Part shown: positions 1-64,000 of the stretch, one piece after another
Numbering within the stretch: the first letter of the stretch is position 1
How the letters are laid out: every line of letters begins with the position of its first letter
Origin: a virus
DNA: 64,000 bases
IMG/VR virus record: IMGVR_UViG_3300023174_000063
Direction: 5' to 3' (one strand)
The notes under the pieces: model-generated
The model's input: only the letters and a program-made list of their open reading frames with translations
What the model was told of the DNA's origin: nothing
The model's database searches: none
Position numbers and translations under genes: made by a program

Positions 1-1
1 A

Positions 2-187
2 ATTGATATTTCTGGACCTAAAGAAAAAGTCGAGTGCATTTTAGAAGTTTTAAGATCATCTAGACTTCTTTTTCTGGAATTGGAAAACAAAAATTCAACG
101 CTAAAAGAGATTTTATCACTAACAGCGAAGAAAAATCTGGCTGCACAAAAATATAAAAATATTACTGGAAAAGTCTGGTATTTTTGA
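2..187 (+). CDS. 3' end of a hypothetical protein (partial, runs off window start)
   Basis: Open frame IDISGPKEKVECILEV...GKVWYF* ending TGA at 185-187; not in the ORF track because it has no start inside the window. Confidence 0.7.
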   Translation: MDISGPKEKVECILEVLRSSRLLFLELENKNSTLKEILSLTAKKNLAAQKYKNITGKVWYF

Positions 188-225
188 CACTTATCTAATT
201 AATTCTAGAAGGATACAGTGCTTAA

Positions 226-3200
226 ATGGCAGATACACCTGATGTAGGCGTTGGAAATCTAGACTTGCAGCGACAGCTCAATAGTCTAATTACAGAGCGC
301 AATAAAATATTAGCACAGCACAATTCTACAATTGAGGCTCACAATAATCTTATTGCAGAAATGTCTCTGAAGTTATCCAACATGCAGCTAGCAACAGCTG
401 GTGCTGCTAGATCTAATGCTGAAATGAATAGTGCATTAGAGGAGTCTTCTCGACTTGCACGTGCTACCAGTGAAGACATTGATGATCTAAACAAGAAGCT
501 TAAAGAGACAGACAAGAAATCTTTTAACGTCACCGGCATTCTCAAAAAAATGGGTGGAGCTTTACTGTCTGTTGGTAAAGTCGCAGGTAGCATCATTGGT
601 GTGTTAATCGATGCAGGAGCTGCAATTTTTAATATAGCAAAAGCAGTCATTGCATGGCCATTTGCCCTTTTAGGCGCCCTGATTGAACAAGCTAACAGTC
701 TACCTTCAGGACCCAATCCAATTAAAGTGGCTTTAGAAGATATTAGAAAAGCCTTTGGTGATCTTAACGCTAACGAAGGCAAAGCAGTTGCCGGCTCTCT
801 AGGTGAAATTAGGCGAGAATTAAGCGATTTTGCCGGAACTGGCTTGAGAGTTGCTAGAATTTATGGCTACGGATCTGAAGGTATTGCTGCAGCAATGAAA
901 GATTTTCAGGCAATTGCTGAGGCTCTCGGGCCTAGTCTTAATAGATTGCAGCAAGATGTGAGAGGCAACATACCAGAGCTGCTAGCACTCACAAAAGGAT
1001 TTACTACTAGCGCAGAAGCAACTGCTGCTATGCTTAAGCATGCCAAATCGCTAGGTAAAGACGGTACACAAGAAATTATACGCATGACCGGCATGGCCCA
1101 AAGAATGGGCAAGCAGTACGGAATTAATGCTAAAATTATTGGCAAAGCAGTCGGAGAAATGTCCAAAGACGTCTCTAACTTTGGATCATTGTCGTCCAAG
1201 CAATTAATGTCATCAGCTGTTTATGCGTCAAAATTAGGAATTGAAATCAAAGAGCTCGCAGATGTAATGAATAAATTCCTTAATTTTGAAGATGCTGCCA
1301 AGGGTGCTGCAGAAATGGCACAAGCATTCGGCATGAACGTCGATGTCATGGAGCTCATGAAAGGCGGCCCTGAAGCAATCGACGAAATGAGAAAAGCATT
1401 TTTTGCTTCAGGCAGGTCGATCGAGAACATGTCAAATGCCGAACGAAAACTGCTTGAAATGCAAACGGGTCTGACCGGCGCGTCTCTAGAGGCAGCACTT
1501 GCTGCAGAAAATCAAGGCCTCTCATATGATCAAATAGCGTCTTCAGCAGAGGATGCTGAGAGTGTTCAAGAGCAGCAAATTAAGGTAATGAGAGAGCTCG
1601 GCAAGAGTATTGAGAGAGTTTTTGGCAGCGGCGGAGATACATTTAAAGATTTTACTGAGTCGATTACGAAGGGATTTAATGACGGTCTTAATAGAGCCGG
1701 CCCCTTCTTGCAAGTACTTCAATTTATTAGAACAGACCTTAGAAAGGCTAATTGGTTTGGTCGTGAACTCGGAAAGACTTTCGGTACGCTTTTCCCTGGA
1801 TTTGTTAAATTTTCTAACGGGCTAGCAGCTGTCTTTAATCCTGTAAATTTTAAGCAATTATTTCATGATTTTAGTGGCAACTTCAGACAGTTTATGAACG
1901 ATCTTTCTGATCCCAAGAAGAATGCAGTCAAAGTTTTTCTAGAAAACATTAAGAAGACATTTAGCAGTTTCTTTAGCAGAAGTGGACCCGGCGGGGAAAA
2001 GATTTTTGACGGCTTCAAGACAATGGTATCGACGGTCTGGAGAATTTTCAAGGAGCTTGTAACGGTAGGAGCAGAAGAATTAACCGCTTTAATTAAAGAT
2101 TTTCTTAAGGGTGATTTTATTAAGTCATTGACGTCAGGCGTTGATAGTGCATCATCTGAGGTTGGAAAAGCTTTGGGTGGTCTATGGGATGCGATTGTAA
2201 AGGCGTGGGATACACTGTGGCCTGTTTTGCAGCCAAAATTAGAAGAGTTTGGCACTTGGCTTAAAGAGAAATTTTTTGCAATTATTAACTCTTTATTTGG
2301 GATCACAAAGGAAGATGTTGAAAGTTCAGCCGGCTCTCTTATGTCTGCATTTAGCTCGGCTGCACCTTTTCTTGTGGGAGGAATGATTGCACCAATTGCT
2401 GCAATGTTGGCGCCAGCACTTGGTGGTGTCATTAAAGGAGCTTTTACGGCGACAACAGAGCTAATAACTAGATTTGCACTGACTAGTCTGGTTCCTGCGC
2501 TCGGTGGACTGCCTGGTGCAGCACCTCCTATTCCTGGCGCGCCTATGTCTGGTGCGGCATTTGGCAGCTTTTTGGCAAAAGGTTTAGCTATCTTGGTAAT
2601 CGGCGCTGTCTTAATACCTCTGGCAGCGTCTTATCTTAAAAAAATAACGCCCAGTCTTATGGAAATTAATCCTGAGGTGCTTCCAAAGCTAGGCATTGCA
2701 ATGTTAGCCTTAGGCGGCTTATTTCTTGCCGGCGCCGGCATGTTAGGAATGATAAAGCTAGCTTCTTACTTAGACGTCAAGGCAGGGGCCATGCTAGCAG
2801 GCATAGGCATAATAGCTGCAGCAGTTGGCGCAATGGCACTTACAGCAAAAGCAGTTAACTGGCTGCTAGAAGACATCGATGCTAATAAGCTCAAGACACA
2901 AGCTGAAGCACTCGACAAACTAACGTGGATGGGCACGAAAATGTCAGCTGCAGCGCTGGTTATTGGAGCAATTGTTGTTCAGACCTACGGCCTCGGCGCA
3001 CTTGTTATTGGTGCAGGCGTAGCAATGATAGCTTCAGTCATTACTGGAACAGTTACAGCATTAATGCCGGCAATTAAAGCGCTCTCAAAAATAAAACTAG
3101 AAAACCCAGAACATTTTGAAAAGACAACAACTATAATTACAAAATTGGCAGATACCGGCGCAAATACTGCTATGGCAATTGCAGCAATTATGAAAGCAAT

Positions 3201-4755
3201 TCCTACCGGAAGCTATTTTAGTTTTGCTGATACAAGGCTAGGCCGTCTAAAAGAAGGAATGAAATTAGTTACATCACTTTCTGATTCGCTCAGTGATCCT
3301 ATAAAGAAGATGCAGCCAATAATTGCCGACGTCAGGACGATGATGACAACAACAGACCCTGCAGCATTTGAAGCGGGCACAAAGTTTTTAGCCGCTCTTT
3401 TGCCTCCAATTCTTGATTTTATGATGATGGGACCCAAGCTTTTTTCTTCAATACAGAAATCAGTTACCAATAGTGAAGGTGAAATTAATACAATAAAATT
3501 TGAAAGATTAGCCATAATAACGGGTCAGATAATGAGCTCAGTATCAAAGCCCGAAATGCTGACTAGTTTTAGTGAAGCCGTAAAAGGAATTACCAAGCTT
3601 GTCAATGACAAGTCATTCTCTGAAGACGTTATGAAGCCTGGATTCGATAAAAAAATGACAAAAGTTGTAAAGATTTTCGAAGTCATTAAATCTTTTAGCT
3701 CAATAACAGCTGATCTCATAGGAATTGTCACTGCTTTGCCTTATCTAGGCAATGGAAAGTCTGATTCTGAAAAAATCACATCAACGGTGACTTTGCTCAA
3801 TAGCATTATTGGCTCAATTCCAGGGATGCTGAGCCGGCTCGTGACAGAAAGTGCAAATGTTTTCAATAGCCCTGAATTGAACCAGGCACTAAAAGACTAC
3901 GACCCTAAAAAAGTTGAAGACAAGGTCGAAATGATCAAGTCGCTGTTTGAAATTCTAGGAGGGTTTACGTCAACAGTTGCAGGAATTTCCGAAGAAGTTA
4001 TTGAAAAATCTAATGACGCAACCACACGTACTGGAGGCCTGACACTGGCGCCTGATAAAGTAGTCATGGGTACTAAATTTGGCCAAACAATGGAAGTCAT
4101 CAGCAAAATAATTTCAGATGGCAAACTAAGAGATTTTGTAGGACAAATGTCGACCATTTTTGGCAATCTTTTTAAAGAAGTTGGACAAGACGGTTTGGCA
4201 AATGTTGGTAAATTTCAAGATTTTATTAGAGAAAGTATTTCAGCGCTTAAAGAATTTACTAACTTTCCTTCGGGCATAAGTAGTGGAATTAGAGATGCGT
4301 ATGATGCGATTGTTCAGGGCGCTCCAGCTACATCTAGCGGTCTCATGCAAGGCACTTGGCTGCAAGCTATCGTACAAGCGCTAAGTTATACAGGCAACGC
4401 AGAAACTTTAAAAAATGCCGAGTCAAATTCAGATACGTGGATTAAAATTGCCAACAATACCGCTAGCTTTCTAAAAATTCTTTCAGAATCTGCACAATTT
4501 GTTGATGCTGTTGCCTCAACATACATAGGCGCAGTTACTAAGATCCAAGAAATTGGCGATGCTTTTGCAACAACGAAGACTTTCGAACTGGCCATGGATC
4601 TTAGAGATCTTTTGCAGTCAAATAAAAAAGTCGTAGTAGATACAACTGGCGCAGAGTATCATATATCTTTAGTCGTTAATATCGATGCTGAAAAGTTAGC
4701 AGAAAATTTGGCAAAGACAAAAATATTCGGTGAAAAACTTGGAACAGGATCCTAA
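226..4755 (+). CDS. Tail tape measure protein
   Basis: 1509 aa, Ala/Gly/Leu-rich and helical, N-terminal coiled coil, central hydrophobic segments; directly upstream of baseplate genes. Confidence 0.8.
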   Translation: MADTPDVGVGNLDLQRQLNSLITERNKILAQHNSTIEAHNNLIAEMSLKLSNMQLATAGAARSNAEMNSALEESSRLARATSEDIDDLNKKLKETDKKSFNVTGILKKMGGALLSVGKVAGSIIGVLIDAGAAIFNIAKAVIAWPFALLGALIEQANSLPSGPNPIKVALEDIRKAFGDLNANEGKAVAGSLGEIRRELSDFAGTGLRVARIYGYGSEGIAAAMKDFQAIAEALGPSLNRLQQDVRGNIPELLALTKGFTTSAEATAAMLKHAKSLGKDGTQEIIRMTGMAQRMGKQYGINAKIIGKAVGEMSKDVSNFGSLSSKQLMSSAVYASKLGIEIKELADVMNKFLNFEDAAKGAAEMAQAFGMNVDVMELMKGGPEAIDEMRKAFFASGRSIENMSNAERKLLEMQTGLTGASLEAALAAENQGLSYDQIASSAEDAESVQEQQIKVMRELGKSIERVFGSGGDTFKDFTESITKGFNDGLNRAGPFLQVLQFIRTDLRKANWFGRELGKTFGTLFPGFVKFSNGLAAVFNPVNFKQLFHDFSGNFRQFMNDLSDPKKNAVKVFLENIKKTFSSFFSRSGPGGEKIFDGFKTMVSTVWRIFKELVTVGAEELTALIKDFLKGDFIKSLTSGVDSASSEVGKALGGLWDAIVKAWDTLWPVLQPKLEEFGTWLKEKFFAIINSLFGITKEDVESSAGSLMSAFSSAAPFLVGGMIAPIAAMLAPALGGVIKGAFTATTELITRFALTSLVPALGGLPGAAPPIPGAPMSGAAFGSFLAKGLAILVIGAVLIPLAASYLKKITPSLMEINPEVLPKLGIAMLALGGLFLAGAGMLGMIKLASYLDVKAGAMLAGIGIIAAAVGAMALTAKAVNWLLEDIDANKLKTQAEALDKLTWMGTKMSAAALVIGAIVVQTYGLGALVIGAGVAMIASVITGTVTALMPAIKALSKIKLENPEHFEKTTTIITKLADTGANTAMAIAAIMKAIPTGSYFSFADTRLGRLKEGMKLVTSLSDSLSDPIKKMQPIIADVRTMMTTTDPAAFEAGTKFLAALLPPILDFMMMGPKLFSSIQKSVTNSEGEINTIKFERLAIITGQIMSSVSKPEMLTSFSEAVKGITKLVNDKSFSEDVMKPGFDKKMTKVVKIFEVIKSFSSITADLIGIVTALPYLGNGKSDSEKITSTVTLLNSIIGSIPGMLSRLVTESANVFNSPELNQALKDYDPKKVEDKVEMIKSLFEILGGFTSTVAGISEEVIEKSNDATTRTGGLTLAPDKVVMGTKFGQTMEVISKIISDGKLRDFVGQMSTIFGNLFKEVGQDGLANVGKFQDFIRESISALKEFTNFPSGISSGIRDAYDAIVQGAPATSSGLMQGTWLQAIVQALSYTGNAETLKNAESNSDTWIKIANNTASFLKILSESAQFVDAVASTYIGAVTKIQEIGDAFATTKTFELAMDLRDLLQSNKKVVVDTTGAEYHISLVVNIDAEKLAENLAKTKIFGEKLGTGS

Positions 4756-4788
4756 GGCATAGTATTTGATTAATTTCGGAGCACACAT

Positions 4789-4992
4789 ATGAATAATTTT
4801 GAAGATTTTGACATGCTGTTTGAGGCTCTGACACAGGACTGGGAGACTGATGTCAAGGATAAATGCAAAGCTGAGTATGAAGAAATTAAAAAAGAAAGTC
4901 TTAATTTTATTGAATATTTTAATAAAATCTTAAGTGACAAGTCTCTTGCAGAGCAAATTGAGAATGAATTAGACAAGAGGTTAAGATCTTGA
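4789..4992 (+). CDS. Small hypothetical protein
   Basis: 67 aa, GGAG upstream of ATG, 4-nt overlap with the next gene. Confidence 0.6.
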   Translation: MNNFEDFDMLFEALTQDWETDVKDKCKAEYEEIKKESLNFIEYFNKILSDKSLAEQIENELDKRLRS

Positions 4993-7900
4993 CAAAAAAA
5001 ACACATGATACTAAGGCGACGCTCTCTAATAATTTAGAGCCGGAGCAGATTTATCAGACAGGCTACTATAGTCAGTCGAATAGAAGAGGATCGTCTGAAG
5101 AACCTCCGGCGCCCGTAAGACCTGACAATAACGAAGACATTAGCAGAGACGCTTTAGAGACAACTGCTGATTACACGAGTCGCTTAACGACTGGCGAAAT
5201 CGGCGATCAGCAGCAGCGTCGTCTTAGAAAAGGAAATGTGTTTGCTGTCGATAGTGATTTAAATTATTTGCACTCTAGACAGGGTTTGACTAGCGGCGAA
5301 TCCAATGATAATGCGAACACTGAGATTATTAGAGACGGTAGAACTCTTGGAACATTTTTAGATGCTTCACGTCAAGCTAATAGTGAACAGGCCAATAGAT
5401 TTGACACTACAAGCTTATCGAGCTATGGAAGGCCAGAGTCAACAGATAACCCATTTTTTAAAGAACGTCCTGTTATAGATAAAACTAAATCAAAGGATGG
5501 TCACGTTCTACTGACCAATATTAAAGAAGAAAAGAAAAATTCTAGAACAGGTGCACCAGCAGTCTATACAGATGGCGACAATAGATCGCTCCCAGAAACT
5601 CAAAAAAGAATTTCATCTGTGTTAGAAAACAATAGATTTAACCCTTCAGATAAAACTCCTTTTATGAGAGATAATTCTAGAATTGTCGACGATCAAGGGC
5701 GCAAGAGATTCGGCACAACAAAACAGGGAGAAATGGGTGTTTATAATAAAAATTCTGATTTTGTCTTAGAGGAGGAACTCAAAAAAGTCGGAACTCAGCT
5801 TGTTAACGTTGCATCAGGTCAGGCCGATCTAAATGATGGTAAAACTACTCGTGATGGTAATGTTAATATTGCAGAAATTTTTAGTGCACAGAGACTTACG
5901 GGCTGGCAGTCAATTGATGCCTCGGACATGCGTGCCTTTAGTACACCCGCAGGTGGCGAGATAGTCGCTCCTACGTCGGGCGAAAAAAGCAGTCTTTTAC
6001 AAGAAGAGGGTTCTGAGGGAAATCCGGATGCTAAAAAGTCTTATGGTGTCCTCAACAATTCATACGAGCAATTCTCTAGCCCAGCTCCCGTTTCAATGAT
6101 TGTGAATACGCTAGTTGGAATGTTGACGCTTTTTGCAACTGCCGTGCTAATTAGAACCCTAATGTCAGCTTTTGCCAGATCAGAAAATGAGGGAATTATT
6201 CCTGGAGCTGAACATCCAAAGAATATGGTTCCAGGTAGGCACAGCCTCTATAAAAACTTATTGAGTTCAAAAATGCGCAAGCTCTTTAACGTTCCAGACC
6301 TGGAACATGATTTTGATTCTTGCGTGGTTGCCGGCATTCTCTCGTTCTACGGGCTCGAGGGATTTGCACAATTTTTGCCCGATTCACTAATTAAAAAGCC
6401 CAGCATTAAGGATATTGCAGAAGCGGCAAAAAATCCTGGAGCGATTACGGGATTAAATGTCTTGGATAAATTTAGTTCATTAGCAAATTCTGCCGGCTAT
6501 TATTCAATTATCACTAGAGCGGCGTCTCGAGATTCTAGACAAATTTTAGACGCATTTAAAGCCTCTTCGGGCAGCTCAATTATCGGTGCTGTTTCTACAC
6601 CACTTAGAATTTTTGATGCAATTTTAGAGTCTACAACATATAAGTTTTTAATGACAATTGCCGTAGTCGGCGACAAACTATTTTCAAGCATGCAGGGTCA
6701 CCCCACTATTGGTGGTAATGTTGGACCAAGAGCAGATTCACCTCTAGCAAGAGTGTCATCAAATAGAAATTTATCTGGAGAGTTGACATGGAGAAATTCT
6801 TCTGTTAATTCAATGTATCTCTTGCCCGAAGTTTTCACACAGGCAAATCTTAAAGTAAGGAAGAACAGTGAAATTATTGCTGATAAAATTTTTAAGTCAG
6901 CCGGCGCAGTCGATCAGGCCTTAGAATTCGACATAAACGAGACGAAAGGATCCAATACCAAGAATACAGGACGCTTCAGCAAAGACGTTGTAGAGGCAAT
7001 TGAAAATAGGCTTGATGCCGAATATGTCCCCTTTTATTTTCATGATATCAGAACTAATGAAATTATCGCTTTTCATGCATTTTTAACAACGTTGGATGAT
7101 TCGTACTCGGCAGATTATGCGTCAACCCCTGCATATGGTCGAGGAGATGAAATAAAGACCTACAGCAAGACAACTAGAGCAATATCGTTAAAATTTTATA
7201 TTGCTGCAACCAATCCAGACGACATGAATGAGATGTATTGGAAGCTTAATAAATTGGTTTCGTTGGTATACCCGCAGTGGTCTAGAGGTAGATCTGTTGT
7301 CAACGGAGAAGGAATTAATGCCGAAAAATTTATTCAACCATTCTCTCAAATTCCTACGGCGTCACCTCTTGTGCGAATTAGGCTGGGAGATGTTTTGACT
7401 TCTAACTATTCTAGATTCGGTCTCATGAGACTCTTTGGTTTGGGTGATAACAAAAATGTTTTTACACTAGATTTAGATGAGTCTAAGAGCTCCATCGTAG
7501 AGGATCCACGCAAAGAGCAATATGAAAAAGACCTCAAAGAAGCAGAAAGAAAGCAATATTTGGCGCTGGCGCTGAGAGAAGTTAATCCAGGTGCTGACGA
7601 TGCCTCTCAGCGCACCACATTCACCAATGCTTATGCTTTATATGGCGCTGAAGATGCACAGGGTGCTGTAAATTCTGTCGACTTTGGAGACAACTCAATT
7701 TTTGGATATCAGCCAGGCGATAAAATTTTAATACATCCTACACACGGAGATGGCGCGAAAGGTTATTGGCCTAGAAATGCTGAAGGAAAGTTGGCAAAAC
7801 AGATCAGCGGATACAAAACTACTAACAGCGTTACAACCCAGACTATCGAATTTGCCACAGGAAGATCAGGAACACGAGGGCGAAATATTTATAAAACTGA

Positions 7901-8804
7901 AACAAAGGCTGTAGCAACTCCTGCAAATAAGCTAATTGCGTATTCCACTTCTGATGTTAGAGTAGAGGTGATTAAAAGAATACCTGACGGTGTTTCTCCT
8001 CTTGTGCAAAATGAAAAAAACTTTTCAAAGCATGTAGATAAAGTAGATGGCAATCCTGCTATCGCTTGGTTTGATGAAGCAACTGCCGATTTTATGTCAC
8101 AGCATAACGGTGACCCAAATCACTTTGGCACAATGGCATATCTCGTCAAGGTGCACCCTGGATCAGACGCGGATATTCAATGTGACAAGAGAAAGATTCC
8201 AACTGACATGAGATACCATCGAGTCTTGCATGATCAAATTTGTGGCATGTGGGATACTACGAATCTTGTGGGGTGGCCAGAGCCTATAGAGCCCGACCAA
8301 ACAATTTGGTCAAATAGAGAGCACAGTTATGATAAATTGCAGCAATTTTTTGACCCTAAAAACAACTTTATTGTAAGATCATTTGAAAGCACTGCAGGAC
8401 GTGGCCTTGCCGGCTTTATTACTACACTTGGCATTGATTGGAAATTGAACGAAGCGACTTGGGATATTGATTTTGGAATGATTGCACCAAAATATGTCGA
8501 AGTAAATATTGGTTTCTCGCCAATTCACGACATTCCTCTGGGTTTGGATCACTCTGGCATGATGAGATCTTTACCGTATAAAGTGGGTGGTACATCAAGA
8601 CTCGTTGGCGGAGATCCACATAATTCTTCTGCAGAAGAAAGACGTGCGTCTTTCGAGGCTCTAGAGGACATAGTGAGCGATCAGGAAAAAAAGTTTGTCG
8701 AGAACGTGGAAAAGGCGAAGAAAGATGTGGATAAAATTGAAAAAACTGTTAATACTGCCAAAAATTCTGCAGTTGACATAAAGAAATTTGGAGGAATTCT
8801 ATGA
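4989..8804 (+). CDS. Baseplate/tail-tube-initiator-like structural protein (gp48/gp54-like domain)
   Basis: Segment FHAFLTTLDDSYSADY..YGRGDEIKTYSKTTRAISLKF...PLVRIRLGD and C-terminal GFITTLGIDW...W...PKYVEVNIGFSPIH resemble tail-tube-fold baseplate proteins; lies between TMP and LysM gene. Confidence 0.6.
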   Translation: MTKKTHDTKATLSNNLEPEQIYQTGYYSQSNRRGSSEEPPAPVRPDNNEDISRDALETTADYTSRLTTGEIGDQQQRRLRKGNVFAVDSDLNYLHSRQGLTSGESNDNANTEIIRDGRTLGTFLDASRQANSEQANRFDTTSLSSYGRPESTDNPFFKERPVIDKTKSKDGHVLLTNIKEEKKNSRTGAPAVYTDGDNRSLPETQKRISSVLENNRFNPSDKTPFMRDNSRIVDDQGRKRFGTTKQGEMGVYNKNSDFVLEEELKKVGTQLVNVASGQADLNDGKTTRDGNVNIAEIFSAQRLTGWQSIDASDMRAFSTPAGGEIVAPTSGEKSSLLQEEGSEGNPDAKKSYGVLNNSYEQFSSPAPVSMIVNTLVGMLTLFATAVLIRTLMSAFARSENEGIIPGAEHPKNMVPGRHSLYKNLLSSKMRKLFNVPDLEHDFDSCVVAGILSFYGLEGFAQFLPDSLIKKPSIKDIAEAAKNPGAITGLNVLDKFSSLANSAGYYSIITRAASRDSRQILDAFKASSGSSIIGAVSTPLRIFDAILESTTYKFLMTIAVVGDKLFSSMQGHPTIGGNVGPRADSPLARVSSNRNLSGELTWRNSSVNSMYLLPEVFTQANLKVRKNSEIIADKIFKSAGAVDQALEFDINETKGSNTKNTGRFSKDVVEAIENRLDAEYVPFYFHDIRTNEIIAFHAFLTTLDDSYSADYASTPAYGRGDEIKTYSKTTRAISLKFYIAATNPDDMNEMYWKLNKLVSLVYPQWSRGRSVVNGEGINAEKFIQPFSQIPTASPLVRIRLGDVLTSNYSRFGLMRLFGLGDNKNVFTLDLDESKSSIVEDPRKEQYEKDLKEAERKQYLALALREVNPGADDASQRTTFTNAYALYGAEDAQGAVNSVDFGDNSIFGYQPGDKILIHPTHGDGAKGYWPRNAEGKLAKQISGYKTTNSVTTQTIEFATGRSGTRGRNIYKTETKAVATPANKLIAYSTSDVRVEVIKRIPDGVSPLVQNEKNFSKHVDKVDGNPAIAWFDEATADFMSQHNGDPNHFGTMAYLVKVHPGSDADIQCDKRKIPTDMRYHRVLHDQICGMWDTTNLVGWPEPIEPDQTIWSNREHSYDKLQQFFDPKNNFIVRSFESTAGRGLAGFITTLGIDWKLNEATWDIDFGMIAPKYVEVNIGFSPIHDIPLGLDHSGMMRSLPYKVGGTSRLVGGDPHNSSAEERRASFEALEDIVSDQEKKFVENVEKAKKDVDKIEKTVNTAKNSAVDIKKFGGIL

Positions 8805-9097
8805 GTGTTTCTAGATATAGAAGATCTTCTAGGATTAAAGCGGGAACCCAGCTGAGTACATCTAATATTAGTGCGCTAATTTACTCTAATGTCAGAGAGG
8901 GAAATATTACGACATTTAATTACGTCCTCAAAGAAGGAGAAAGACTCGATCAACTAGCTGGAAGATATTTGGGGAATGGTGATCTTTGGTGGGTTATTGC
9001 TGCTGCAAGTGGAATCGGGTGGATGTTGCAGGCAGCTCCAGGAACTAGAATTAAAATACCCGACAATGTCGGACAAATTATGTCGTATGTGAGTTAA
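8801..9097 (+). CDS. LysM-like baseplate wedge protein (gp53/GpX-like)
   Basis: YVLKEGERLDQLAGRYLGNGDLWWVIAAASGI...PGTRIKIP, the typical LysM/tail-X pattern. Confidence 0.85.
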   Translation: MSVSRYRRSSRIKAGTQLSTSNISALIYSNVREGNITTFNYVLKEGERLDQLAGRYLGNGDLWWVIAAASGIGWMLQAAPGTRIKIPDNVGQIMSYVS

Positions 9098-9099
9098 AA

Positions 9100-12000
9100 A
9101 TGTCAAATGTTACAGTTCGACCTGAGTTAGACGAAATAATTAATAGACTTGGTAGATATTTTGGATCCATCTCTAAGAGTGCATTCTTAAATTACGCCGC
9201 TAAAAAAAGAGAAAAAGATGGCAAAATTGAACCCTTGAGCGGAATTGAGACGGCTATTACAACGCTAGGTGATGTCATTCTTGATATGCAAGAAGGCGGC
9301 AAGATGACAAAAGACATTATTCAACAAGTAAATGAGAAACTAAATAGAACTTCCCCAGAAGATTCTGAAAATAGTCTAGACACTACAATGCCATCTGTTC
9401 TTAGAATTACATATGAACCGATTCCTGACGCCGCCGCATGCAATATCGTTCATGGGCATACGGCCGGAGCGAAATTAAAAGATCAAGGTTCTTTTGCAGG
9501 CTCTACAGACAGTAATATTTTTTCAATTAGAAAAGTTTTAGGAAAGCTAGACGAATCAAATTTTATTAACATCAATCCAGAAGCACCTGACAAAGATACA
9601 TCTCCTGGGCTCTCTGTTATTCAAATGATACCTCCGGCACTAACACCGGCAAATAGAGACACCGGTGCAATTTCTTTATTAATGAATACGATTCCGACTC
9701 TAGAGATGAGTCGAGCCGTCCCATATATTGACATTGTAGCTATTTCTAGAACACCGTCGCTTACAGAAGCGTCTAATGGTGCTGGTAGAATTGCCCAAAT
9801 GTCTCTTGGGCAATTTTTATTAGGAAATGATAATGTTACCGGTGTTTCAAAAGTTATAGCAGGAGCGCTAGATCAATCTGTAGTCAAGGACCCGCCGCCA
9901 CCGCTAGATAATAATGATGGAACTTCTTCTAGAGCATCAACAGTAAAAGATTTTGGTACTGCAGGAATGGAGCTTTTTACGAGCCCACAGACTCTTGTGA
10001 ATGCAGATGAAATGCACAATGAATTTGACTCAATTGAGAACAGTAATTTTAATACTCTCACCGGCGAAAAAGAGACTGAAACTCTTCATCCGGGCGGGAA
10101 AAGGGCAGCACCAGTAATCGACCGCTTCAGGCCCTTAATGTCGCTTTCTGACTTTAAGGTAAATGTTTCGCCTTTGAAGGGTGTAATGTCTTACAAGAGC
10201 GCTGAAATGAATCTTATACTGCACGATAGATCTAGACTAGCAGAAATTGCACCCTTTGTCAAGCCAGACGTATTTGATAGAAATCATTTTCTCATTGAGT
10301 ACGGCTGGGCACATCCTGAAAACAAAGTTCATGAATTTTCTCCTTTGGGACAATCGATGAATATTAAGCAACTTGATGATGATTTAAATGCCAATCTAAT
10401 CGGCTTATTTATTTCTCACATGAGATGCAGAGAAAAATATCACGTTATCAACTCTTCCTTCACATTTGATGAAACTGGGCAAGTTCAAATTAACGTCAAA
10501 TTGGCAATGTTGGGAGGCGAAGACAGATTTCTGACTAGAATTGGCAGCGGTGGAGAAGTAGAAGAACAATCAAAAGCAATCAAAAAAGTCACAGAAGCAA
10601 TTGCAGAAGTAAGAAAAAAAATAGGCAGCTCGCAGGCCGGTGGCTCTGAAGATGTTTTAGGAGATAGCAATATACTCAATATTGCATCTACAGCAGAATC
10701 AGCAGTCAATCTCAAAAAAGATGATATGAAAAAAATCAATGAATTTCTCAAAAAGAACAAAGGACAATCACAAGTTCAAGAAATAGAGAAACTCAAAGAA
10801 TGCTTTACACAGCTATTAGGACCGAATGGCGACGGCACAGGAACTTCATTAATAGCTAGCATTAGAGGAAGTATCGCAGCCGAAATTAATAGAAAAATGT
10901 CTGCAATTAAAAACGGATATGATCCATGGATTCGAACAATGTCTTTGGGTGGAAAAGACATCACTGAAAAGAACATTGGAAATTACGTTTCTCTCGGTAA
11001 AATTTTTACTATCTTTTTAGGAATGCCACTAGCTGACACTAAAAAATTTGATGATGTTCAAATATATTTTTACTCCTTCAATGACAAAGCATCCTTCGCC
11101 AAAGATTTAAACATCGCACAATTTCCAATCCCTTGCGACGACTTAGAAGAAATGCTTAAAGAGACAATGAAATTAGAGGCAAATCTTCCACTTATGTCTT
11201 TCATTAATTTCATTAATAATGCTTTCATCTGCGATCAAGGAAGCCCTGCGTACGGCATGACAAATATTTTTACTGACAGAGACAAAGAAAGCAAGCTTAA
11301 AAGAAAGTTAGCCAAAGAATTCGAAGAAGACGGCACGCTTATGTTTGGAGAAAAGCAGAGAATCTTAAGGAGCGCATACGGAGAAGGTGCCGATCTTGTT
11401 TTTAAGCTTCCAGCTTTAAAGATTAAAGTAGAGACAGTCCCAGTAGCCGATAAGACTAAAGATTCTGATGGTGTCGACGAAATGGGTGCCAGCAAGACAA
11501 TTCTTAGGGTCCATGTGTTCGATGCGCAAGCATCTTCTTACACGTGTCTTTCATCTCTTCTTGCGGCATCTAGAAGAGACCAGATGGGCATCATAACAAA
11601 GTCTGCCGGGAATGTAACTAATGCATCAACTGCATCACCCCAGCACAATGATGAATTTAACAAGTATCTTGCTGAAGCTGTAAGCAGGGGACTTTTAGAG
11701 TTAATTCCCGCGACATCAGAAAAAATTAGTCCCGAGATGAAATCGACAGAAGAAGCCTCAAAGGGCAAACGTTATTATCGCCTCGCTGGTGGTTTCCCTG
11801 CCCTAAAAAACTATATTAGCAGAGCAATGCCTTCAGTTGCATACGGGTCACAAAATTCAGGTATTATTAAAGCTAATGTTCAGAGCATGCAGAATGCTCT
11901 ACTTTCCACAGTGAACATGCAACGACAAGGTTTGCGTCCCGGCGACCAGCCACAGAGTAAGAGAGACGCAGGAGTTCCTATGACTGTCCAGCCTGTCGAA

Positions 12001-12273
12001 TGCAGCCTAGAAACAATTGGTTGTCCTCTATGGGAGTTTGGGCAGCAAATATTTATCGATTTTGGAACTGGAACTTCTGTTGACAATGTCTATCAAGTTA
12101 TTGGTCTTGATCACTCCCTTAAGGCAGGAGAGTTTAGAACTACAGTTAAGCTGGCGTCATTGTTGACGTGGGGCGTCTATGAATCAATGGTTGACAAGAT
12201 TATGGAGGCCACTGCAGTCATTGCAAGTGCGCCGGCGGCTAATCCTCCGGACGATCCCACTGCGAAAAATTAA
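9100..12273 (+). CDS. Baseplate hub protein (gp27/GpD-like)
   Basis: IEYGWAHP motif; C-terminal ETIGCPLWEFGQQIFIDF..DNVYQVIGLDHSLKAGEFRTTVKL typical of hub proteins; follows the LysM gene. Confidence 0.7.
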   Translation: MSNVTVRPELDEIINRLGRYFGSISKSAFLNYAAKKREKDGKIEPLSGIETAITTLGDVILDMQEGGKMTKDIIQQVNEKLNRTSPEDSENSLDTTMPSVLRITYEPIPDAAACNIVHGHTAGAKLKDQGSFAGSTDSNIFSIRKVLGKLDESNFININPEAPDKDTSPGLSVIQMIPPALTPANRDTGAISLLMNTIPTLEMSRAVPYIDIVAISRTPSLTEASNGAGRIAQMSLGQFLLGNDNVTGVSKVIAGALDQSVVKDPPPPLDNNDGTSSRASTVKDFGTAGMELFTSPQTLVNADEMHNEFDSIENSNFNTLTGEKETETLHPGGKRAAPVIDRFRPLMSLSDFKVNVSPLKGVMSYKSAEMNLILHDRSRLAEIAPFVKPDVFDRNHFLIEYGWAHPENKVHEFSPLGQSMNIKQLDDDLNANLIGLFISHMRCREKYHVINSSFTFDETGQVQINVKLAMLGGEDRFLTRIGSGGEVEEQSKAIKKVTEAIAEVRKKIGSSQAGGSEDVLGDSNILNIASTAESAVNLKKDDMKKINEFLKKNKGQSQVQEIEKLKECFTQLLGPNGDGTGTSLIASIRGSIAAEINRKMSAIKNGYDPWIRTMSLGGKDITEKNIGNYVSLGKIFTIFLGMPLADTKKFDDVQIYFYSFNDKASFAKDLNIAQFPIPCDDLEEMLKETMKLEANLPLMSFINFINNAFICDQGSPAYGMTNIFTDRDKESKLKRKLAKEFEEDGTLMFGEKQRILRSAYGEGADLVFKLPALKIKVETVPVADKTKDSDGVDEMGASKTILRVHVFDAQASSYTCLSSLLAASRRDQMGIITKSAGNVTNASTASPQHNDEFNKYLAEAVSRGLLELIPATSEKISPEMKSTEEASKGKRYYRLAGGFPALKNYISRAMPSVAYGSQNSGIIKANVQSMQNALLSTVNMQRQGLRPGDQPQSKRDAGVPMTVQPVECSLETIGCPLWEFGQQIFIDFGTGTSVDNVYQVIGLDHSLKAGEFRTTVKLASLLTWGVYESMVDKIMEATAVIASAPAANPPDDPTAKN

Positions 12274-12309
12274 TTTATAAAAATCTACTTTAAGTGCTAT
12301 CGTTGTTTT

Positions 12310-13533
12310 ATGACGACGATTCTAATTCATAAAACGCTTTCCGGAACAAAAAATCATCTTCGAAATGATCCTTCCGGATTTGCAATTACGCATGAAATTT
12401 TAGATGATAATTGGATTGTCGGCAATGAAGAGACAGTTAAGTCTGTAGATGTAGTTTCGCAGATTTTTGATGAACAGCTACCACGAATCTGTGATGCTGC
12501 ACACTTAGCTGCCTTTAAAGCTCTTAATCTGGACGAAGATAATCCAATTCCTTGGCACTTAGTTCTTTCAAAAGAAGAGTTTAAGTGCAGAATTTCTAGG
12601 ATTATGACTTCTTCTAATGAAGTGTTGAAAAAGCTTAAGCTTTCAAACTACGAAGAAATATTTGTTCAGAATAGAAAATTTTTAAAGTCATTGTCAAAAG
12701 CTGCAATCGATCTAGAAAAACTAGAAAATTATCTGAGTGACTCAAGTGACAATCCCACAAGGGCATCAACACTTAAGACTTTTTTGCCTGGTGCTGATGG
12801 TTTTGCAGACGCTATAAATTACGACCAGACTGCAACAGTAACAGGACGACTTACAGTTAAGTCGGGACCTCGAGTGCTTACGCAGCCGGCGGAGACACGT
12901 GACATATTTAAGTCTAGATACACTAATGGCACAGTTTATTCAGTTGACTTTGTTTCTCTCGAACCTCGTGTTATTAGAAAAATAATGTTTGGCGATGAGA
13001 CGCCTACTGACATTTACCAGCATGTTCAAGATCTGATTGGTAATAAGACTTTGGCGCGCAACGAAATAAAGCGACTAATCATTTCTTGCATTTATGGCGC
13101 TTCAAAACAGAGATTAAATTCTATGTCCAAGATAAGCAATCTTTCGAGCGCAATGATTACGATAGATGATTATTTTGGCATTGAAAGATTAAATCAAAAA
13201 TTACAGCAGTGTCATTCCGAGAATGGTCATATTATCAATTACTTTGGTCGCCCCGTCTTTAATGACAAAGAAGAGAGTCATTTGTGGCTTAGCCACTATG
13301 TGCAATCAACAGCTGTAGACGTGGCGCTCGATGGATTCTCTAAGATGTCAAAAGATCTGAATTGTCTAGACAAAGACATCGTTCCTTTCGCTGTCATTCA
13401 CGATGCAGTTCTCTTTGATGTGCCCAGCAAGTCAAACAATCTCTTTGTCGATTATACAAATGAACAAATCACGACAAGACTAGGTCAATTTCCAGTGTCT
13501 AGGACAGAAATTAGCAGGAGGTCAGATGTCTGA
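12310..13533 (+). CDS. polA: Family A DNA polymerase, polymerase domain only (no recognisable 3'-5' exonuclease)
   Basis: TVTGRL; motif A SVDFVSLEPRV; motif B RNEIKRLIISCIYG; VQSTAVD; motif C IHDAVLFD. Confidence 0.85.
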   Translation: MTTILIHKTLSGTKNHLRNDPSGFAITHEILDDNWIVGNEETVKSVDVVSQIFDEQLPRICDAAHLAAFKALNLDEDNPIPWHLVLSKEEFKCRISRIMTSSNEVLKKLKLSNYEEIFVQNRKFLKSLSKAAIDLEKLENYLSDSSDNPTRASTLKTFLPGADGFADAINYDQTATVTGRLTVKSGPRVLTQPAETRDIFKSRYTNGTVYSVDFVSLEPRVIRKIMFGDETPTDIYQHVQDLIGNKTLARNEIKRLIISCIYGASKQRLNSMSKISNLSSAMITIDDYFGIERLNQKLQQCHSENGHIINYFGRPVFNDKEESHLWLSHYVQSTAVDVALDGFSKMSKDLNCLDKDIVPFAVIHDAVLFDVPSKSNNLFVDYTNEQITTRLGQFPVSRTEISRRSDV

Positions 13534-14101
13534 AGATTTAGAAGTAACGTGGTCGACTTACGAGAAACTCTGCAAGAAGCTCGACGATCCCGGCGTCAAT
13601 CGATTACTCGATGAGCTTGGTGAGAGGCTAATCGTTTGTCCCTTTGCCATCAAGACGTCACAGAAAGGCTGTGAGCCTGGTGGCCTTATTAATTATCATT
13701 TGGGTGTCACAGATGTCATGCGAAAGGTGTCTGCAGCAGTTGGTGACGGCTGCTCAACTAAGTCCATTTTGAAAGTGGGCCTTCTTCATGAGATCGGAAA
13801 AGTTGGCGATGAAGTCAATAATCTTTTTCTCGATCAGGACTCATCTTGGCACAGAGAGAAGCTCGGGCAACTTTACAAGTACAACGAGCAGGTTCAGAAA
13901 ATGCCAGTTGCCCAGAGGACGCTGTACCTGCTTCAGCACTTTAGAGTCAATCTCACACTAGACGAGTGGATTGCGATCCAGGTGAGCCAGGGCTTGCATT
14001 GCGAAGAAAATAAATTCTATATTGGGTCATTGCCGCCGCTAGCGGTTCTCTTAAATTCAGCAAGGAGTTTATTTCTGCCAAATAAGATCGAAGAAGCGTA
14101 A
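13526..14101 (+). CDS. HD-domain-like protein (HE variant)
   Basis: GGLINYH...GLLHEIGK...LTLDEWIAI; HD-hydrolase pattern with HD changed to HE. Confidence 0.65.
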   Translation: MSEDLEVTWSTYEKLCKKLDDPGVNRLLDELGERLIVCPFAIKTSQKGCEPGGLINYHLGVTDVMRKVSAAVGDGCSTKSILKVGLLHEIGKVGDEVNNLFLDQDSSWHREKLGQLYKYNEQVQKMPVAQRTLYLLQHFRVNLTLDEWIAIQVSQGLHCEENKFYIGSLPPLAVLLNSARSLFLPNKIEEA

Positions 14102-14107
14102 TATTTA
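14101..14107 (+). promoter_or_regulatory. Putative late promoter motif ATATTTA
   Basis: Immediately upstream of the 14113 ATG; ATA[ATC]TTA recurs before several virion-like genes. Confidence 0.4.
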
Positions 14108-14112
14108 GTTAT

Positions 14113-14346
14113 ATGCCTAATCTCATTGATGAATTTTGTGACCACTTGGTCAAAGAGTCTAAAAAAGAACTTCTCGCTGATGACAGTCAGTGTGAAAATG
14201 AAACCAATGAGATGAGCACAGTTGGTGGCGCTATGGGAGGAGCTCCTGCAATTGCGGGCTATACGCTTCCTCTCGGTGCTAGCAATGACAATTATACAAA
14301 AACTAGACGCAAAACTAAGCGAAAATCTAAACGCAAAAATGCTTGA
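14113..14346 (+). CDS. Small hypothetical protein, possibly an internal head protein
   Basis: 77 aa; VKES and TNEM motifs, Gly-rich core, basic C-tail; late-type motif upstream. Confidence 0.6.
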   Translation: MPNLIDEFCDHLVKESKKELLADDSQCENETNEMSTVGGAMGGAPAIAGYTLPLGASNDNYTKTRRKTKRKSKRKNA

Positions 14347-14371
14347 ACAACAAGCAAAACCAAACTAAACT
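14343..14371 (+). promoter_or_regulatory. sigma70-type promoter TTGAAC-N17-TAAACT upstream of the SSB gene
   Basis: 17-nt spacer; fits the promoter class seen elsewhere in the window. Confidence 0.5.
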
Positions 14372-14388
14372 AACATTAGCCGCTCAAA

Positions 14389-14424
14389 GAAAACTAAGTT
14401 GAAAACTAAGGAGAAAACTTTATG
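14389..14424 (+). repeat. Three 12-nt-periodic direct repeats (GAAAACT core) covering the SSB RBS and start codon
   Basis: GAAAACTAAGTT GAAAACTAAGGA GAAAACTTTATG at 14389, 14401, 14413. Confidence 0.8.
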
Positions 14425-15255
14425 CCTATTGATTTTGATGCAATTCGACGCAAACTGAATAAACTTTCTGGAAATACAACTTCTCGAAAAGATTCAATGT
14501 GGAAACCAGCTGATGATAGCGAGACAAATGTGCGTCTTCTGTCATTTCCGAATAATGAGGGACAGCCCTTCAAGGAGCGTTGGTTCTACTACGGCATTGG
14601 TAATAGTCCAGGCCTTTTAGCTCCTCACCAGTTTGGCAAGCCTGATCCGGTTCAAGAGCTCATTAATAAGCTCCGCGAGGATGGCACAAAAGAGTCGCTA
14701 GAGCTTGCAAAGAAGCTGTATCCTAAGATGCGCTGCTACGCGCCAGTTATCGTTCGAGGCGAAGAGGACAAGGGCGTAAGGCTTTGGGCCTTTAGCAAGA
14801 CTGTCTACCAGTCTCTCCTCAACATCATGCTTGATGAAGACTACGGTGATATTACGGATGCACTAGAGGGACGCGACATTCGTGTTGCAATCTCTAAGGT
14901 ACCAGGCAAGTCGTACAGCGACACAAAGGTGACACCTCGAGCAAAAACCTCAAAGCTCTCGGAGGATTCTAAGAAGTTCCAGGAGTGGACATCTAATATT
15001 CCTGATCTAGATGAGCTTTACAGCTGCAAGTCATATGAGGAGCTCGAGAAGATTGTAAATGATTGGCTCAATGGCGACCAGACAGGAGATGAGACAGGAA
15101 CTCCTAGAGGTGCCAGCCCTGTGGAAAGTGATACTTCAGACCCGGACACAGATGATGCACCAGCTCAGGCAGCTCCCTCGCCTAAGAAAGCAGCTCCAGC
15201 GTCTGGCAAGTATAAGAATCTAGACGACGCATTCGCTGATCTAGAAGACCTCTGA
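14422..15255 (+). CDS. Single-stranded DNA-binding protein (T4 gp32-like)
   Basis: WKP...VRLL..P..PFKERWFYY; VIVRGEEDKGVRLWAF; DYGDITD..EGRD; acidic tail LDDAFADLEDL; next to RecA. Confidence 0.85.
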   Translation: MPIDFDAIRRKLNKLSGNTTSRKDSMWKPADDSETNVRLLSFPNNEGQPFKERWFYYGIGNSPGLLAPHQFGKPDPVQELINKLREDGTKESLELAKKLYPKMRCYAPVIVRGEEDKGVRLWAFSKTVYQSLLNIMLDEDYGDITDALEGRDIRVAISKVPGKSYSDTKVTPRAKTSKLSEDSKKFQEWTSNIPDLDELYSCKSYEELEKIVNDWLNGDQTGDETGTPRGASPVESDTSDPDTDDAPAQAAPSPKKAAPASGKYKNLDDAFADLEDL

Positions 15256-15272
15256 TTATTAACTAGCAACAG

Positions 15273-15298
15273 GGGAGCCGCATGAGCTCCCTTTTTTT
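15273..15298 (+). terminator. Rho-independent terminator after the SSB gene
   Basis: GGGAGC-cgcatga-GCTCCC followed by T7. Confidence 0.75.
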
Positions 15299-15317
15299 AT
15301 GATTAGGAGTGCATTAA

Positions 15318-16541
15318 ATGGCAAGAAAGTCTAGTGCTGTCGAAAAGGCAGACAAGCAAGATAAATCAAATGAGCAAGATTTTTCAATCGATCTAATTCG
15401 TGCGATTAATAAAGAGCAGGGAACACGTGTAGCATATAATCTAGCATGCGATGAGTCTCCCACGCACATCAAGCGCTGGATTAGCACAGGCTGCAAACAG
15501 CTTGACTATATCGTGTCGAACAGGCGCAATGGAGGACTGCCAGAGGGTCGTATCATTGAGATCTTTGGCCCACCGTCAATTGGTAAGTCTCATATTGCTT
15601 TGCAGATTGCAAGATCAACCCAGCAGATGGGCGGAATTGTTGTATACATCGACACAGAGAATGCGACGTCTGTAGAAAACCTAGGTTTGCTGGGTGTTGA
15701 TATTACAAAGCGATTTGTGTATGTTGACACTCACTGTACTGAAGAAGTGTTGTCAATTGCGGAGGCGACAATCGTCAAGGCAAAGGCAATGAACAAGGAC
15801 GTACCAATTACAATCATCTGGGACTCTGTTGCTGCAACTAGTCCTAAGGCAGAGCTGGATGGTGATTATGATGCGAATAGCATTGGATTGCAAGCGCGCG
15901 CAATTTCAAAGGGAATGAGAAAAATCACAGGCATTATTGCCAATCAAAATGTTTTGTTTGTTTGCCTCAATCAGACACGAACAAAGATCGGTGTAATGTA
16001 TGGTGACCCAATGACTACCAGCGGTGGCACGGCAATTCCATATCACGCTTCTGTCAGAATCAAGCTTGGCGCAGGTTCTCCTATCCTCAATAAGGCGAAG
16101 GAGACAATTGGAATTAATGTCAGTGCCAAGACGATCAAGAACAAAGTTTCAGCGCCATTTAGGACATGCAATTTTGAAATTCACTTTGGCAAGGGAATCA
16201 TCGAAGACGAGCAGGTCTTTGATATTCTACGACAGCACGGAGCAGAGACGTTAGCGACGGGTGAGACTGTTGAAGTAGGCGGAGATGCTGCTTGGAAGCA
16301 GGTTCTGGTTACAAACTCCAAGAACGGCGAAGTGATTCTTGATAAGAAGTTTCATAAAGCAGAGTTTGGAAGTGTTTGGCGAGATCCTGTCTACGCAAGG
16401 TACATTGATGACCTCCTTGACAAGTGCATGGTAAAGCAGATAACTGATGCATCCTCTACAGATTTTGATGAGAACTCATATGAGGAAGTTCGTGCAGTGG
16501 CGATGGAGATCCAGGATGATTTAGGCCCCGAGGACTACTAA
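15318..16541 (+). CDS. recA: RecA/UvsX recombinase
   Basis: WISTG..LD; GGLPEGRIIEIFGPPSIGKS (Walker A); YIDTENA; IIWDSVAA; IGLQAR; NQTRTKIGVMYGDP. Confidence 0.95.
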   Translation: MARKSSAVEKADKQDKSNEQDFSIDLIRAINKEQGTRVAYNLACDESPTHIKRWISTGCKQLDYIVSNRRNGGLPEGRIIEIFGPPSIGKSHIALQIARSTQQMGGIVVYIDTENATSVENLGLLGVDITKRFVYVDTHCTEEVLSIAEATIVKAKAMNKDVPITIIWDSVAATSPKAELDGDYDANSIGLQARAISKGMRKITGIIANQNVLFVCLNQTRTKIGVMYGDPMTTSGGTAIPYHASVRIKLGAGSPILNKAKETIGINVSAKTIKNKVSAPFRTCNFEIHFGKGIIEDEQVFDILRQHGAETLATGETVEVGGDAAWKQVLVTNSKNGEVILDKKFHKAEFGSVWRDPVYARYIDDLLDKCMVKQITDASSTDFDENSYEEVRAVAMEIQDDLGPEDY

Positions 16542-16542
16542 C

Positions 16543-17487
16543 ATGCGCGACGTTATTATGTTAGTCGACGCCATGAATCTCTTCATAAGACATTTTGTGG
16601 TGAATCCGACAGCAAGCAATAACGGAGCGCATGTTGGTGGTTTTGTGGGATTTCTTGGCGCAATTAGGACACTTAGCGAACGACTGAATCCTAAAAAGAT
16701 TGTGGTCGTTTGGGAGAGCGGTGGATCCCCGCGGCGCCGAAGAATTTTTCCTGATTATAAAAAGGGTAGAAGACCACAGCGTCTCAACAGAAATAACGAA
16801 GATATTCCTAATACAGTTTCAAATCATGACCAGCAGATAATGCTGATTATTGAAGCGTTGAGACATGTACCTGTTTCTCAAATTTATATTGCTGATTGTG
16901 AAGCTGATGATGTAATCGGCTACCTTGTCAAATATAAATTTAGAGATGAAAAGTGCGTGATTGTATCTTCAGACAAAGATCTCTATCAGCTTTTAAACGC
17001 TAATGTGTCACAATGGTCGCTGGGCCAAAAAATGCTGATAACTCCAGAAGTAGTTCTAGAAAAGTTTGGGGTCTCTAGCAATAACTTTTGCGTTGCTCGA
17101 TGCTTTGTGGGAGACAATTCTGATGGAATTCCAGGCGTTGAGCGAGCAGGCTTTAAAACTTTGTCTAAATATTTTACAAGTTTACGTGAACATGTCGACT
17201 TGTCGGTAGAAGATATTGTTGAGGAGGCATCTAAGCGGGTTACAAATAAATCACCTGCGCTTTTCAATAACATTGTTAGCGAGATGTCAACTGCCAAAAG
17301 AAACTGGAGCCTGATGTATCTAGACACTAGGAATCTTTCGGGAGATCAAATACAAAAAATCAATGATACATTAGAGACTTCGACACCAAATAAAAACAAA
17401 ATGGCATTAATTCGTCTCCTCCTTCGTGAGGGCATTCAGACGTTTGATGTCGACACCTTCTTTATGTCACTAAAAACACTAGGATAA
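16543..17487 (+). CDS. 5'-3' exonuclease / flap endonuclease (T4 RNase H-like)
   Basis: LVDAMNLFIR; RRRIFPDYKKGR; CEADDVIG; SSDKDLYQL; GDNSDGIPGV. Confidence 0.92.
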   Translation: MRDVIMLVDAMNLFIRHFVVNPTASNNGAHVGGFVGFLGAIRTLSERLNPKKIVVVWESGGSPRRRRIFPDYKKGRRPQRLNRNNEDIPNTVSNHDQQIMLIIEALRHVPVSQIYIADCEADDVIGYLVKYKFRDEKCVIVSSDKDLYQLLNANVSQWSLGQKMLITPEVVLEKFGVSSNNFCVARCFVGDNSDGIPGVERAGFKTLSKYFTSLREHVDLSVEDIVEEASKRVTNKSPALFNNIVSEMSTAKRNWSLMYLDTRNLSGDQIQKINDTLETSTPNKNKMALIRLLLREGIQTFDVDTFFMSLKTLG

Positions 17488-17488
17488 A

Positions 17489-18898
17489 ATGGAAACCGTA
17501 GAAACACTTCAAATTCGACGCAATGGAGATGTGAATTTTTCGAAATATGGAAAGCAGTTCCAGGAAACTATTTTCCAAGGTCTTTTGACTGACTTTACTT
17601 GGGCATCTCAAATGTCCGAAGTCATGGATCCTAGCTACTTCGATGTTAAGTATCTGACCTTTCTTGCAGAAAGGTACTTTTCATATTTTTCGAAGTACCG
17701 CACATTTCCAACTCTCGGTCTTTTGGCGACAATTGTCAAAGAGGATCTAGCAGCTGGATCTGAGACTGATCACATTTTGCGAGATCAGATTGTTGAATTC
17801 CTGCATCGTGTTAAGTCGAATCCAAATCTGGCAGACTTGCAGTATGTCAAAGACAAGAGTCTAGACTTCTGTAAGCGTCAAGCTTTCAAAGATGCTCTGC
17901 AGCAAGCAGTAGAGCTGATCTCTACAGACAAGTTTGAAAGCGTAGTGGGTCTAATGAAGAACGCTGTCGCTGTCGGCATGCCAAATTCTGTGGGTCATGA
18001 CTTCTTTGATGACATGGAGGCTCGATTTGTAAAGCAGCGGCGCATTGTTTGCCCGACCGGTTTCGCAAAACTTGATAGCAAAGAGATCTTCCAGGGCGGC
18101 TTAGGCAAGGGAGAAATCGGTGTTATTACTGCTAACACTGGCGTCGGTAAGAGTCACTTTCTCGTTGCACTTGGTGCCAATGCAATGAGAGCAGGAAAGA
18201 ATGTCTTGCATTACACCTTTGAGCTCTCAGAGACAAATGTCGGTCTTCGATATGACTCAAATCTTTGTGACATGAATAGCAATGAAATTCAGGACAATAA
18301 AGACATCGTTAAAGCACGATATCAAGATCATGACCTGGGCAGATTAATTATTAAGGAGTTCCCCACAGGGTCTGCATCAGTTCTGACACTTAGAAATCAT
18401 ATCGAGAAGCTTTCGATGAAAGGATTTGTGCCCGGTGTCATTATGGTTGACTACGCGGACGTTATGAGATCTACAAGAAGCTATGATTCTATGCGCCATG
18501 AGCTTAAGCTTATCTACGAAGAGCTCAGAAATATGGCCATGGAAATGAATGTGCCTATTTGGACTGCCTCTCAGGCGAACAGAGATTCGGCAAATTCTAA
18601 TATCGTAGGCCTCGAGAATATGTCTGAAGCATATGGCAAGGCAATGGTTGCTGACGTCGTCATCTCTGTTTCTAGAAAGGCTGTTGAAAAAGCGACAGGT
18701 GCAGCAAGACTTTTTGTTGCAAAGAACAGAGCTGGAAAAGACGGCATTCTTTTTCCTATTCACATTGACACAGGTCGCTCTAAAATAGAGATACTGGACG
18801 AGAATCAACTAACCTTGGGTGAGGCAGTAAGTCAAGATGCTTCTGACACCAAGACACTTCTACGCAAGAAGTGGAACGAATTGAACAGCCCTGAATAA
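17489..18898 (+). CDS. Replicative DnaB/gp41-like helicase
   Basis: ANTGVGKS (Walker A); HYTFEL; LIIKEFPT; IMVDYAD; IWTASQANR; VAKNRAG. Confidence 0.92.
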   Translation: METVETLQIRRNGDVNFSKYGKQFQETIFQGLLTDFTWASQMSEVMDPSYFDVKYLTFLAERYFSYFSKYRTFPTLGLLATIVKEDLAAGSETDHILRDQIVEFLHRVKSNPNLADLQYVKDKSLDFCKRQAFKDALQQAVELISTDKFESVVGLMKNAVAVGMPNSVGHDFFDDMEARFVKQRRIVCPTGFAKLDSKEIFQGGLGKGEIGVITANTGVGKSHFLVALGANAMRAGKNVLHYTFELSETNVGLRYDSNLCDMNSNEIQDNKDIVKARYQDHDLGRLIIKEFPTGSASVLTLRNHIEKLSMKGFVPGVIMVDYADVMRSTRSYDSMRHELKLIYEELRNMAMEMNVPIWTASQANRDSANSNIVGLENMSEAYGKAMVADVVISVSRKAVEKATGAARLFVAKNRAGKDGILFPIHIDTGRSKIEILDENQLTLGEAVSQDASDTKTLLRKKWNELNSPE

Positions 18899-21402
18899 TG
18901 ATGGAGAAATTTATGACAGAGTCGGTTAGAGAGAAGGCTCTTAGAGAGACAAATGAATACTTCGAGGGTGATGAATTAGCACCTGATGTCTTTATGAAGT
19001 ACGCGCTTCGAGACACCGCAGGAAATTTGCTTGAGACAAATCCCGATCAGATGCATCGAAGACTAGCAAAGGAATTCGCTCGCATCGAGAGCAAGTATTC
19101 AAATCCAATGAGCGAAGAAGAGATCTATCTTCTCCTCAAGGACTTTAGAGATGTAGTTCCCCAGGGCTCACCGATGTCTGGTATTGGAAATGCATTTCAG
19201 CTGCAGTCTCTCTCTAACTGCTTTGTAATCGACCAGCCTCATGATTCTTACGGTGGCATTCTTTTCTCTGATCAGGAGCAAGTTCAGATCATGAAGCGCC
19301 GCGGCGGAGTTGGCTTTGATGTGTCTACAATACGCCCAAAGGGACAGCCAACCACAAATGCTGCTAGGACAACTGACGGCATTGGCATCTTTATGGAGCG
19401 CTTTAGTAATTCGACACGTGAAGTCGCCCAAGGGGGCCGCCGGGGGGCCCTAATGCTTACCATCGACTGTCGCCATCCTGAGATTGAAACTTTCATCGAT
19501 ATTAAGCGAGATCTCAAGAAGGTCACGGGCGCTAATATTTCTGTTCGCTTTACAGATGAATTTATGCGCGCAATTGAATCAAATTCTGATTTTATTCTTC
19601 GCTGGCCTGTTGAGTCGACCATTGAAAGTGCAGAAATTTGCAAAACAGTTAATGCAAGGCAGATTTGGGAAAAATTTGTTGATGCAGCATGGACATCTGC
19701 GGAGCCAGGAGCCCTATTCTGGGACACAGTTGTAAATCAAGGAATTGTTGACTGCTATCGAGATGTAGGCTACAAGACAATTTCAACAAATCCTTGCGGA
19801 GAAATTCCACTCAGCCCGTATGATTCGTGTCGTCTGATGGTCGTCAACCTTACGTCTTTCGTTAACGACCCGTTTACAGGCAACGCCCAGTTTGATTTCG
19901 ACAGATTTAACAGCGTCGTGATGAAGGCACAGCGCCTCATGGACGATCTTGTTGATCTTGAGGTAGAGTGCGTGGATCGAATTCTTTCAAAGATCAAGAA
20001 CGACCCACAGCCGACTCACGTAAAGAAAATTGAGTCTGATCTCTGGGAGAAAATTCGAGCAGCAGGTCTTAACGGCCGAAGGACAGGTCTAGGAGTTACA
20101 GGACTTGGTGATGCACTAGCTGCTCTTAATATTCAGTACGGCAATGACAGATCTATTTCGATGACTGAAAGCATCTATAAAGCGTTAGCAGTTGGTGCAC
20201 ACAGGTCTTCGCTCCAGCTGGCAAAAGAGCGTGGTGCTTTCCCTGTCTTCGAGTACGAGAGAGAGAAAGATCACCCTTATCTCACAAAGGTCATGAATGA
20301 AGCTGGCAATGATGCCGTCCAAATGTGGCAATCGACAGGACGACGCAATATTGCTTTGACGACAACAGCTCCCGTTGGTTCAGTTTCATGCCTCACAAGA
20401 ACAACTTCAGGAATTGAGCCCGCATTCCTCTTGTCGTATAAGCGCCGTCGCAAAATTACTCAGGGAGATTTGACATCTCGTGTTGATTATGTCGATCCTA
20501 TGGGTGATAAGTGGCAGGAGTACACTGTCTATCATCACTGGTTTAAGAAGTGGATGGATGTGACAGGTAAGTCTGATCCAAAAGATTCTCCATACTGGGG
20601 AGGAACTGCAAATGATATTGACTGGGTTAAGTCTGTAGACATTCAGGCTGCTGCGCAGCGCTGGATTGACCACTCAATTAGCAAGACATGCAATCTCCCC
20701 AACTCTGCAACAAAAGAGACAGTCAATGATGTCTACCTTCGAGCATGGGCATCTGGCTGCAAAGGATTTACAGTCTACAGAGACGGCTGTCGAACGGGCG
20801 TTCTAGTTGCAACAGATGAGCCCAAGAAGGAAAGCAAAAAGCAGGAGGAGCGCACGGCTCCTAAGCGTCCTAAAGCGCTCTCTTGTGATATTCATAGAGC
20901 AAATGTGAGAGATGCATCAGGTGAGTCGCAGCCATGGCTCGTTCTTGTGGGACTGCTCGACGGAAAGCCGTATGAGGTCTTCTGCGGAATTCCCACAAGC
21001 ATTGAGATTCCAAAGAAGTACAAGACAGGCAGCATTGTCAAGAATGGCAAACGAGACGGTATTACAACTTATAATCTACATGTTCCTGTTGATGATGAGA
21101 ATCTAGTGTTTAAAGATATTGCGAATCTATTCGACAACCCCACACAGGGTGCATTTTCGAGGACAGTATCTCTGGCACTACGTCATGAAGTTCCCATCCA
21201 GTATATTGTTGAGCAGATCCAGAAAGACAAGAACTCTGATATGTTCTCATTTTCAAAGGTTGTTTCAAGAGTTCTTAAGGGGTATATACCTGATGGAGCA
21301 AAGACCGGAGGCATGACGTGCTCTGAGTGCGGTAGCAAAGACCTCGTCTATCAAGAGGGCTGCATGACATGTGCATCCTGCGGAAGCAGTAAGTGCTCGT
21401 AA
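18898..21402 (+). CDS. nrdJ: Class II (adenosylcobalamin-dependent) ribonucleotide reductase
   Basis: SLSNCFV; GGVGFD; QGGRRGALM; STNPCGEIPL; RRTGLGVTG; APVGSVS..TTSGIEP; SISKTCN; KGFTVYRDG; C-terminal CSECG..EGCMTCASCGSSKC; no nrdB neighbour. Confidence 0.93.
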   Translation: MMEKFMTESVREKALRETNEYFEGDELAPDVFMKYALRDTAGNLLETNPDQMHRRLAKEFARIESKYSNPMSEEEIYLLLKDFRDVVPQGSPMSGIGNAFQLQSLSNCFVIDQPHDSYGGILFSDQEQVQIMKRRGGVGFDVSTIRPKGQPTTNAARTTDGIGIFMERFSNSTREVAQGGRRGALMLTIDCRHPEIETFIDIKRDLKKVTGANISVRFTDEFMRAIESNSDFILRWPVESTIESAEICKTVNARQIWEKFVDAAWTSAEPGALFWDTVVNQGIVDCYRDVGYKTISTNPCGEIPLSPYDSCRLMVVNLTSFVNDPFTGNAQFDFDRFNSVVMKAQRLMDDLVDLEVECVDRILSKIKNDPQPTHVKKIESDLWEKIRAAGLNGRRTGLGVTGLGDALAALNIQYGNDRSISMTESIYKALAVGAHRSSLQLAKERGAFPVFEYEREKDHPYLTKVMNEAGNDAVQMWQSTGRRNIALTTTAPVGSVSCLTRTTSGIEPAFLLSYKRRRKITQGDLTSRVDYVDPMGDKWQEYTVYHHWFKKWMDVTGKSDPKDSPYWGGTANDIDWVKSVDIQAAAQRWIDHSISKTCNLPNSATKETVNDVYLRAWASGCKGFTVYRDGCRTGVLVATDEPKKESKKQEERTAPKRPKALSCDIHRANVRDASGESQPWLVLVGLLDGKPYEVFCGIPTSIEIPKKYKTGSIVKNGKRDGITTYNLHVPVDDENLVFKDIANLFDNPTQGAFSRTVSLALRHEVPIQYIVEQIQKDKNSDMFSFSKVVSRVLKGYIPDGAKTGGMTCSECGSKDLVYQEGCMTCASCGSSKCS

Positions 21403-21439
21403 AAAAATAAAAAAAAATTTTAAAAATACTTTTTTAAGA

Positions 21440-21446
21440 ATATTTA
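21440..21446 (+). promoter_or_regulatory. Putative late promoter motif ATATTTA with upstream A/T tracts
   Basis: Intergenic, about 100 nt upstream of the fibre-like gene. Confidence 0.4.
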
Positions 21447-21544
21447 AATCTGAACCGCTTGTTCGGTGAGTTTTCTGACTAAAAAGTCAAAGTCGTATAG
21501 TTCTGTCATGTAGGGTTTTGTCAAACACTAACATAGGAGACTAT

Positions 21545-23605
21545 ATGTCATTTACAACAAAAATGAGACTCTCGCAGATGACCGGATCAATCGGTACAGG
21601 CGAAGGTCAGATTCGTGACGATCACAGCGCAGAAGTTTCTACAGCAATTGAGGCTGGTGATCTCGGCGTAATGCTAAGCCACATGGCTTCAGCAATTAAG
21701 CGCATCCACGGTGCAGACAGCTTCACAGAGGCTGCTGCCGGTAATTTCGAAATTGCTCTCTACGCACAGGACGCACTGTACGTCTCAGGCGCTGCTGAGT
21801 TTGCAGACAACATTCACGCTCTAATGAGCCTCGACGTTGATGGCGACATCACAGGCTCAAATTTGTCACTCTCGAGCAACCTCTCAGCCGTTGACGGCAC
21901 CTTCTCAGGTAACATCTCGGCCGTTGACGCCACCCTCTCGGGCGACCTCTCGGCTGTCAGCGGTACATTCTCAAGCAACATCTCGGCCGTCGGTGCAACA
22001 CTGTCGGCAGACCTTGCTGCTGTCAATGCCACACTTTCAGGCGACCTCTCGGCTGTCGACGGCACCTTCTCAGGTGACATCTCGGCAGTTGATGCGACCC
22101 TCTCGGGCGACCTCTCGGCTGTCAGTGGTACATTCTCAAGCAACATCTCGGCCGTTGGTGCAACACTGTCAGCTGATCTCTCAGCTGTCAATGCCACGCT
22201 TTCAGGCGATCTCTCGGCTGTCGACGGCACCTTCTCAGGTGACATCTCGGCAGTTGATGCGACCCTCTCGGGCGACCTCTCGGCTGTCAGTGGTACATTC
22301 TCAAGCAACATCTCGGCAGTTGGAGCAACATTGTCAGCAGACCTCGCTGCTGTCAATGCCACACTGTCAGGTGACCTCTCAGCCGTTGACGGCACCTTCT
22401 CAGGTGACATCTCGGCTGTTGACGCCACACTGTCGGGTGACCTCTCGGCTGTAAGCGGTACATTCTCAAGCAACATCTCGGCCGTCGGTGCAACACTGTC
22501 AGCTGATCTCTCAGCTGTCAATGCCACACTGTCAGGTGACCTCTCGGCAGTTGATGCGACCCTCTCGGGCGACCTCTCAGCCGTTGACGGTAACTTCTCA
22601 GGTGACGTTGTAATCACCGGTGATCTCACCGTCCAGGGAACAACTACAACACTCGACACACAGAACCTCCTCGTCGAGGATCCTATCGTTCTCTTCGGTT
22701 CGAATGCAGTTACATCGAACTCGAACGGCGGTATTGCAATCCTCTCGGGTTCTTCGGTCGCTGATCAGTCACTCGTCCTCGGCCGCGTTGCCAACGACGT
22801 GTGGGGTGTTGGTCGCAAGGACGTCGAGGGCGGCACAGTTACAACACTGGCCGACATGACACTCGTCGCTTTCCGCGCTGATAAGCTCGAGCTCGGCAGC
22901 GCTTCAGACTACATCCACGTCACAGGTTCGGACATGAACATCATCGCCGCTGGCGACATCATGATCGATCCTGCAGGTGGCGACGTCTTCTTCGACGCTC
23001 CTATCCAGCCCAAGTCCGGTGAGATTCACGATCTAGGTAAGGATGGCAATGCATGGCGCGACCTCTGGATGCGCTCCAGCGGAAAGTTGACATTCGGCGC
23101 CGGTGGTTCAAAGGGTGTTATCGAGCACGCCGTGCACGATGGCGCATTTGCAATCACAGTTCCCAGCGGCTCACTGGTCGCCGAGAACAAACTCTACGTT
23201 GAGAACATCATGGTCGCCAAGGACCAGGGTGCAGACCCTGCTTCACCCAACAGCGGCTACGGTGCATTCTACGTAAAGAATGACAAGCCTTACTTCAAGA
23301 ACGACGGCGGATCTGTTTGGGATCTAACAGCCGGTTCATCGTACTACAAGGCACAGCATGCTGTTACAGCTTCTGTTGCAGCCAACACATCTGTCGCCAT
23401 CGGCGCAGTCAATCACGACAATGCTGTTCCTGAGCACCTTGACGTTTACGTCAACGGTAACCTCCTGCTGTCGGGTGCACTCTCGGCTGGAAACGTTGCC
23501 TCTGGCGCTGACTACTCGATCGACGGACTCTCCGGCGCAGAATTCAAGTTCGCGTTCGGCCTCGAGCCCGGCGACGTCGTAGTCGTCAAGAAGATCGCTG
23601 TCTAA
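21545..23605 (+). CDS. Fibre-like structural protein with tandem 11-aa repeats
   Basis: Start placed at ATG 21545 (AGGAGA SD); post-repeat GDLTVQGTTTTLDTQNLLVEDPIV and C-terminal LDVYVNGNLL..DY..FKFAFGLEPGDVV are typical of phage fibre/baseplate-attached proteins. Confidence 0.75.
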   Translation: MSFTTKMRLSQMTGSIGTGEGQIRDDHSAEVSTAIEAGDLGVMLSHMASAIKRIHGADSFTEAAAGNFEIALYAQDALYVSGAAEFADNIHALMSLDVDGDITGSNLSLSSNLSAVDGTFSGNISAVDATLSGDLSAVSGTFSSNISAVGATLSADLAAVNATLSGDLSAVDGTFSGDISAVDATLSGDLSAVSGTFSSNISAVGATLSADLSAVNATLSGDLSAVDGTFSGDISAVDATLSGDLSAVSGTFSSNISAVGATLSADLAAVNATLSGDLSAVDGTFSGDISAVDATLSGDLSAVSGTFSSNISAVGATLSADLSAVNATLSGDLSAVDATLSGDLSAVDGNFSGDVVITGDLTVQGTTTTLDTQNLLVEDPIVLFGSNAVTSNSNGGIAILSGSSVADQSLVLGRVANDVWGVGRKDVEGGTVTTLADMTLVAFRADKLELGSASDYIHVTGSDMNIIAAGDIMIDPAGGDVFFDAPIQPKSGEIHDLGKDGNAWRDLWMRSSGKLTFGAGGSKGVIEHAVHDGAFAITVPSGSLVAENKLYVENIMVAKDQGADPASPNSGYGAFYVKNDKPYFKNDGGSVWDLTAGSSYYKAQHAVTASVAANTSVAIGAVNHDNAVPEHLDVYVNGNLLLSGALSAGNVASGADYSIDGLSGAEFKFAFGLEPGDVVVVKKIAV
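21881..22606 (+). repeat. Coding tandem repeat: 22 x 33 nt (11 aa), arranged as 4 x 165-nt super-repeats plus 2 units
   Basis: Unit cycle LSAVDGTFSGD / ISAVDATLSGD / LSAVSGTFSSN / ISAVGATLSAD / L[AS]AVNATLSGD. Confidence 0.95.
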
Positions 23606-23648
23606 TTTAATCTTAGACTATCGGCACTAACTTTTAGTTAGTGATTTG

Positions 23649-23687
23649 GCGCCCCGGAGATATTTACTCTCCGGGGCGTTTTATTTT
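23649..23687 (+). terminator. Strong Rho-independent terminator
   Basis: CGCCCCGGAGA-tatttac-TCTCCGGGGCG then TTTTATTTT. Confidence 0.9.
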
Positions 23688-23701
23688 GCACGGAGGGTTT
23701 T

Positions 23702-24232
23702 GTGAAAGAATTACATGAAGAGTTTGTTGAATTAGTTAAAACAACAGATGAGGAAGTCAAAAAGGCACAGTCGAAATCGTCGACACTCAATACACTTAGT
23801 GGACATATTGTCCCAAAGATTGAAGCACTAGTGACAAAAGTTCTTACTCTCGAAGACCTCAACAGCGGAATGTCAGATATTGTAGTTAGCTTGCTTCAAA
23901 TTAAAAAAGATATTGAAGTTGCCCAATATGCTGAACAGGTGCAGGTAGCATTTCGCTTAGGCCAGCAGTTAGTTGCTCAAGCAACTGCCAGCAAGACAGA
24001 AGAAATTTTAAAGGCAGAAGATGAGAAGCAGAGAACTGAAGAGTTAAAAGAGAAAATCTCTGCAGGAGAAGTAGATCCAGAAGCTCACAGGCGTCCTGGC
24101 CAGAGACCTGAATCGTTAAGAAATATTCGAAATGCACAAAAACTCATTGAGGAGTCAAAGTCATCTGAAGAAGTCTCTAATGAGAAGCCTAAAAAGTCTT
24201 CCGGCAAATTTAAGAAAAAGAGCAACACTTAA
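23702..24232 (+). CDS. Hypothetical coiled-coil protein
   Basis: GTG start with GGAGG SD; helical, basic tail. Confidence 0.75.
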   Translation: MKELHEEFVELVKTTDEEVKKAQSKSSTLNTLSGHIVPKIEALVTKVLTLEDLNSGMSDIVVSLLQIKKDIEVAQYAEQVQVAFRLGQQLVAQATASKTEEILKAEDEKQRTEELKEKISAGEVDPEAHRRPGQRPESLRNIRNAQKLIEESKSSEEVSNEKPKKSSGKFKKKSNT

Positions 24233-24238
24233 AAGATA

Positions 24239-24982
24239 ATGCTCAAGAGTCCAAACGATAAAGTTTTAGGCATCAGGCTTACTTCGCAAGCACGTAAGCT
24301 ACAGACTGCACAGCAAGACTTAGATGACCATCAACTTATCGCAGGGGTTTATGAGCAGGACTTTCAGAGGGTTATTAGGATTGCTGCAGGAAACATCAGA
24401 ACAAAACATGACCCTGAAGTACTCCAGAAAAATATTGAAGAAGCAAAAGCGAAGGCAGCAAGTGAAGAAAACCCTGAAGATCTAGATGACTCTGAGACTA
24501 ATCCAACGCTTAAAAATCTTCATCGACGCATTGCTCTCTTGACTCACCCAGACAGACTTGTTTCTGAGACTAGCGCTGCCGAAAAGGAGCGCAAAGAAGC
24601 ACTGTTTAAAAGGGCAGCTAAAGCGTATGATGATCAAGATCTTTGTGAGCTTGTCTTAATCGCATCTGAACTTAAAATTGCAGTCGAAGATTTCGTCGAT
24701 GCGCAGACTCTCATGATGGCATATGATGAAAAAATTAGCGCAATCCAGAAAAAAGTGAAGAACATTAAAGAGTCTTATGTTTGGATTTGGGGAGAGTCAC
24801 ACGGCAATCTAGACATGCGGGTGAGATTGCTTGACATTTACCTGCAGCAAACAGGGCATGCTAAAGTTGACGAACAAATTCTTCGAGATATTATCATGCA
24901 CCACGAAGAGCCGACAGATGTTAGAAATATTTCAGTTCGTCAACGTGAAGCAGGCACTAGACCAAAGAGACTTATCAGATAA
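24239..24982 (+). CDS. J-domain-containing protein (internal DnaJ domain)
   Basis: LKNLHRRIALLTHPDRL...KEALFKRAAKAY: HPD motif with flanking helices. Confidence 0.75.
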   Translation: MLKSPNDKVLGIRLTSQARKLQTAQQDLDDHQLIAGVYEQDFQRVIRIAAGNIRTKHDPEVLQKNIEEAKAKAASEENPEDLDDSETNPTLKNLHRRIALLTHPDRLVSETSAAEKERKEALFKRAAKAYDDQDLCELVLIASELKIAVEDFVDAQTLMMAYDEKISAIQKKVKNIKESYVWIWGESHGNLDMRVRLLDIYLQQTGHAKVDEQILRDIIMHHEEPTDVRNISVRQREAGTRPKRLIR

Positions 24983-24998
24983 ACAAAGATTTTTCTTT

Positions 24999-25027
24999 GT
25001 GTAAATTGTGCCTACGTTTGGTACAAT
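24999..25027 (+). promoter_or_regulatory. Promoter GTGTAA-N17-TACAAT upstream of the topoisomerase genes
   Basis: Recurrent motif with fixed 17-nt spacer; TGn extended -10. Confidence 0.7.
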
Positions 25028-25051
25028 TTAAGAGAAAGCAATGGAGGTCCT

Positions 25052-26950
25052 GTGAAGTCAATCGAGCAAAAGTATCAAAAGCTAGACGACATTAGCCACG
25101 TGCTCTTGCGCCCAGGCATGTACTGCGGTTCGACTAAGACTCGTGAGGAAGATGTTTTTCTCCTCAATGAAGATCGACATTTTGAAAAGCGTCAAGCAAA
25201 TGTTAATCCGGCATTCCTTAAGATCTTTGATGAGATCGTAAGTAATGCTGCAGATGAGCATCGGAGAGATGGATCAAAGCTTGATCGCATTGATGTAAAG
25301 GTCGAGCCTGAGACAGGCACCGTCACCGTCGAGGACAATGGCGGAATTCCTGTTGTAAAGCATGCCACTCACAACGAGTGGGTTCCTGAGATTATTTTCT
25401 CTAATCTCAAGGCAGGGTCTAATTTTGATGATTCTGAAGAGCGTTTGACTGCTGGCACAAATGGCGTTGGCGCAACACTTACTAACATTTTCTCTACTGA
25501 ATTCAAAGTAGAGACGTGTGACGGCAAAAATAAGTTCACGCAGGTCTTTACAAATAACATGCGTGATCGCACAGATCCTATTATTGAAAAGTTTCGCAAG
25601 GGTCACACGAGAATCACGTATAAACCTGACCTAGGACGCTTTGGCCTCTCATCGATTGACACCGATCATGTGCAGATGATGCGTAAGCGTTGCACGGATC
25701 TTGCAGCATGCAACCCAAAGCTTACTGTTTCATTTAATGACGAAGTCTTTAAGTTCACGACATTCTCAGAATATTGTAAGCTCTATTCTGATAAGGTCTT
25801 TAGCGAGACATCAGAACGCTGGTCAGTTGGAATTAGTAGCTCAAACGGCAGCATGCAGCAGGTATCATTCGTCAATGGAGTTGAGACCCGCGACGGCGGC
25901 ACACACGTAGACCTTATTGCTTCACAGATTGTCGAATTCGTCAGGAAGCGTCTTGAAAAGAAGCACAAGGTCAGTTTGCGACCGGCTGAGATTAAGAATC
26001 ACTTGTTTGTCTTTATCAGAGCAGACATTATTAATTCAGCGTTTAGCTCTCAGACAAAAGAGAAGCTTATCACGGACCCACGTGACTTTGGTTCTAAGCA
26101 TGAAGTCTCTGAGAAGACGCTGAAGGCACTGTTTGAGTCAGACATTATTCAGAATATCCTTGATTGGGCCCAGCAGAAAGCGTTAGCTGATGAGCGTAAG
26201 ATGCTTCGAGAGCTCAATAAGCAGGTTTCTCGAGAAAAGGTGCTTAAGCTTATTGACGCAAAGGGTCGCGATAGAGAGAAGTGTACGCTAGCTCTCTTCG
26301 AAGGTAATTCAGCAAGTTCGGCATTTAGAAAGTATCGTGACCCACAGATTCACGGAGCATTCCCGCTTCGTGGTAAATTCTTGAATGTCACTGAGATGCC
26401 TGCTGCAAAAATTATCCAGAATGCAGAGGTCAAAGATATTTTGACTGCGATGGGTCTTAAGATGGGTGAGTCTCCCACTGACCTTCGTTATGGCAAAATT
26501 CTCATCTATTCTGACGCAGATCCTGATGGTGATTCGATCGCAGGACTTCTTGTTAACTTTTTTGGTACCTTCTGGCCTGAGTTGCTTGAGCAGAAACGTC
26601 TACTTCGTGTAATCACTCCTCTAGTGGTTGCAAAGAAGGGAAAAACTGTCCTGTCTTTCTACACATCAAAAGAGCTTGAGGACTGGATGGCACAGCAGAA
26701 AGATCTAAACACATGGGATATTGCCTATAAGAAGGGTCTTGCAGCACTAGAAGATGATGAGTACTGCGAGATCATCCAGAATCCTAGGATGTTTGCTCTC
26801 ACATCAGGTTCTAATCTCAAGACTTCTCTGTATGCCTGGTTCGGCGGAGATCCTTCAATTAGAAAGAGAAAGATTTTAGGCCTCGAAGAAGACGATGCCA
26901 GTGCAAATGTCGTAGATGATGTGGTAGATTCTACCAGTATGTTCCAGTGA
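25052..26950 (+). CDS. Type IIA topoisomerase large subunit (T4 gp39+gp60-like)
   Basis: HVLLRPGMYCGS; FDEIVSNAAD; GTNGVGAT; EGNSA; PLRGKFLN; DADPDG; YKKGLAA. Confidence 0.95.
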   Translation: MKSIEQKYQKLDDISHVLLRPGMYCGSTKTREEDVFLLNEDRHFEKRQANVNPAFLKIFDEIVSNAADEHRRDGSKLDRIDVKVEPETGTVTVEDNGGIPVVKHATHNEWVPEIIFSNLKAGSNFDDSEERLTAGTNGVGATLTNIFSTEFKVETCDGKNKFTQVFTNNMRDRTDPIIEKFRKGHTRITYKPDLGRFGLSSIDTDHVQMMRKRCTDLAACNPKLTVSFNDEVFKFTTFSEYCKLYSDKVFSETSERWSVGISSSNGSMQQVSFVNGVETRDGGTHVDLIASQIVEFVRKRLEKKHKVSLRPAEIKNHLFVFIRADIINSAFSSQTKEKLITDPRDFGSKHEVSEKTLKALFESDIIQNILDWAQQKALADERKMLRELNKQVSREKVLKLIDAKGRDREKCTLALFEGNSASSAFRKYRDPQIHGAFPLRGKFLNVTEMPAAKIIQNAEVKDILTAMGLKMGESPTDLRYGKILIYSDADPDGDSIAGLLVNFFGTFWPELLEQKRLLRVITPLVVAKKGKTVLSFYTSKELEDWMAQQKDLNTWDIAYKKGLAALEDDEYCEIIQNPRMFALTSGSNLKTSLYAWFGGDPSIRKRKILGLEEDDASANVVDDVVDSTSMFQ

Positions 26951-26959
26951 GGTTTTAAG

Positions 26960-28330
26960 ATGTCGAGCAATAATCTTGCAGTTCGAACAGTCGATGACTT
27001 TTTTGACCATGAATTGCGTGATTACGCAAAGTATGTAGTCCGTCATCGTGCAATTCCAAGTGTAATTGATGGCTTTAAGCCATCGCAGCGGAAGATTGCA
27101 CACACTGCCAATACTGTCTGGAAGACAGGCAACGAAAAGCCCATGAAGGTTTTTCAGCTCGGCGGCCTGGCAGCATCACAGACAATGTTCCACCACGGCT
27201 CTCTGGATGGTACAATCATTGGGATGACACAAGAGTTTAAAAACTCAATGTCAATCTTTCAAGGCATTGGCCAGTTTGGCTCTCTTCGGTCTCCCGAGGC
27301 AGGTGCTCCTCGATACGTTGGTGTTAAGTTCAATGAGAATTTTAGACTCCTATACCAGGACTTCGATCTTGTTGAGAAGCAGACCGAAGAAGGCGTCGAA
27401 ATCGAGCCTAAGTTCTTTCTGCCTATCTTGCCCACAGTTCTTTTGAACGGCGGAAGTGGCATCGCTGTAGGCTTCGCGACTAACATCTTGAATAGACATC
27501 CTGTGCATCTTATTGATGCTTGTCTTGATACGTTGAATGGCAAGTCTTGTACTACCTTGAAGCCATGGATTAACGGCTATGTGGGAGATATTGATCTAGT
27601 TCCGGGGACCCAAAAATCTTGGGTGCTGCAGGGTAAGTTCGATGTTAAAAATACTTCCACTGTAGAGATCACAGAGCTTCCACCGTCTTGGACGTACGAG
27701 AAGTATGAAGTGCTGCTTGATGGACTAGTCAATAAGGGCTTGATCCACTCCTATGACGACCATTCAGCTACGACACCGCACTATGTCCTGAAGTTTAATA
27801 GGCTGAAGCTAGCAGAGCTTATTCAGAAGAATAAGCTTGCAGATCTCCTTAAGATGTCAGAGCGTGAGACCGAAAATTTTACGACACTCGATGAGTCGGG
27901 TGATCTTAAAATCTTTGATACCGCTGAAGGCATCGTCGATTATTTCGTAAATTTTCGTCTGAAGTACTACGATATTCGACGTAGCAAGCTCATTGAGAAG
28001 ATCAACTCAGAGCTGAAGGTCATCGATAACCGTTGCAAGTTTATCGATGCGATTCTCTCAGAAACACTTGTCATTAGCGGTCGAAAGAGGGCTGAGATCG
28101 AAGCAGATCTTGTGAAGCTGCAGATTGACAAGCACGAAGACAGCTACAATTATCTGCTAAACATGGCAATTCACAGCTTGACACAAGAGAAGGTTAAAGA
28201 GCTGGTTGCATCTAAGCTTAAGAAGCAGAAGGAACTCAAGCAGATTGAATCAACAACAGGAAAGAGAATGTATGTCGATGACCTCCAGGATCTTCGCGCC
28301 AAGCTCATCAAGCAAGGTTACACTCCCTGA
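26960..28330 (+). CDS. Type IIA topoisomerase medium subunit (T4 gp52-like)
   Basis: RAIPSVIDGFKPSQRK; FHHG; GQFGS; GAPRY catalytic Tyr; GIAVGFAT; EITELP. Confidence 0.95.
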   Translation: MSSNNLAVRTVDDFFDHELRDYAKYVVRHRAIPSVIDGFKPSQRKIAHTANTVWKTGNEKPMKVFQLGGLAASQTMFHHGSLDGTIIGMTQEFKNSMSIFQGIGQFGSLRSPEAGAPRYVGVKFNENFRLLYQDFDLVEKQTEEGVEIEPKFFLPILPTVLLNGGSGIAVGFATNILNRHPVHLIDACLDTLNGKSCTTLKPWINGYVGDIDLVPGTQKSWVLQGKFDVKNTSTVEITELPPSWTYEKYEVLLDGLVNKGLIHSYDDHSATTPHYVLKFNRLKLAELIQKNKLADLLKMSERETENFTTLDESGDLKIFDTAEGIVDYFVNFRLKYYDIRRSKLIEKINSELKVIDNRCKFIDAILSETLVISGRKRAEIEADLVKLQIDKHEDSYNYLLNMAIHSLTQEKVKELVASKLKKQKELKQIESTTGKRMYVDDLQDLRAKLIKQGYTP

Positions 28331-28760
28331 AAACTGGTCTCCTCCTAGATCTCCTATCGGACTCATACAAGAAGATCTCTGGCCAAATGAATGGAAGATT
28401 CTTGTAGCATGTCTGCTGCTCAACCTCACGACACGCAAGCAGGTTGATGGCGTCATCTATGAGCTATTTAAAAAATACCCCACTCCGGAGGCCCTGGGAG
28501 CTGCAGGAGACATCGAATTGGAGGAGATGATCAAACCATTGGGTATGCAGAAGAAACGCTCTGCGACACTGCGGCGGTTCTCTAATGAATATCTCCAAAA
28601 GTCATGGAAGACTGCATCTGATCTTCACGGGTGTGGCAAATACGCAAATGACTGCTGGCGGATTTTTTGTCTAGGTGAGTGGCGTAGTGTTCAACCTAGC
28701 GATCACGCTTTAAACAAGTATGTAGACTACCTTAAGAAAGGAGATTCAATCGATGCCTGA
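28272..28760 (+). CDS. MBD4-like HhH-GPD mismatch DNA glycosylase (stand-alone catalytic domain)
   Basis: WSPPRSPIGLIQEDLW..WKILVACLLLNLT; KYP; KPLG; LHGCGKYANDCWRIFC..EW..V.P.DHALNKY matches the MBD4 glycosylase domain as I recall it; start codon uncertain (28272 or 28278). Confidence 0.85.
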   Translation: MSMTSRIFAPSSSSKVTLPENWSPPRSPIGLIQEDLWPNEWKILVACLLLNLTTRKQVDGVIYELFKKYPTPEALGAAGDIELEEMIKPLGMQKKRSATLRRFSNEYLQKSWKTASDLHGCGKYANDCWRIFCLGEWRSVQPSDHALNKYVDYLKKGDSIDA

Positions 28761-29559
28761 GGGACCTGAGGTGCGACGCTTTGGCGACGACTTGGCAAGA
28801 GAAATTTCAGGAAAGACACTTGTCGATGTCAAAGTGCTTACTGGACGATATCTCAAGAAGCCAATTAACGGAATCGAAGATTTTAAGGCGAGACTACCAC
28901 TTTCAGTTGTAGGCACCGGTGTTCACGGTAAGTTCTTGTACTGGATTCTAGAAGATTGCAATTTTGTTTTTAATACATTGGGAATGACAGGGCACTGGTC
29001 CAAGACGCCGGGTAAACACTCTAGAGTGGAGTTTAAGTTCTCAAGCGGAGAAAGTGTATTCTTTGAAGACACACGAAATTTCGGCACAATCTCTCTAGAG
29101 CGAGGCAAGAATAAGTTCTACAAGAAAATAAACAGTCTCGGTCCTGACATGCTGGTAGAAGATGTAACAGACGACGTTTTTGTCGACAGGCTCCAGAAGC
29201 ATCCTGACTGGCAGATTACAAGTGCCCTCATGGACCAGTCAGTAATCGCAGGCGTTGGCAATTACGTTAAAGCTGAAGCACTATACAGGTCGAATATATC
29301 ACCTCTGCGTGCTGTCAGGTCAATTACGCGGCAAGAAGCAATTCTTCTGAATAAATCAATTAAAGACATTCTGAGAGAGAGCTACAATGCCGGAGGCACA
29401 ACGGTCAAAGATTATCGGCGAATGGATGGCTCTTTGGGCGTGTACACATTCGATCTTCGTGTTTATAATAAGAAATATGATCCGGCAGGTAATCCTGTTG
29501 TCAAAACATTAACAGAAGATAATAGAACCACGCACTGGGTCCCTAACACACAAAAGTGA
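28753..29559 (+). CDS. Fpg/Nei family DNA glycosylase/AP lyase (zincless finger)
   Basis: N-terminal MPEGPEV; HGK; LGMTG; DTRNFG; LGPD; LMDQ..IAGVGNYVKAEALY; C-terminal RTTHWVP..Q without Cys ligands. Confidence 0.92.
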   Translation: MPEGPEVRRFGDDLAREISGKTLVDVKVLTGRYLKKPINGIEDFKARLPLSVVGTGVHGKFLYWILEDCNFVFNTLGMTGHWSKTPGKHSRVEFKFSSGESVFFEDTRNFGTISLERGKNKFYKKINSLGPDMLVEDVTDDVFVDRLQKHPDWQITSALMDQSVIAGVGNYVKAEALYRSNISPLRAVRSITRQEAILLNKSIKDILRESYNAGGTTVKDYRRMDGSLGVYTFDLRVYNKKYDPAGNPVVKTLTEDNRTTHWVPNTQK

Positions 29560-29567
29560 GGCAGCAA

Positions 29568-29798
29568 ATGGATAACTTAAAGCTTTCGGATGACTCAATT
29601 TCTACTATTGCAAAGCTTTTGCAGATTGCAATTCTAACAGGAACTGACATCGTCGACAATCTTAGAATGGTGACATTCACTGTCAACGATGGAAAGCTTG
29701 TACCAACGCAGCAGTTTATAGACAATCTCAACGGCGGCATCAACTCGATGCTGGATAAAGTTGAGTCAATTAAGAGCGAAACAGAAACGGTCAACTGA
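29568..29798 (+). CDS. Small hypothetical protein
   Basis: MDNLKLSDDSISTIAKLLQIAILTGTDIVDNLR; start 29568 or 29556. Confidence 0.7.
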   Translation: MDNLKLSDDSISTIAKLLQIAILTGTDIVDNLRMVTFTVNDGKLVPTQQFIDNLNGGINSMLDKVESIKSETETVN

Positions 29799-29806
29799 GG
29801 TTAAAA

Positions 29807-30175
29807 ATGTCAGATCGATTTGACGAAATGTACGACCAGCAACGTGATTTCAACCAGCTACTGCATGAGCATCGTGGACAGCCTGCATTTCCACTAGATC
29901 TCAAGACAAAGCAGAACCAGCAGTATTTGAAGTCTCTCACACATGAGTGCATGCATGAGCTTTTTGAAGCAAATCTCCTGCTGAAAAACAGCAAGAAGCA
30001 TCGTGCAACAATCGTCGAAGATTTTGATCGTGAGTCCTACAAGGAAGAGCTCTGTGATGCACTGCATTACCTCCTGGGTATTGTCGTGTATTCTGGCATT
30101 TCTAAGGAAGAATTTTTCGAGGCCTACATGAAAAAAGGCCAGATCAATGTTGATCGTATCAAGAGCGGGTACTAA
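29807..30175 (+). CDS. All-alpha dimeric dUTPase/MazG-like nucleotide pyrophosphatase
   Basis: HELFEA...K.H...YKEELCDALHY..: ExxE/EExD metal-binding pattern. Confidence 0.8.
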   Translation: MSDRFDEMYDQQRDFNQLLHEHRGQPAFPLDLKTKQNQQYLKSLTHECMHELFEANLLLKNSKKHRATIVEDFDRESYKEELCDALHYLLGIVVYSGISKEEFFEAYMKKGQINVDRIKSGY

Positions 30176-30194
30176 ACCCTAAGGAGACCATCAA

Positions 30195-31154
30195 TTGTCT
30201 GATTCTAAGTTTGAGTCGCTTGTTAGTGCTCTGCTAGAGCAGCGTAAATTTTCAGATCTTTTCTATGACACCAAGAACATGTCTGAGTCGGAGCGAGAAG
30301 AGTCTTTGCGCCGACTAGCCTTGTGTGCACACACAGCTGTCTCAGACATCGTCTCTTCTGTCAACTTTAAGTCGCATCTCAAGACGCATCAGCATGTCGA
30401 CCATGCGAAGATGCTCTACAAGACAGTTGATCTTTTTAGGTACACATTGGCAGTACTCAATCTTTGGGATATTGACCCACAAAAGTTTGTAGATGCGTGT
30501 GATATCAAGAACAATTTTCTTCATATGCGTCACCGTTTAGATTCAGCGCCATGGGACGGTCGTCCTGTTGTTGTGTTTGATTGCGATGATGTAATTGCAA
30601 AGTTTAGAAGTCATTTTGATAATTTTCTCGAGAAGAAGTGGTCGATCCCACTAAACCCTGACTCTAACGAGTATTACAATAACGCAGGTCTTGTTGAGGC
30701 AGGTCTAAATCCCGAGATTGCATTTAGAGACTTCTTGAGCTCTGGGCAGATGCGAGAGCTTAAAGTAAATACAAATGTAGCAGACGCAATGAGAATTCTC
30801 TCTGATAGAGGTTACTGGATCCAAATTTTGACTGCTCGTCCTGCTGAGAGCCTTAATTGCTTCTATGACACATTTCACTGGATTGAAAAGAATGGAATTC
30901 CATGCAATGCCGTTGGATTTAGTTCTGAAAAGTACAGGTGGGTAAGCGAGCAACAGTTCTACATGGACGGCAAAATGGTCTGTGCAGTCGATGACTCTCC
31001 TAAGCATGCTGCCGAGTTTGCAGCGCATGGAGTGAAAGCCATAATGCCTGCTATGCCTTACAATGCACATGTCAAAAACTCTGACACGCTCGAGCGAGTA
31101 GACTTTTCTCTGCTGAGCGCTGATGAAATTGTCAAGCTTATTGTCGATCTTTAA
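30195..31154 (+). CDS. Fusion: degenerate MazG/dUTPase-like domain + HAD 5'(3')-deoxynucleotidase (NT5C-like)
   Basis: TTG start with AAGGAG; N-half parallels 29807 protein but lacks the acidic ligands; C-half has FDCDDVI, ILTAR, K, AVDDSP. Confidence 0.75.
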   Translation: MSDSKFESLVSALLEQRKFSDLFYDTKNMSESEREESLRRLALCAHTAVSDIVSSVNFKSHLKTHQHVDHAKMLYKTVDLFRYTLAVLNLWDIDPQKFVDACDIKNNFLHMRHRLDSAPWDGRPVVVFDCDDVIAKFRSHFDNFLEKKWSIPLNPDSNEYYNNAGLVEAGLNPEIAFRDFLSSGQMRELKVNTNVADAMRILSDRGYWIQILTARPAESLNCFYDTFHWIEKNGIPCNAVGFSSEKYRWVSEQQFYMDGKMVCAVDDSPKHAAEFAAHGVKAIMPAMPYNAHVKNSDTLERVDFSLLSADEIVKLIVDL

Positions 31155-31164
31155 TAGACTCTTT

Positions 31165-31193
31165 GTGTAAAATTCGAAGAGTTGTGCTACAAT
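31165..31193 (+). promoter_or_regulatory. Promoter GTGTAA-N17-TACAAT upstream of the ThyX-like gene
   Basis: Same boxes and spacer as at 24999 and 35356. Confidence 0.7.
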
Positions 31194-31214
31194 ATTAAAA
31201 AACGAGGAGTAGTG

Positions 31215-32195
31215 ATGCCAATTAATCATGATCTAGAGCCGATTGTTCTTCCTATGGAGCTTAAGTTTGGTCGTCCTGTCAAGACAGAATATCACAATGC
31301 ACTTGATGCACTCAAGGTTGAGCTTGTTGATGCGCCTACTCGACAGCAGGCTTGGAATGTTGCTTGGCACTTTGTAAAAGCCACATGGGCAGATCGACCT
31401 GATATTGACCCGGGTAGCGCAACACCGCATGAACTCTCTAAGAATCTTGAGGATGTCTTTGGTGGCAGGACTCTTCCTGCTCCAATGGAGTGCCTAGGCT
31501 TCACCTTCCGGCTAAGCGGTCTATCCTTCCAGGACGTAACCCACATTATTCGTCACCGTGCTGGAACATTTGCGGCACAGTGTACGGGCGACAGAGACCT
31601 GAGAGATGACGATGCTGTAATTCCCGAGCCGGTGCAAAACTCGCCAGAGTTTCTCGAGCGCTGGAAGAAGATCGTCGATGAATCGAAGCAGCTTTATGCT
31701 GATATGACAGACTCGAAGGTCGTCTCGATGATGGATGCTCGCCTCATTCTTCCAAAGTGCATGACGTCTTTCTACTATATGCGTCTGCCACTCAAGGATC
31801 TCATCGGCTTTATCTACCAGCGCCAGGATAGGCAGATTCAAACAGCTGCCGACAATATCCTTGCAGTCAGAATGGCAGTTGAAGTTGCAAAGGTTTTGCC
31901 CGAGTTTACAGCTCTCGTCGACTTCAATAAGCCCGATATGCACTACATTAAGACATTCCGAGTCAAGGAGGGCGATAAGTTTGTATCTCGTGGTACAAAC
32001 CTCTACTGGCCTGAGCCCAAGAATGATAAGTTCGACTTTCACCCTGAGGACACGATCTATCAATGTAGGAGAGAAGAGCTTAATGGAACACACGGCGACG
32101 GTGAACAGAAGAAGTTCCTCCAGCACTGGAACAGCGGTGTCGCAGAGTTTGATGAGATTAAGACAAATTACGCATCATGGAAGGCAGGTAAGTAA
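31215..32195 (+). CDS. thyX: Atypical flavin-dependent thymidylate synthase (ThyX/Thy1)-like protein
   Basis: PMEC.GFTF; HIIRHRAGTFAAQCTGDR; DARLILP; GFIYQR; start moved to ATG 31215 after GAGGAG SD. Confidence 0.8.
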   Translation: MPINHDLEPIVLPMELKFGRPVKTEYHNALDALKVELVDAPTRQQAWNVAWHFVKATWADRPDIDPGSATPHELSKNLEDVFGGRTLPAPMECLGFTFRLSGLSFQDVTHIIRHRAGTFAAQCTGDRDLRDDDAVIPEPVQNSPEFLERWKKIVDESKQLYADMTDSKVVSMMDARLILPKCMTSFYYMRLPLKDLIGFIYQRQDRQIQTAADNILAVRMAVEVAKVLPEFTALVDFNKPDMHYIKTFRVKEGDKFVSRGTNLYWPEPKNDKFDFHPEDTIYQCRREELNGTHGDGEQKKFLQHWNSGVAEFDEIKTNYASWKAGK

Positions 32196-32659
32196 TGAGT
32201 TTCGAAAGAAAGCAGTCAGTCTATCTCGCTAGCGGTTGGTTTTCTCCCGACCAGGACAAACAGCTCACAAAGCTCGAGAAGCTCTTTGATGATCGTTCAA
32301 GCTGGATTAATCTTGCATCTCCTCGTCGAATCTTTGTCTGCCCGCCTGACGCATCTCTTGAGGTGCAAGACAATGTTTTCAAGGGCAACATGAAGCATAT
32401 CAGAGAGTGCGATTTTACTCTTGTCAATACAACTTATCGTGATATTGGCACGATTTGGGAAGCCGGCGCTGCATTTGCGCTTGATCGAAAGATCATTTAC
32501 TTTTGTGAGAACCTGCCTGCCGGCGCAAAGTTCAATCTAATGCTTTCACGAAGCGGAATTAAGGTTTGTACAACTTTTGAACAACTTGAAGACTACCTCA
32601 ATCGATGTGAAGCAGCAGGTGAGCTTCTATATGAGCCGTACGACAAGGAAATTGAGTGA
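32195..32659 (+). CDS. Nucleoside 2-deoxyribosyltransferase / dNMP N-glycosidase (NDT/DNPH1/MilB family)
   Basis: VYLASGWFS; SP; DIGTIWEAG (catalytic Glu); FNLML. Confidence 0.85.
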   Translation: MSFERKQSVYLASGWFSPDQDKQLTKLEKLFDDRSSWINLASPRRIFVCPPDASLEVQDNVFKGNMKHIRECDFTLVNTTYRDIGTIWEAGAAFALDRKIIYFCENLPAGAKFNLMLSRSGIKVCTTFEQLEDYLNRCEAAGELLYEPYDKEIE

Positions 32660-32713
32660 GATTCGTCGATCTAAAACTGATCACAAAGTGCTATTGAACA
32701 CAGGAGATGGTAG

Positions 32714-33697
32714 ATGAACGTTTTTATCACAGGACATAATGGATTTATCGCTATCAATCTTGTGAGCGCCTTCAAAAGACTTGGTCATAAAGTCATTAAT
32801 TTTAATGAGGCACGAAATCGTCTCATCACAAACAGCAAGGGAGAGCCATGTGTCTATCAAAATAGCGAAGATGCATGGCACCAATTTTTTCTAGACACAA
32901 AGACTGATGTTATTGTGCACAATGCAGCGCTAGTAGGCACTGATGTTGTGGCACTAAACCCAGAAGAATCTACACTGAGCAATGTCATGGGTACTCACAC
33001 AATTTGTCGCGTCGCACGAAAAGCTTCTATCCCTGTGTGCTATCTGGGCACATCAGTCATCTATGACACTCCTAAGTACCAGAACGCTGCGATTACTGAG
33101 AGAAGTGAACAGCGTCCAGGCACTTTTTATGGGGTACAGAAGTTGGCCGGAGAACATATAGTCATGTCAACTGCGTCTGAGTGGCTCATCATGCGACCAC
33201 TTTTTGCTTATGGCGGCTTAGGCGATATGAACTCTCTTCCTGCAAAGACATTTTATGCACAGCATCGAGGCGTTGCCAGCATTCCAATGTTTCTAGATCC
33301 TGAAAAGTCAAAAGACTACATGCATGTTGAAGACTTTTGTGATGCAGTTGCGCTAGGGTGCGATGCAGGTCTTTGGCAGCAAGATTTTAATATTTCAGCT
33401 GAGCTGCCACTCAAGACAGGTGAAATCGTCAACCTGATGTCGTCTGTTTGTGGCCATGACTTGGAAAAGATTATTAAGTGGCACCCAGAGACGGATTACC
33501 TTGGAAATCATATTCTTTCATCAGAAAAATTTAGGAAAGCTACTACTTGGACACCTAAATTTACATTAGCCAAAGGGCTGAAGCAGTCATGGGAAAGTAT
33601 CCTCGGCGCCTCTAGTCAGTACAACCCTCTGACGTATTTGGATGAAGCTGAAAAAAGAGGAGTGGATCTAGTTCAATATTTTCCAAAGAGTACGTGA
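32714..33697 (+). CDS. NAD-dependent epimerase/dehydratase (extended SDR)
   Basis: ITGHNGFIA; HNAA; GTSVIY; YGVQK (YxxxK); DYMHVED. Confidence 0.88.
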   Translation: MNVFITGHNGFIAINLVSAFKRLGHKVINFNEARNRLITNSKGEPCVYQNSEDAWHQFFLDTKTDVIVHNAALVGTDVVALNPEESTLSNVMGTHTICRVARKASIPVCYLGTSVIYDTPKYQNAAITERSEQRPGTFYGVQKLAGEHIVMSTASEWLIMRPLFAYGGLGDMNSLPAKTFYAQHRGVASIPMFLDPEKSKDYMHVEDFCDAVALGCDAGLWQQDFNISAELPLKTGEIVNLMSSVCGHDLEKIIKWHPETDYLGNHILSSEKFRKATTWTPKFTLAKGLKQSWESILGASSQYNPLTYLDEAEKRGVDLVQYFPKST

Positions 33698-33951
33698 ATG
33701 TGTCAAGATATCAACTAGAAGATGTGTTCCCAGTAGGCACTCTTCTTAAGCTTAGAGAAAAATATTCAGTACCAGAAAAATATCGCATAGGCCCGCCCAC
33801 GATATTTCTTGTTGTTGAATTGCTAGTTAGCCCAAATTCTCGTCGCCCCAATGACTCAGAGGTTGTGCTTCTTGCAGGTCAGGAAATTGTTAAATTTCCT
33901 ATCGGTACCTGCCTTGATGTTTTTGAAACTGTCTCTCATGAGACGCAATAA
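33694..33951 (+). CDS. Small hypothetical protein (SH3/KOW-like beta pattern)
   Basis: 4-nt overlap with the SDR gene; FPVGTLLKL...IFLVVE...VVLL. Confidence 0.6.
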   Translation: MNVSRYQLEDVFPVGTLLKLREKYSVPEKYRIGPPTIFLVVELLVSPNSRRPNDSEVVLLAGQEIVKFPIGTCLDVFETVSHETQ

Positions 33952-33970
33952 TTAAGAGAGGTCTAAATTA

Positions 33971-34249
33971 ATGCGCAATAAGCCTTGTAAAAATTGTAGC
34001 TGTACGCCACAAGAGAGCAGCACATGTCCTACGTGTGAGCTAATACTCAGCGAGTATATGTTCGCTGAAAATGAGACTCTCACCAAAGATGCGATGTTGC
34101 TGAAAATTTCAGCTCTACAGCTTGAGGTTTCAAGGCTTCTTGATCTAATAGGCCGCAAAGATCCCGTTAGATGTCCTTCTTGCAATGAAATTCGTGAGCG
34201 CCTAGAAAAAACATGCGGTAATTGTTTACACGAATTAGGCACGCTATAA
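33971..34249 (+). CDS. Cys-rich protein with four CxxC motifs (double zinc-ribbon-like)
   Basis: CKNC, CPTC, CPSC, CGNC flanking a helical linker; GAGG SD. Confidence 0.65.
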   Translation: MRNKPCKNCSCTPQESSTCPTCELILSEYMFAENETLTKDAMLLKISALQLEVSRLLDLIGRKDPVRCPSCNEIRERLEKTCGNCLHELGTL

Positions 34250-34279
34250 TCATTTTTTTATATCAGAATAGTGTAGAGA

Positions 34280-34286
34280 ATATTTA
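34280..34286 (+). promoter_or_regulatory. Putative late promoter motif ATATTTA
   Basis: Upstream of the 34324 gene, which carries the LAG tag. Confidence 0.45.
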
Positions 34287-34323
34287 CGCAGTATGACTAC
34301 TCTGCTGTGTGAGGAATTAAGCA

Positions 34324-35076
34324 ATGAAACTCTATCATGTTACGCCCGTTGAAAATGCCAAAAGTATTATTAAGACCGGAACGAAAAATAACACTAAACA
34401 CAAATTTAACCGTGGTGCTTTTTATTTTTTTTGTAGCTTGAGACATGCAATAAGTCATGCCGTCGCTGAGGAAAATGAACACCGCGGAAAAAACCTATGT
34501 ATACTGCAATTTGAAATGGAGCCAGACCCTGCAAATTTCAATATTGACACTGAAGCTAGTTACGAGTTTATTCACGCCTGGATCCGAAAGAATTCAGAAG
34601 AAATTTCTAGAGTTACCGGTTATAAATTAATGGAGCCGGCTAGTAAATTAACCGATAAATTTTCAGATGATCGAGAAGCGCCCCGATGGTTGTATAACCC
34701 AGACCCAAATAGACCTCCATCGGACCCGCGCTACGCCGCGCGCGGCCTCGTCGGCATGTCGTCGACGTACGACATAAAAATACCGCCCGACGACCCTTTT
34801 TTTTCTGCAAAAAAGGAAGACGCCGTAAAGGACAGATTATATGCATTTATTAGTAGCTTTCCACAGCTAGAGGCGTCAATGGAAAAATTTGCATTTGATC
34901 ACCCCCGGGTACGTAATGGTGAAGTTAGGCTAGCACTTGCATATTTTGGTCCGCCAGTCTTTCCAGAGAAAGTATTGTCACCCGAGGGAGCTGAAATACA
35001 GCTGCAGCAAGAAGGGTTTGCTAGCAGAAAAATAGTCGTTGAAAGATGGCAGCGTCTAGCTGGAATCTTAAAGTAG
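34324..35076 (+). CDS. ADP-ribosyltransferase-fold-like protein with C-terminal RWQRLAGI tag
   Basis: MKLYHVT....SIIKTG...GAFYF...A..HA is the HxT/YF pattern of PARP/Tpt1-like ART folds; ends IVVERWQRLAGILK. Confidence 0.5.
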   Translation: MKLYHVTPVENAKSIIKTGTKNNTKHKFNRGAFYFFCSLRHAISHAVAEENEHRGKNLCILQFEMEPDPANFNIDTEASYEFIHAWIRKNSEEISRVTGYKLMEPASKLTDKFSDDREAPRWLYNPDPNRPPSDPRYAARGLVGMSSTYDIKIPPDDPFFSAKKEDAVKDRLYAFISSFPQLEASMEKFAFDHPRVRNGEVRLALAYFGPPVFPEKVLSPEGAEIQLQQEGFASRKIVVERWQRLAGILK

Positions 35077-35099
35077 ACATAATAAAACGCAAGGATCAT

Positions 35100-35330
35100 A
35101 TGAAAATTTGGGAGAGACATATTGAATTGATGAAGAGCGAGCGCAAAGAAAGAGAAAAGCTTTTAGAGCCACTTCGCGAAAAGTATGATGCTCTTTATCG
35201 CGCTTTGCAAGCAGAATGCTCTCAGATTGGACACGAATGGCATTTTAGTCACTTTAATGTGGGATCTGATGCATGCTATAAGTGCAATTTTTGCGGCGTA
35301 GGCAGAGTTGAAAAGCGCTCAGTGGAGTAG
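35100..35330 (+). CDS. Hypothetical protein, coiled coil plus CxxxxH/CxxC Zn motif
   Basis: ATG 35100 after AAGGA; ECSQIGHEW...YKCNFCG. Confidence 0.65.
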   Translation: MKIWERHIELMKSERKEREKLLEPLREKYDALYRALQAECSQIGHEWHFSHFNVGSDACYKCNFCGVGRVEKRSVE

Positions 35331-35355
35331 TAAATTTACTAAAAGCCTACACGTC

Positions 35356-35384
35356 GTGTAATGATTTGCTTTGCATGCTACAAT
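35356..35384 (+). promoter_or_regulatory. Promoter GTGTAA-N17-TACAAT
   Basis: Recurrent motif; TGn extended -10. Confidence 0.7.
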
Positions 35385-35402
35385 TAGCCTTAGAGGTAGA
35401 TT

Positions 35403-35630
35403 ATGACATGTCACTGCGGTGAGAGCGGTTACTATCATTGCTCTGAACTCAGAGCCAGCCTAGATGAAGCAAAGAAGCTGATCAAACTAATTGTTGGATC
35501 AGGTTGTCTAGAAGGCTGGAACAAAGATCGTCCTGAAGAATTTGCACAGGACATTTATACAGAATGCGAAAGAGTCTTGTCTCTTCCCACAGAGATTCAA
35601 AGCTGCAACGAAGAAGACGAACACGTCTAA
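35403..35630 (+). CDS. Hypothetical protein
   Basis: GAGGT SD; downstream of promoter. Confidence 0.65.
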   Translation: MTCHCGESGYYHCSELRASLDEAKKLIKLIVGSGCLEGWNKDRPEEFAQDIYTECERVLSLPTEIQSCNEEDEHV

Positions 35631-35641
35631 GGAGGTTCTCT

Positions 35642-35923
35642 ATGAGCGGCGGACATTTTAATAGTCATGGGTACATTTACTACCGAGTCAGAGAATTTGC
35701 AGATGAGCTTGAGAACGATATTGAAAACAACGACAAGGAAGACGAGTGTGGTTACGCTCCCAGGTTTAGCGAAGAGACTCTTGCAATATTGAGAGAAAAT
35801 GTTGAGCTCTTGAGGGCAGTCGCCGAACGAATGCGTCATATCGATTACCTGTACTCAGGCGATCACGGAGAAGACTCTTTTAAAGAACACATGAATGAAT
35901 TGGCCTCTCGCGGAGATTCATGA
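35642..35923 (+). CDS. Hypothetical protein (MSGGHF...DYLYSGD..EDSF type)
   Basis: AAGGAGG SD before ATG 35642. Confidence 0.75.
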   Translation: MSGGHFNSHGYIYYRVREFADELENDIENNDKEDECGYAPRFSEETLAILRENVELLRAVAERMRHIDYLYSGDHGEDSFKEHMNELASRGDS

Positions 35924-36159
35924 TGTCTGTTCGGGACGTTGAGTTATACCATGCAAGTCTTTTTACTCCCGGTGATCTCTTCCATCTCAAATTAGATTTG
36001 TTGACGAATACAAATACTGATTTTTTTGTGGCGCCCCCCGGTTCAGCTGTTTTGGTAATTAACAAAGTAAACGCTGAAGGCACTGTCATAGACGTGCTGA
36101 TTGAAGGGCATATGTGCAGACTTTCTGCCTCTCATCTCGCAGAAGCTCTGTGCGTATGA
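35920..36159 (+). CDS. Small beta-barrel-like hypothetical protein, paralog A
   Basis: ATGA overlaps at both ends; FTPGDL...GSAVLVINK...VIDVLIEG. Confidence 0.65.
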   Translation: MMSVRDVELYHASLFTPGDLFHLKLDLLTNTNTDFFVAPPGSAVLVINKVNAEGTVIDVLIEGHMCRLSASHLAEALCV

Positions 36160-36383
36160 TAAAACGAAAGATTCCTGGTGACAGTTATAAGATGACTCTC
36201 CCATTCGAGCCAGGCACAGTCTGGTATCTCGCAGATAAAATACCCTTAGATGAACATGTTATTGAGAAGGGTGCAACTGTTCTAGTTCTGCATAAGCAGC
36301 GAAATGTAGTTGACACGCTAATTGAAGGTCAAATACTACGCTGGGATGTGTGGTCATTGTCTGATGCAGTACGTATCGTGTAA
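36156..36383 (+). CDS. Small beta-barrel-like hypothetical protein, paralog B
   Basis: ATGA overlap; FEPGTV...GATVLVLHK...VVDTLIEG. Confidence 0.65.
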   Translation: MIKRKIPGDSYKMTLPFEPGTVWYLADKIPLDEHVIEKGATVLVLHKQRNVVDTLIEGQILRWDVWSLSDAVRIV

Positions 36384-36406
36384 TTCTTGTGTGTTCGATG
36401 TATAAT
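36378..36406 (+). promoter_or_regulatory. Promoter GTGTAA-N17-TATAAT upstream of dnaE
   Basis: Perfect -10 box, 17-nt spacer. Confidence 0.75.
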
Positions 36407-36434
36407 AAGCTTATAAGCAAAGCATGGAGAAAAT

Positions 36435-39400
36435 ATGTCGTTTGACAGTGCAGCTCTACAAAATCTCTTGAAAATTTCACCGCCCAAGAACTTTACAGGG
36501 CTCCATTCACACTCGTCGTTTTCGACGTTCGATGGGCTCGGTTATCCAAAGGATCACATCGAGTTCATCACTAGCGAAGCACAGGGCATGGACTCGTGGG
36601 CACTGACTGACCACGGCAACGGCTCAGGCCTCGCACACGCTCGAGCTGCTGCTGTTAAGAAGCAAAAGTCAGGCAAGAAGTATCGCCAGCTTTACGGCGT
36701 TGAGTTCTATTTTGTTCCCTCACTTGATGAGTGGCAAAAGCAGATAGATGCCCACCAGCAGTCTGTAAAGGACGCAAAGTCTTCTCGCGAGGCACAGCTC
36801 CTCGCTGAGTCTCCCACAATCATCAAGCCTGCCGACGAGGATGATGAGCAGGGCGGTCACGTTATTGAAAACGAGGAGGAGACAAAGGAATCGAAGACAG
36901 ACAAGCCCGAGTGGAAGCGATACTACCACCTTGTTGTCATCGCCAAAAACAGAGTGGGTCTCGGCAATCTCTTCACGCTCGTAAAGAAGTCATTCAAGCA
37001 CGGCTTCTACCGATTCCCGAGAATCGATTATAAGATGTTGAAAGAGCACGGCGAAGGTCTTGTCGTCAGCACGGCATGTGTTGGCGGCCTTCCATCGTCG
37101 CTTATCTACCGCGAGTTTGCCGGCAAGTCTTTCAATGAACTTACGCCTGATCTCTTGACAGGACCTGCTGCAGAGGCTGCCGTCAAGAATATTCGCGGAC
37201 GTCTTGATAATATGGCAGATCGTTTTGTTGACTGCGTCGGCCGTGACAATTTCTTCCTGGAACTCCAGTTTAACGATCTTCCTGCACAGCATCTGACAAA
37301 TCAGTGTCTCATCGAGCTTTCGCAGCGCACAGGTCTTCCTCTTGTCGCAACGGCTGACTCACACTTCCCGTCTCCTGACAAGTGGCAGGCACGTGAGCTC
37401 TACAAGAAGCTTGGCTGGATTGGCGCAAAGCTTGACAAGACCATGATTCCCAAGCTCGAAGACATGAAGACGATGTTGTACCCGAAGAATGCCGAGCAGA
37501 TGTGGGAAGAGTTTAAGAAGGGCTACACACAGTACTCCTTCTATCAGGGTCATGAAGAACTAGTTCGTGATGCAATCGAGCGCACACACGATATTGCTTG
37601 GCAGAAGTGCGAAGACACCTGGGTCGACACCAGCGTCAAGCTCCCAATTCACCGCTTCGAGGACAAGACACCATTTCAGCGCCTTGTTGAGCTTGCAAAG
37701 GACCATCTCGCCCAGGAAGGTCTTGCTGACAATCCCGTCTATGTTGAGCGTCTCAAGGAGGAGCTTTCTGACATCAAGCATCTTGGTCATGAATCGTACT
37801 TCCTTACGATGTACGAGGTCTTCAAGCGCGCTGAGAAGCGTACGCTTATGGGTCCTGGTCGTGGCTCTGCTGCTGGTTCACTTCTAAACTTCCTGCTCGG
37901 CATCACACAGTTTGACCCACTTCCTTACGGTCTGCTTTGGGGTCGTTTTCTTGGGCGCTGGCGCGTCTCATATCCCGATATCGACACTGACGCTGCCAAT
38001 CGTGACATTCTTATTGATTCTGCACGAGAGCTCTACGGCGATGATGCGGTCATTCCAGTATCTAACTTCAATACTCTCAAGCTGAAGTCTCTGATCAAGG
38101 ACATCTCTAAGTTCTATGACGTGCCCTTCGAGGAGGTGAATGCCATGACTGGTCCCCTCCAGGACGAGGTCATGCCTCACGCTCGAGATGACGACCAGGA
38201 GAAGTCTGTGTTCGTCTTGAAGCACGAGGACTGCATGAAGTACTCAGAGGGCTACAGAACCTTCATGGAGAAATATCCTGACGTTGCGGCGCACGTAGAA
38301 ACGCTATTCATGGAGAATAGAAGCATCGGTCGTCACGCTGGCGGCGTCATTCTTGCAGATCCCACCGCGCTTGAGCAGTCAATGCCAATCATCAGTGTGC
38401 GCGGTGAACTCCAGACGCCGTGGACCGAGGGCATGAACTTTCGCAATCTTGAGGACAATGGATTCTTGAAGTTTGACTTCTTGGGTCTCACTCTCTTGAA
38501 GGACGTCGAGGACTGCATTGCTCGAATTCTGCGTCGTAGAGGCAATAAGAATCCCACCTTTGCGGACGTTAAGGCTTTCTTTGACGAGAACATTAACTGC
38601 CGCTATCACAAGCTTGACGACCCTGCTGTCTACAAGCACGTCTATCACCAGCGTCGCAAGACGGGCGTATTTCAGTTTACCAACGAGGGGGCTAGAAAGC
38701 TCTGTGAGGAGGCGCGCCCTTCATCCATCGAAGAGGTTGCAGCTATTACAGCAATTTATCGGCCGGGCCCCCTCAAGGCAAATGTGCACAGAAAGTACAT
38801 CAAGGCTCGTGAGGAGTTCGGCGCAGGTCGAATGAAGTTTGATCATCCTATTATTGAAGAAATTCTAGGACCTACTGCTGGATTCTTAATCTATCAGGAG
38901 CAGTTCATGGAGTTGGCTCGACGTCTGGGCGGCTTTACGAACGCAGAGTCAGATCAGCTTCGCAAGACTCTTGTTAAGAAGTCGCTGGATACTCTCGACA
39001 AGAAGGGTTCTGAGAAGGAGCTAGCAAAGCAGAAGTTCATCGAGGGCGCGCAGAAGCTCCACGGGTTGAGTCCTGCCATTACAGAGCCGCTCTGGCAGAC
39101 AATCGATTTCATGTCTGTATACTGCTTCAATAAGTCTCACAGCGTTTCTTATGCAATTGATTCTTACTACGCTGCATGGTTCCACACGCACTATGAGACT
39201 GATTGGCTGGCAACTTGTCTACAATCTGAGAATAATAATCCTGACGGTCTAGAGAAGACGATCACAGAGATTAAGTCGTACGGCTACAAGTTCATGCAAT
39301 CAGACATCAACTATTCAGGTGATGTGTGGATGTATTCTAATGAGCTCCAAGCATTTATTCCGCCTCTCAGCTCTGTCAAGGGTGTAGGAACCACTGCCAT

Positions 39401-40109
39401 GGAAGAAATCATGAAGAATCGTCCTTACAAGAATCTTGATGATCTTCTCTACGATGCGAGTGGTGAGTGGCGACACTCTAAGGTCAATAAGACTGCCATG
39501 CGATCACTCTGCCTTATCGAGGCTTTCTCCTCGCTTGAAGAGCTGAAGAGCGGTCGAATTAGAAATCATAGGCAGCTTTTGGCTCTCCTGACAGATGAGA
39601 AGAACTATGACACTCTTCGCAAGGGTCGCTTTGGATTGTCTCCAACACAGATCAAGAAGCTGCAGAAGAGCGGCGAGGTTGTTGTACCCATCATTGATAA
39701 GCTTATTGAGACTTACGAGGGGCTGCCCGACTGGAGTCGAACTGAGAAGCTTAAGAATCTCATGGAGATGACGTCCAGTGTCAGCAATGACCTGCTCTTC
39801 CCATCATCGTTAATGCGCAAAGTGAAAGAGAAGTCAGTGCCTTCAGTCTTTCAAATTCCAGGGGGTACAAAGGGCATTGGTTGGTTCTGCGTGACGGAAG
39901 TTCACCAGAAGTCAACCAAGAACGGAAAGAGCTTTTTGCGCCTTAGAATAATTGACAATGAGAATAATTCGACATGGCTGCGCTGCTGGGGCAAGTTTGA
40001 AGAAACACCGGATGAGTTCTCTCTCTGGATCGGTGAAATCGAAAATGACTCCAGCTGGGGCATGTCAACATCTTCCTGGAAGATTAAGCAGCTCAAGGCA
40101 TTTGAGTAA
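36435..40109 (+). CDS. dnaE: DNA polymerase III alpha subunit (family C)
   Basis: PHP motifs LHSHSSFS..DG, TDHG, DSH; GPGRGSAAGS; PDIDTD; GRHAGG; KFDFLGL; YQEQFM; FNKSHSVSY; C-terminal OB fold. Confidence 0.97.
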   Translation: MSFDSAALQNLLKISPPKNFTGLHSHSSFSTFDGLGYPKDHIEFITSEAQGMDSWALTDHGNGSGLAHARAAAVKKQKSGKKYRQLYGVEFYFVPSLDEWQKQIDAHQQSVKDAKSSREAQLLAESPTIIKPADEDDEQGGHVIENEEETKESKTDKPEWKRYYHLVVIAKNRVGLGNLFTLVKKSFKHGFYRFPRIDYKMLKEHGEGLVVSTACVGGLPSSLIYREFAGKSFNELTPDLLTGPAAEAAVKNIRGRLDNMADRFVDCVGRDNFFLELQFNDLPAQHLTNQCLIELSQRTGLPLVATADSHFPSPDKWQARELYKKLGWIGAKLDKTMIPKLEDMKTMLYPKNAEQMWEEFKKGYTQYSFYQGHEELVRDAIERTHDIAWQKCEDTWVDTSVKLPIHRFEDKTPFQRLVELAKDHLAQEGLADNPVYVERLKEELSDIKHLGHESYFLTMYEVFKRAEKRTLMGPGRGSAAGSLLNFLLGITQFDPLPYGLLWGRFLGRWRVSYPDIDTDAANRDILIDSARELYGDDAVIPVSNFNTLKLKSLIKDISKFYDVPFEEVNAMTGPLQDEVMPHARDDDQEKSVFVLKHEDCMKYSEGYRTFMEKYPDVAAHVETLFMENRSIGRHAGGVILADPTALEQSMPIISVRGELQTPWTEGMNFRNLEDNGFLKFDFLGLTLLKDVEDCIARILRRRGNKNPTFADVKAFFDENINCRYHKLDDPAVYKHVYHQRRKTGVFQFTNEGARKLCEEARPSSIEEVAAITAIYRPGPLKANVHRKYIKAREEFGAGRMKFDHPIIEEILGPTAGFLIYQEQFMELARRLGGFTNAESDQLRKTLVKKSLDTLDKKGSEKELAKQKFIEGAQKLHGLSPAITEPLWQTIDFMSVYCFNKSHSVSYAIDSYYAAWFHTHYETDWLATCLQSENNNPDGLEKTITEIKSYGYKFMQSDINYSGDVWMYSNELQAFIPPLSSVKGVGTTAMEEIMKNRPYKNLDDLLYDASGEWRHSKVNKTAMRSLCLIEAFSSLEELKSGRIRNHRQLLALLTDEKNYDTLRKGRFGLSPTQIKKLQKSGEVVVPIIDKLIETYEGLPDWSRTEKLKNLMEMTSSVSNDLLFPSSLMRKVKEKSVPSVFQIPGGTKGIGWFCVTEVHQKSTKNGKSFLRLRIIDNENNSTWLRCWGKFEETPDEFSLWIGEIENDSSWGMSTSSWKIKQLKAFE

Positions 40110-40118
40110 AACTAAATT

Positions 40119-40147
40119 TTGTACACATCGAGTGCATTGTGTATAAT
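40119..40147 (+). promoter_or_regulatory. Promoter TTGTAC-N17-TATAAT
   Basis: Upstream of the kinase/TS fusion; variant of the recurrent class. Confidence 0.65.
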
Positions 40148-40167
40148 ACGTTGAATCCAACAAGGAG

Positions 40168-41133
40168 ATGTTCATAATGCTGAACTTGAAGTGCATTACT
40201 ATTGAGGGCCCTGACTGCGCCGGCAAGAGCTCTCTCTATAATGATATTCATCGAGAAACTAGCTTTAGATGGAATATTCAAGACAGAGGTCAGCTAAGCA
40301 TGGTTTGCTATGCTAGACTCTATGAACGAGGTAGTGAAATAGTTGATCATTGGCGCGCAGAACTTCATGAGTACCTTAAAAATCTAAATCAACGTCTAAT
40401 TGTGCTTCTGCCGCCTCTTCGTGTGCTACACCAGCGCCTGGAGTCACGAGGCGACCCCATGCAGAATGCAGAGTCCCTGTCTAAACTTTACGAGATATTT
40501 GATGACGAGCTTAAGATTTTGCACGCTGAAGATCTGCCTAATGTGTTGGTTATTAGAGGCGAAAATTCCCTAGATGAAAACGTTAAGCATTGCCTGTCAT
40601 GGTTGGCGCATGCGGGCATTTCCACTGCTAGAAATATTGCCAGCGACGTAGAGGCTGCAGTATTTGCATCACCTAAGAATGAAATATGTGGTTTAAATTT
40701 TGAACTCAATTTCAAGAGCGGCACCGCCGAGTTTCAGGCGCTGGAGAATCCAGCAGTAATGCAGTATCTGCCAGAAGAGGTGTATTACTCTGAAATACTG
40801 TCAAAAGTTTTAAAGAATATTGACGACGAAATCAATGGTAGAAATCCTTACTCACGCCCTGAGAACCCGCGGAGTACGCGCCGTTTTATCTTTGCGCAAG
40901 ATAGCTGCATTTCTACTATTCATACAATGATTCGCGACGATTCGATGACAATGAAGGTCTACTGTAGATCATCAAATGTTACCAATACATTTCCCCATGA
41001 TCTAGGATTTATCTGCTATCTTTTCACTAGAGTTTATCATCATTTATTTCACCGTACGCTATGGCGACCAACAAATTGCTCTCTGCGAGTAGAGATTGGA
41101 TCTGCACATTTACCCGCAATGGCGGGCCACTAA
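40168..41133 (+). CDS. Fusion: dNMP (thymidylate-type) kinase + truncated thymidylate-synthase/dCMP-hydroxymethylase-like domain
   Basis: ITIEGPDCAGKS, DRGQLS..Y, LESRGD (kinase); STRRFI..DSCISTIHTMIRD..MKVYCRSSNVTNTFPHD...GSAHL (TS fold); start 40168 or 40177. Confidence 0.75.
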   Translation: MFIMLNLKCITIEGPDCAGKSSLYNDIHRETSFRWNIQDRGQLSMVCYARLYERGSEIVDHWRAELHEYLKNLNQRLIVLLPPLRVLHQRLESRGDPMQNAESLSKLYEIFDDELKILHAEDLPNVLVIRGENSLDENVKHCLSWLAHAGISTARNIASDVEAAVFASPKNEICGLNFELNFKSGTAEFQALENPAVMQYLPEEVYYSEILSKVLKNIDDEINGRNPYSRPENPRSTRRFIFAQDSCISTIHTMIRDDSMTMKVYCRSSNVTNTFPHDLGFICYLFTRVYHHLFHRTLWRPTNCSLRVEIGSAHLPAMAGH

Positions 41134-41152
41134 TATTACTGGGAGTAACGCT

Positions 41153-42178
41153 ATGCATGTTTTAGTCACAGGTGGCGCAGGTTTTATTGGCAGCAATCTT
41201 GTTCACGCTCTTGTCCAAAAAGGCTGGATCGTCGACGTTATTGATGATTTAAGCAGTGGTAATTTAGATAATCTTGCAGGTCTAGAGACAAGGTTTTTGA
41301 CGACTAATATCCTGCATTTCTATGAGGAGAATGTAGAGTCAGGTGACCATAAAAAAGTTCGTTTTATTACTGGAGACTTTGCAAATCTCAATGTTCTTCG
41401 ACGCATAGAGGCTGGAAAATATCGCTATATCTTCCATCTAGCTGCAGTACCTAGAGTTGGTTTTAGTGTTCAATTTCCTGCAGAAACCGCAGAAACTAAT
41501 CTTTTAAAGACAATCAAGCTTTTTGAATCTGCTTCAAAGTCTGGATCTTGTCGTGTTATTTTCTCTTCGTCATCTTCTGTGTACGGCAACGCATCTGTCA
41601 GACCCACGCCTGAGTCCATTACAAAGCACCCGAGGTCGCCATATGCGCTACAGAAACTACACTGCGAAGATTATGCACGTCTTTTTAGAGAACTTCACGG
41701 ATTAGATTTTGTTGCGCTTCGATATTTTAATGTCTATGGGCCTCGACAGTTTGGCAACTCTCCTTACGCAACCGCCATCTCAGCTTGGTGCACTGCAGTT
41801 CACACAGGAAAGCCGCTTCGAAGCGACGGCGACGGCACACAGTCTAGAGATCTCACGTATGTCGATGACGTAGTAGAAGCAAATATTAAGGCAGCATTGG
41901 CTGGAGCATCATGTTCAGGAGAGAGCTATAATATTGCTGCCGGTAAGCCTGTTTCAAATCTCAAGATTCTCGAGGCGTTTCGAGATCGTTACGGAGATAA
42001 AGTCACTATAACAAAAGCACCTTGGCGCCCCGGCGACGTGATGCATACAGAGGCCGACCCTATGAAGGCACGGCTACAACTAGGATTTACGTGCAGTGTA
42101 GACTTTGACACTGGTCTGCGCAAGACATTTGAATGGTGGGATAATATTGTGCGCCTGGAGGAAGAAAATCATGCTTGA
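41153..42178 (+). CDS. NDP-sugar epimerase/dehydratase (GalE/WbpP-like SDR)
   Basis: VLVTGGAGFIGS; HLAA; SSSSVYG; SPYALQK; LRYFNVYGPRQ; GDGTQSRDLTYVDDVV. Confidence 0.92.
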   Translation: MHVLVTGGAGFIGSNLVHALVQKGWIVDVIDDLSSGNLDNLAGLETRFLTTNILHFYEENVESGDHKKVRFITGDFANLNVLRRIEAGKYRYIFHLAAVPRVGFSVQFPAETAETNLLKTIKLFESASKSGSCRVIFSSSSSVYGNASVRPTPESITKHPRSPYALQKLHCEDYARLFRELHGLDFVALRYFNVYGPRQFGNSPYATAISAWCTAVHTGKPLRSDGDGTQSRDLTYVDDVVEANIKAALAGASCSGESYNIAAGKPVSNLKILEAFRDRYGDKVTITKAPWRPGDVMHTEADPMKARLQLGFTCSVDFDTGLRKTFEWWDNIVRLEEENHA

Positions 42179-42743
42179 TGAATTTACAGACCCAGAATTT
42201 ATTATTTTTACAGGACCCATGTGGGGGTCTAAAACAACGAGAATGTTGGCAGCTGTCGATAGATATCGATATCAAAAGCGCAGCATTGTTGCTTTTAAGC
42301 CCGTGATGGATGCTCGATATTCAGAACAAGAGATTAGGACACACTCGGGGGGCAGTCTTCCTGCTGTAGGTGTTAATACAGGGCATGATATCGAAGAGTA
42401 TCTGAGACAACTGGCAGTTAAGACTGATGTTGTAGCAGTCGATGAGGCATTCATGATCGATGGGTCTGCTGAGACACTTGTAAGACTCTTTAGGTCGGGC
42501 AAGACAATTGTTGTCTCTTCTCTCCAGCTTTCCGCTAGCGGCAACGTTTTTACGGAGATTAGAGACATGATGCCATGGGCAACTCGCATTGAGGTTTGCC
42601 CAGCAGTCTGCCCATTAACAGGCAGAGATGCTTACTACACGCATCGCAAAGTAGATGGGCTTAGTGAAATCACTGTAGGAGGCTCTGAGCTCTATGAGCC
42701 TAGGTGCTGGCGCTACCACTCTTATATGAACTTGCGAGACTGA
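42171..42743 (+). CDS. tdk: Thymidine kinase
   Basis: TGPMWGSKTT; FKPVMDARY; VAVDEAF; AVC; VGGSELYEPRC. Confidence 0.88.
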   Translation: MLDEFTDPEFIIFTGPMWGSKTTRMLAAVDRYRYQKRSIVAFKPVMDARYSEQEIRTHSGGSLPAVGVNTGHDIEEYLRQLAVKTDVVAVDEAFMIDGSAETLVRLFRSGKTIVVSSLQLSASGNVFTEIRDMMPWATRIEVCPAVCPLTGRDAYYTHRKVDGLSEITVGGSELYEPRCWRYHSYMNLRD

Positions 42744-42744
42744 T

Positions 42745-43158
42745 ATGACACAGAGAGTTCGTCCAAGTTGGGATAGTGTTTGGATGAAGATGGCTGAGAC
42801 AATTGCGCAGCGGTCACACGATAATCGCTGTCAAGTTGGCGCTGTTGTAGTGACGAGCGACAACACGCAAGTGCTGTCAGTCGGTTATAACGGAAATTAT
42901 GCAGGAGGGCCTGATTGCTCAGAATCAGAAGAACCAGGCATGTCAGGACTTTTGCATGCAGAAATTAATGCTCTCCTTAAACTTGATTACAACAATCCTA
43001 AGAAAAAGATTTTGTATGTAACAATGTCACCTTGCGCAATGTGCGCTAAGGCAATTGTCAATGCCGGCATCAATGAAGTAGTCTACTCGCTAGTCTATAG
43101 AGATCTCCAGTGTTTTAAGATTTTAGATGACGCAGGTGTTATTATAAGAAAAATTTAA
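42745..43158 (+). CDS. dCMP deaminase
   Basis: VGAVVV..VGYNG; HAEINA; SPCAMC. Confidence 0.92.
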   Translation: MTQRVRPSWDSVWMKMAETIAQRSHDNRCQVGAVVVTSDNTQVLSVGYNGNYAGGPDCSESEEPGMSGLLHAEINALLKLDYNNPKKKILYVTMSPCAMCAKAIVNAGINEVVYSLVYRDLQCFKILDDAGVIIRKI

Positions 43159-43188
43159 TGTGCCGCCTTAAAACACTGCTTAGTCGTA

Positions 43189-43209
43189 ATACTTATTGCG
43201 GTATATTTA
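43189..43209 (+). promoter_or_regulatory. Tandem putative late promoter motifs ATACTTA / ATATTTA
   Basis: At 43189 and 43203, at the start of the virion-protein block. Confidence 0.45.
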
Positions 43210-43240
43210 AAAAATATCTTCAAAGCAGGAGTGAAGCGAC

Positions 43241-46198
43241 ATGTCTTATTTTGATAGTAAAGAGATTAACCACTTAGCAGATCTAATTGATCAAGGCCAG
43301 AGTTATTCGTGGACGTCTCGTAAAGAGGAAATATTTTGGACAAAAGCAGCAGAAAAAATTCTTCGTGAGCATGCTGCTGGACAAAAATCACCTCTTTCAG
43401 AGGCAGCTCTTACTTCATTTTCTAGACGCAGCGGTATTTTAAGAGAGAGTCTAGAGACGCATCTTGTTCTTCACGCCGGAAATAGAAATCTTGCTTCTCT
43501 TCTTGAGGCAGATGATGAGATGACAAAGAAATTCGAAAAGGAGCCTGAAAAGAAGGGCTTCTTTGGAAGTATCGCTAAGGGTTTGGGTAAAGGTCTTGCA
43601 TGGATTGCAAAAAAACTTCCCGGCAAAACTCTAAAGTCCAGAAACTGGAGAATTTTAGGTGGCGGCGGTTCAAAGGAAGACGAGAAGTATAGAAAGGCCA
43701 AAGAGGAAGCACTTTCAGCTGCCTATTTGCCCATTCTAAAGAAAGAATTTGATAAAATAATTAACAATATCGACATTCAGGCATCAGGTCTAGACAAAAA
43801 AGGCATGCCCAATTTTGCAGGAGATGGGACAGGCGTAATTTTTAAAGAAATGATTTATTCGCTTGTTAATTTTGCACTAATGGCAAGATCCGCGACCGGT
43901 GCGGGCCCTACAAAATCTGGAGCCTCTGTAGAAATAAAGAGTGATAGTCCGTTTAAAGATGCCGGCATCACTGCTGATGATGCTAACGCGCTCATACGTG
44001 GCGTTCGAAAAGTTCTTCTTGGATGGGATAGAGAGCTCGAAGATAGATGGATTTACGCTCTTGAAGGAAGAAAAAATCAAAATCTCCCGCTTCTCTCAGA
44101 AGTTATTCTAGATGAAGCTCCAGAGGCACCAGAAAACGAGCTTGGCAAAGCTGGACAAAAAGCCAGCTCACAAAAGTCATATTCAATGAAGGGTCCTGCT
44201 GTGTTAGCAGCTTTAGGCGCGCTCGGAGGCGTGTTTGGATGGCTGACAACGCAGTCGTGGTTCATGCAAATGTTCACCGAACCTGCAAGGTGGTCATCCA
44301 TTTTAAAGGCGGTTAAGGCTGTTAAGACACTTGGCATAACGCAGGAAATAGCTTTTCTAATAGGTAGACCAGGTGAAAATATAAGCAGTATGACCGTCGG
44401 CGAAATGAAAGAACGCATGATGGAATTTGGATGGCTCGGAGACGACGGCATGCCCACTGAGAGGCTAATAAAAATGGCTGAAATGTGCGGCAACCCAGAT
44501 ATCGTGAAATGGTGGGCAAAGAATGTAGCTGGAAGAGGAAGCAAGGTCACATTAGAGCAAGCTATTCCTTTGAGCGGCGCCGGCGCCCCAGGCGCCGGCG
44601 GCGATATCGGTGTTTTAGAGACTGTCGGTTATGAGGTTAAAAAGACTCTAATCGATGCGGGTGGACTGTCAGCTCTCGGTACGCTAGTTGCAAAAGCCGG
44701 TGCAGTCGCCGGACCCTTGGGCGTAGGCTTGCTAGGTGGAGCAGCTGCATCAGCACTGCTTAGAAAGTACGGCAAGGAGAATAGCAGAGCATCAGTTATA
44801 CAGGCTGCTCTCGATCTTTTAGAAGATGCCGAAGTCGATCCTTCTGAAGTACCTGAAACGCCTCCCCCTTCGAGCGAGAAACCCGAAGGCAAACCCGATG
44901 GTTCTAAAACATCGCCTACAGGTGACAAGCCTGCCGATGCACCTCCTGTGCCTGACTTGGATGGCGACATGATAGCATTGGCGCGCTATGCATTTGCAAA
45001 ATCACTTAGAGACAATGTCGGCTTTGACCCTGAGAAGGACGTCGAACTCAATAGTGCCGCTGATGAAGATCTTAAACAGTGGAAAAAAGTAAATCCTAGC
45101 GCTTCTCCCGAGGAGACGCAGGATGCGCTAAAAGCCTTTAGAAAAAAGAGAGGGGTAAAACCTGCAGGAGATGAAGCACACAAAAAGGAATTTATAAAGG
45201 TTCTAAATCAAGTTGCTCGCGACAGGGCAATTGCTGAGTCTATGCACAGAAAATTGACATTAGTAGAAGCAACAGCGCTTTTGAACGCGGGAATACTACT
45301 GAGTGACGTACTTCAAGAGGCCGGCCCCAAGCGTCTAGGCTTAGGTGATCCTGATGGCTCAGATAAAATTTCTACAGGTCCTGACGGAAGAATGTTTAGG
45401 GGGCAGTTTTCGTGGGTGGATAAGCCTGAAGTTATTGACAAGATGTGGTCACACGCACTCAATCATTTCAAAAAGGAAGGTGGCAGCCACGATTCAACAA
45501 AAGAGATAGGTCGAGCAAAAGAACAGCTTTCACGTAAAAAAATATTCGGCGGTACAGGTGGAAAAGATGCCTCTGCTGAAGAAAAAAGATTTATGATGGG
45601 GGCGTCGCCTGAAGCGCAAAAGGCACTCAATAAAAAGATGCTAGAGATGCTGAATAAAATTGTTAGTAGCGGAGTCCTTTACTTCAAAGACAAGCTCTCA
45701 AGCAAGAGTATAGCGATGAATCTAAACAATAAAGACGTTGCAACAGATTCAGGTAAGCAATTTGTCATGCGCGCAATTGTTGAATATGGCAAGAACCTTA
45801 GAACCGACCCTAAGGCAGCCTGGACTCTACAGTATCTAAGGTTCCAATATTCTAAATTGATTGACGGAGCACCCACAGATGAAGGCAAGAAGGCCGCGGT
45901 CTTGTCTATTAATCCGCAAGGATTTGAACTTAAGCCCGGATCTCCTATGGGTGCTGTCGCATCCAGCCTTTTTGGCACAGAAAAGATGAACTTTATTAGC
46001 GCAGACAATAAAAATTGGTTTGGCGAAGTACGCAAAGAAGGCGCATCAGCACCTACGGGCGCTAGAATACCCGCAGCAAATTTCATGATTGGCGAGGCGA
46101 CAAAGCGCTCTAATTCTGGAAAAATTTTGGCTGAGTCAACTGTTCCGGCTCCCGTCGACCCTGTTCTTTTAAAATGGCAGAAATTAGCAGGACTTTGA
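43241..46198 (+). CDS. Large putative internal virion (ejection-type) protein with C-terminal KWQKLAGL tag
   Basis: 985 aa; many L/I-x-E-A/S motifs; Gly/Ala hydrophobic segments; Pro-rich linker. Confidence 0.55.
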   Translation: MSYFDSKEINHLADLIDQGQSYSWTSRKEEIFWTKAAEKILREHAAGQKSPLSEAALTSFSRRSGILRESLETHLVLHAGNRNLASLLEADDEMTKKFEKEPEKKGFFGSIAKGLGKGLAWIAKKLPGKTLKSRNWRILGGGGSKEDEKYRKAKEEALSAAYLPILKKEFDKIINNIDIQASGLDKKGMPNFAGDGTGVIFKEMIYSLVNFALMARSATGAGPTKSGASVEIKSDSPFKDAGITADDANALIRGVRKVLLGWDRELEDRWIYALEGRKNQNLPLLSEVILDEAPEAPENELGKAGQKASSQKSYSMKGPAVLAALGALGGVFGWLTTQSWFMQMFTEPARWSSILKAVKAVKTLGITQEIAFLIGRPGENISSMTVGEMKERMMEFGWLGDDGMPTERLIKMAEMCGNPDIVKWWAKNVAGRGSKVTLEQAIPLSGAGAPGAGGDIGVLETVGYEVKKTLIDAGGLSALGTLVAKAGAVAGPLGVGLLGGAAASALLRKYGKENSRASVIQAALDLLEDAEVDPSEVPETPPPSSEKPEGKPDGSKTSPTGDKPADAPPVPDLDGDMIALARYAFAKSLRDNVGFDPEKDVELNSAADEDLKQWKKVNPSASPEETQDALKAFRKKRGVKPAGDEAHKKEFIKVLNQVARDRAIAESMHRKLTLVEATALLNAGILLSDVLQEAGPKRLGLGDPDGSDKISTGPDGRMFRGQFSWVDKPEVIDKMWSHALNHFKKEGGSHDSTKEIGRAKEQLSRKKIFGGTGGKDASAEEKRFMMGASPEAQKALNKKMLEMLNKIVSSGVLYFKDKLSSKSIAMNLNNKDVATDSGKQFVMRAIVEYGKNLRTDPKAAWTLQYLRFQYSKLIDGAPTDEGKKAAVLSINPQGFELKPGSPMGAVASSLFGTEKMNFISADNKNWFGEVRKEGASAPTGARIPAANFMIGEATKRSNSGKILAESTVPAPVDPVLLKWQKLAGL

Positions 46199-46335
46199 AG
46201 AACTTTCTAAATTATTGAGAGAATCTTATTTTCTATTAAGAGCTTAAAATTGAGCTGAAGAACTAAAAGAAAATTTAAATAAAAAACTTCAAGTCGAACC
46301 GCTAGGCTTAAAATACAAGGAATTGGTGTGTAATC

Positions 46336-46767
46336 GTGAAACAGAATAAAAAAATTACTGAAATGCAACTCATTAATGAGATGAGACGTATCTACCGCCA
46401 GAGACTAAATGAGACACTTCAAGGAATAAATGAAGTAGAAGTACATGACAAACAAGGAAAAATTATAATTTCTCCAGGATTAAAAGTACGTCACAAGAAG
46501 AGCAAATTTGAATATACTATACAAGATATCGATTCTTCTAAGAAGACCGTCAATCTACTTTCTCCAGAGGCTCCTAGAGTTACAAGCACACCGTCAGGTT
46601 CGTCAAAAATGAAAATGCTGCCAGACGAAGAACTAATTAAACTTATGAATAGTAAAATTGAAATACCTGCAAATCTTTTGCAGGGCGGCGAAGATGATTC
46701 ACAGAATGAAGAAGTACTCGCTGTTTCTTTTGCAGAATTTACCAAAAATTATGAGGTTACAGAATGA
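46336..46767 (+). CDS. Hypothetical protein, putative virion protein
   Basis: KITEMQLINE, LNET, INEV motifs; ATGA overlap with next gene. Confidence 0.7.
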   Translation: MKQNKKITEMQLINEMRRIYRQRLNETLQGINEVEVHDKQGKIIISPGLKVRHKKSKFEYTIQDIDSSKKTVNLLSPEAPRVTSTPSGSSKMKMLPDEELIKLMNSKIEIPANLLQGGEDDSQNEEVLAVSFAEFTKNYEVTE

Positions 46768-47447
46768 GCGATAGCAAAATTGATGCAGACATCAAGAAGA
46801 TTTTAGGTCTCAATGATCGCATTGTTAGCGAATCGTATGTAACTGCTGCAAAAAAATATGACGTCACGTCAGAGTTGCTTAGCGAGAAAAGTAAGTCTGC
46901 ACGCCAGAAGGAATATGAGAAGTACATTGATGCTCTAAATAAAGTTTCTGCGCAGCTTGATACTGCAAATCGACAGGAAGCAAATAGATTCTCGTCTGAG
47001 TTTAGGCATTGCAAGACAGAAGAGTCACATTTGCTGACCACTGCGTTTTTAAAGGCATATCATTTTGAAAACATCAGTGATCTTAGGAGTCAAATCGCCG
47101 TAGACTCTATTTGCTTCATGCGACTCGAGCGAGACTTTGGTTCATTTGATGATTGGCAGAAAGATTTTATTGCCTGTGGCATGTCAGCTAGAAATGGTTT
47201 TGTAATAACTGCATACAGCTTTTTGCTTCGAAGATATATTAATGTTATAGTAGATAATCAGTCTCAGGGAGTCCCTGTTGCATGTATGCCTGTTATCGTT
47301 CTCGATGTCTCAGACGGTGCTTACTATAGAGACTATTTAGATGATAGAAAGTCTTATATGACAGCAATGATGAAAGAGTTTGATTGGGAAAAAATTGAGG
47401 ATCGCTTCAAGCAGTCTGACAAAATGTCTAAGGTGATGGGGGCTTAA
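46764..47447 (+). CDS. Fe/Mn superoxide dismutase-like protein, degenerate (metal His ligands lost)
   Basis: FENI; LERDFGSFDDWQKDF; PVIVLDVSDGAYYRDY..DRKSY...FDWEKIEDRF (canonical DVWEHAYY). Confidence 0.75.
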   Translation: MSDSKIDADIKKILGLNDRIVSESYVTAAKKYDVTSELLSEKSKSARQKEYEKYIDALNKVSAQLDTANRQEANRFSSEFRHCKTEESHLLTTAFLKAYHFENISDLRSQIAVDSICFMRLERDFGSFDDWQKDFIACGMSARNGFVITAYSFLLRRYINVIVDNQSQGVPVACMPVIVLDVSDGAYYRDYLDDRKSYMTAMMKEFDWEKIEDRFKQSDKMSKVMGA

Positions 47448-47448
47448 C

Positions 47449-48210
47449 ATGAAAAGAAGAACTACATCTCTTTTTAAGAATCTAATGTATGAGAGCTATC
47501 TTCTAAATGAAGCCGACAAAGAAGAAGACGATCTTTTTGGAGACTCCGGAGAAGGTGATCCTGAAGAAGGTGACAAAAAAGAAGGCGAAGACGATGCAGA
47601 CAAAGATGCAGAAGAATCTCCTGATGATGCTGAAGGGAAGGATTCAAAAGACAAGAGTAAAGATCCGGCAGCAGACTTAACAGATGAAGAAAAAGAGAAG
47701 GTTGCTGCAACATGGGCTTCTGAGCAAGCATCTGAGACAGGGGGTGTCGATGGCGAGGAGACAATCGACCCTGACGTTCTTACGTCAGAGATTGAAAAGC
47801 ATTTAGAGAAAGCTGTAAGAGCTGCTGAAGAAAGTGCTAAAATTGATCTAGCGCGTCGTGTAAATTTCTTTAAAGGCAAAGAAGCCCCGGGATCAATAGC
47901 AGATGGTTGGTGGAGAAGAGGACTTTCGACGCTGCTGTATGAGGCAAATGATGCCAATAATGCATCATTTGACGTAGGAGAATATGCGCAGCATGTCTCA
48001 CGTTTTATCTTCAATTATGATAAAATGTTAGACATACCATTTATAATCTACACAAAGGCGTATGATTATATTAAGTCTCTCTACGGAGAAGACATTGCTG
48101 AGCAGTTTAAGTCAATAATGGAAGATCAGTACGACATTGAGTTCAACGAAGAAGAAGAAACACCTACAGTCTACGCCGTCGGCGCCAGGCCATCGGGAGG
48201 CACCGCGTAA
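47449..48210 (+). CDS. Acidic hypothetical protein, putative virion protein
   Basis: LMYES, LLNEA, LLYEA motifs; D/E-rich N-terminal region. Confidence 0.75.
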   Translation: MKRRTTSLFKNLMYESYLLNEADKEEDDLFGDSGEGDPEEGDKKEGEDDADKDAEESPDDAEGKDSKDKSKDPAADLTDEEKEKVAATWASEQASETGGVDGEETIDPDVLTSEIEKHLEKAVRAAEESAKIDLARRVNFFKGKEAPGSIADGWWRRGLSTLLYEANDANNASFDVGEYAQHVSRFIFNYDKMLDIPFIIYTKAYDYIKSLYGEDIAEQFKSIMEDQYDIEFNEEEETPTVYAVGARPSGGTA

Positions 48211-48505
48211 GCCAGAAGAGTTAACTCTGATTCCCTTGCGTGATTTTGAAACACGCAAGACAGTACACATAAGCATCATGAAGTCAACGCACGGAGAATT
48301 GCGTGCCTTACTCTTAAGGCGAGGTCTTTCGATGCAAGAAGTTTTTGATGCACTTGCATCAAAAATCTGCGAAGGAGATGAAGCTCTTGTTTCAATCCTG
48401 GATGATCTTGTGATTGGCAAGAGAACCAAGCAGCTCAAGCGCGTCTCATCGACGGACTCTGAGTCCATCTATCGTGTGATAGCAGACGAAAATCCCCTCA
48501 CGTGA
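48137..48505 (+). CDS. Ribbon-helix-helix-like DNA-binding protein (start uncertain)
   Basis: RKTVHISIMKSTHGELRALLLRRGLSMQEVFDALA fits the RHH strand-helix-helix pattern; alternative TTG start near 48236. Confidence 0.55.
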   Translation: MSSTKKKKHLQSTPSAPGHREAPRKPEELTLIPLRDFETRKTVHISIMKSTHGELRALLLRRGLSMQEVFDALASKICEGDEALVSILDDLVIGKRTKQLKRVSSTDSESIYRVIADENPLT

Positions 48506-48528
48506 CAAGAAAGATATAAAATACCAAC

Positions 48529-48834
48529 ATGGAAAAGTCGTTAGAAGAAAAAGTAAGTCAGCTAACAGAAGATTTTAAGTCAATGAAGGAGAAAATCGAC
48601 GTTCTCTTTTACAATACTGTCGCGCTTGATAGCTTGACGAAGTTTATGCTCCTTAATCAAAATCAGCTGATTGGTGACATGGCAATGTTGAATGATGTTC
48701 TCAAGCAATTGACAGACATGCTGGACGAGAAAGCAATGTCAGGCCAGTATGAGGACTCTGAAGATGCTGATGACTTTGATGACGTAGAAGAGGGTGATAG
48801 CGATGACGATGATCCTGTCGGATCTTTGAACTGA
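48529..48834 (+). CDS. Hypothetical coiled-coil protein with acidic tail
   Basis: 101-aa ORF in gene-dense context. Confidence 0.7.
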   Translation: MEKSLEEKVSQLTEDFKSMKEKIDVLFYNTVALDSLTKFMLLNQNQLIGDMAMLNDVLKQLTDMLDEKAMSGQYEDSEDADDFDDVEEGDSDDDDPVGSLN

Positions 48835-48836
48835 AG

Positions 48837-49268
48837 GTGAATGCTATGCTAAAAAATGTTTTAAATTTTCTTTTGAAGAATTGGAAACTAGTCTGTGTTC
48901 TGGCTGTCGTATGCTACGTATCATTTCTCGGCTGGAAAGTTAATAAGCTCACACTAGAAAACAGCGATCTACGCGCGCGAATTGAGATCGAAGAAAGAAT
49001 TTCTGCTGCTGCGGAGACAGAGATGACAGAAATCACTGATTTGATGCATGTCTACTATGAATCTAGATTTGATCTCTTGAAGAATGCGCAGAAAGAGTTC
49101 GATGAGGCACAAAGACTCGAGGACGAGAGATACAATTTAGCACTGGAAGAGCTTCGTCGCCGCCAGCGGCGCCTTCGTGAGGATCTGCTCGCGCTGGGAG
49201 AGTCTGATCCAGAGGGACTCACATGTGAGCTGGCAAAAAAGTTTAATTTACAGGGGTGCGTAAAATGA
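48837..49268 (+). CDS. Membrane-anchored coiled-coil protein (i-spanin-like)
   Basis: N-terminal TM (WKLVCVLAVVCYVSFLGW), long coiled coil, C-terminal Cys. Confidence 0.55.
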   Translation: MNAMLKNVLNFLLKNWKLVCVLAVVCYVSFLGWKVNKLTLENSDLRARIEIEERISAAAETEMTEITDLMHVYYESRFDLLKNAQKEFDEAQRLEDERYNLALEELRRRQRRLREDLLALGESDPEGLTCELAKKFNLQGCVK

Positions 49269-49753
49269 GAATTTTGTTGACTGCATTGATGCCTATTTTG
49301 CTGATGACTACCGCTGCATTTGCTCAAACAGATGATACTGACTCTGCACATGAACAAGCTGATTCTGGCAATCTTGTCCTTACACTCAAGATGGGGGCTC
49401 CTGCGCCATGGACAGGAACATTAATCTCGACTGGCGCAGCTGCGAGTATGATTTTATCAAGAACTCATCTAGAAGATAAATGTAAACAAGACATTGAGCA
49501 CACACAAAAGCTCGAAGAGAGCAAATGCACACGTGACAAAAGTATTCTAGAAGGAGAGAATAAGCTGCTCAAGTCATATTATGAGGGCGTCATTCTTGCA
49601 AAGGACAAGCACATTAAGTCGCTAGAGGACATTAAAAATCCACCTCCTCCTCCGCCACTAAAATTCTATGAGACGACCACTGCGTATTTCACATACGGCA
49701 TTTTAGCAGGCGCTGCTATTGCGATAGCTAGTACGCACTTTGCTAACAATTAA
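49265..49753 (+). CDS. Signal-peptide protein with C-terminal TM (possible spanin partner)
   Basis: MRILLTALMPILLMTTAAFA signal; PAPWTGTL; two Cys; poly-Pro; C-terminal FTYGILAGAAIAIA; ATGA overlap. Confidence 0.55.
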   Translation: MRILLTALMPILLMTTAAFAQTDDTDSAHEQADSGNLVLTLKMGAPAPWTGTLISTGAAASMILSRTHLEDKCKQDIEHTQKLEESKCTRDKSILEGENKLLKSYYEGVILAKDKHIKSLEDIKNPPPPPPLKFYETTTAYFTYGILAGAAIAIASTHFANN

Positions 49754-49766
49754 TGGACGCTGCTGC

Positions 49767-49773
49767 ATAATTA
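49767..49773 (+). promoter_or_regulatory. Putative late promoter motif ATAATTA
   Basis: Upstream of the GGAGG SD of the 49799 gene. Confidence 0.4.
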
Positions 49774-49798
49774 AGTGCAGAAACCTCGGAGGTCGCTA

Positions 49799-51766
49799 AT
49801 GTCAGATAAGAAGGCACTAACACGTCTTGCCAAGCATTTGCTTTTTGAATTCAATGACAAAGACGTCGTTGACAGATTTACGTTGTACGACAGGCCTGGA
49901 CCGCAGCTAAATAATCTTGAGGCAACTGCGGGTCAAGACGTAGAGTCAACAATAGGCAGAGAGGTGCCGCTCAAGCCCTCAGTTCTCATGGCGACTCAAA
50001 ATTTTGGAGAGCGACCACCCGTAGAGGATGATGATTACCTGCCATCTAATCGCAAAGAACTAGGTAATGCTGCGTCTGTTATTTCATCGATGGTGCCTCC
50101 TGATCAAATCGATTTTTTTTACAAGGGTCTTCATGATCTTTATGACGCTGCACGTGATCGAGAGGGTAGTGTCGATTCTGAAGACACTAGCAGCGACAAG
50201 ACACAGACACCCGAAAATATTGTTAACAAAGAGGAAAATATGAAAAAAGCCAAGCCCGCTTCGAAGAATGAAATTACAAAAGAAGGCAGAAGAATTATCT
50301 CACTTCTTAGGCAACTAATTGTCGAAGCATCTTCAGCAGACGTGGAGAGACTCCAGCGCCTACAGTCGCTCAGCAAAGACACCTCGAGTAATTTATCACG
50401 TGTAGACGCAGGATATTTGACGCCAAATTATGAGGAAGCAGCTAGAAAACTTCAGAAATTAGGCTACAATATTACAGCAGAAGAATTGGCTGCGAACGCT
50501 AGTGCTGCATCACCTCCTGCAGCCGGCACTCAAAAAATCAAAGATTTGCCTCAAGGACCGGCGATAGGCGACATGTACAAATACAGGAAAGATGGCGAAA
50601 ATTGGAGAGCTGGAGCACCCGCAATTGATCCTCGTAAGTCGCTTGAATACATGAAAAATGTTTTGGACTATTCTTCCGAATCAGGCGCTCGCCAAGCTGC
50701 CATCATAATTAAGCGCCGCCATGATCGTATTCTGGCACTTCTAAACGATCCTGATGCATCAGAAGCACTAGAAGATCTTCTCGATGTCGTTAAAGACGAT
50801 CTGTTCGACATAATGCTTAAGAAAAAGCTTATCACACCTGAATCTGCAGCTGCATGGAAAAAGTACCCAGAAGAATTAGGGCTTTTTACGCACCCAACAT
50901 TTAAAAATCTTGTCGGCAAGATTCTTGATCCCTTTCACAAGCAGGAAGAAAAAGCCATTCAGGATACTATTCGTCTCGCCGTACATAAGATCAGTATAAA
51001 TTCACCAAAATTAGGTAAAATAAGCGTCGGTCTTACAGGCCCAGTCTCAGATACTGTATTTAATCAGGTTGTTGGAGGCTCTGATCCTGATTTTGACAAC
51101 ATCAAGAAGCGACTTATGCAGAAAGATGGCCTCGGTGAAGCTGATGCTGCAGCACTCACAGAAAAGATTAAAAAATCTTTTATGAAGATTAGGAAAGATG
51201 TAGGCCTCGATACAGAAGGCGCAGATGAAGATTTTGCAGGTGAAGATATTCTTACTGCAGCACTTGATGACTGGATGAAGAAGTCAGAGAAAGACAAAGA
51301 GAAATTTGTCATGAGTGTCTCTGATGCTTTAAAGTCAGATGTACAAATGACAAAGAGAGAAAAAGATTACATTGAAAAGATTGGCAAGAGCGCAAAGCCA
51401 CAAAACTCATCAGTAGACAATGACGCAGTAGACGATCGTGACGAATCGATTGGCTCTTCTATGCCCGCATATGTACCACCAGCTCCTGGCTCAGCTCCTG
51501 AATCGGGTTGGGCGCGGTCACTTCGCAGAGACAGAGAGAGAATTGAAGCTGCAATTGCAGGTCGCAAAGTGACGAAAGCGAAAGAAGAAGAAGAATTAGC
51601 AAAGAGGCGCGCAGAATATGAGGCAAAAGGTGGCACTGCACCACCAGCACCCCGCGGCCGAGGTCGCCCACCAAAAGCTGCCACTGTTCCTGCGACAACA
51701 GTACCTCCAGCAGCTCCAGCCACTCAGGTCAATAGAGTCGATCCCGTGAGGAGAAAAAAGACTTAA
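49799..51766 (+). CDS. Large hypothetical protein with C-terminal AT-hook, putative internal head protein
   Basis: GGAGG SD; LLFE, LIVEA; PRGRGRPPK near the C-terminus. Confidence 0.7.
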   Translation: MSDKKALTRLAKHLLFEFNDKDVVDRFTLYDRPGPQLNNLEATAGQDVESTIGREVPLKPSVLMATQNFGERPPVEDDDYLPSNRKELGNAASVISSMVPPDQIDFFYKGLHDLYDAARDREGSVDSEDTSSDKTQTPENIVNKEENMKKAKPASKNEITKEGRRIISLLRQLIVEASSADVERLQRLQSLSKDTSSNLSRVDAGYLTPNYEEAARKLQKLGYNITAEELAANASAASPPAAGTQKIKDLPQGPAIGDMYKYRKDGENWRAGAPAIDPRKSLEYMKNVLDYSSESGARQAAIIIKRRHDRILALLNDPDASEALEDLLDVVKDDLFDIMLKKKLITPESAAAWKKYPEELGLFTHPTFKNLVGKILDPFHKQEEKAIQDTIRLAVHKISINSPKLGKISVGLTGPVSDTVFNQVVGGSDPDFDNIKKRLMQKDGLGEADAAALTEKIKKSFMKIRKDVGLDTEGADEDFAGEDILTAALDDWMKKSEKDKEKFVMSVSDALKSDVQMTKREKDYIEKIGKSAKPQNSSVDNDAVDDRDESIGSSMPAYVPPAPGSAPESGWARSLRRDRERIEAAIAGRKVTKAKEEEELAKRRAEYEAKGGTAPPAPRGRGRPPKAATVPATTVPPAAPATQVNRVDPVRRKKT

Positions 51767-51768
51767 AA

Positions 51769-52173
51769 ATGAAAAAGCTATTAACCGAAGTAATGCATGA
51801 TTACTTCGCTGGAGAGCAAGAGCAAGAATTTAATCCTTTGCGCGGCTTAGTTGTGCAGCGAGGCATGCCCGTTGTCCCTAAAAGGACGACAAGATGGCAA
51901 AAAGTTTCAAGCCCTAACAGGCTTCATGCGAGCTATACGTTCAAATCAAAAAATGAATACTATCTTTTCCTAGTAGAAATTTTTTCGCACGAACGCAAAG
52001 TCAACCATCATGCAAAAGTTATCTGTGAATACCCAGAAATTATAATTGAAGTTTACACACATGACGTCAATGATATTACTGAATTAGACTTAGAATATTC
52101 TCGAGAAATTGAGGAAATTTACAAGGACGTCAAGGATTATGCGAACTACAACGAAAAAGACACAGACGTATAA
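51769..52173 (+). CDS. Pterin-4a-carbinolamine dehydratase-like protein
   Basis: W......L..SYTFKS...FL.EI...E..VNHHAKV...VYTHDVNDITELDL. Confidence 0.75.
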   Translation: MKKLLTEVMHDYFAGEQEQEFNPLRGLVVQRGMPVVPKRTTRWQKVSSPNRLHASYTFKSKNEYYLFLVEIFSHERKVNHHAKVICEYPEIIIEVYTHDVNDITELDLEYSREIEEIYKDVKDYANYNEKDTDV

Positions 52174-52555
52174 CGAAACAGATAAAAACTTCTCGGACCT
52201 GCTTGATGAGTCAAAGCCTACAATTTTATTCAGTGATACGCTTAGAGAGACTGTCGACCACCTGCTCCAGACGCCTGCAGAAAGAGATGTTTTTAAGTGC
52301 AAGATCCGACTTGAACAAGAAGGCATTATTTGTAATTTAATTTGCGTAGATACTTGCGCTCAAGCAACAACCATAAAAGCTGAAGTAGACAGAGGCGATG
52401 CTTGGGTTGTGCTTAATTCTCTTGATTCTCTCACCAGTATAGAGATAGAAAAAAACAAGAATATGCTTGACAGTCATGTCATAGAGCGCATCAAGTTGTC
52501 TAAGAAGAAGTCAACAGATAAATTTCTGCTTAAGGTCAAGTTACTAAAGTCCTGA
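52139..52555 (+). CDS. Hypothetical protein
   Basis: Open frame; ATG 52139 after AAGGA (track start 52109). Confidence 0.55.
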   Translation: MRTTTKKTQTYNETDKNFSDLLDESKPTILFSDTLRETVDHLLQTPAERDVFKCKIRLEQEGIICNLICVDTCAQATTIKAEVDRGDAWVVLNSLDSLTSIEIEKNKNMLDSHVIERIKLSKKKSTDKFLLKVKLLKS

Positions 52556-52573
52556 ACAAATGAGAGTTTGACC

Positions 52574-52580
52574 ATAATTA
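52574..52580 (+). promoter_or_regulatory. Putative late promoter motif ATAATTA
   Basis: Upstream of the 52611 gene. Confidence 0.4.
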
Positions 52581-52610
52581 GTAAGCGTATAACAGAGCGC
52601 AGGAGCATAT

Positions 52611-52784
52611 ATGTCTCAAGAATCTTTTAATTTTGACAAGTTTATGGAAGATATGGAATCGCGTGAAAATCAAAAGAAGAAGCGCCAACAAGAATTAGCA
52701 AATGCTGAGGAAATGACTCCTAACCGGCGCCGTGATGCCAACAATAAAGAAGATTGGCGTAATAGGGTGAGGTGGTCTAGATAA
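52611..52784 (+). CDS. Small hypothetical protein, 57 aa (absent from the ORF track)
   Basis: AGGAG SD; MSQESFNFDKFMEDMESRE...WRNRVRWSR*; TAATG coupling with next gene. Confidence 0.8.
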   Translation: MSQESFNFDKFMEDMESRENQKKKRQQELANAEEMTPNRRRDANNKEDWRNRVRWSR

Positions 52785-53653
52785 TGAAAAAGCTAAACTT
52801 TTCATCTCTAAGTGATCTTATTGAAACAACTGTCAATGAGACATTTCGAGAGACAATAGCACCGCTTGTACTCGAGAATGAAAAAGAAAAAGCTCTGCAG
52901 AAAAAACAAGAGCTGGAAAACTCTGAATTTAAGAAAAATAATGCGCCTGAGCCTAAAGACAAAAACAAAGCTAACGATGCCTCCGGCGATAAAAGTAAGT
53001 CAAAAGTAAAGACAGAGCCAGAAGTAGAAAAGCCAGGACCTCCCGGAACGAGAGTTCCGGAAGCAGATAAGGATACACTCAATCCCAAGTCCATGATAGA
53101 TCAATTAGAGAAAATGGACGATGAAAATAAGCCAAACATCTCTAAAGAAAAAATGCAGATAGTCTTTCCATCTAAAGAGCAGGTCATTCGTGCAGATGTA
53201 AAACATGTTCTCATGATGCTTAACATGATGAGAAGCGGTAAGTCACTAAAGAAAACAGAGACAAGACGACAGCTGCAAGATTACTACGCAACCCTCAATT
53301 CAGGGGAAAAGCAGGCATTGTTTGCAACAATTAGTGGCCTAACCCAGATTTTAGCTGCAGGTGTTCCCGGCAAGAGTGCTGTTGATCCATCATACATTTC
53401 GCTTGGAATATCGACCAAACCTTCTGATAAAAAGCCAGAAAAATCAGGCGAAAGTGAAGAGGGCGAAGCGTCTGTAAAAGACACGCCTTCTGACGGTATC
53501 TTTAGAGTCTCAGCGCCTAACAAGACTGTCAAAAAATCTTCGCAAGGTGTGCCAAAAAAGCCTTCTGAGGGCGACGATACGCCTATTGTCGTAGGTGAAG
53601 TTGCAGACAAATCAGATATTAAAAAAATCTATGAGTCACTTCGTAAGGGTTGA
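52784..53653 (+). CDS. Hypothetical protein, putative virion protein
   Basis: LIET, VNET; K/E/P-rich linkers around a helical core (LNMMRSGKSLK). Confidence 0.75.
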   Translation: MKKLNFSSLSDLIETTVNETFRETIAPLVLENEKEKALQKKQELENSEFKKNNAPEPKDKNKANDASGDKSKSKVKTEPEVEKPGPPGTRVPEADKDTLNPKSMIDQLEKMDDENKPNISKEKMQIVFPSKEQVIRADVKHVLMMLNMMRSGKSLKKTETRRQLQDYYATLNSGEKQALFATISGLTQILAAGVPGKSAVDPSYISLGISTKPSDKKPEKSGESEEGEASVKDTPSDGIFRVSAPNKTVKKSSQGVPKKPSEGDDTPIVVGEVADKSDIKKIYESLRKG

Positions 53654-54096
53654 TTTTTATGCATCTAGACGCCGACATTCAAAATATTCTTGAGTCAGTT
53701 AAGCTTAAGCTGCACTTGCACGCGCTGATTGAGTCTGCTAAGAACGACAGTAAAATATCTGAATTAGATGATGACATTCTTATTGAAGCCATTGTTGATC
53801 GTCTTATCAGTGAAGCAAAGAAGAAAAAGAAAATCGACTATAAGGACGCTTATAAAAGATGGCATTCTTCAAAAAAAGCTAAGAGAGAAAGAGCGCAGCG
53901 TAACAAGATTAGAAGACAGTTTGAGAGAGAAGGCATTGTCGAAAAGGGCGATGGCAAAGAAATCGATCATATTGTTCCAAAAAGCAAGGGAGGATCTGAC
54001 TCAAGAAAGAATCTTAGAGTAGTTTCTCGACATGTCAATCGAACAAAAGGCTCAAAAATGCCGAAACGACGCAAGAGAAAAAATGCTGCTAAGTGA
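53650..54096 (+). CDS. HNH endonuclease domain protein with N-terminal L/I-x-E repeats
   Basis: DGKEIDHIVPKSKGGSDSRKNLRVVSRHVNRTKG; N-terminal ILES/LIES/LIEA/LISEA; start 53650 or 53659. Confidence 0.8.
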   Translation: MIFMHLDADIQNILESVKLKLHLHALIESAKNDSKISELDDDILIEAIVDRLISEAKKKKKIDYKDAYKRWHSSKKAKRERAQRNKIRRQFEREGIVEKGDGKEIDHIVPKSKGGSDSRKNLRVVSRHVNRTKGSKMPKRRKRKNAAK

Positions 54097-54388
54097 ATCA
54101 CAGCTCAGGCAAATTATAAGAGAAGCACTTGATAGATCTAGTGAAGAATATCATTGTCACAATGGCGAGGTGGTTTTATTTGGTTCGAGCCAGTGCATAG
54201 AAGATATAGAGTTACGTATAATAGATGTAGTACGCATGAGAAATCGAACGAGGCCAATGTCTGACAAACGTGTTCATTGCAACGGTTATTTAAAGATGCT
54301 TCGAAGAGAATTGGCAGCAGCACAAAGAGTTGCCACAGCTAAAGCATCAATTCCCGAAATAAAGCCAGACAACGACTGGGAGAAGTAA
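54083..54388 (+). CDS. Hypothetical protein with LSESQLRQIIREAL leader
   Basis: ATG 54083; leader resembles putative head-targeting sequences; C/H residues. Confidence 0.65.
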   Translation: MLLSESQLRQIIREALDRSSEEYHCHNGEVVLFGSSQCIEDIELRIIDVVRMRNRTRPMSDKRVHCNGYLKMLRRELAAAQRVATAKASIPEIKPDNDWEK

Positions 54389-54392
54389 AAAT

Positions 54393-55577
54393 ATGGGCGG
54401 CGCAGCTGGTCATATGAGTCACGTATATGAGGATTTAGATCTCACGTTTGGAGATTTGAAGCAGATATTACGTGACGTTGTAGACTCTAAAGTAGAGCTT
54501 TTTGAAAAAATTGACGGTCAAAATCTTTTCGTAACATTCGATCCTGATGTAGGAAAAATATATGCTGCGAGAAATTTGACAGATATTAAAAAGGGAGGTT
54601 CTCCAGCAGAAGATTTTATGCCGCGCTGGGAAGGACACCCTGCCGCAAAGCCTTTTACAGAGGGCTTTGCTGCATTAGAGCAAATATTTAGACGCCTCTC
54701 TGGAGACGACACCCAAAAAGTCTTTATTAGAGATGATGCAGGCAAGCTGCCATTTCTTAATTTAGAAATTGTCTGTTCTGCACACCCAAATCTTATTCAA
54801 TATGACAAGAATTTTTTGGTTTTTCATTCCTTAGACACAGGTGATGCCGAGTCTTTTTCACTGCTTGTCAGCGCACTTTCAGGTAAAAGAGCTACTGTCA
54901 GTGGTGAGGAATGGGAAGTCAGCGGTCCTCGAAGTGTCAAAATTAATATTAACAATTCAAAAAGTAGGGCACTTGACACATCAATTTTAAAAATTGATGA
55001 ATTAGGAATGAGTGATAGTTCTACTATCGCCGATTATGCTACAGAAAAACTCAGAGCAAATATTGTTTCAGAAATACCGGTAACCACAATTAAACAAGAG
55101 AGCATCATAAACCTAGTCTTAGGTAAGCCTGCTATGCATACCATCGCTTCACTGAAGAAAGACGAATCTCAAGTTGTGCAAAAGATTATTAGTAGTCTTT
55201 GCACACAAGAAAACGCTAGAAAGGCTAGGAGTGTTGTGCTAAGACCTATTGAAAATATTATTACGGACCTTTCAGCAGTAATATTAGACGGCGAGCCCTC
55301 AACGCTAGTTGACGATCATGCTCGTGTCATATCGCAACTCAAACAAGATGTTATAGATTCAATAGCGCAACTCAAGAAATTAGCTGACGCCGGAGATCTA
55401 GCAACAGAAAAATTACTTGACAAACAAATGCCTAAGCTTAGGACAGCTGACAACATTAATACATCGATGGAGGGTGTGGTATTTAAACACCCTGCGTCTG
55501 AGACAACGTATAAGATGACTGGCACATTTGCTATGGCAAATCAAATAGTTGGACACGCTAGGCGGTCTGGCGTCTAG
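54393..55577 (+). CDS. RNA-ligase/covalent nucleotidyltransferase-superfamily-like protein
   Basis: EKIDGQN (KxDG), ARN, NLEIV, VFH, MEGVVF, YKMTG follow ligase motif order I-V; N-terminal GHMSH. Confidence 0.55.
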   Translation: MGGAAGHMSHVYEDLDLTFGDLKQILRDVVDSKVELFEKIDGQNLFVTFDPDVGKIYAARNLTDIKKGGSPAEDFMPRWEGHPAAKPFTEGFAALEQIFRRLSGDDTQKVFIRDDAGKLPFLNLEIVCSAHPNLIQYDKNFLVFHSLDTGDAESFSLLVSALSGKRATVSGEEWEVSGPRSVKININNSKSRALDTSILKIDELGMSDSSTIADYATEKLRANIVSEIPVTTIKQESIINLVLGKPAMHTIASLKKDESQVVQKIISSLCTQENARKARSVVLRPIENIITDLSAVILDGEPSTLVDDHARVISQLKQDVIDSIAQLKKLADAGDLATEKLLDKQMPKLRTADNINTSMEGVVFKHPASETTYKMTGTFAMANQIVGHARRSGV

Positions 55578-55609
55578 GCACAAAATGCTACAAACAAAAA
55601 GCTCGCAGT

Positions 55610-55616
55610 ATAATTA
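55610..55616 (+). promoter_or_regulatory. Putative late promoter motif ATAATTA
   Basis: Upstream of the 55638 gene. Confidence 0.4.
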
Positions 55617-55637
55617 TTGGAGAATGCAGGAGACTAC

Positions 55638-57779
55638 ATGAGAATAGCCCTAATCCCTGGAAGCTTTAAGCCCTATCATGCAGGGCACGATACATTATTT
55701 CGAAAAGCCGCTGCAGAGAATGATAGAGTTATTGTCTTTTACTCGACTGCAGATAGAGCTCGTCCTGGAGAGCTAGCAGTCTCTGGCGAGAACTCAACTC
55801 ACATCATGAATGAGTACGTCTCACGCTCTTTGCCTGGTAATGTCAGTCTAGTAGCATCAAGAGTCCCCATTCGCTCCGTTTTTGAGCTACTGTCTGAAGT
55901 AGATAGTATTTCTAATGATAGCTATGTAATTTACGCTGGCAGCGAGAATATTGCTAAATACAGCACTATTTCAAAGTACGCACCAAATCTTGCAAATTCA
56001 GGAAGAATTGATCTAAAAGAGCTAGTTCGTGGAGAAGATTCACCTAATATTAGCGGAACTGCAATGAGAAACTTTATAATGATAGGTGATGTCGACGCTT
56101 TTAGAATGGGTCTGCCACCGCTACTGCGGCCACAAGCAGAAGAAATTTTTGATCTCTTGGGAGGTGCGTACAAGCGCCCTTTAGGCCCTTCTGAGGGTCT
56201 AGACCCCTCAAGACGTCATACAAGTCGCACGACAAGCTCAGTGCGCCTTAAGACAAACCAGACGATACAAGAGAATTCTAAAAAGAAAAATAAGGCATCC
56301 CAGAGATCGACAAGAAAAAATAAGCAGCTGTTAGAAGAATTTGTAACATCAAATTGCTTATTACTAGAATATGATGAAGGACCGACTGGCTATGATAGCT
56401 GGAGTTCGAGCCCTGGATTCTTAAAAAAAGCATTTATCGCGCCGTTTATGAATATAGTTGGCGCTGCCAAGGCCGGCGGTCTAGATATTGCCAACATTGT
56501 TTCAATACCCTTGAGAGCGCTCTCAGCGAAATTAGGCGGATCAGATGAAGCATTTAAAGATGCAATGTTGGGCTACAAGAGCAGCCGTAATAAGATAGAG
56601 AAGATTTGGGCACCAGTCAAAGAATTTAATAATAAAGCGTTATCGGGAGATGCGCAGATTTTAGCCTTTGGTTTGGCACCCAAAGCATATGTTGCATCAG
56701 CTCTTCTAAAGACTTTTAAGACAGCAATTGCCGGAAAACCTGGCAATGCAGAATCAGGCCTGATCGGTACTTTATCATCTTTGGGCTTGCTGCCTGATGA
56801 ATGGCAAAAATCTTGGGAAGACTTTTCCTCAAACAAGGAAGAAAAAGAAGATATTCAGTCTTATGATGATGCCCGAGAAGAAAAACTTAAGCGCAAAGAG
56901 TTTAAAGATAAACTAAGAAAGCTTGGCGCTGTGTTGTTGCCGGCGCTCGCGGCGCTTCCTGCTTATAGTAACGTCCCGAAAAAAATTCGAGATGAACTCG
57001 AAGAAATACAGGATGACGGAAAATATGAAAAAATTTCGTATGAGCACGTCGAGGCACTAAGAGAATTCCTTGACAACATGGAGGAAGACACAAAAAAAGC
57101 TGACAAATATCTAACAAAGCTAGATGAAATCGATCAAAATCGAAACATGTATCAGCGATACATGAGAGCGACAGGTCTTCGCGGCAGAAGATATAAAAAT
57201 CAAATCAAATTTAGCAATGAAGACTTAAGTAATGTAGCAGCAGGCTCTAAAGAGATTTTGGCGGCTAATTTTACAGCTTTGCGTGAATGCCTCGTTGAAT
57301 ATTCAAAAACAGCGTTGTATGCAGCCGCGCTATTTTCTTCAAAAACGCTAGAAGAAATGCAGAATAATCTAAGGCAGCACAGAGTTAAAGTTGAAAAAGA
57401 AATTAAAGATCTGAATAATGCACTTGAAAAAGGCGTCAAAAATGGAGACAAAAGCCTTCCTAAAGAAAAATTATTTGAGATATCAAAGGCGGCAGTCAAA
57501 GCCGGTCTAGGACAAGCCGTAGATCAAAGACAGCGACAGGTCGTTGATGTGATGAGACAGATTGAAAGTACTCTAGAGACGTCTGACGCAGAAGCAAAAA
57601 AGGTGTTAGAAAACAATCCGGCTGTAAAGACGTTACGGGAAACAATCGACAATACTAAAAAGCTAATGAATGACGTGTTCACGCAGATGAAAGCCGGAAA
57701 AATTCAGTCAGGCACTGCCAATAAAATCGAAGAGATGTTAAGGCAAATTGACGAATATACAAAAAAAATTAAGAGCTAA
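55638..57779 (+). CDS. HxGH cytidyltransferase-like domain fused to a long helical C-terminal region
   Basis: RIALIPGSFKPYHAGH; ISGTAMR; AGGAG SD before ATG 55638. Confidence 0.75.
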   Translation: MRIALIPGSFKPYHAGHDTLFRKAAAENDRVIVFYSTADRARPGELAVSGENSTHIMNEYVSRSLPGNVSLVASRVPIRSVFELLSEVDSISNDSYVIYAGSENIAKYSTISKYAPNLANSGRIDLKELVRGEDSPNISGTAMRNFIMIGDVDAFRMGLPPLLRPQAEEIFDLLGGAYKRPLGPSEGLDPSRRHTSRTTSSVRLKTNQTIQENSKKKNKASQRSTRKNKQLLEEFVTSNCLLLEYDEGPTGYDSWSSSPGFLKKAFIAPFMNIVGAAKAGGLDIANIVSIPLRALSAKLGGSDEAFKDAMLGYKSSRNKIEKIWAPVKEFNNKALSGDAQILAFGLAPKAYVASALLKTFKTAIAGKPGNAESGLIGTLSSLGLLPDEWQKSWEDFSSNKEEKEDIQSYDDAREEKLKRKEFKDKLRKLGAVLLPALAALPAYSNVPKKIRDELEEIQDDGKYEKISYEHVEALREFLDNMEEDTKKADKYLTKLDEIDQNRNMYQRYMRATGLRGRRYKNQIKFSNEDLSNVAAGSKEILAANFTALRECLVEYSKTALYAAALFSSKTLEEMQNNLRQHRVKVEKEIKDLNNALEKGVKNGDKSLPKEKLFEISKAAVKAGLGQAVDQRQRQVVDVMRQIESTLETSDAEAKKVLENNPAVKTLRETIDNTKKLMNDVFTQMKAGKIQSGTANKIEEMLRQIDEYTKKIKS

Positions 57780-57844
57780 TTAGTTATTAATTTTTTTGCT
57801 TCGCCTTGTAGAATTTCTTTGCAGTAGAAATTTTAAGAGGTTTT

Positions 57845-58165
57845 ATGCAGAAAAAACAGTGGATACCTGAAATCTACTATGAAGATACGCCAGACGGCAT
57901 CACGTCGTCTATTCCTTTTATTGACGTACCTGATGGGCATACTATGCCTGCCGTGCTTTTTATTTTTGAGTCTCAAAAAACAGGTGAATCAGAGCCGGGG
58001 CCTGAGGGCGAAGACATTCCAATTGTGCAGCTAGATTTACATCAATATGCAAATATGAAAATGTTGCAAGCATCACTTCCCCCGGGTACATATGATGAAG
58101 TTCGTCTGGCATTAGGTTTAGAGAAGTTAGAAGACGCCAGACGAAAAGGCAAAGAGTTAAATTAA
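57845..58165 (+). CDS. Hypothetical protein
   Basis: GAGG SD; 106 aa. Confidence 0.75.
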   Translation: MQKKQWIPEIYYEDTPDGITSSIPFIDVPDGHTMPAVLFIFESQKTGESEPGPEGEDIPIVQLDLHQYANMKMLQASLPPGTYDEVRLALGLEKLEDARRKGKELN

Positions 58166-58193
58166 TTCTTGAGACCAACACCAGGAGCAAATA

Positions 58194-58529
58194 ATGTATC
58201 AAGTAGGACAAATTATTTATGTTGTTGCTCAAAGGAAAGTCATTCCTGTGCAAATTGCTGAGCAATTAATTAGACGAACTGTCGATGGTGAGAGTGTAGA
58301 GTATCGTGTCACGATTGACTCGACCACAAAGCGACTCTTTGATTTGGCAGAAATTGGAAGTCTGCATTTTGAATCGATGCAGCTAGTACGTGAACACATG
58401 ATGGAAGTTGCAACGCGAACTGTCAACGATCTGTTGACGCATGCACACGAAGAGGCCTTAAAGCGCTTTAAAACTGCTGAAAGTAATTTTCACAACGAAA
58501 GCACTGAAGACTTTAGACAGACTGCTTAA
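58194..58529 (+). CDS. Hypothetical protein
   Basis: AGGAG SD; MYQVGQIIYVV. Confidence 0.75.
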   Translation: MYQVGQIIYVVAQRKVIPVQIAEQLIRRTVDGESVEYRVTIDSTTKRLFDLAEIGSLHFESMQLVREHMMEVATRTVNDLLTHAHEEALKRFKTAESNFHNESTEDFRQTA

Positions 58530-58543
58530 AATATCGCAATCAC

Positions 58544-58572
58544 GTGTATAAGTCTAGCTTGCGTGTTAGAGT
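58544..58572 (+). promoter_or_regulatory. Possible promoter GTGTAT-N17-TAGAGT
   Basis: Weaker match to the recurrent class. Confidence 0.4.
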
Positions 58573-58607
58573 TATTTTAACGACATGCTAGTCGTTCTAG
58601 GAGAACA

Positions 58608-59423
58608 ATGAAGGTTTTGCTTCTTGATGGATACAACATGCTGTATCGTGCAAGATCTGGACATGCAACTTTTGGCAGCAGCGCTGAAGACAACAATAGC
58701 ATTATATTCACGTTTTTCAGAAGCCTTCGTCACATCGTCGACACTCACAAGCCTGATCGCGTCTATTTTGTCTTAGAGGGTATTCCTAAAGACAGAATTG
58801 CTATGCATGAAGAGTACAAGGCACAGAGAGTCTATCATGACAGAGACGGATTTCAGCGTCAGCGCAAAAAAATCATAGAAGTCATAAGAAATTATTTGCC
58901 CATTCACGTTGTCCGTCATCCTGACTTTGAGTGCGATGACGTTTTGGCAGCAATAGCACAGCACACTCACGCAGAAGACGAGTGCATTGTTGTGTCGACT
59001 GACACTGACTTCTTTCAGCTTTTTAACTCTAGCAAGAATGTCAAAATTTACAATCCGATCAAGAAGTCTTTCGTCGAGCCTCTCGATTACGACTACGTAA
59101 CATACAAAGCTCTTAAAGGCGATAGCAGCGATAATATTGAAGGTTTTAAAGGCATTGGCGACAAGCGCGCCAAAAGTCTGTTGTCAAGCAAGGACAGCTT
59201 AAATGCGTTTCTTGCAGAATCAGATAATCGTGAAAAATTTGACAAAAATTGTTTTCTCATAAAATTTCATGATCTTAGTAGCAAGATGACAGAGCTTTCT
59301 AGCAGCTGCTCAGCATTTTTGACAAGCGAGTTGAAAGCTGTGTTCAATGAGCTCGGATTTCAGTCAATTACAAACGACATATCTTGGAAAAAGTACACGA
59401 AAACCTTCGCCGACCTTGCGTAA
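58608..59423 (+). CDS. Second 5'-3' exonuclease / flap endonuclease
   Basis: LLLDGYNMLYRA; EYKAQR; FECDDVLA; STDTDFFQL; LKGDSSDNIEGFKGIGDK. Confidence 0.92.
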   Translation: MKVLLLDGYNMLYRARSGHATFGSSAEDNNSIIFTFFRSLRHIVDTHKPDRVYFVLEGIPKDRIAMHEEYKAQRVYHDRDGFQRQRKKIIEVIRNYLPIHVVRHPDFECDDVLAAIAQHTHAEDECIVVSTDTDFFQLFNSSKNVKIYNPIKKSFVEPLDYDYVTYKALKGDSSDNIEGFKGIGDKRAKSLLSSKDSLNAFLAESDNREKFDKNCFLIKFHDLSSKMTELSSSCSAFLTSELKAVFNELGFQSITNDISWKKYTKTFADLA

Positions 59424-59426
59424 ATT

Positions 59427-59455
59427 GTGTACATTTGCGCAGTCGTGTCTATTAT
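59427..59455 (+). promoter_or_regulatory. Promoter GTGTAC-N17-TATTAT upstream of the groEL unit
   Basis: Variant of the recurrent class. Confidence 0.55.
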
Positions 59456-59482
59456 TCTAGTAATGATCTTGGAGGTATGTAA

Positions 59483-59668
59483 GTGGAAAAGTCGTTAAGC
59501 GAGAAAGATGTTCGAGCTCTTCGAGAGCAGGGAATATTGCAAACTGATGAAATGGCATTTCTGGTCGGTGGCGAAGTAATTGCAGAAAATATATTGAGCA
59601 AGACACGTCGACGACTTGATACTGCAGGTGTCTTGTTGGAGTCTAAGCGTACACTGCTAAGGGGCTAA
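59483..59668 (+). CDS. Small hypothetical protein upstream of groEL
   Basis: GGAGG SD; GTG start; 61 aa; not GroES-like. Confidence 0.7.
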   Translation: MEKSLSEKDVRALREQGILQTDEMAFLVGGEVIAENILSKTRRRLDTAGVLLESKRTLLRG

Positions 59669-59669
59669 T

Positions 59670-61277
59670 GTGAAAAAAGACATAATCTTTGGTGATGATG
59701 CTCGCTCAAGGCTCTACACAGGCGTCAATAAACTTGCAACTGCTGTTAGAGTCACAATGGGACCCAGCGGTCAGAATGTTCTAATTGAAAGGCAAGATGC
59801 ACCGCCCCATCTTACAAAAGATGGAGTCACTGTAGCACAAGCCATTCAGCTGCGTGACAAGTATGAGAATCTAGGCGCACAGATTGTAAAAGAAGCAGCA
59901 CAAAGAACTGCTGATATCGCAGGAGATGGCACAACAACTGCGACAGTTCTTGCACATTCAATGTATGCTGAAGGCCTTAAGATGATTGCGGCAGGCATGA
60001 GTACTTCTGAGATTTGTCGAGGAATTGATGCAGCTGTAAGACATGTTGAAGAAGAACTTCGTCTAATGTCAAAAGACGTCACGAGCGATGAAGACGTCGA
60101 GCATGTAGGAACCATTTCGGCAAATGGTGACTCGAATATTGGAAAGCTTCTTTGCAAGGCTGTCAGAGCTGTAGGGCCGACAGGCACTGTTACCGTAGAA
60201 GATGCTAAAGGTTTTGAGACAACTCTAGAGCTGACTGAGGGCACACACATAGACAGAGGTTATGTGTCACCTTACTTTGTGACCAATCAAGACAAGATGA
60301 CAGTTGAGCAGATTAATCCTCTTGTTTTTCTCGCTAACAAGCGTCTATCTTCTCTCAAAGAAATACTTCCAATTTTAGAGGCTGCTCATGAATCAAAGCG
60401 ACCCTTGCTTATTATCGCTGATGATATTGAAGGAGAAGCAGCCCAGGGTCTTGTTGTCAACAAGATAAAAGGCACATTGCAGGTTTGCGCAATTAAGTCT
60501 CCGGAGTTTGGAGAATCTCGAGTTGTTGCGATGCAAGACTTATCAGTTATGTTTGGGGCTCAAGTTTATACACATGCAGATTCTGCCATAGGACCTCCGT
60601 CCAAAGACAGCCTGGGTTCATGCAAGAAGGCTCTAATTACAAAGCAGACGACAATTATAATTGCAGACGACAAGCGTCGTGAGCTCATTGCTGACAGAAT
60701 TCAAAGTCTCAAGACTAGTCTAGCCGCATCAGAGGATCCAGAAGTCCTTCAAAGGAGTATATCTAGGCTATCAGATGGCATTGCAGTCATAAAGGTTGGC
60801 GGAGCGACTGAAATTGAGTTAAAAGAGCGAAAAGACAGAGTTGACGATGCACTCTGTGCAACGCAAGCAGCAATTGCTGAAGGAATTCTGCCTGGCGGCG
60901 GCGTGGCTCTAATTAGGGCTTCACTCAAGCTCAATTCATTTGCAAGTAGCAACAGCGCTGACTTCAACTGCGGCATTAAGATTGTTCAAGCAGCTTGTCA
61001 AGAGCCTCTTAGACAAATCGTTTTAAACACAGGCGGCGTTCCTGATCTTGTTTTAGAAAAAGTTCGACGACAAAAAGCAAACAAAGGATATGACGCGAGA
61101 ACGGGAAGTTTTGTAGACATGCTCGAATCTGGAATTATTGATCCATCTAGAGTTGTTAGAGCTGCAATCAGCAATGCCGGATCTGCTGCAAGAAACTTAC
61201 TTTCAGTTGGATGTGCTATGACCTTCGAAGAAGAGGTACCTGAGACTGACCAGTCGGGGCTTGTTGAGCTAGAGTAG
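59670..61277 (+). CDS. groEL: Chaperonin GroEL
   Basis: TMGPSG; TKDGVTVA; AGDGTTTATVLA; DRGYVSPYF; KVGGATEIELKERKDRVDDA; ILPGGG; GIIDP. Confidence 0.96.
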   Translation: MKKDIIFGDDARSRLYTGVNKLATAVRVTMGPSGQNVLIERQDAPPHLTKDGVTVAQAIQLRDKYENLGAQIVKEAAQRTADIAGDGTTTATVLAHSMYAEGLKMIAAGMSTSEICRGIDAAVRHVEEELRLMSKDVTSDEDVEHVGTISANGDSNIGKLLCKAVRAVGPTGTVTVEDAKGFETTLELTEGTHIDRGYVSPYFVTNQDKMTVEQINPLVFLANKRLSSLKEILPILEAAHESKRPLLIIADDIEGEAAQGLVVNKIKGTLQVCAIKSPEFGESRVVAMQDLSVMFGAQVYTHADSAIGPPSKDSLGSCKKALITKQTTIIIADDKRRELIADRIQSLKTSLAASEDPEVLQRSISRLSDGIAVIKVGGATEIELKERKDRVDDALCATQAAIAEGILPGGGVALIRASLKLNSFASSNSADFNCGIKIVQAACQEPLRQIVLNTGGVPDLVLEKVRRQKANKGYDARTGSFVDMLESGIIDPSRVVRAAISNAGSAARNLLSVGCAMTFEEEVPETDQSGLVELE

Positions 61278-61305
61278 TGCAAGACTTTGTACAATTTTGT
61301 ATAAT
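61277..61305 (+). promoter_or_regulatory. Promoter GTGCAA-N17-TATAAT upstream of the sigma-factor unit
   Basis: Perfect -10 box, 17-nt spacer. Confidence 0.65.
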
Positions 61306-61343
61306 GTCTTTATACCAGCTAAGTTATAAAAGGAGAAACTGTA

Positions 61344-61595
61344 ATGTCAAACGCTAATGTAAAGAATAGCATTGAAAACTTTAATAGAGACGTTCTAGTA
61401 AAGATGTCAGACTCTGAAGTAAATGATATGTTGTCGCAATTCAAGAATAGAATAGAGGTGCTGTCCCGCCGCGGCGAGAGCACAAAGCTTCTAGAGACTG
61501 AATTCTGTTATATTCAAGACGAGGCCCAGCGCCGCGCAAGGTACAGCCCTGTTTTTTCATATTTTCTCAATCAGAACAATCCAGTCGAAGCCTAA
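61344..61595 (+). CDS. Hypothetical protein
   Basis: AAGGAG SD; 83 aa. Confidence 0.75.
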   Translation: MSNANVKNSIENFNRDVLVKMSDSEVNDMLSQFKNRIEVLSRRGESTKLLETEFCYIQDEAQRRARYSPVFSYFLNQNNPVEA

Positions 61596-61632
61596 TTAAC
61601 CTGCCGGTTAATAAAACAAAAAGAGGTTTTTA

Positions 61633-62418
61633 ATGAGTGAAGTCTTGCAACAGTTTTTTAAGCAAGTTGGTCGCCGCGATCTCCTCACAAGAGACGAGGA
61701 AATAGAGCTTTCTCAAAAAATTGAGATGGGCGACCGACGAGCGCGCGACAAGATGATTCAAGCAAATCTTAGATTGGCAATCAGCATTGCTAAAAAGTAT
61801 CAAGATAAGGGATGCGATCTTTCTGACTTGATTCAAGAGTCGAGCGTCGGGCTCATTAAAGCTGTCGATAGGTTTGACTGGCGCCGGGGATTTAAGTTTT
61901 CAACTTATGCCTGCTGGTGGATCAAGCAGTCTGTTAGGCGTCATATTGCAGATCAGTCTGGTCTGATAAAGCTTCCTTCACACACCAAGAACATGATGTG
62001 GAAAATTAAGCAGACCACGCAGGAATATGAAGAAGAGTTTGGACAGCAACCCACTTTTGCAGAGCTAGCTGCTCTTCTTGGTGTCTCTGAGGAGACGATC
62101 GAAAATACTATTTCGTGCAATGTGGGTTCTATTGCATCACTTGACAGTGCGACGCATACCAACAATGACGAATCTAGTCGGCAACTCAGCGAGACTATTG
62201 TAGACACTCAGGCAGTTGACCCGCTTGAAATGCTTGACAAGCAAAAGACGCTGCAGATTATAAAAGATGCGCTCTCTTCTCTATCGCCCAGAGAAGAAAA
62301 GATTATGCGCCTTAGATTTGGAATTGTCGATCAGGAAAACGATCATGTTAACTTTCCTATCACGTTTAGCCAGATAGAAAAACTTAAGACACAGGAGAAT
62401 CATAACAATGATGCCTAA
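61633..62418 (+). CDS. sigma70-family (RpoD/RpoS-like) sigma factor truncated before region 4.2
   Basis: LLTRDEEIEL; ANLRLAISIAKKY; DLIQE..GLIKAVDRFD.RRGFKFSTYACWWIKQ; region 3; LSPREEKIMRLRFG with no TRERIRQ-type helix after it. Confidence 0.92.
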   Translation: MSEVLQQFFKQVGRRDLLTRDEEIELSQKIEMGDRRARDKMIQANLRLAISIAKKYQDKGCDLSDLIQESSVGLIKAVDRFDWRRGFKFSTYACWWIKQSVRRHIADQSGLIKLPSHTKNMMWKIKQTTQEYEEEFGQQPTFAELAALLGVSEETIENTISCNVGSIASLDSATHTNNDESSRQLSETIVDTQAVDPLEMLDKQKTLQIIKDALSSLSPREEKIMRLRFGIVDQENDHVNFPITFSQIEKLKTQENHNNDA

Positions 62419-62689
62419 GGGCCATAAGTCTAAAAACGGTTATGCTACAATTACAGATATTGAGGGAGCACTCGATTATCGTAGCATTGCTGAGAAAATG
62501 ACTGCGAGTGGTGATAAAATGAATCATGCAACTGCAAGAAATATTTTTATGAATGCAATGCGTAAAATTGCTAAGCCTCTTCATGAGTTGCACAATATGC
62601 CGCTTGATGAAAATTCCATTGCAGACACTGCAAGAGACCCTAGATTTCAAGAGGGCGTTATCTCAATTCTAGATGATGAACGGAACTAA
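62408..62689 (+). CDS. Helix-turn-helix protein resembling sigma region 4.2
   Basis: LDYRSIAEKMT..G.KMNHATARNIFMNAMRKIA; own AGGAG SD; 11-nt overlap with the sigma gene. Confidence 0.6.
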   Translation: MMPKGHKSKNGYATITDIEGALDYRSIAEKMTASGDKMNHATARNIFMNAMRKIAKPLHELHNMPLDENSIADTARDPRFQEGVISILDDERN

Positions 62690-62691
62690 AA

Positions 62692-63204
62692 ATGCCTTTA
62701 AAGTGGAAATATTTTTTGAGTAAGCGTCGAATGACGCCTAGCCAATTTTTAGAGACAAATAAGATTTCTAGCTATGATTCTTTGGCGGAGTGCTTGCAAA
62801 AACTCGATATCGAGCTGCCCCAGTTTGATGAAGTTGCGCATCATTTTACAAAAAAAATAATGCCGCCATTGCATTCAAATGAAAAGATAAAGACAAAATC
62901 TTCGAACAGCAAGACAGTCAATGTATCTGGGGCACGTGTCGATTTAGATGATAAGCCTCTGCTGCCAGAAGTAGATCAACCGAATACACAACAGGAATTC
63001 TTGTTGCAGGCGCCATCTGAGCGCAGCATTGTCGAGACAGTAGAAGAATCTAGCGAAGCAAGTGTTGTAAGCGCATCGGAGACTGCAACACATGTCACTC
63101 AGCAAAATGCTAGCAAGCCTAGCAAGAAGAACAAGTCCGCCAAAAAACAAAAGATTGTCTCATTCAGCCAGGAAGAGAATCTTGCCAAAGATGAGGCACA
63201 TTAA
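62692..63204 (+). CDS. Hypothetical protein (folded N-terminus, disordered C-terminus)
   Basis: 170-aa ORF tightly packed after the HTH gene. Confidence 0.7.
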   Translation: MPLKWKYFLSKRRMTPSQFLETNKISSYDSLAECLQKLDIELPQFDEVAHHFTKKIMPPLHSNEKIKTKSSNSKTVNVSGARVDLDDKPLLPEVDQPNTQQEFLLQAPSERSIVETVEESSEASVVSASETATHVTQQNASKPSKKNKSAKKQKIVSFSQEENLAKDEAH

Positions 63205-63254
63205 AATGTGCAATTTCTTTAAAACAAACACCTTGGATTCAGGGTGGTCTCACA

Positions 63255-63491
63255 ATGAAGTCAGTCGATAAAAAATGCTTAAAGCCTAATGCTCTGGTCT
63301 TGCTCGGGCAAGGCCACTATGCTCTGCCGATAGAAACAGGCAGCACATCAAATTTTTTTACTGTAAAAAACGAAGCAAGAGCACTCTTAATTGAAAGAGT
63401 CGGTGATAGTCACCATGGACCAAATTGCTGGCTTGTCCTCTCGAATGGTGAGAGGATGCTAGCTTGGGAAGATCAGTTTAAATTGGCTTGA
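63255..63491 (+). CDS. Small hypothetical protein (SH3-like beta pattern)
   Basis: LKPNALVLL...ALLIERV...WLVLSNGERM. Confidence 0.6.
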   Translation: MKSVDKKCLKPNALVLLGQGHYALPIETGSTSNFFTVKNEARALLIERVGDSHHGPNCWLVLSNGERMLAWEDQFKLA

Positions 63492-63519
63492 ATGCCACCG
63501 TTGATTGAAGGAGAAGACA

Positions 63520-63768
63520 ATGGCCACACGTGAGCTAGTTAATGAGCTTGTAGAGAAGTTGCTGTACCTTGAGAATGAGATGACGACTCTTAAGGAGGAC
63601 AAGAAGCAGCTCCTCGAGGATTACAAGGACAAGCTTGATGTTAAAGCATTTCAGGCAGCTGTACGAATCGCCAAGATCAAGGCCAAGTTGCGAGATACGT
63701 CAGAGACTGAGTTTGACAACATGCTTCTTGCAATTGAAGACAAGATCAGCGTCGACTTTATTCCGTAA
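63520..63768 (+). CDS. GapR/DUF2312 / T4 DsbA-like dsDNA-binding protein
   Basis: LVEKLLYLENEMTTLKEDKKQLLEDYK..LDVKAFQAAVRIAK; AAGGAG SD. Confidence 0.65.
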   Translation: MATRELVNELVEKLLYLENEMTTLKEDKKQLLEDYKDKLDVKAFQAAVRIAKIKAKLRDTSETEFDNMLLAIEDKISVDFIP

Positions 63769-63774
63769 GATAGC

Positions 63775-64000
63775 ATGAAAGTCTACGAGATTTTTACTTT
63801 CCTCGATAGAAGGGAACGCAGTGGTCGACAAGGTCATGTGGCGTTTGTTCTTGGCGAGTCTGAGTCTGAAGCATGGCATTCTGCTGCAAAGTCTATACCC
63901 CGCGTATGGCAAAATTGCGGAATAAGAGAGGTCACAAGAGAGAGCGTCAAGCAGCGTTTAAATTTTTTAAATTCTGAGCTTAAAGAATGCAAAGATATTT
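63775..64000 (+). CDS. Hypothetical protein (partial, runs off window end)
   Basis: MKVYEIFTFLDRRERSGRQGHVAFVLG... open to the end of the window. Confidence 0.6.
   Translation, partial: MKVYEIFTFLDRRERSGRQGHVAFVLGESESEAWHSAAKSIPRVWQNCGIREVTRESVKQRLNFLNSELKECKDI

Follow-up and report, generated by a model that had tools for sequence, protein, structure and literature searches.

Genes at the locus

The window, i.e. the whole stretch of 64,000 nucleotides analysed here (IMG/VR record IMGVR_UViG_3300023174_000063), carries an MBD4-like open reading frame at positions 28206-28760 of the forward strand. Read from the sequence, the gene likely starts at the ATG at 28272 or at the ATG at 28278. It is accompanied by the following features.

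28258..28268, + strand: purine-rich stretch AGGAAAGAGAA, similar to a Shine-Dalgarno site and preceding the start codons of the MBD4-like gene (direct reading)
28272..28760, + strand: stand-alone MBD4-type HhH DNA glycosylase, 162 aa, alternative start 28278 (phmmer against PDB, AF2, Foldseek)
28753..29559, + strand: zincless Fpg/Nei-family glycosylase/AP lyase, 268 aa (Pfam, PDB match to mimivirus Nei1)

The Shine-Dalgarno-like stretch is located within the 3' end of the gene for the topoisomerase II medium subunit, which ends at 28330. The glycosylase gene is in turn coupled to the Nei gene, whose start lies inside it with an overlap of 8 nucleotides (ATGCCTGA) and with a GGAG at 28740-28743, 9 nucleotides upstream.

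The Nei protein was recognised by the Pfam models Fapy_DNA_glyco (68.3 bits), H2TH (68.1 bits) and Fapy_DNA_glyco_C (34 bits). The Pfam zinc-finger model gave no match to this protein, and no cysteine is found in its last 37 residues (232-268). In a PDB search the best solved match was the zincless mimivirus Nei1 (MvNei1; 3a45/3a42, E 6e-41), where the N-terminal MPEGPEV as well as GKFL and RTT(H/Y)W are aligned, and where the finger NRTTHWVPNTQK is aligned to KRTTYWAPAIQK of MvNei1 with the conserved arginine kept. The original prediction of a zincless Nei overlapping the MBD4-like gene thus holds. The Nei protein scores 165.8 bits with TIGR00577 (fpg; cut-off 203.3) and 81 bits with the endonuclease VIII model (cut-off 252), and being below both equivalog cut-offs it is regarded as a member of the family that is an orthologue of neither bacterial Fpg nor bacterial Nei. 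From its residues it appears to be catalytically intact.

Additional genes of the window that are relevant for nucleotide metabolism and repair are given below.

29556..29798, + strand: small conserved ORF, 80 aa (GTG 29556) or 76 aa (ATG 29568), no Pfam match
29807..30175, + strand: all-alpha NTP pyrophosphohydrolase, MazG/dimeric-dUTPase-like (Pfam dUTPase_2 E 7e-6, PRA-PH E 7.5e-4)
30195..31154, + strand: NT5C-type 5'-deoxynucleotidase domain (residues 123-296) behind an N-terminal part without assignment (Pfam NT5C E 3.4e-6)
31182..32195, + strand: divergent ThyX paralogue, 337 aa, candidate pyrimidine-modifying enzyme (Pfam Thy1 E 1.1e-14)
32195..32659, + strand: nucleoside 2-deoxyribosyltransferase / dNMP N-hydrolase-like (Pfam Nuc_deoxyrib_tr E 6.4e-13)
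40168..41133, + strand: P-loop kinase-like N-terminus fused to a weak thymidylate-synthase core remnant, C..RSS..D (hhalign against a TS alignment, E 8.6e-4, probability 23%)
42745..43158, + strand: dCMP deaminase (Pfam dCMP_cyt_deam_1 E 8.1e-24)
12310..13533, + strand: minimal family-A DNA polymerase, polymerase domain only (Pfam DNA_pol_A E 9.7e-10)
16543..17487, + strand: 5'-3' exonuclease / flap endonuclease (Pfam 5_3_exonuc_N E 2.6e-30)
58608-59423: 5'-3' exonuclease / flap endonuclease, second copy (Pfam 5_3_exonuc_N E 3.1e-24)

A thymidine kinase gene is also present. The glycosylase-Nei pair had been placed directly upstream of a nucleotide cluster, and this agrees with the Pfam-supported cluster genes beginning at 29807. 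Synteny and gene neighbourhoods were assessed over 80 viral loci of IMG/VR. The first gene of the cluster, the MazG-like pyrophosphohydrolase, is syntenic in 21 of the 80 loci, and the NT5C-type gene is syntenic within the sublineage of the window. The small ORF was found by tblastn in 30 of the 80, always just 3' of the MBD4-like gene or of Nei. In 38 of the 80 loci a Nei gene is located no more than 10 kb from the MBD4-like gene, and in about 17 the distance is at most 30 nucleotides; any match to the window Nei was found in only 35 of 50,697 phage records. The divergent ThyX paralogue had no PDB match by phmmer, and the ThyX motif RHRxxSxxxxSxRY reads RHRAGTFAAQCTGD in this protein. The family-A polymerase is a possible gap-filling enzyme.

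Identity and active site of the glycosylase

The window ORF is confirmed as a member of the MBD4 glycosylase-domain family. Using phmmer against PDB, residues 20-155 of the 162-residue product were aligned to the glycosylase domain of mouse MBD4 (1ngn, residues 11-146) with an E-value of 4.6e-42, and 14 further MBD4 chains matched at E-values of 1.9e-40 or better. The top chains outside MBD4 were MIG (1kea, E 0.0074) and EndoIII (E 0.033). An exhaustive search with the protein gave eukaryotic MBD4 proteins as best matches (45-50% identity) and returned hundreds of long eukaryotic homologues.

The AF2 model of the protein has a pLDDT of 90.6, with residues 1-19 at low confidence, and superimposes on MBD4 structures with a TM score of 0.95, an rmsd of 1.0 Å and 46% identity in Foldseek. 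The 16 top Foldseek matches are all MBD4 (TM 0.90-0.95, rmsd 1.0-1.4 Å). When compared under the same target-length normalisation, EndoIII and MIG reach TM scores of 0.41-0.42 (0.55 by query length). The similarity described in the original prediction, i.e. an ORF following the MBD4 catalytic domain over its full length and being of MBD4 type rather than Nth, MutY or MIG, is supported by these searches, and the motifs quoted at that time (WxPPRSP, LxQE, LHGxGKYxND, RIFC and PxDHxLNKY) are all present in the MBD4 alignment.

With this protein the NCBIfam nth model gives 35 bits (cut-off 211.7), PHROGs contain no family matching it, and the Pfam HhH-GPD score of 25.4 bits is slightly below the threshold of 26.2 bits, so that surveys based on Pfam would overlook the gene. 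The Fe-S motif C-x6-C-x2-C-x5-C was not found in the protein, whose chain stops after the last MBD4 helix, and neither a methyl-CpG-binding domain nor any further domain was found using Pfam and the AF2 model. We predict the glycosylase to be monofunctional, because a tyrosine occupies the position of the HhH lysine of bifunctional enzymes, as in the monofunctional MBD4.

The catalytic and pyrimidine-recognition pocket is intact. In the alignment, Q33, Y124, D144 and L90-G91 of the window protein equal Q449, Y540, D560 and L506-G507 of human MBD4, and these human residues together with L466 are invariant or nearly so in 205 viral and stand-alone copies, those corresponding to Q33, Y124 and D144 being invariant. 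The window protein carries L52, R55 and A146 in place of human R468, G471 and K562. The Arg/Lys finger of MBD4 occupies the space vacated when the base flips out, and this finger (human R468) is absent from the window protein, where Leu52 is found. Position 468 is L, Q or C in 199 of the 205 viral copies and K or R in 122 of 146 eukaryote-type proteins; the arginine three residues past the finger position (R55, human 471) is present in 204 of the 205 viral copies where eukaryotes have glycine, and position 562 is alanine in the viral copies versus K or M in eukaryotes. The copies of Xp12, AXL1, Donnerlittchen and cyanophage S-TIM54 are more divergent, with tryptophan at 471 and glycine at 561 in the Xp12 group.

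In human MBD4, residues Q449, Y540, D560, L466 and L506-G507 recognise the orphan G as well as O2/N3/O4 of the T or 5hmU that is flipped out, the 5-substituent of the flipped base is without protein contact, and the base pocket is lined by 471 and 562 among others (PMC3479182). The viral copies form a distinct variant (468 L/Q/C, 471 Arg, 562 Ala). Their DNA-intercalating loop is unlike that of every studied MBD4, and the preference for the opposite base or the substrate may differ. As a natural set of enzymes with a different base-flipping loop, they bear on the recognition of T:G and 5-substituted-U:G, and are perhaps exploitable.

Distribution and association with modified cytosine

The literature treats MBD4 as an enzyme of eukaryotes that is linked to CpG methylation. 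The earlier statement that it is mainly known from eukaryotes is correct for the literature, where full-text searches gave no relevant account of a phage MBD4 homologue, and fails for sequence space, where the family is widespread in uncultured phages. Diverse eukaryotes have MBD4-type genes, as do at least 125 viral contigs of IMG/VR, and homologues total about 2,900, whereas among 185,579 prokaryote species genomes the family was found solely on one phage-like contig of a Bdellovibrionota MAG. A second scan of prokaryote genomes gave 11 matches, 10 of which were rejected as MutY-like proteins (9 with the Fe-S motif), the eleventh being the Bdellovibrionota contig. The family is thus common to phages and eukaryotes and essentially missing from cellular prokaryotes. 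BFVD contained a baculovirus homologue only. Among cultured phages, 16 of 50,697 records have the gene; nine of them belong to the Xp12 group of Xanthomonas phages, and four more are its AXL1 and Donnerlittchen relatives. As a stand-alone gene, the MBD4 catalytic domain is common in several lineages of uncultured phages and occurs in the classical 5mC phage Xp12.

The source of the window is called a phage because of its bacterial-type replication genes (DnaB, DnaE, RecA, sigma-70, GroEL). NCLDV capsid and Terminase_6C models had no match in five large viral records, an outcome that we regard as uninformative, and megablast of 20 kb of the window against cultured phages gave no match. A run search located the window sequence in lake, freshwater and subsurface metagenomes, and for that reason an assignment of the lineage as marine was dropped; relatives are also found in Tara ocean data.

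Xp12 is a phage with 5-methylcytosine in its DNA. In Xp12, AXL1 and Donnerlittchen the MBD4-type gene is located directly before a cluster of pyrophosphohydrolase, TS homologue (the dCMP-methylase in Xp12 and relatives), dCMP deaminase and DHFR. We compared the column of E. coli ThyA N177, where Asp marks dCMP-specific enzymes. Asp was found in 14 of 14 ThyA homologues, counted within MBD4-bearing viruses with related genomes included; the set comprises 13 from MBD4-bearing records plus Xp12 and covers several TS subtypes. As controls, T4-type gp42 has Asp, and E. coli ThyA, the SPO1-type and the ViI-type enzymes have Asn. The predicted co-occurrence with a nucleotide/TS-like cluster is thus seen in Xp12 and relatives and in these Asp-type homologues. 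The group-A ThyA homologues score best against SPO1-type/ViI-type dUMP hydroxymethylases, and thymidine replacement through them was considered; it was rejected, as Asp at the N177 column points to dCMP.

The Pfam domains most enriched in virome contigs that had been selected by experiment for modified cytosine include Thymidylat_synt, PRA-PH, dCMP deaminase and Thy1, and HhH-GPD is not listed in the portion of the MetaGPA table covered (PMC8670742).

A recognisable dCMP-type ThyA homologue was not found in the window. The gene at 40168..41133 occupies the place where relatives have the Asp-type ThyA homologue, and an orthologue was found only in the complete relative G004. This genome has the divergent ThyX paralogue besides a canonical ThyX and no ThyA homologue. 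In the sublineage of the window, the divergent extra ThyX paralogue replaces the Asp-type ThyA homologue. With an enzyme of this kind beside the pair, C5-modified cytosine in the window phage is putative. More generally, the MBD4-type gene may mark phages with C5-modified cytosine, which predicts modified DNA in the cultured cyanophage S-TIM54.

Function, origin and comparison with known systems

We consider it probable that the MBD4-Nei pair is a phage base-excision cassette for decayed C5-modified cytosines in phage DNA. Such a cassette would serve phages replacing cytosine with a C5-modified cytosine, the deamination of which gives T-like bases invisible to uracil-DNA glycosylase. The MBD4-type protein, acting as a monofunctional mismatch-specific pyrimidine glycosylase, would flip a uracil-type base (T, U or 5-substituted U) opposite G, and Asp144 would cut the glycosidic bond of the flipped base. 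The zincless Nei, made from the shared transcript, would cleave the abasic site by beta,delta-elimination, and the C-type:G pair would finally be restored by a polymerase and a flap nuclease of the phage. Both the substrate range of the MBD4-type protein and its co-operation with Nei are what we infer.

Some observations count against the cassette reading. The NT5C-type, MazG-like, dCMP deaminase, thymidine kinase and ThyX-like genes are just as compatible with thymidine replacement or with ordinary dTTP synthesis, Nei is missing from the neighbourhood in about half of the viral loci, and T4 and similar phages modify cytosine without an MBD4-type enzyme.

Housekeeping repair, in which U:G, T:G and oxidised pyrimidines would be removed from a large phage genome regardless of modification, is in our view unlikely. 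U:G alone is handled by the far commoner UDG-type enzymes, the few cultured carriers include nine plus four in the lineage of Xp12, and all ThyA homologues from MBD4-bearing viruses are of Asp type. The location would under this reading reflect the usual clustering of early replication genes, and the pair does lie within a conserved replication module (gp32, RecA, FEN, DnaB, RNR, topoisomerase II, DnaE) at a position relative to the topoisomerase genes that differs among relatives. Ordinary dTTP-supply genes (thymidine kinase, dCMP deaminase) in the window, and base modification being only deduced for its phage, also speak for it.

The family-wide loop swap (468 L/Q/C, 471 R, 562 A versus eukaryotic K/R, G, K/M) can also be read as a changed specificity, where an unmodified pyrimidine would be excised from host DNA or, if misincorporated, from phage DNA and Nei would make the nick, so that host DNA is degraded or canonical bases are purged. 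Two of the swapped positions, 471 and 562, are base-pocket residues in human MBD4, the gene is associated with enzymes depleting canonical nucleotides (MazG-like and NT5C-type), and selective destruction of host DNA is known from base-replaced phages. We nevertheless find this improbable, as Q449 and Y540 (Watson-Crick edge of the uracil-type base) and the 506-507 backbone (orphan G) are invariant or nearly so, arguing for a kept substrate logic, and no nuclease or targeting domain is attached to the MBD4-type protein.

Counter-defence, with the cassette repairing abasic sites or lesions made by host anti-phage glycosylases, Nei being key and the MBD4-like protein a competitor or decoy, is very improbable: the gene is associated with modification genes and excision of modified phage bases by host DNA glycosylases is described as a defence (PMC11078745; bioRxiv 10.1101/2025.10.29.685425), but the conserved catalytic Asp and whole pocket are needless in a decoy, nicking of abasic sites by a lyase gives no protection by itself, and no result of the analysis specifically favours it.

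The distribution over phages and eukaryotes bears on how eukaryotes assembled their toolkit for 5mC maintenance and repair. In a quick tree the donor side of the transfer, phage or eukaryote, was not discernible, and the grouping of Xp12 with green-algal proteins was distrusted owing to a long branch. We put forward, as a speculation with a rather small chance of being correct, that the MBD4 domain was born in phages as the repair arm of C5-modified-cytosine replacement and captured once by a stem eukaryote for 5mC T:G repair, and that the window sublineage modifies its DNA through a new flavin-dependent ThyX-like enzyme instead of a ThyA homologue.

Compared with known systems, the mammalian MBD4/MED1 glycosylase domain (human ~426-580; PDB 1ngn, 3iho, 4dk9, 4e9e-h, 4evv, 4ew0, 6vjw) is ~46% identical over the whole domain and has the same fold. 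It shares the catalytic Asp, the pocket Gln and Tyr, the Leu-Gly reading the orphan G, the Tyr in place of the HhH lysine and the lack of an Fe-S cluster. The window protein differs by having neither methyl-CpG-binding domain nor linker, by being phage-encoded and coupled to Nei, and by the signature of about 200 viral copies, i.e. Leu for finger 468, Arg for Gly471 and Ala for Lys562. The pairing of MBD4 with Nei resembles the reported co-operation of mammalian TDG with NEIL enzymes.

Plant MBD4L (Arabidopsis MBD4-like) is described as an MBD4 catalytic domain without MBD (Ramiro-Merina et al. 2013, as cited in PMC9266487). Identity to the window protein is 48% for the fern homologue P0179, whereas plant proteins retain a long extension at the N-terminus and the K/R-x-x-G loop of eukaryotes. 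Stand-alone MBD4-type proteins 37-42% identical to that of the window are found in the phages Xp12 (Xanthomonas), AXL1 (Stenotrophomonas) and Donnerlittchen (Janthinobacterium) and in cyanophage S-TIM54, encoded by ORFs that are unannotated or labelled 'endonuclease III'. In the first three, which are Bradleyvirinae, the gene is directly upstream of the nucleotide-modification cluster. All four genomes have an Asp-type ThyA homologue, as opposed to the ThyX paralogue in the window, and differ from the window in having no adjacent Nei.

MvNei1 (L315; PDB 3a42, 3a45, 3a46, 3vk7, 4nrw) is aligned end to end with the window Nei, which shares with it and other zincless Fpg/Nei proteins (NEIL1, plant Fpg) the PEGPEV, the lysine of the catalytic region, the H2TH motif and the zincless finger with Arg. 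The window Nei is phage-encoded, shorter (268 versus 287-295 aa) and coupled to an MBD4-type glycosylase. MIG (1kea) is MutY/Nth-like with an Fe-S cluster and only marginally similar to the window protein, and Vsr is an endonuclease unrelated to it. Mig.MthI/MIG and Vsr are nonetheless dedicated to the correction of T:G arising from 5mC deamination and are encoded beside prokaryotic C5-methyltransferase genes, the same logic as in the proposed cassette.

The MBD4-type glycosylase and the adjoining Nei gene

The analysis concerns two overlapping genes of the window:
28272-28760, + strand, MBD4-type glycosylase, 162 aa
28753-29559, + strand, zincless Nei

The glycosylase ORF starts at ATG 28272 or 28278, with a purine-rich stretch just 5', and shares 59 nt with the 3' end of the gene for the topoisomerase medium subunit. 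Over 136 aligned residues the product matches the mouse and human MBD4 glycosylase domains with an E-value of 4.6e-42, the next-best families being MIG (E 0.007) and EndoIII (E 0.03). The Pfam HhH-GPD score is sub-threshold (25.4 vs 26.2 bits) and the NCBIfam nth score lies far under its cut-off. An AlphaFold model (16 homologues as input, pLDDT 90.6) has MBD4 in all of its best 16 PDB matches, with TM 0.90-0.95, rmsd of about 1 A and 44-47% identity. Against EndoIII and MIG the TM is 0.41-0.42 when normalised by target length, as for MBD4, and 0.55 by query length. The grouping with Nth, MutY or MIG that would have refuted the original prediction is therefore not seen, and the ORF encodes an MBD4-type enzyme.

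Residue roles were taken from human MBD4 (PMC3479182): the catalytic Asp560, the base-reading Gln449 and Tyr540, Leu466, and Leu506-Gly507, whose backbone reads the orphan guanine. The corresponding window residues are D144, Q33, Y124, L50 and L90-G91, respectively. Across 205 viral and stand-alone copies all these positions are invariant except that of Leu466, which is L in 157 and H in 48. Because the HhH lysine of bifunctional enzymes is replaced by Tyr, as in MBD4, the window glycosylase should leave the abasic site intact. Three further positions differ throughout the family. Position 468, the intercalating Arg/Lys, is K/R in 122/146 eukaryote-type proteins and L/Q/C in 199/205 viral copies; position 471 is G/A in 130/146 and Arg in 204/205; and position 562, mostly K or M in the eukaryote-type proteins, is Ala in 181/205. 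On these differences the viral enzymes are, judged from sequence, a distinct structural variant.

The last 8 nt of the glycosylase gene are also the first of the Nei gene (ATGCCTGA), and a GGAG stands 9 nt 5' of the Nei start; overlap and GGAG together suggest translational coupling of the two genes. Its product begins with MPEGPEV and consists of an Fpg/Nei N-terminal domain, an H2TH domain and a zincless C-terminal domain, the last 37 residues being without cysteine. With mimivirus Nei1 it aligns over its full length (E 6e-41), and both the Lys and the finger Arg are matched. The designation as a zincless Nei was correct. The score is below the equivalog cut-offs of bacterial Fpg and Nei. 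With the window Nei as query, Fpg/Nei homologues are rare in cultured phages (35 records, several of which are bacterial contigs). True phage examples include those of Bacillus phages SP-15 and SP-10, which have hypermodified thymine, and Fpg/Nei genes may be generally tied to base-modified phage genomes.

A small ORF of 76-80 aa without family match (29556-29798 in the window) follows Nei, or directly follows the glycosylase gene, in 30 of 80 viral loci, and may belong to the cassette as its third component.

Distribution and phylogeny

A word-indexed search gave 234 stand-alone proteins of 134-162 aa from freshwater and marine metagenomes, whose identity to the query is 58-99%. The exhaustive HMMER search gave 2,864 homologues, of which 235 score below 1e-30, and its best-scoring representatives are long proteins with a C-terminal MBD4 domain. 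Named eukaryotic homologues come from birds, fish, a fern, Prasinoderma, Cyanophora, Ceratiomyxa and Pigoraptor, so the domain is spread across eukaryotic supergroups. At least 125 IMG/VR viral contigs carry a relative; among 50,697 cultured phage records there are 16 matches only, namely the Xp12 group, cyanophage S-TIM54 and a partial archaeal-virus match. In BFVD, only a baculovirus homologue was found.

Two pattern scans covered the prokaryotes, with one genome per species for 185,579 species of bacteria and archaea. The single true match is on contig L097 (JBBAUR010000009.1, 89 kb) of a Bdellovibrionota MAG; the other ten matches are MutY-like, and nine of these proteins have the Fe-S motif. 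Since L097 is syntenic with the IMG/VR viral contig L007, many ORFs being 40-86% identical, it is a phage contig or prophage. Either binning placed a phage contig in this MAG, or the contig hints at the host of the group-B phages described below. As far as these scans reach, the virus and eukaryote matches and the near-absence from prokaryote genomes thus define a phage-plus-eukaryote family.

A tree of 82 rows and 147 columns was rooted on E. coli Nth and MutY. In this tree 45 of the 47 viral rows form one cluster (SH-aLRT 87) and the eukaryotic groups form a basal polytomy. Constraining the eukaryotes to be monophyletic gives a slightly better tree than the unconstrained one, and the constraint is not rejected (AU 0.70). 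The viral and eukaryotic groups look like sister clades, with neither direction of transfer favoured.

Gene order in the window and in 80 viral loci

The window genes form a phage replication and nucleotide-metabolism module, all on one strand. The order is:
minimal PolA, gp32-like SSB, RecA, flap nuclease, DnaB, ribonucleotide reductase
GC-rich repeat protein, split T4-type topoisomerase II, MBD4-like and Nei genes
MazG-like pyrophosphohydrolase, NT5C-type nucleotidase, ThyX-like protein, deoxyribosyltransferase-like protein, epimerase
DnaE, GDP-mannose-dehydratase-like protein, thymidine kinase, dCMP deaminase
second flap nuclease, GroEL, sigma-70 factor

The repeat-rich protein (21518-23605, 695 aa) occupies the one part of the window that is rich in GC (0.53 vs about 0.43), across which long antisense ORFs are open; it has many sub-threshold repeat-family matches (pentapeptide, bactofilin, shufflon). 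Upstream of the module, 226-12273 holds three very large ORFs of 1509, 1271 and 1057 aa, without Pfam match at E 0.001. The 50,697 cultured phage records contain no near-identical relative of the window. Positions 27000-31000 are present almost entire in one lake-water metagenome and in parts in freshwater and subsurface metagenomes of several studies.

Three contexts are seen in the 80 viral loci. Group A, the lineage of the window, has the order gp32, RecA, FEN, DnaB, RNR, ClpP, MBD4-like, (topoisomerase II) and Nei, followed by the small ORF, MazG-like, DnaE and a ThyA homologue, or a ThyX-like gene in the window's sublineage. The phages of group B are large and uncultured, with terminally repeated contigs of up to 369 kb; they have a recurring triad of NUDIX hydrolase, UDP-sugar pyrophosphorylase (UDPGP) and MBD4-like genes, Nei often lying 1-8 kb downstream. 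The triad is found just upstream of locus position 10001 in L006, L007, L009, L052, L054 and others, and hints at sugar-decorated DNA bases. The MBD4-bearing record G001 also carries a T4 gp42-like dCMP hydroxymethylase homologue. In group C, the TIM5-like cyanophages, no partner gene was recognised beside the MBD4-like gene. Nei lies within 10 kb of the MBD4-like gene in 38 of the 80 loci and directly adjacent in about 17.

Probable pyrimidine modification and a possible repair pathway

Asp at the alignment column of E. coli ThyA Asn177 is a mark of dCMP-specific ThyA homologues. The controls behaved as expected, with Asn in E. coli ThyA and the SPO1- and ViI-types and Asp in T4-type gp42 and Xp12. 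Compared with these controls rather than with phages at large, all ThyA homologues found in MBD4-bearing viruses carry Asp: those of seven group-A contigs, the records G005, G003, G001 (gp42-like), G002 and G008, S-TIM54 and Xp12. That they span several TS subtypes argues against a single inherited coincidence.

In Xp12, AXL1 and Donnerlittchen the MBD4-like gene lies directly 5' of genes for a pyrophosphohydrolase, a thymidylate-synthase homologue, dCMP deaminase and DHFR. According to PMC7653180, all Xp12 cytosines are 5-methylcytosine. The MetaGPA supplement (PMC8670742) places Thy1, PRA-PH, dCMP deaminase and Thymidylat_synt among the most enriched Pfam domains of virome contigs experimentally selected as cytosine-modified. 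The cultured cyanophage S-TIM54 has an Asp-type thymidylate-synthase homologue (OP053362.1, 145421-146233) and an MBD4-type gene annotated as hypothetical; from the two together we predict C5-modified cytosine in its DNA, base modification not being discussed in the single paper that names it (PMC10087341).

In the window's sublineage two other proteins are relevant:
31182-32195, divergent ThyX paralogue, 337 aa
40168-41133, kinase-like protein, 321 aa, with a P-loop N-terminus (IEGPDCAGKSS) and a TS-core-like C-terminus

The complete relative G004 (284 kb), where no ThyA homologue was found, has two ThyX-family genes, one canonical (174 bits) and one divergent (341 aa, 69 bits) adjoining the MBD4 cluster. 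The window paralogue is orthologous to the latter, in place of which sister lineages carry an Asp-type ThyA homologue. It has retained RHR plus two further Arg motifs, has C-T-G-D vs the S-x-R-Y of ThyX, and is without PDB match by sequence; its best cultured match is in Geobacillus phage GR1 (48% identity). It is a candidate for a new flavin-dependent pyrimidine-modifying enzyme. The kinase-like protein, with an orthologue found in G004 only, fills the DnaE-[TS]-GMD-TK slot where relatives have an Asp-type ThyA homologue. By hhalign its C-terminus has a weak match (E 8.6e-4) to the catalytic core of TS, including the Cys, R-S-S and an Asp at the Asn177 column. Taken together, the ThyX paralogue, this slot protein and the MetaGPA-enriched domains make pyrimidine modification likely in the window phage, whether of C or T.

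From homology and gene association we infer the following repair. The lesion would be a T-like base facing G, left by deamination of a modified cytosine or misincorporated during depletion of the canonical dCTP pool. The MBD4-type enzyme would flip and excise this base, Nei would cleave the abasic site, and phage polymerase and flap-nuclease functions would finish the repair. The viral locus L008 has a minimal PolX-like gene near the glycosylase gene. Full-text literature searches brought up no account of a phage MBD4 homologue; the proteins themselves have already been named by automated JGI annotation, and reviews treat MBD4 as eukaryotic.

What the first reader, a model, noticed from the sequence alone, without database searches (positions are those of the whole stretch)
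29807..43158. Candidate undescribed pyrimidine hypermodification pathway in two clusters flanking dnaE
Seen: cluster 1 is dUTPase/MazG, pseudo-MazG+HAD nucleotidase, atypical ThyX, NDT-family N-glycosidase and an SDR. Cluster 2 is a dNMP kinase fused to a TS-fold domain, a second SDR, Tdk and dCMP deaminase. The phage's own family C polymerase lies between them. Established: phages that replace a base (T4 hmC, SPO1 hmU) combine a TS-fold base modifier, a dedicated dNMP kinase, a pyrophosphatase that removes the canonical dNTP, and their own polymerase. Both TS-type enzymes here have non-canonical active sites, and two sugar SDRs occur with no glycosyltransferase in the window. Inference: a C5-substituted pyrimidine is built at the nucleotide level. 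One speculative route is that NDT releases deoxyribose-5-phosphate (or an SDR makes a keto-sugar), the TS-fold domain condenses it at C5, and the SDR/ThyX flavoenzyme dehydrate and reduce it. That would give a polyol-chain base reminiscent of the dihydroxypentyl-uracil of phage SP-15.
Basis: partly seen in the sequence, partly recalled or inferred. Interest (0 to 1): 0.9.

Follow-up and report, generated by a model that had tools for sequence, protein, structure and literature searches.

The report
Phage kinase fused to mini thymidylate-synthase
An uncultured giant phage carries a conserved gene set that most likely replaces cytosine with a C5-modified cytosine before DNA synthesis; its key enzyme is a nucleotide kinase fused to a stripped-down thymidylate-synthase domain, a variant of a pathway type described only in 2025-2026.

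Summary
The NDT protein looks like a transferase, and SDR2 looks like an NDP-sugar 4-epimerase.

The module order is MBD4-like, Nei/Fpg, MazG, pseudoMazG-HAD, ThyX-like, NDT, SDR1, DnaE, kinase-miniTS, SDR2, Tdk, dCMP deaminase. It is syntenic in 81 related IMG/VR contigs from phages of about 300 kb, none of them cultured.

The key gene (40177-41133) fuses a YorR/TMPK-like kinase to a minimal TS fold. That fold keeps the catalytic Cys, the RR and RS motifs, His and Glu58. It has Asp at the Asn177 position, which specifies cytosine. In this phage it also has Asn at Asp169, the published signature of flavin-dependent 5-hydroxy-dCMP synthases (RB69 gp48, AfhB). AfhB is the top structural match.

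Split or stand-alone mini-TS genes recur in at least five other phage backbones. There they sit beside a kinase, a 5'-nucleotidase, a MazG and a ThyX-like gene, but never beside SDRs or Tdk.

The best reading is a T4/RB69-style pre-replicative cytosine modification. Its chemistry is unresolved, because the Asp169 position flips between close orthologues. The proposed sugar-condensation, SP-15-like route is not supported.

Other first-stage readers of this genome had already flagged the same stretch.

The parts
28206..28760 (+). MBD4-type HhH-GPD DNA glycosylase (mismatch-specific T/U/5-substituted-U:G type)
   Evidence: phmmer E 8e-42, about 50% identity over 136 aa to the mouse/human MBD4 glycosylase domain; PF00730
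28753..29559 (+). Fpg/Nei-family DNA glycosylase/lyase
   Evidence: PF01149, PF06831, PF21025; TIGR00577 165.8 bits, below the equivalog cut-off; found in 10 related loci
29556..29798 (+). conserved small ORF (80 aa) of unknown function between Nei and MazG
   Evidence: tblastn hits in 16 related loci at the same position; no Pfam hit
29807..30175 (+). all-alpha NTP pyrophosphatase (MazG/dimeric dUTPase type); candidate dCTPase/dUTPase
   Evidence: PF08761 26.9 bits, phrog_12184 E 3.5e-13; the acidic motifs are visible in the pairwise alignment
30195..31154 (+). degenerate MazG-like N-domain fused to an NT5C-type HAD 5'(3')-deoxyribonucleotidase
   Evidence: PF06941 27.5 bits over residues 123-296; FDCDDV, ILTAR and DD motifs intact; faint similarity to the neighbouring MazG; the L088 homolog hits dUTPase_2 + NT5C, both just below Pfam's cut-offs
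31215..32195 (+). atypical long ThyX-family flavoprotein (326 aa)
   Evidence: PF02511 55 bits; AF2 model pLDDT 79, Foldseek TM about 0.7 to ThyX structures; invariant RHR..AQCTGDR and a conserved C-terminal extension
32195..32659 (+). nucleoside 2'-deoxyribosyltransferase-family protein
   Evidence: PF05014 49 bits, phrog_7995; 6evs E 1e-11 with YLAS, WE.G and NLM motifs aligned
32714..33697 (+). extended SDR 1 (RmlD/epimerase-like); accessory, variable in relatives
   Evidence: PF01370 95.6 bits, PF04321 70.9 bits; below every NCBIfam equivalog cut-off; found in 37 of 81 loci
33694..36383 (+). lineage-specific insertion of nine small ORFs between SDR1 and DnaE; not part of the module
   Evidence: none of the eight ORFs used as tblastn queries hits any of the 81 related loci, where SDR1 abuts DnaE
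36435..40109 (+). DnaE-type family C replicative polymerase
   Evidence: tblastn matches annotated as DnaE-like DNA polymerase III alpha in GenBank phages; PHP/DNA_pol3_alpha Pfam hits on the relative's gene in L001; present upstream of KinTS in 81 of 81 loci
40177..40620 (+). KinTS N-domain: YorR/thymidylate-kinase-like dNMP kinase
   Evidence: VIA Z 14.5 to YorR 3kb2, Z 13 to TMPKs; profile hit to YorR E 4e-8; invariant GK, DR and RGD motifs
40621..41133 (+). KinTS C-domain: minimal thymidylate-synthase fold with a cytosine-type active site
   Evidence: Foldseek top hit is AfhB 9iqu, then TS, T4 dCH and MilA; profile hits T4 dCH E 0.004 and AfhB 0.05; RR235/236, C244, R264-S265, N267, D275, H311, E200
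41153..42178 (+). extended SDR 2, NDP-sugar 4-epimerase type; accessory
   Evidence: PF01370 187.6 bits; GalE TIGR01179 161 bits (below cut-off); SSSSSVYG / YALQK / RYFNVYGPRQ motifs and no TDE; found in 54 of 81 loci
42105..42743 (+). thymidine kinase (Tdk)
   Evidence: PF00265 102.6 bits; found in 70 of 81 loci
42745..43158 (+). dCMP deaminase
   Evidence: PF00383 83.9 bits, phrog_174 E 1e-44; found in 70 of 81 loci
46764..47447 (+). Fe/Mn superoxide-dismutase-like protein, conserved downstream neighbour (link to the pathway is speculative)
   Evidence: PF02777 55 bits; found in 60 of 81 loci

Best explanation
The region is the nucleotide-pool engineering module of an uncultured phage clade with genomes of about 300 kb.

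Its distinctive branch is a pre-replicative cytosine modification of the T4/RB69 type.
1. A MazG-type pyrophosphatase returns dCTP (and dUTP) to the monophosphate.
2. The minimal TS-fold domain of KinTS attacks C6 of dCMP with Cys244 and installs a C5 substituent.
3. The fused YorR/TMPK-like kinase phosphorylates the product.
4. Host NDK and the phage's own DnaE then put it into DNA.

In this phage the substituent is most likely hydroxyl, giving 5-hydroxy-dCMP as with RB69 gp48 and AfhB. Hydroxymethyl or something new is not excluded.

The other genes fit as follows.
- dCMP deaminase, the ThyX-like protein and Tdk supply dTMP.
- The HAD 5'-nucleotidase, NDT and Tdk recycle deoxyribose between bases.
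- The MBD4-like and Nei/Fpg glycosylases repair deaminated or oxidised modified pyrimidines.
- The two SDRs are accessory NDP-sugar enzymes. They may feed later glycosylation of DNA or virion, but they do not take part in building the base.

What is shown: gene identities, folds, active-site residues, synteny and recurrence. What is inferred: substrate, product, cofactor, the specificity of MazG and the nucleotidase, and any role for the SDRs.
For: - KinTS model: pLDDT 93.6, pTM 0.89.
- C-domain: Foldseek probability 1.00 to TS-family chains. The top hit is the phage HY126 dCMP hydroxylase AfhB 9iqu, followed by T4 dCMP hydroxymethylase and MilA.
- Profile search: T4 dCH at E 0.004, AfhB at 0.05.
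- Alignment with E. coli ThyA, T4 gp42 and RB69 gp48 places Glu58, RR126/127, Cys146, Arg166-Ser167 and His207. It puts Asp at Asn177 and Asn at Asp169.
- Cys, RS, Asp275 and His are invariant in 81-82 family members.
- N-domain: YorR Z 14.5. YorR is also the Foldseek top hit reported for the 'nucleotide kinase' DLP3 gp78, which sits two genes from its 5hodCMP synthase gp80. RB69 gp45 and RL38J1 gp214 are TMPK-like kinases in the same clusters as their synthases (PMC13326640, Table 1).
- That paper shows that Asn at position 169 plus Asp at position 177 predicted 5hodC producers in every homolog tested.
- Synteny in 81 loci: DnaE 81, Tdk 70, dCD 70, SDR2 54, NDT 49, ThyX 36 within +-10 kb.
- Independent recurrence in other backbones (L085-L090): miniTS with a kinase, NT5C-type HAD or YfbR-type HD nucleotidase, dUTPase_2/MazG, ThyX-like and dCD genes.
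- An MBD4-type glycosylase lies immediately upstream.
Against: - No chemistry was measured.
- The Asp169-equivalent position is N in 39, D in 27 and E in 15 family members. It flips D/N between orthologues that are 85% identical. The published diagnostic therefore may not transfer to this family.
- The Leu143-equivalent residue is Gln here, not Asp/Glu.
- The domain lacks the equivalents of ThyA residues 66-120 and the C-terminal tail. Binding of either folate or flavin is unproven.
- L086 carries a conventional Asp-type ThyA homolog in addition to a mini-TS. The mini-TS may therefore do something other than what gp42/gp48-type enzymes do.
- No DNA glycosyltransferase lies near the module in the window or in relatives.
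- Phage Fpg/Nei-type enzymes could attack unprotected 5hoC (my own knowledge of E. coli Nth/Nei/Fpg substrates).
Confidence: 0.55

Rival explanations
1. This is an ordinary dNTP supply and salvage module with no base replacement. dUTPase, dCMP deaminase, ThyX, Tdk, a TMPK-like kinase, NDT and a nucleotidase simply boost and rebalance dTTP and dNTP pools from host DNA breakdown. The mini-TS domain would be a nucleotide-binding or regulatory appendage of a thymidylate kinase, or a relic.
For: - Every gene except the mini-TS domain and the SDRs has a textbook role in thymidylate synthesis or salvage.
- Relatives insert other pool genes at the same spot: GMP reductase, phosphoribosyltransferases.
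- Some metagenome annotators call the fusion 'thymidylate kinase'.
Against: - A relic or regulatory domain would not keep Cys244, Glu200, RR, RS, Asp275 and His311 invariant across 82 sequences that are only 30-45% identical.
- The domain also exists as a stand-alone gene.
- Asp at the Asn177 position argues against dUMP/dTMP binding (PMC13326640).
Confidence: 0.22
2. Two-component reading. The atypical ThyX-like flavoprotein does not act only as a thymidylate synthase. It works together with the mini-TS, as a flavin reductase or carrier or as a one-carbon carrier. This would make up for the cofactor-binding parts that the mini-TS has lost, and the product would be a cytosine (or other pyrimidine) modification not yet described.
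For: - A ThyX-like gene lies within 6 kb of the mini-TS in five of six independent contexts and is directly adjacent in L087 and L088.
- In L086, L088 and others the ThyX-like protein has RQR instead of RHR. L086 also has two conventional ThyA homologs, so a third thymidylate synthase seems redundant.
- The window's ThyX-like protein lacks the His53 equivalent, has an invariant Cys in CTGDR, and has a conserved 90-aa extension.
- Its closest structures include the C. glutamicum ThyX that is not needed for thymidylate synthesis, and PolB.
- Superoxide dismutase-like and pterin-4a-carbinolamine dehydratase genes are conserved neighbours.
Against: - ThyX genes are common in phage replication modules, so adjacency may be coincidental.
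- The window's protein keeps RHR and both substrate arginines, which fits a working dUMP methylase.
- dCMP deaminase and Tdk next to it make sense only if dTMP is made.
Confidence: 0.12
3. NDT or an SDR provides deoxyribose-5-phosphate or a keto-sugar, the TS-fold domain condenses it onto C5, and SDR/ThyX then reduce it to a polyol side chain like the dihydroxypentyluracil of SP-15.
For: Two SDR genes sit inside the module in many relatives (SDR1 in 37 and SDR2 in 54 of 81 loci), and no glycosyltransferase was found in the window.
Against: - SDRs are absent from all six independent mini-TS contexts and from 21 of 75 close relatives that could be scored.
- SDR2 has epimerase motifs, not dehydratase motifs.
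- NDT matches a true transferase.
- Asp275 points to cytosine, not uracil.
- No precedent exists for TS-fold aldol-type chemistry (my knowledge).
Confidence: 0.03

Closest known systems
5-hydroxy-dCMP synthases of the thymidylate-synthase superfamily (RB69 gp48, DLP3 gp80, RL38JI gp216; AfhB of phage HY126, PDB 9iqu/9iqc), together with the TMPK-like 'nucleotide kinase' in the same cluster (RB69 gp45, DLP3 gp78)
   Same: - TS fold, and AfhB is the top structural match.
- Catalytic Cys, Asp at the Asn177 position and Asn at the Asp169 position in this phage.
- Loss of the Trp80/Trp83 folate contacts.
- A YorR/TMPK-like kinase partner (the shared GPDxxGKT P-loop aligns with gp45).
- A MazG-fold dNTP pyrophosphatase is encoded in the same genome.
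   Different: - Here the kinase and the TS domain are one polypeptide.
- The TS domain is about 170 aa rather than 217-238 aa. It lacks the equivalents of ThyA residues 66-120 and the 128-143 loop.
- The Leu143 equivalent is Gln.
- The Asp169 equivalent varies (N/D/E) among orthologues.
- There are no adjacent sugar-activation genes or DNA glycosyltransferases.
- Sequence similarity is marginal (hhalign probability 51%).
T4 hydroxymethylcytosine pathway (gp42 dCMP hydroxymethylase, gp1 dNMP kinase, gp56 dCTPase/dUTPase, cd dCMP deaminase, td, tk)
   Same: The pathway logic and gene set are the same: pyrophosphatase, Asp-type TS homolog, dedicated kinase, dCMP deaminase, a thymidylate synthase and thymidine kinase. 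gp42 is the best sequence-profile hit in the PDB (E 0.004).
   Different: - The folate-binding region is absent.
- ThyX stands in for ThyA-type td.
- The kinase is YorR/TMPK-like, not gp1-like.
- The polymerase is family C.
- No glucosyltransferases lie nearby.
- NDT, a HAD nucleotidase and repair glycosylases are added.
SPbeta prophage YorR (PDB 3kb2/2axp)
   Same: YorR is the best structural and sequence match of the KinTS N-domain.
   Different: YorR carries no TS-fold domain; its function is not established.

Membership tests
Thymidylate synthase / dCMP hydroxymethylase superfamily (fold level) | TS alpha/beta fold with the central sheet carrying the catalytic Cys | tested here: met
   Foldseek probability 1.00 to more than 40 TS-family entries; AF2 pLDDT 93.6. 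Pfam PF00303 does not hit.
Thymidylate synthase / dCMP hydroxymethylase superfamily (fold level) | Catalytic residues: Cys146, Arg166-Ser167, Arg126'/127', Glu58, His207 | tested here: met
   C244, R264-S265, R235/R236, E200 and H311 align with them and are invariant or nearly so.
Folate-dependent TS / T4-type dCMP hydroxymethylase | Folate-binding elements: Ile79/Trp80/Trp83 segment, Asp169, C-terminal lid | tested here: not met
   The equivalents of ThyA residues 66-120 and the C-terminal tail are absent. The Asp169 equivalent is Asn in the window's protein.
5hodCMP synthase (RB69 gp48 / AfhB type) | Asp at the Asn177 position (dCMP specificity) | tested here: met
   D275 is present in 81 of 81 aligned residues.
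5hodCMP synthase (RB69 gp48 / AfhB type) | Asn at the Asp169 position (published diagnostic, PMC13326640) | tested here: inconclusive
   The window has N267. Across the family the residue is N in 39, D in 27 and E in 15, and it differs between orthologues that are 85% identical.
5hodCMP synthase (RB69 gp48 / AfhB type) | Acidic residue at the Leu143 position | tested here: inconclusive
   The window has Gln241. The family has D in 38, Q in 14, S in 14 and other residues in the rest. The alignment of this short loop is uncertain.
5hodCMP synthase (RB69 gp48 / AfhB type) | Bound flavin; O2-dependent hydroxylation of dCMP | not testable with these tools
   This needs protein spectroscopy and an activity assay.
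5hodCMP synthase (RB69 gp48 / AfhB type) | Cluster context: dedicated nucleotide kinase, dCTPase, sugar-activation genes and DNA glycosyltransferases | tested here: inconclusive
   The kinase is fused and a MazG is present. No glycosyltransferase or sugar kinase/nucleotidyltransferase lies in the module or in relatives' inserts. GT4 genes lie about 100 kb away in relatives.
Flavin-dependent thymidylate synthase ThyX | ThyX fold | tested here: met
   Foldseek TM 0.66-0.75 to ThyX structures (normalised by target length); PF02511 55 bits.
Flavin-dependent thymidylate synthase ThyX | ThyX motif RHRxxS...SxR and catalytic His53 (T. maritima numbering) | tested here: inconclusive
   RHR and the Arg147 and Arg174 equivalents are kept. 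The Ser88 region reads QCTGDR with one extra residue. The His53 equivalent is Cys/Leu/Ile/Thr. TIGR02170 scores 31.6 bits against a cut-off of 87.9.
Nucleoside 2'-deoxyribosyltransferase | Catalytic Glu in the D..GT.WE.G motif, N-terminal Tyr, NLM motif | tested here: met
   All three align with 6evs at E 1e-11. Activity was not tested.
MBD4 glycosylase domain | Full-length similarity to the MBD4 HhH-GPD catalytic domain | tested here: met
   E 8e-42; residues 42-177 align with chain residues 11-146 of 1ngn. Substrate not tested.

The most novel reading that the evidence does not exclude
[quoted passage not shown] It has 422 cluster representatives in 1.84 billion proteins and none in 50,697 GenBank phage records. 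It has shed its own cofactor-binding region and works as a two-component system with the atypical ThyX-like flavoprotein. The product would be a cytosine modification not yet described, in a widespread clade of uncultured ~300-kb phages. Superoxide dismutase-like and pterin-carbinolamine dehydratase genes would manage the oxygen chemistry.
Probability: 0.13. Interest if true: 0.85.

Novelty: new variant of a known kind. Interest (0 to 1): 0.62.

Why it matters
Pre-replicative pyrimidine replacement by TS homologs is how phages such as T4 and RB69 become invisible to restriction enzymes and CRISPR nucleases.

This module suggests the same strategy operates in a large, uncultured clade of ~300-kb phages with family C polymerases. 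It uses an enzyme form that current annotation misses: there is no Pfam hit, and the protein is named 'thymidylate kinase' or 'hypothetical'.

- The kinase-TS fusion is a compact, directly testable two-step enzyme for making modified dCDP.
- Its minimal TS fold bears on an open question raised in PMC13326640: how this superfamily switched from a folate cofactor to a flavin cofactor.
- If the DNA is modified, abundance estimates and host predictions for these phages from standard metagenomes may be biased.

Tried and rejected
- Megablast of the whole region against GenBank phages found no match.
- tblastn of KinTS against 50,697 phage records found no match.
- tblastn of stand-alone mini-TS proteins found nothing, or only E 4e-3 hits to Bacteroides phage ThyA. 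No cultured relative with known DNA chemistry was found.
- No whole genome is held for the window. The glycosyltransferase cluster that another first-stage reader reported about 74 kb upstream could not be examined.
- Complex prediction for ThyX-like + mini-TS gave no verdict.
- The He et al. 2026 AfhB paper is not held, so the flavin-contact residues could not be compared.
- The VIA second look listed only kinase-domain matches, so no Z-scores for the TS domain alone were obtained.
- An alignment of 15 stand-alone mini-TS proteins was too diverse for a locus scan. A subset found only 4 loci.
- X-HAD was considered as a sugar-bisphosphate phosphatase like RB69 gp51/AfhF. This was rejected as less likely. 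Similarity to gp51 is limited to generic HAD motifs. The Pfam hit is NT5C. A YfbR-type 5'-deoxynucleotidase occupies the equivalent place in L087.
- The NDT protein was considered as a DNPH1/MilB-type nucleotide N-glycosidase. This was not favoured, because the only strong structural relative by sequence is a true transferase.

Full report
**What is there**

The window is a single-strand (+) run of phage genes at 40-50% G+C. Pfam and PHROG scans identify a replication and nucleotide block:
- a family A polymerase fragment, gp32-like SSB, RecA, FEN, DnaB and class I/II RNR;
- topoisomerase II subunits, then the region of the finding;
- further on, GroEL and a sigma-70.

No whole genome is held. 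The window's own contig is 149,872 bp. CheckV estimates for related IMG/VR contigs are 147 kb = 44% complete and 284 kb = 100% complete. That puts genome size near 300 kb. Nothing in 50,697 GenBank phage records resembles the region at DNA level. The DnaE is under 30% identical to any cultured phage protein.

**Check of the observation**

- MazG/dUTPase_2 is at 29807-30175.
- An NT5C-type HAD with intact DxD, T and DD motifs is at 30195-31154. It sits behind a degenerate MazG-like domain. The pairwise similarity to the neighbouring MazG is faint and the acidic residues are replaced. A homolog in L088 hits both dUTPase_2 and NT5C, both just below Pfam's cut-offs.
- A ThyX-family protein is at 31215-32195.
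- An NDT-family protein is at 32195-32659.
- An extended SDR is at 32714-33697.
- DnaE is at 36435-40109.
- The kinase-TS fusion is at 40168/40177-41133.
- A second extended SDR is at 41153-42178.
- Tdk and dCMP deaminase follow.

- The NDT protein aligns with a genuine nucleoside deoxyribosyltransferase (6evs, E 1e-11), with the Tyr, catalytic Glu and NLM motifs in register. This does not suggest a nucleotide N-glycosidase.
- SDR2 has SSSSSVYG, YALQK and RYFNVYGPRQ motifs and no TDE triad. That is the pattern of NDP-sugar 4-epimerases (my knowledge of the SDR subfamilies). Its best NCBIfam model is GalE, though below the cut-off.

**The key gene**

I collected 66 homologs of the fusion, 33-83% identical and almost all 295-320 aa. 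The AlphaFold model built on them is confident: pLDDT 93.6, pTM 0.89.

The N-domain is a YorR/thymidylate-kinase fold. VIA gives Z 14.5 to 3kb2 and Z about 13 to TMPKs. The profile hits YorR at E 4e-8. The GK, DR and RGD motifs are invariant.

The C-domain is a thymidylate-synthase fold.
- Foldseek gives probability 1.00 to TS-family chains. The top-ranked one is 9iqu, the dCMP hydroxylase AfhB of phage HY126. TS, T4 dCMP hydroxymethylase and MilA follow, with E-values within a factor of five of each other.
- The sequence profile reaches T4 gp42 at E 0.004 and AfhB at 0.05.
- hhalign against RB69 gp48 aligns the Cys strand, the RS motif and the SAH motif.

A MAFFT alignment with E. coli ThyA, T4 gp42 and RB69 gp48 places the following residues:
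- E200 on Glu58;
- R235/R236 on Arg126/127;
- C244 on Cys146;
- R264-S265 on Arg166-Ser167;
- N267 on Asp169;
- D275 on Asn177;
- H311 on His207.

The equivalents of ThyA residues 66-120 (with Trp80, Trp83 and Tyr94), the 128-143 loop and the whole C-terminal lid are missing.

In 82 family members the Cys, RS, Asp275 and His are invariant. Position 267 is N in 39, D in 27 and E in 15. The Cys-3 position (Leu143) is D in 38, Q in 14, S in 14 and other polar residues in the rest.

**What is known**

Lee et al. (NAR 2026, PMC13326640) showed that RB69 gp48, DLP3 gp80 and RL38JI gp216 convert dCMP to 5-hydroxy-dCMP. These are TS homologs with Asp at position 177 and Asn at position 169.
- The enzymes carry a loosely bound flavin, and O2 is the oxygen source.
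- Asn169 predicted the activity in nine further homologs.
- The hydroxyl is then glycosylated on DNA.
- In each cluster a TMPK-like 'nucleotide kinase' lies in the same cluster as the synthase (RB69 gp45, DLP3 gp78, RL38JI gp214). DLP3 gp78's top Foldseek hit is YorR 3kb2, the same as for the KinTS N-domain.
- The paper cites He et al. (Nat Chem Biol 2026) for the AfhB structure and mechanism. That paper is not held.

By the published rule, the window's protein (Asp275, Asn267) is therefore a predicted 5hodCMP synthase, fused to its kinase.

**Why I stop short of calling it that**

- Position 267 flips between D and N in orthologues that are 85% identical (P0015 and P0017). It flips between E and N at 74% identity, inside the same syntenic module. 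Either the residue is not decisive in this stripped-down scaffold, or close relatives make different products.
- The domain is about 50-70 residues shorter than AfhB or gp48.
- One other phage (L086) has a mini-TS in addition to a conventional Asp-type ThyA homolog and an Asn-type one. This suggests a non-redundant activity.

The chemistry (hydroxyl, hydroxymethyl, methyl or something new) therefore stays open.

**Context evidence**

A pattern scan of IMG/VR found 131 relatives, of which 80 loci were fetched. Together with L001 these make 81 loci.

tblastn with the window's proteins gives the same order in these 81 loci: [MBD4-like]-Nei-o80-MazG-XHAD-ThyX-NDT-SDR1-DnaE-KinTS-SDR2-Tdk-dCD-...-SOD-like. 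Within +-10 kb of KinTS the counts are DnaE 81, Tdk 70, dCD 70, SOD-like 60, SDR2 54, NDT 49, SDR1 37, ThyX 36, MazG 20 and XHAD 20. The last six counts are limited by the flank length.

The nine small ORFs at 33694-36383 are a lineage-specific insertion. In relatives SDR1 abuts DnaE, so the 'two clusters flanking dnaE' are really one module.

Shared ancestry could explain this synteny, so I looked for independent occurrences. A profile of the C-domain alone found 422 cluster representatives (E <= 1e-3) among 1.84 billion proteins. These include stand-alone proteins of 165-230 aa. Their contexts are:
- L086 and L089: NT5C HAD, kinase, miniTS (a split KinTS), beside a ThyX-like gene.
- L087: kinase, NDT, YfbR-type HD 5'-deoxynucleotidase, ThyX (QCSGD type, E 6e-93 to the window's family), miniTS, family B polymerase.
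- L088: a dUTPase_2~NT5C fusion, then ThyX-like, miniTS, DnaE.
- L085: dCMP deaminase, unknown gene, miniTS, HAD, dUTPase_2.
- L090: dCD, miniTS, kinase-like, MazG, DnaE, ThyX-like.

The recurring core is therefore mini-TS + kinase + 5'-nucleotidase + MazG + ThyX-like, with dCMP deaminase in two contexts and NDT in one. No SDR and no Tdk appears in any of these contexts.

SDR2 is also absent from 21 of the 75 close relatives whose flanks reach Tdk or dCD, and is replaced by an N6/N4 methyltransferase in L001. Inserts at the same spot in other relatives are a GMP reductase, phosphoribosyltransferases, a third SDR and a cytochrome c peroxidase. None is a glycosyltransferase. GT4 genes exist in three of five large relatives, but about 100 kb away.

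**The ThyX-like protein**

It belongs to a very conserved family. In the word-index search of 5.8 billion proteins, 1009 proteins matched, and the 120 best are 76-92% identical. It has the ThyX fold.
- It keeps RHR and the equivalents of Arg147 and Arg174.
- It reads AQCTGDR where canonical enzymes have SxR.
- It lacks the His53 equivalent.
- It has a conserved but poorly modelled 90-aa extension.

'Atypical' is a fair description. Nothing shows that it is not a dUMP methylase, and the neighbouring dCMP deaminase and Tdk argue that dTMP is made. Its persistent adjacency to the mini-TS, including RQR variants in phages that already have ThyA homologs, leaves room for a coupled role. A complex prediction gave no verdict.

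**Mechanism proposed**

Steps 1-3 are inferred from homology. None was measured.
1. MazG hydrolyses dCTP (and dUTP) to the monophosphate.
2. The mini-TS domain forms the Cys244-C6 adduct on dCMP, positioned by Asp275, Arg264/Ser265 and the RR pair of a partner subunit. It then transfers an electrophile to C5.
3. The fused kinase makes the diphosphate.
4. Host NDK and the phage DnaE complete incorporation.

In parallel:
- dCMP deaminase, ThyX-like and Tdk make dTMP.
- The HAD nucleotidase, NDT and Tdk move deoxyribose between bases.
- The MBD4-type glycosylase (E 8e-42 to mammalian MBD4) and the Nei/Fpg enzyme would remove deaminated or oxidised 5-substituted pyrimidines opposite G. This role fits a genome rich in 5-substituted cytosine, though it is also compatible with general repair.
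- The SDRs are best seen as accessory NDP-sugar enzymes. A link to DNA glycosylation is possible, since known 5hoC clusters include an epimerase (PMC13390438), but it is not shown here.

**Verdict**

The broad inference is supported and can be narrowed to cytosine. The sugar-condensation route is not supported.

In kind this is a known strategy, described in 2025-2026. In form it is a new variant:
- a fused kinase and minimal TS domain;
- a family C polymerase phage clade with no cultured member;
- an unresolved cofactor and product.

Other first-stage readers of this scan had already flagged the fusion, the ThyX motif, the MazG pair and the MBD4-like gene on this same genome. I tested those points myself here.

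Noticed in passing
window 28206-28760: A phage gene about 50% identical to the catalytic domain of mammalian MBD4 (E 8e-42). It overlaps the start of an Fpg/Nei gene. MBD4-type glycosylases are mainly known from eukaryotes.
   Followed up: partly
window 51769-52173: A pterin-4a-carbinolamine dehydratase (PF01329, 45.5 bits). It is conserved 7-10 kb downstream of KinTS in at least 26 related loci. Together with the SOD-like gene (46764-47447) and a di-haem cytochrome c peroxidase inserted in L029, it forms a recurring set of oxygen and pterin chemistry genes beside the module.
   Followed up: partly
L086:1081-8609: One uncultured phage locus carries four TS-type genes: an Asn177-type ThyA homolog, an Asp-type ThyA homolog, a ThyX-like protein with RQR in place of RHR, and a split kinase + mini-TS pair with an NT5C nucleotidase.
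   Followed up: partly
window 33694-36383: A 2.7-kb block of nine small ORFs between SDR1 and DnaE. None of the eight tested by tblastn has a counterpart in 81 related loci. It includes a 250-aa ORF with no Pfam or PHROG hit, which another reader called ART-like.
   Followed up: no
window 55617-57779: A 720-aa protein with only a weak N-terminal cytidylyltransferase/NMNAT-like match (phrog_395 E 1e-5; PF01467 below cut-off). The rest is unknown.
   Followed up: no
window 226-12273 and 43241-46198: Four very large ORFs (1509, 1271, 1057 and 985 aa) with no Pfam hit. The 985-aa one also has no PHROG hit.
   Followed up: no
L028:11896-12966, L055:11948-12985, L023:11912-12466, L001:10942-11733: Relatives insert different genes at the KinTS-Tdk junction: GMP reductase, phosphoribosyltransferases and an N6/N4 DNA methyltransferase. 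This junction is a hot spot for gene exchange.
   Followed up: partly

Follow-up and report, generated by a model that had tools for sequence, protein, structure and literature searches.

A gene on the plus strand of a 64,000-nucleotide stretch of phage DNA (the window), at positions 31215..32195, encodes a 326-aa relative of the flavin-dependent thymidylate synthase ThyX in which several canonical active-site residues are absent. The question it raises is whether this protein, here called ThyXL, still makes thymidylate or whether the ThyX scaffold has been turned to another reaction. An earlier note on this DNA had proposed the latter: the protein would use flavin but differ from ThyX in its substrate or cosubstrate, and would act in consecutive steps with the product of the adjoining nucleoside 2-deoxyribosyltransferase (NDT) gene. 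The window derives from an uncultured giant phage, and a megablast search with 20 kb of it against a phage collection gave no match.

Fold and active site of ThyXL

The gene starts at ATG 31215, 6 nt downstream of a Shine-Dalgarno sequence GAGGAG (31203..31208, plus strand), and ends with TAA at 32193-32195; the start is shared with homologues, which have the N-terminus MP(I/K)N in common. Pfam Thy1 (PF02511) matches the product at 55.2 bits against a gathering score of 24.8, the match being confined to profile positions 47-191. The protein fails the thyX equivalog model of NCBIfam (TIGR02170): its score is 31.7 bits where 87.9 are required. The ThyX paralogue of canonical type in a related phage (G001) reaches 174.2 bits. 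Searches of solved structures with an AF2 model (pLDDT 95.8) returned chains of the ThyX family only, both by Foldseek (E 1e-10) and by VIA (Z 16-17, rmsd 2.3-3.2 A, 200-214 residues), the VIA matches including ThyX of M. tuberculosis, T. maritima, C. glutamicum, PBCV-1 and H. pylori. On the strength of this model ThyXL is assigned the ThyX fold with high confidence.

The extra length of the protein had been described as a long C-terminal extension. The additional residues are present, but most of them are not terminal: they consist mainly of a clade-specific insertion of about 60 residues (residues ~240-298; 31932..32108, plus strand), delimited by the secondary structure of the model, the VIA ranges and conservation, which contains a beta-hairpin and loops with conserved N262 and P266 and lies before the last helix. 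That helix (residues 299-323; 32109..32183, plus strand) is apparently the C-terminal helix of canonical ThyX, since VIA aligned model residues 29..312 with 5..220 of the T. maritima chain, about 200 residues being superimposed.

The two segments on which the claim of a rewired active site was based stand in the translation exactly as first noted: HIIRHRAGTFAAQCTGDRDLR at residues 110-130 (31542..31604, plus strand) and TLPAPMEC at residues 86-93 (31470..31493, plus strand). In the former the RHR motif is kept as R113-H114-R115, C123, G125 and D126 replace Ser, Arg and Tyr, and the loop has gained two conserved arginines, R127 and R130. By a gapless count from RHR, C123 corresponds to S88 of T. 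maritima and S105 of M. tuberculosis, G125 to R90/R107 and D126 to Y91/Y108, with R127 two places past the Arg site; HMMER alignments to PDB ThyX chains gave the same spacing, whether the query was the protein alone or a profile of 97 sequences. One HMMER alignment gave an alternative register (T124/G125 = S88/G89, D126 = R90, R127 = Y91), which is possible because the loop is one residue longer than that of T. maritima. In the gapless register the change of the signature Ser to Cys and the shift of the Arg by two residues are both confirmed, and S-x-R-Y is kept in neither register. The second segment replaces the canonical H-x-[ST]-x-x-E-H. As had been claimed, the folate-stacking His is missing: the HMMER alignments place L87, 86% conserved across the family, at this site (His53). 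A89 occupies the position of the FAD-contacting Ser/Thr, where most clade members have Ser or Thr; E92 is kept and C93 stands at His59.

Equivalents of Glu58, Arg147, Arg174, Asp176 and Gln180 of T. maritima ThyX are retained. In the alignments R176 (31740..31742, plus strand; 96% conserved) corresponds to R147, and R203 (31821..31823, plus strand; 98% conserved), which is followed by D205 and Q209, corresponds to R174 of T. maritima and R199 of M. tuberculosis, a residue with a dUMP-contacting role (PMC6514825). Among 96-97 family members R113 is invariant, while R115, E92 and Q209 are conserved in 95%, 92% and 67%, respectively. In M. tuberculosis ThyX, Arg87, Ser105 and Arg107 stabilise dUMP, all from one subunit, and Tyr108 serves as a lid over C5/N5 (PMC6514825); the corresponding residues of ThyXL are Phe105, Cys123, Gly125 and Asp126, and a Lys is found at the position of Arg190. 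The loss of the Tyr lid together with the three dUMP-holding residues is more telling than the changes of His and Ser.

Those two changes carry less weight than they had been given. The dUMP-binding Ser is replaced, as stated, but it is not catalytic, and Cys123 itself is present in only about 69% of the family, the other members having S, T, A or G. The T. maritima mutants S88A and S88C reportedly remain active, and H53 of the same enzyme is said to stack on the folate pterin. Crystal structures exist of both Ser mutants (PDB 3g4a and 3g4c) and, going by its title, of H53A with folate bound (PDB 4gtf), and so the absence of the His does not prove that folate is no longer used.

Clade and canonical paralogues

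RHR-x7-CTGDRDL was found in 120/120 of the closest homologues, and C-[TS]-G-D-[RK] together with Leu at the His site occurs throughout a clade of 51 representatives. The suggestion of a separate CTGDR clade was borne out by a ThyX phylogeny in which the 51 rows are monophyletic with an SH-aLRT of 99; the window protein belongs to this group (clade I) as a rewired ThyX paralogue. The sister clade is of a Gln110 type, with contexts on short contigs. When 185,579 species genomes were scanned for the motif, three matches came up. At least two of them are surrounded by phage genes (DnaE, kinase-TS fusion, terminase), and in the third the cassette is retained; one clade member is located on a contig of a roe-deer jejunum MAG. 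The atlas clusters of the clade are 86-97% viral, and the clade is essentially virus-only. The family is abundant in phages of water, gut and soil, with more than 1000 clusters at 90% identity keeping the full length. Because the signature marks a well-supported and almost virus-only clade and recurs in all of the closest homologues, the motif changes result neither from decay nor from chance.

Related loci were collected using the single ThyXL protein and a 12-sequence alignment as queries. Among 29 related phage genome fragments in IMG/VR, 17 carry a canonical ThyX together with ThyXL (4 of 4 large relatives and 13 of 25 further ones, including the only 100%-complete record), and none has ThyA. 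These canonical proteins score 115-179 bits and show the motifs H.S..EH or GHETPFE and RHR/KHR-x7-S.RY, with HKHTSTLEH at the His segment; two Thy1 genes occur on a more distantly related contig as well. In relatives G005 and G004 the canonical gene precedes ThyXL by ~10-17 kb, and in G005 it comes directly after the RNR gene; the window has other genes after RNR, and no canonical ThyX was found within its 64 kb. In the cultured Geobacillus phage GR1 (OK896991), ThyXL is the only TS-like gene besides a mini TS-fold ORF, and no other ThyA or ThyX was found in that genome; there ThyXL could be a thymidylate synthase. GR1 further encodes NDT, a nucleotidase of the HD type and a glycosyltransferase. 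From the sequences at hand, ThyXL appears not to be the phage's housekeeping dTMP synthase.

The gene neighbourhood

The translational coupling to the NDT gene described in the earlier note is real: in TAATG (32193..32197, plus strand) a single A belongs both to the ThyXL stop and to the start codon of NDT (ATG 32195-32197). The NDT gene (32195..32659, plus strand; Pfam PF05014, 49 bits) encodes an enzyme of the nucleoside type in which the catalytic Glu nucleophile and the Tyr, Asp and Asn residues are present; Y10, D83, E89 and N114 are invariant in a 44-sequence alignment and the C-terminal I-E is conserved. A phosphate loop of the Rcl/DNPH1 type appears to be lacking. The closest solved structure is the NDT 6evs (E 1e-11), which the N-terminus YLASGWF resembles, and comparison with MilB, BlsM and DNPH1 gave no match at E <= 1.

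Upstream of ThyXL lie a 5'-deoxynucleotidase gene (30195..31154, plus strand; Pfam NT5C, 27.5 bits), the product of which combines an N-terminal domain with a HAD NT5C domain (residues 123-296), and a gene for an all-alpha dNTP pyrophosphatase of the dUTPase_2/MazG-like type (29807..30175, plus strand; Pfam dUTPase_2, 26.9 bits; phrog_12184). Downstream of NDT follows an NDP-sugar epimerase/dehydratase (SDR) gene (32714..33697, plus strand; Pfam Epimerase, 95.6 bits), also found in 62 of 82 ThyXL loci. The arrangement MazG-NT5C-ThyXL-NDT recurs in 79 of the 82, and NDT adjoins ThyXL in 79/82 as well as in every distant context examined. In phages that are 35-48% identical and in which gene order is shuffled, NDT and a 5'-deoxynucleotidase still adjoin ThyXL. 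At five loci (L095, L097, L098, L099 and L100) the nucleotidase is of the HD YfbR-like instead of the HAD type, a non-orthologous replacement; dUTPase_2 adjoins ThyXL also in L097 and L098, and weak matches to Tmk-like kinases were seen nearby in L095 and L099. One relative is fused to a GT2-like domain (a weak Pfam match, below the gathering cut-off). It is plausible that ThyXL and NDT act in consecutive steps.

Further nucleotide genes of the window include a thymidine kinase (42171..42743, plus strand; NCBIfam thymidine kinase model, E 7.5e-33), a dCMP deaminase (42745..43158, plus strand; Pfam dCMP_cyt_deam_1, 83.9 bits) and, at 40168..41133 on the plus strand, a fusion of a dNMP kinase with a miniature TS-fold domain of about 150 residues, recognised from its sequence (CISTIH ... 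CRSSN ... PHD) and weakly matching T4 dCMP hydroxymethylase. The window therefore encodes together a dNTP pyrophosphatase, a TS-like candidate base modifier (ThyXL), a dNMP kinase and a dCMP deaminase, and additionally the nucleotidase, NDT and Tdk. The combination of dCMP deaminase, thymidine kinase and dNMP kinase is the one carried by classical hmU/hmC replacement phages (SPO1, phi-e and T4). At the sites of ThyA D169 and N177 the fusion carries Asn and Asp, respectively, the combination characteristic of the flavin/O2-dependent 5-hydroxy-dCMP synthases (PMC13326640); in close relatives the D169 site of the mini-TS homologues is occupied by Asp instead of Asn. In phage GR1 the kinase and the mini-TS are separate genes flanking ThyXL; the order there is nitroreductase-family flavoprotein, ThyXL, mini-TS, the last two overlapping. 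Next to ThyXL in L095, L099 and L100 the queries used detected no mini-TS, which weakens the case for it as an obligate partner of ThyXL.

Candidate reactions and known systems

With moderate confidence we regard ThyXL as a neofunctionalised, virus-restricted ThyX paralogue that performs the base-modifying step of a pool-remodelling module making a C5-modified pyrimidine. The interpretation of the earlier note is partly supported: that ThyXL is a flavoenzyme which differs in substrate or product and is functionally tied to NDT finds support in the paralogy, the equivalog failure, the essentially virus-only clade and the gene linkage; the note's own two arguments from His and Ser are weak. With flavin binding, substrate and product as we infer them, the stacking of a uracil-type (deoxy)nucleotide or nucleoside on a flavin has most likely been retained by ThyXL, because the fold, the flavin-phosphate motif RHR and the two arginines by which the pyrimidine is held against the flavin are kept; its linkage to NDT and the nucleotidase suggests that what it makes is probably a modified pyrimidine for DNA and not the usual thymidylate. 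In such a module the dNTP pyrophosphatase and the 5'-deoxynucleotidase would remove a canonical pyrimidine, NDT would recycle the deoxyribose, thymidine kinase and dNMP kinase would re-phosphorylate the ThyXL product and the phage's own DnaE would incorporate it. The presence of a canonical ThyX alongside fits a full replacement of thymine poorly.

The chemistry that we favour, as a possibility short of a probability, is 5-hydroxymethylation. The methylene of CH2-THF would pass to flavin N5 and on to pyrimidine C5, as in ThyX, and water would then trap the exocyclic methylene to give a 5-hydroxymethyl pyrimidine, not thymidylate; water could gain access because the Tyr lid that shields C5/N5 from solvent is replaced by Asp126. 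Substitution of an acidic residue for a water-excluding hydrophobic one is the route by which hydroxymethylases arose in the ThyA family (PMC13326640). The binding of folate by the H53A mutant and the dCMP deaminase, thymidine kinase and dNMP kinase of the window count for this reaction, as does the clade member from roe-deer jejunum. Given the loss of the His, ThyXL may nevertheless not use folate, which would weaken the case for hydroxymethylation and point instead to hydroxylation, to reduction or to a role as redox helper. A89 and the Lys at the Arg190 position would count against flavin binding. The rebuilt phosphate cradle leaves open that the substrate is perhaps no dNMP: R127 and R130 could bind phosphate, and D126 and D128 could suit a nucleoside or a metal-bound di- or triphosphate. 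That the clade is the first ThyX-fold family with a non-methyl product, a virus-only flavin-dependent C5 hydroxymethylase or hydroxylase acting with a deoxyribose-recycling NDT, is accordingly put forward as a tentative proposal.

The alternative that survives best, while unlikely, is that ThyXL has kept the NADPH-oxidase half of the ThyX reaction and lost the folate half, being either an O2/flavin-dependent C5 hydroxylase that forms 5-hydroxy-dUMP or 5-hydroxy-dCMP, or a flavin-carrying or flavin-reducing partner of the mini-TS. The absence of the folate-stacking His from the whole clade and the Asn/Asp signature of the 40168-41133 fusion (PMC13326640) point this way, as do the gene order of GR1 and the size of the mini-TS, which lacks the TS-fold parts that would hold the cofactor; the weak GT2-like fusion and the linked SDR sugar genes fit a glycosylated hydroxy-pyrimidine. 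The clade member from roe-deer jejunum, a gut site where O2 is scarce, argues against obligate O2 chemistry, however, and the mini-TS, which the queries used did not find at three loci, is no constant partner and has Asp at the D169 site in close relatives. A pure reductase role would moreover leave the conserved pyrimidine-binding arginines and the linkage to NDT and nucleotidase unexplained.

It is rather less probable that ThyXL is a divergent viral isozyme of thymidylate synthase, still converting dUMP to dTMP with a remodelled substrate loop. The fold, a Thy1 score above the cut-off and the retained RHR, R147 and R174 equivalents agree with such an enzyme, and neither a signature Ser that is reportedly dispensable in T. 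maritima (mutants 3g4a, 3g4c) nor a His without which folate is still bound (4gtf) would stand in its way; GR1 has no other ThyA or ThyX, and the window has a dCMP deaminase and no canonical TS. Against it stand the coexisting canonical ThyX of 17/29 relatives, the complete genome among them, the score far below the equivalog cut-off and the loss of Arg87, Arg107 and the Tyr108 lid. With three matches in the cellular genomes scanned, no cell was seen to rely on the motif, and the partners of ThyXL destroy or swap nucleotides and are not folate or TS partners.

Equally improbable, in our estimate, is action on a nucleoside or other non-monophosphate pyrimidine, with dU or dC supplied by the 5'-nucleotidase and passed on to NDT and thymidine kinase. 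The equivalents of Arg87, Ser105 and Arg107 are all replaced and the loop bears the conserved acidic residues D126 and D128; both constant neighbours produce or use nucleosides, NDT being of the nucleoside type, a thymidine kinase gene is nearby, and deoxyuridine is a ligand of T. maritima ThyX, going by the title of PDB 5ioq. This reading has against it the retained R176, conserved R127 and R130 in the same loop, which could bind phosphate, and the ambiguous loop register. We also know of no TS-like enzyme that works at the nucleoside level, which counts against it. A catalytically dead, nucleotide-binding regulator or scaffold of ThyX fold would explain the missing canonical residues but is very improbable, as the replacing residues L87, G125, D126, D128, R130 and Y161 are themselves strongly conserved, the catalytic arginines are 95-100% conserved among proteins only 20-45% identical, and full length is kept in more than 1000 clusters.

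To our knowledge, all known pre-replicative pyrimidine modifications of phages begin with enzymes of the ThyA fold. If the preferred reading, a base-modifying ThyX paralogue, is true, modified DNA bases would have a second enzymatic origin, independent of the first and based on the ThyX fold. It would be part of a new route to modified phage DNA, widespread among giant phages of water and phages of the gut and present in the cultured phage GR1; for NDT, too, participation in the modification of phage DNA would be a new role. In the literature searched, with most subscription journals lying outside the search, neither a ThyX-like DNA-modification or hydroxymethylase/hydroxylase enzyme nor such a module was described. 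The abundance of the family implies that many uncultured phage genomes may carry an unrecognised base, which would affect sequencing, restriction and defence evasion, and since GR1 is in culture and carries the module, the question is directly testable at the bench.

Compared with ThyX/FDTS (EC 2.1.1.148; TM0449, Rv2754c; PF02511), ThyXL is alike in fold, RHR motif and core size, but has Leu for His, Cys-Thr-Gly-Asp-Arg for Ser-x-Arg-Tyr, two or three dUMP-holding residues lost and the ~60-residue insertion before the last helix, and it is virus-only and in relatives stands beside a canonical ThyX. PolB of Streptomyces cacaoi, a ThyX paralogue neofunctionalised for the methylation of UMP/dUMP in the polyoxin pathway and presumably still with the canonical Ser/Arg motif, offers a precedent for a second ThyX copy serving a pathway other than thymidylate supply. 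Its structure (4p5a/4p5b) matches the ThyXL model as well as true ThyX does (Z 16.4, rmsd 2.4 A, 203 residues), its sequence is no closer to ThyXL than that of ordinary ThyX (profile E 2e-11), and it differs in having a methyl product and in being a cellular enzyme of an antibiotic gene cluster.

In mildiomycin biosynthesis a ThyA-like CMP hydroxymethylase, MilA, is paired with MilB, an hmCMP N-glycosidase of the NDT family, and sugar chemistry follows. ThyXL and its NDT form a similar pair of a TS-like enzyme with an NDT-superfamily enzyme; the phage NDT, however, resembles true NDTs (6evs) and its TS-like partner is of the ThyX fold. The same proposed logic, a TS scaffold retuned to a non-methyl C5 product, applies to the dCMP hydroxymethylase T4 gp42, the SPO1-type dUMP hydroxymethylase and the 5-hydroxy-dCMP synthases RB69 gp48/DLP3 gp80 (PMC13326640). 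Like ThyXL, these phage enzymes are encoded among genes for dNTP pyrophosphatase, dNMP kinase, deaminase and sugar transfer, but they have the ThyA fold, which is unrelated to the ThyX fold of ThyXL.

A ThyX scaffold with a rebuilt substrate loop

The ThyX-like protein (ThyXL) is encoded on the plus strand, from the ATG at 31215 to the TAA at 32193-32195 (326 residues), with a GAGGAG site 6 nt before the ATG. The strings quoted by an earlier note on this DNA are present in the protein (TLPAPMEC at residues 86-93 and HIIRHRAGTFAAQCTGDRDLR at residues 110-130), and the TAATG coupling it described is real, the ThyXL stop and the ATG of the next gene, encoding a nucleoside 2-deoxyribosyltransferase (NDT; 32195-32659), sharing one base. 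The window comes from a large tailed phage that is uncultured and for which megablast found no close cultured relative. Almost every gene is on the plus strand, and among them are those for a tape-measure-like protein, PolA, a gp32-like SSB, RecA, DnaB, RNR, a two-gene topoisomerase II, DnaE, GroEL, SOD, a sigma factor, thymidine kinase and dCMP deaminase.

Pfam Thy1 matched ThyXL with 55 bits, over profile positions 47-191 only. An AlphaFold2 model based on an alignment of 97 homologues had a mean pLDDT of 95.8, and Foldseek and VIA-align matched it to ThyX family structures only (rmsd 2.3-3.2 A, 200-214 aligned residues), including the ThyX proteins of M. tuberculosis, C. glutamicum, PBCV-1 and H. 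pylori, the polyoxin enzyme PolB and T. maritima ThyX, the comparison proposed by the earlier note, with Z of 16-17 over the family.

Residues were mapped by HMMER alignments of the single protein and of the family profile to ThyX chains, which were mutually consistent. The RHR motif (R113-H114-R115), E92 (Glu58), R176 (Arg147), R203 (Arg174, or M. tuberculosis Arg199), D205 and Q209 are kept. Changed positions are L87 for His53, which agrees with the reported loss of the folate-site His, A89 for the FAD-contacting Ser/Thr, C93 for His59, F105 for M. tuberculosis Arg87, H110 for Gln75, K194 for M. tuberculosis Arg190, C123 for Ser88/Ser105, G125 for Arg90/Arg107 and D126 for Tyr91/Tyr108. With one residue more than in T. 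maritima ThyX, the substrate loop allows a second register in one alignment, with T124-G125 as Ser-Gly, D126 as Arg and R127 as Tyr; neither register contains S-x-R-Y, and the signature Ser/Arg pair is indeed changed. According to a review of FDTS structures, dUMP is stabilised by Arg95, Arg199, Arg87, Ser105 and Arg107, the FAD phosphates are held by RHR, Ser71 and Arg190, and Tyr108 is a lid which shields dUMP C5 and flavin N5 against solvent (PMC6514825). Read with these roles, the map indicates that the flavin-holding residues and the two arginines of the flavin-bearing subunit are kept, and that the lid and the three dUMP residues of the other subunit are replaced. The scaffold is that of ThyX and retains its flavin-phosphate motif and pyrimidine-polarising arginines; the substrate loop is rebuilt and has lost its solvent lid. 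Most of what had been described as a long C-terminal extension is an insertion, at about residues 240-298; VIA ranges pair model residues 29 to 312 with chain residues 5 to 220, an indication that the last predicted helix (299-323) is the counterpart of the canonical ThyX C-terminal helix.

An almost exclusively viral clade and its canonical paralogue

Each of the 120 closest homologues (76-92% identity) has the motif RHR-x7-CTGDRDL. When 1.84 billion cluster representatives were searched exhaustively with HMMER, 313 matched at E <= 0.001, a number so small that most canonical ThyX proteins appear to fall below the E threshold of that search. Among some 110 full-length representatives the kept arginines are recurrently accompanied by Leu at the His53 site, Cys or Ser at 123, G125, D126, D128, R130, Y161 and D166. 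Some family members have Ser, Thr, Ala or Gly at position 123; Cys123 is probably no essential nucleophile, the same as the canonical Ser. The phylogeny suggested by the earlier note recovered a clade with the rewired motif: in a maximum-likelihood tree (quick search) ThyXL falls into a clade of 51 rows (SH-aLRT 99) with the hallmarks His110 and C-[TS]-G-D-[RK], of which Geobacillus phage GR1 is a member. The sister group retains Gln110 and has the motif C-[TS]-G-[DE]-x-D-R, and S-x-R proteins fall outside both. Carpasina-type Xanthomonas phages have another atypical ThyX, annotated as "thymidylate synthase" (XcP1, 1363-2121), which has RTR in place of RHR, has T-S-R, and lacks a His at the His53 site. 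In a metagenomic relative of 551 aa (P0146) a GT2-like domain, a weak match (Pfam 22.1 bits vs a cut-off of 23.3), is fused ahead of the ThyX-like domain, which hints at a link to glycosylation.

Cellular occurrence of the motif was checked by scanning 185,579 prokaryote species, one genome per species, with the pattern [ST]F[SA]A[QV][CG]T[GA]DR. Three relatives were detected, each on a MAG contig; in two the surrounding genes are clearly those of a phage (kinase-TS fusion, terminase, homing endonuclease and a DnaE 60% identical to that of the window), and the third retains an NDT-ThyXL-nucleotidase cassette. The nearest ESM Atlas clusters are 86-97% viral. The rewired clade occurs almost only in viruses.

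A separate canonical ThyX exists in related genomes. Each of four large IMG/VR relatives (200-284 kb), in which no ThyA was found, carries two Thy1 genes: a rewired copy of about 330 residues (66-70 bits) and a canonical copy of 222-267 residues (129-174 bits), all four of the latter inspected having H-x-[ST]-x-x-E (HKHTSTLEH or GHETPFE) and RHR/KHR-x7-S-x-R-Y. Both types are present in 13 of 25 further IMG/VR fragments (each 19-61% complete), and a more distant contig also has two Thy1 genes. In two large relatives, G004 and G005, the canonical gene lies about 10-17 kb upstream of ThyXL, in G005 just 3' of the RNR gene. There is no canonical ThyX within the 64-kb window, where other genes follow RNR; the place is taken by a 695-residue ORF with pentapeptide/bactofilin-like repeats (21518-23605), which is GC-rich (53% vs about 43%).

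Gene neighbourhood

The order MazG-like pyrophosphatase, HAD-type 5'-deoxynucleotidase (30195-31154), ThyXL and NDT is found in 79 of 82 loci of the window's lineage, in which ThyXL identity goes down to 55% and an SDR sugar enzyme and DnaE usually come next. As synteny within one lineage is little proof, distant members (35-48% identity) were examined. A GR1-like contig (L095) has NDT, an HD YfbR-like nucleotidase, RNase H, a small ORF, ThyXL, a 209-residue ORF, a small kinase and DnaE; L097 has dUTPase_2, NDT, HD nucleotidase and ThyXL; L098 has NDT, HD nucleotidase, ThyXL, dUTPase_2, DnaE, kinase-TS fusion and dCMP deaminase; in a gut MAG contig (L099) NDT overlaps ThyXL, HD nucleotidase and a Tmk-like kinase come next, and a terminase gene is close by; and L100 has NDT, ThyXL, a 315-residue ORF and HD nucleotidase. 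Gene order is shuffled and the nucleotidase is HAD in some phages and HD in others, a non-orthologous replacement which shows that nucleotidase activity itself is under selection. The constant companions of ThyXL are enzymes that hydrolyse dNTPs, dephosphorylate dNMPs, swap deoxyribose bases and re-phosphorylate.

Immediately upstream of the module are HhH-GPD and Fpg/Nei glycosylases (28206-29559), which may repair deaminated or oxidised modified pyrimidines; in 49 of 82 related loci Fpg is no more than 6 kb away from ThyXL. DnaE is a single unbroken ORF in the window (36435-40109) and is interrupted by inteins or an HNH gene in relatives (L002, 12644-18729; L095, 9186-14260). It is flanked by two NDP-sugar epimerase/dehydratase (SDR) genes (32714-33697 and 41096-42178), the first kept directly after NDT in 62 of 82 loci.

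Candidate chemistry and known systems

We infer that ThyXL still stacks a uracil-type ring on its flavin and yields a product other than dTMP. The module would remove a canonical pyrimidine nucleotide, recycle its deoxyribose via NDT and thymidine kinase, and supply a modified nucleotide to the phage DnaE. The dNTP- and dNMP-handling enzymes found here are the set of classical hmU/hmC phages, one reason why hydroxymethylation is, tentatively, the chemistry we favour. Another is that ThyXL has Asp126 where ThyX has its Tyr lid, and ThyA-family enzymes turned into hydroxymethylases through exchange of a water-excluding residue for an acidic one (PMC13326640). Leu87 need not abolish folate use, since T. 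maritima ThyX retains folate binding with the H53A mutation (PDB 4gtf).

It is rather unlikely that ThyXL is an O2-dependent hydroxylase or the flavin partner of the miniature TS-fold domain (mini-TS), a remnant of about 150 residues fused to a dNMP kinase in the window (40168-41133; motifs CISTIH ... CRSSN ... PHD). At the sites of ThyA D169 and N177 this mini-TS has Asn and Asp, respectively, a signature reported for flavin/O2-dependent 5-hydroxy-dCMP synthases (2026 paper, PMC13326640); its homologues in L002 and L098 have Asp, not Asn, at the D169 site. In GR1 ThyXL is flanked by separate kinase and mini-TS genes, and positions 7286-9424 carry, one directly after another, the genes for a nitroreductase-family flavoprotein, ThyXL and a stand-alone mini-TS of 151 residues (QRSSN), the latter two overlapping by one base. 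A clade member from a jejunal metagenome speaks against obligate O2 chemistry and for hydroxymethylation.

A divergent yet genuine dTMP synthase is an unlikely reading. In its favour, the complete genome of GR1 has the rewired type only and no canonical ThyX; against it, the NCBI thyX equivalog model gives ThyXL 31.7 bits against a cut-off of 87.9, and the canonical paralogue of a relative 174.2. Just as doubtful is an enzyme acting on nucleosides, the level at which the neighbouring NDT would work: NDT keeps the catalytic residues Y10, D83, E89 and N114 and the conserved C-terminus (44 sequences), and among solved structures a true nucleoside deoxyribosyltransferase is closest to it (6evs, E 1e-11). 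A dead scaffold is highly improbable; the rewired proteins are a family and not products of decay.

The rewired active site proposed by the earlier note is confirmed as an observation; its interpretation as an enzyme with a different substrate or cosubstrate is partly supported, by paralogy, clade and linkage. A literature search covering few subscription journals found no paper on a ThyX-fold enzyme in DNA modification. The cultured phage GR1 carries the rewired type, and the function of ThyXL is directly testable there. ThyXL is a variant of the ThyX enzyme kind, abundant and almost only viral, which shares the fold of ThyX and probably its use of a flavin. It differs from the thymidylate-synthase equivalog in three defining features that were tested, namely the equivalog score, the His and S-x-R-Y. 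Recruitment of a ThyX paralogue has a precedent in PolB, although PolB still methylates, and a functional analogy is offered by hydroxymethylases and hydroxylases with the ThyA fold in T4, SPO1 and RB69.
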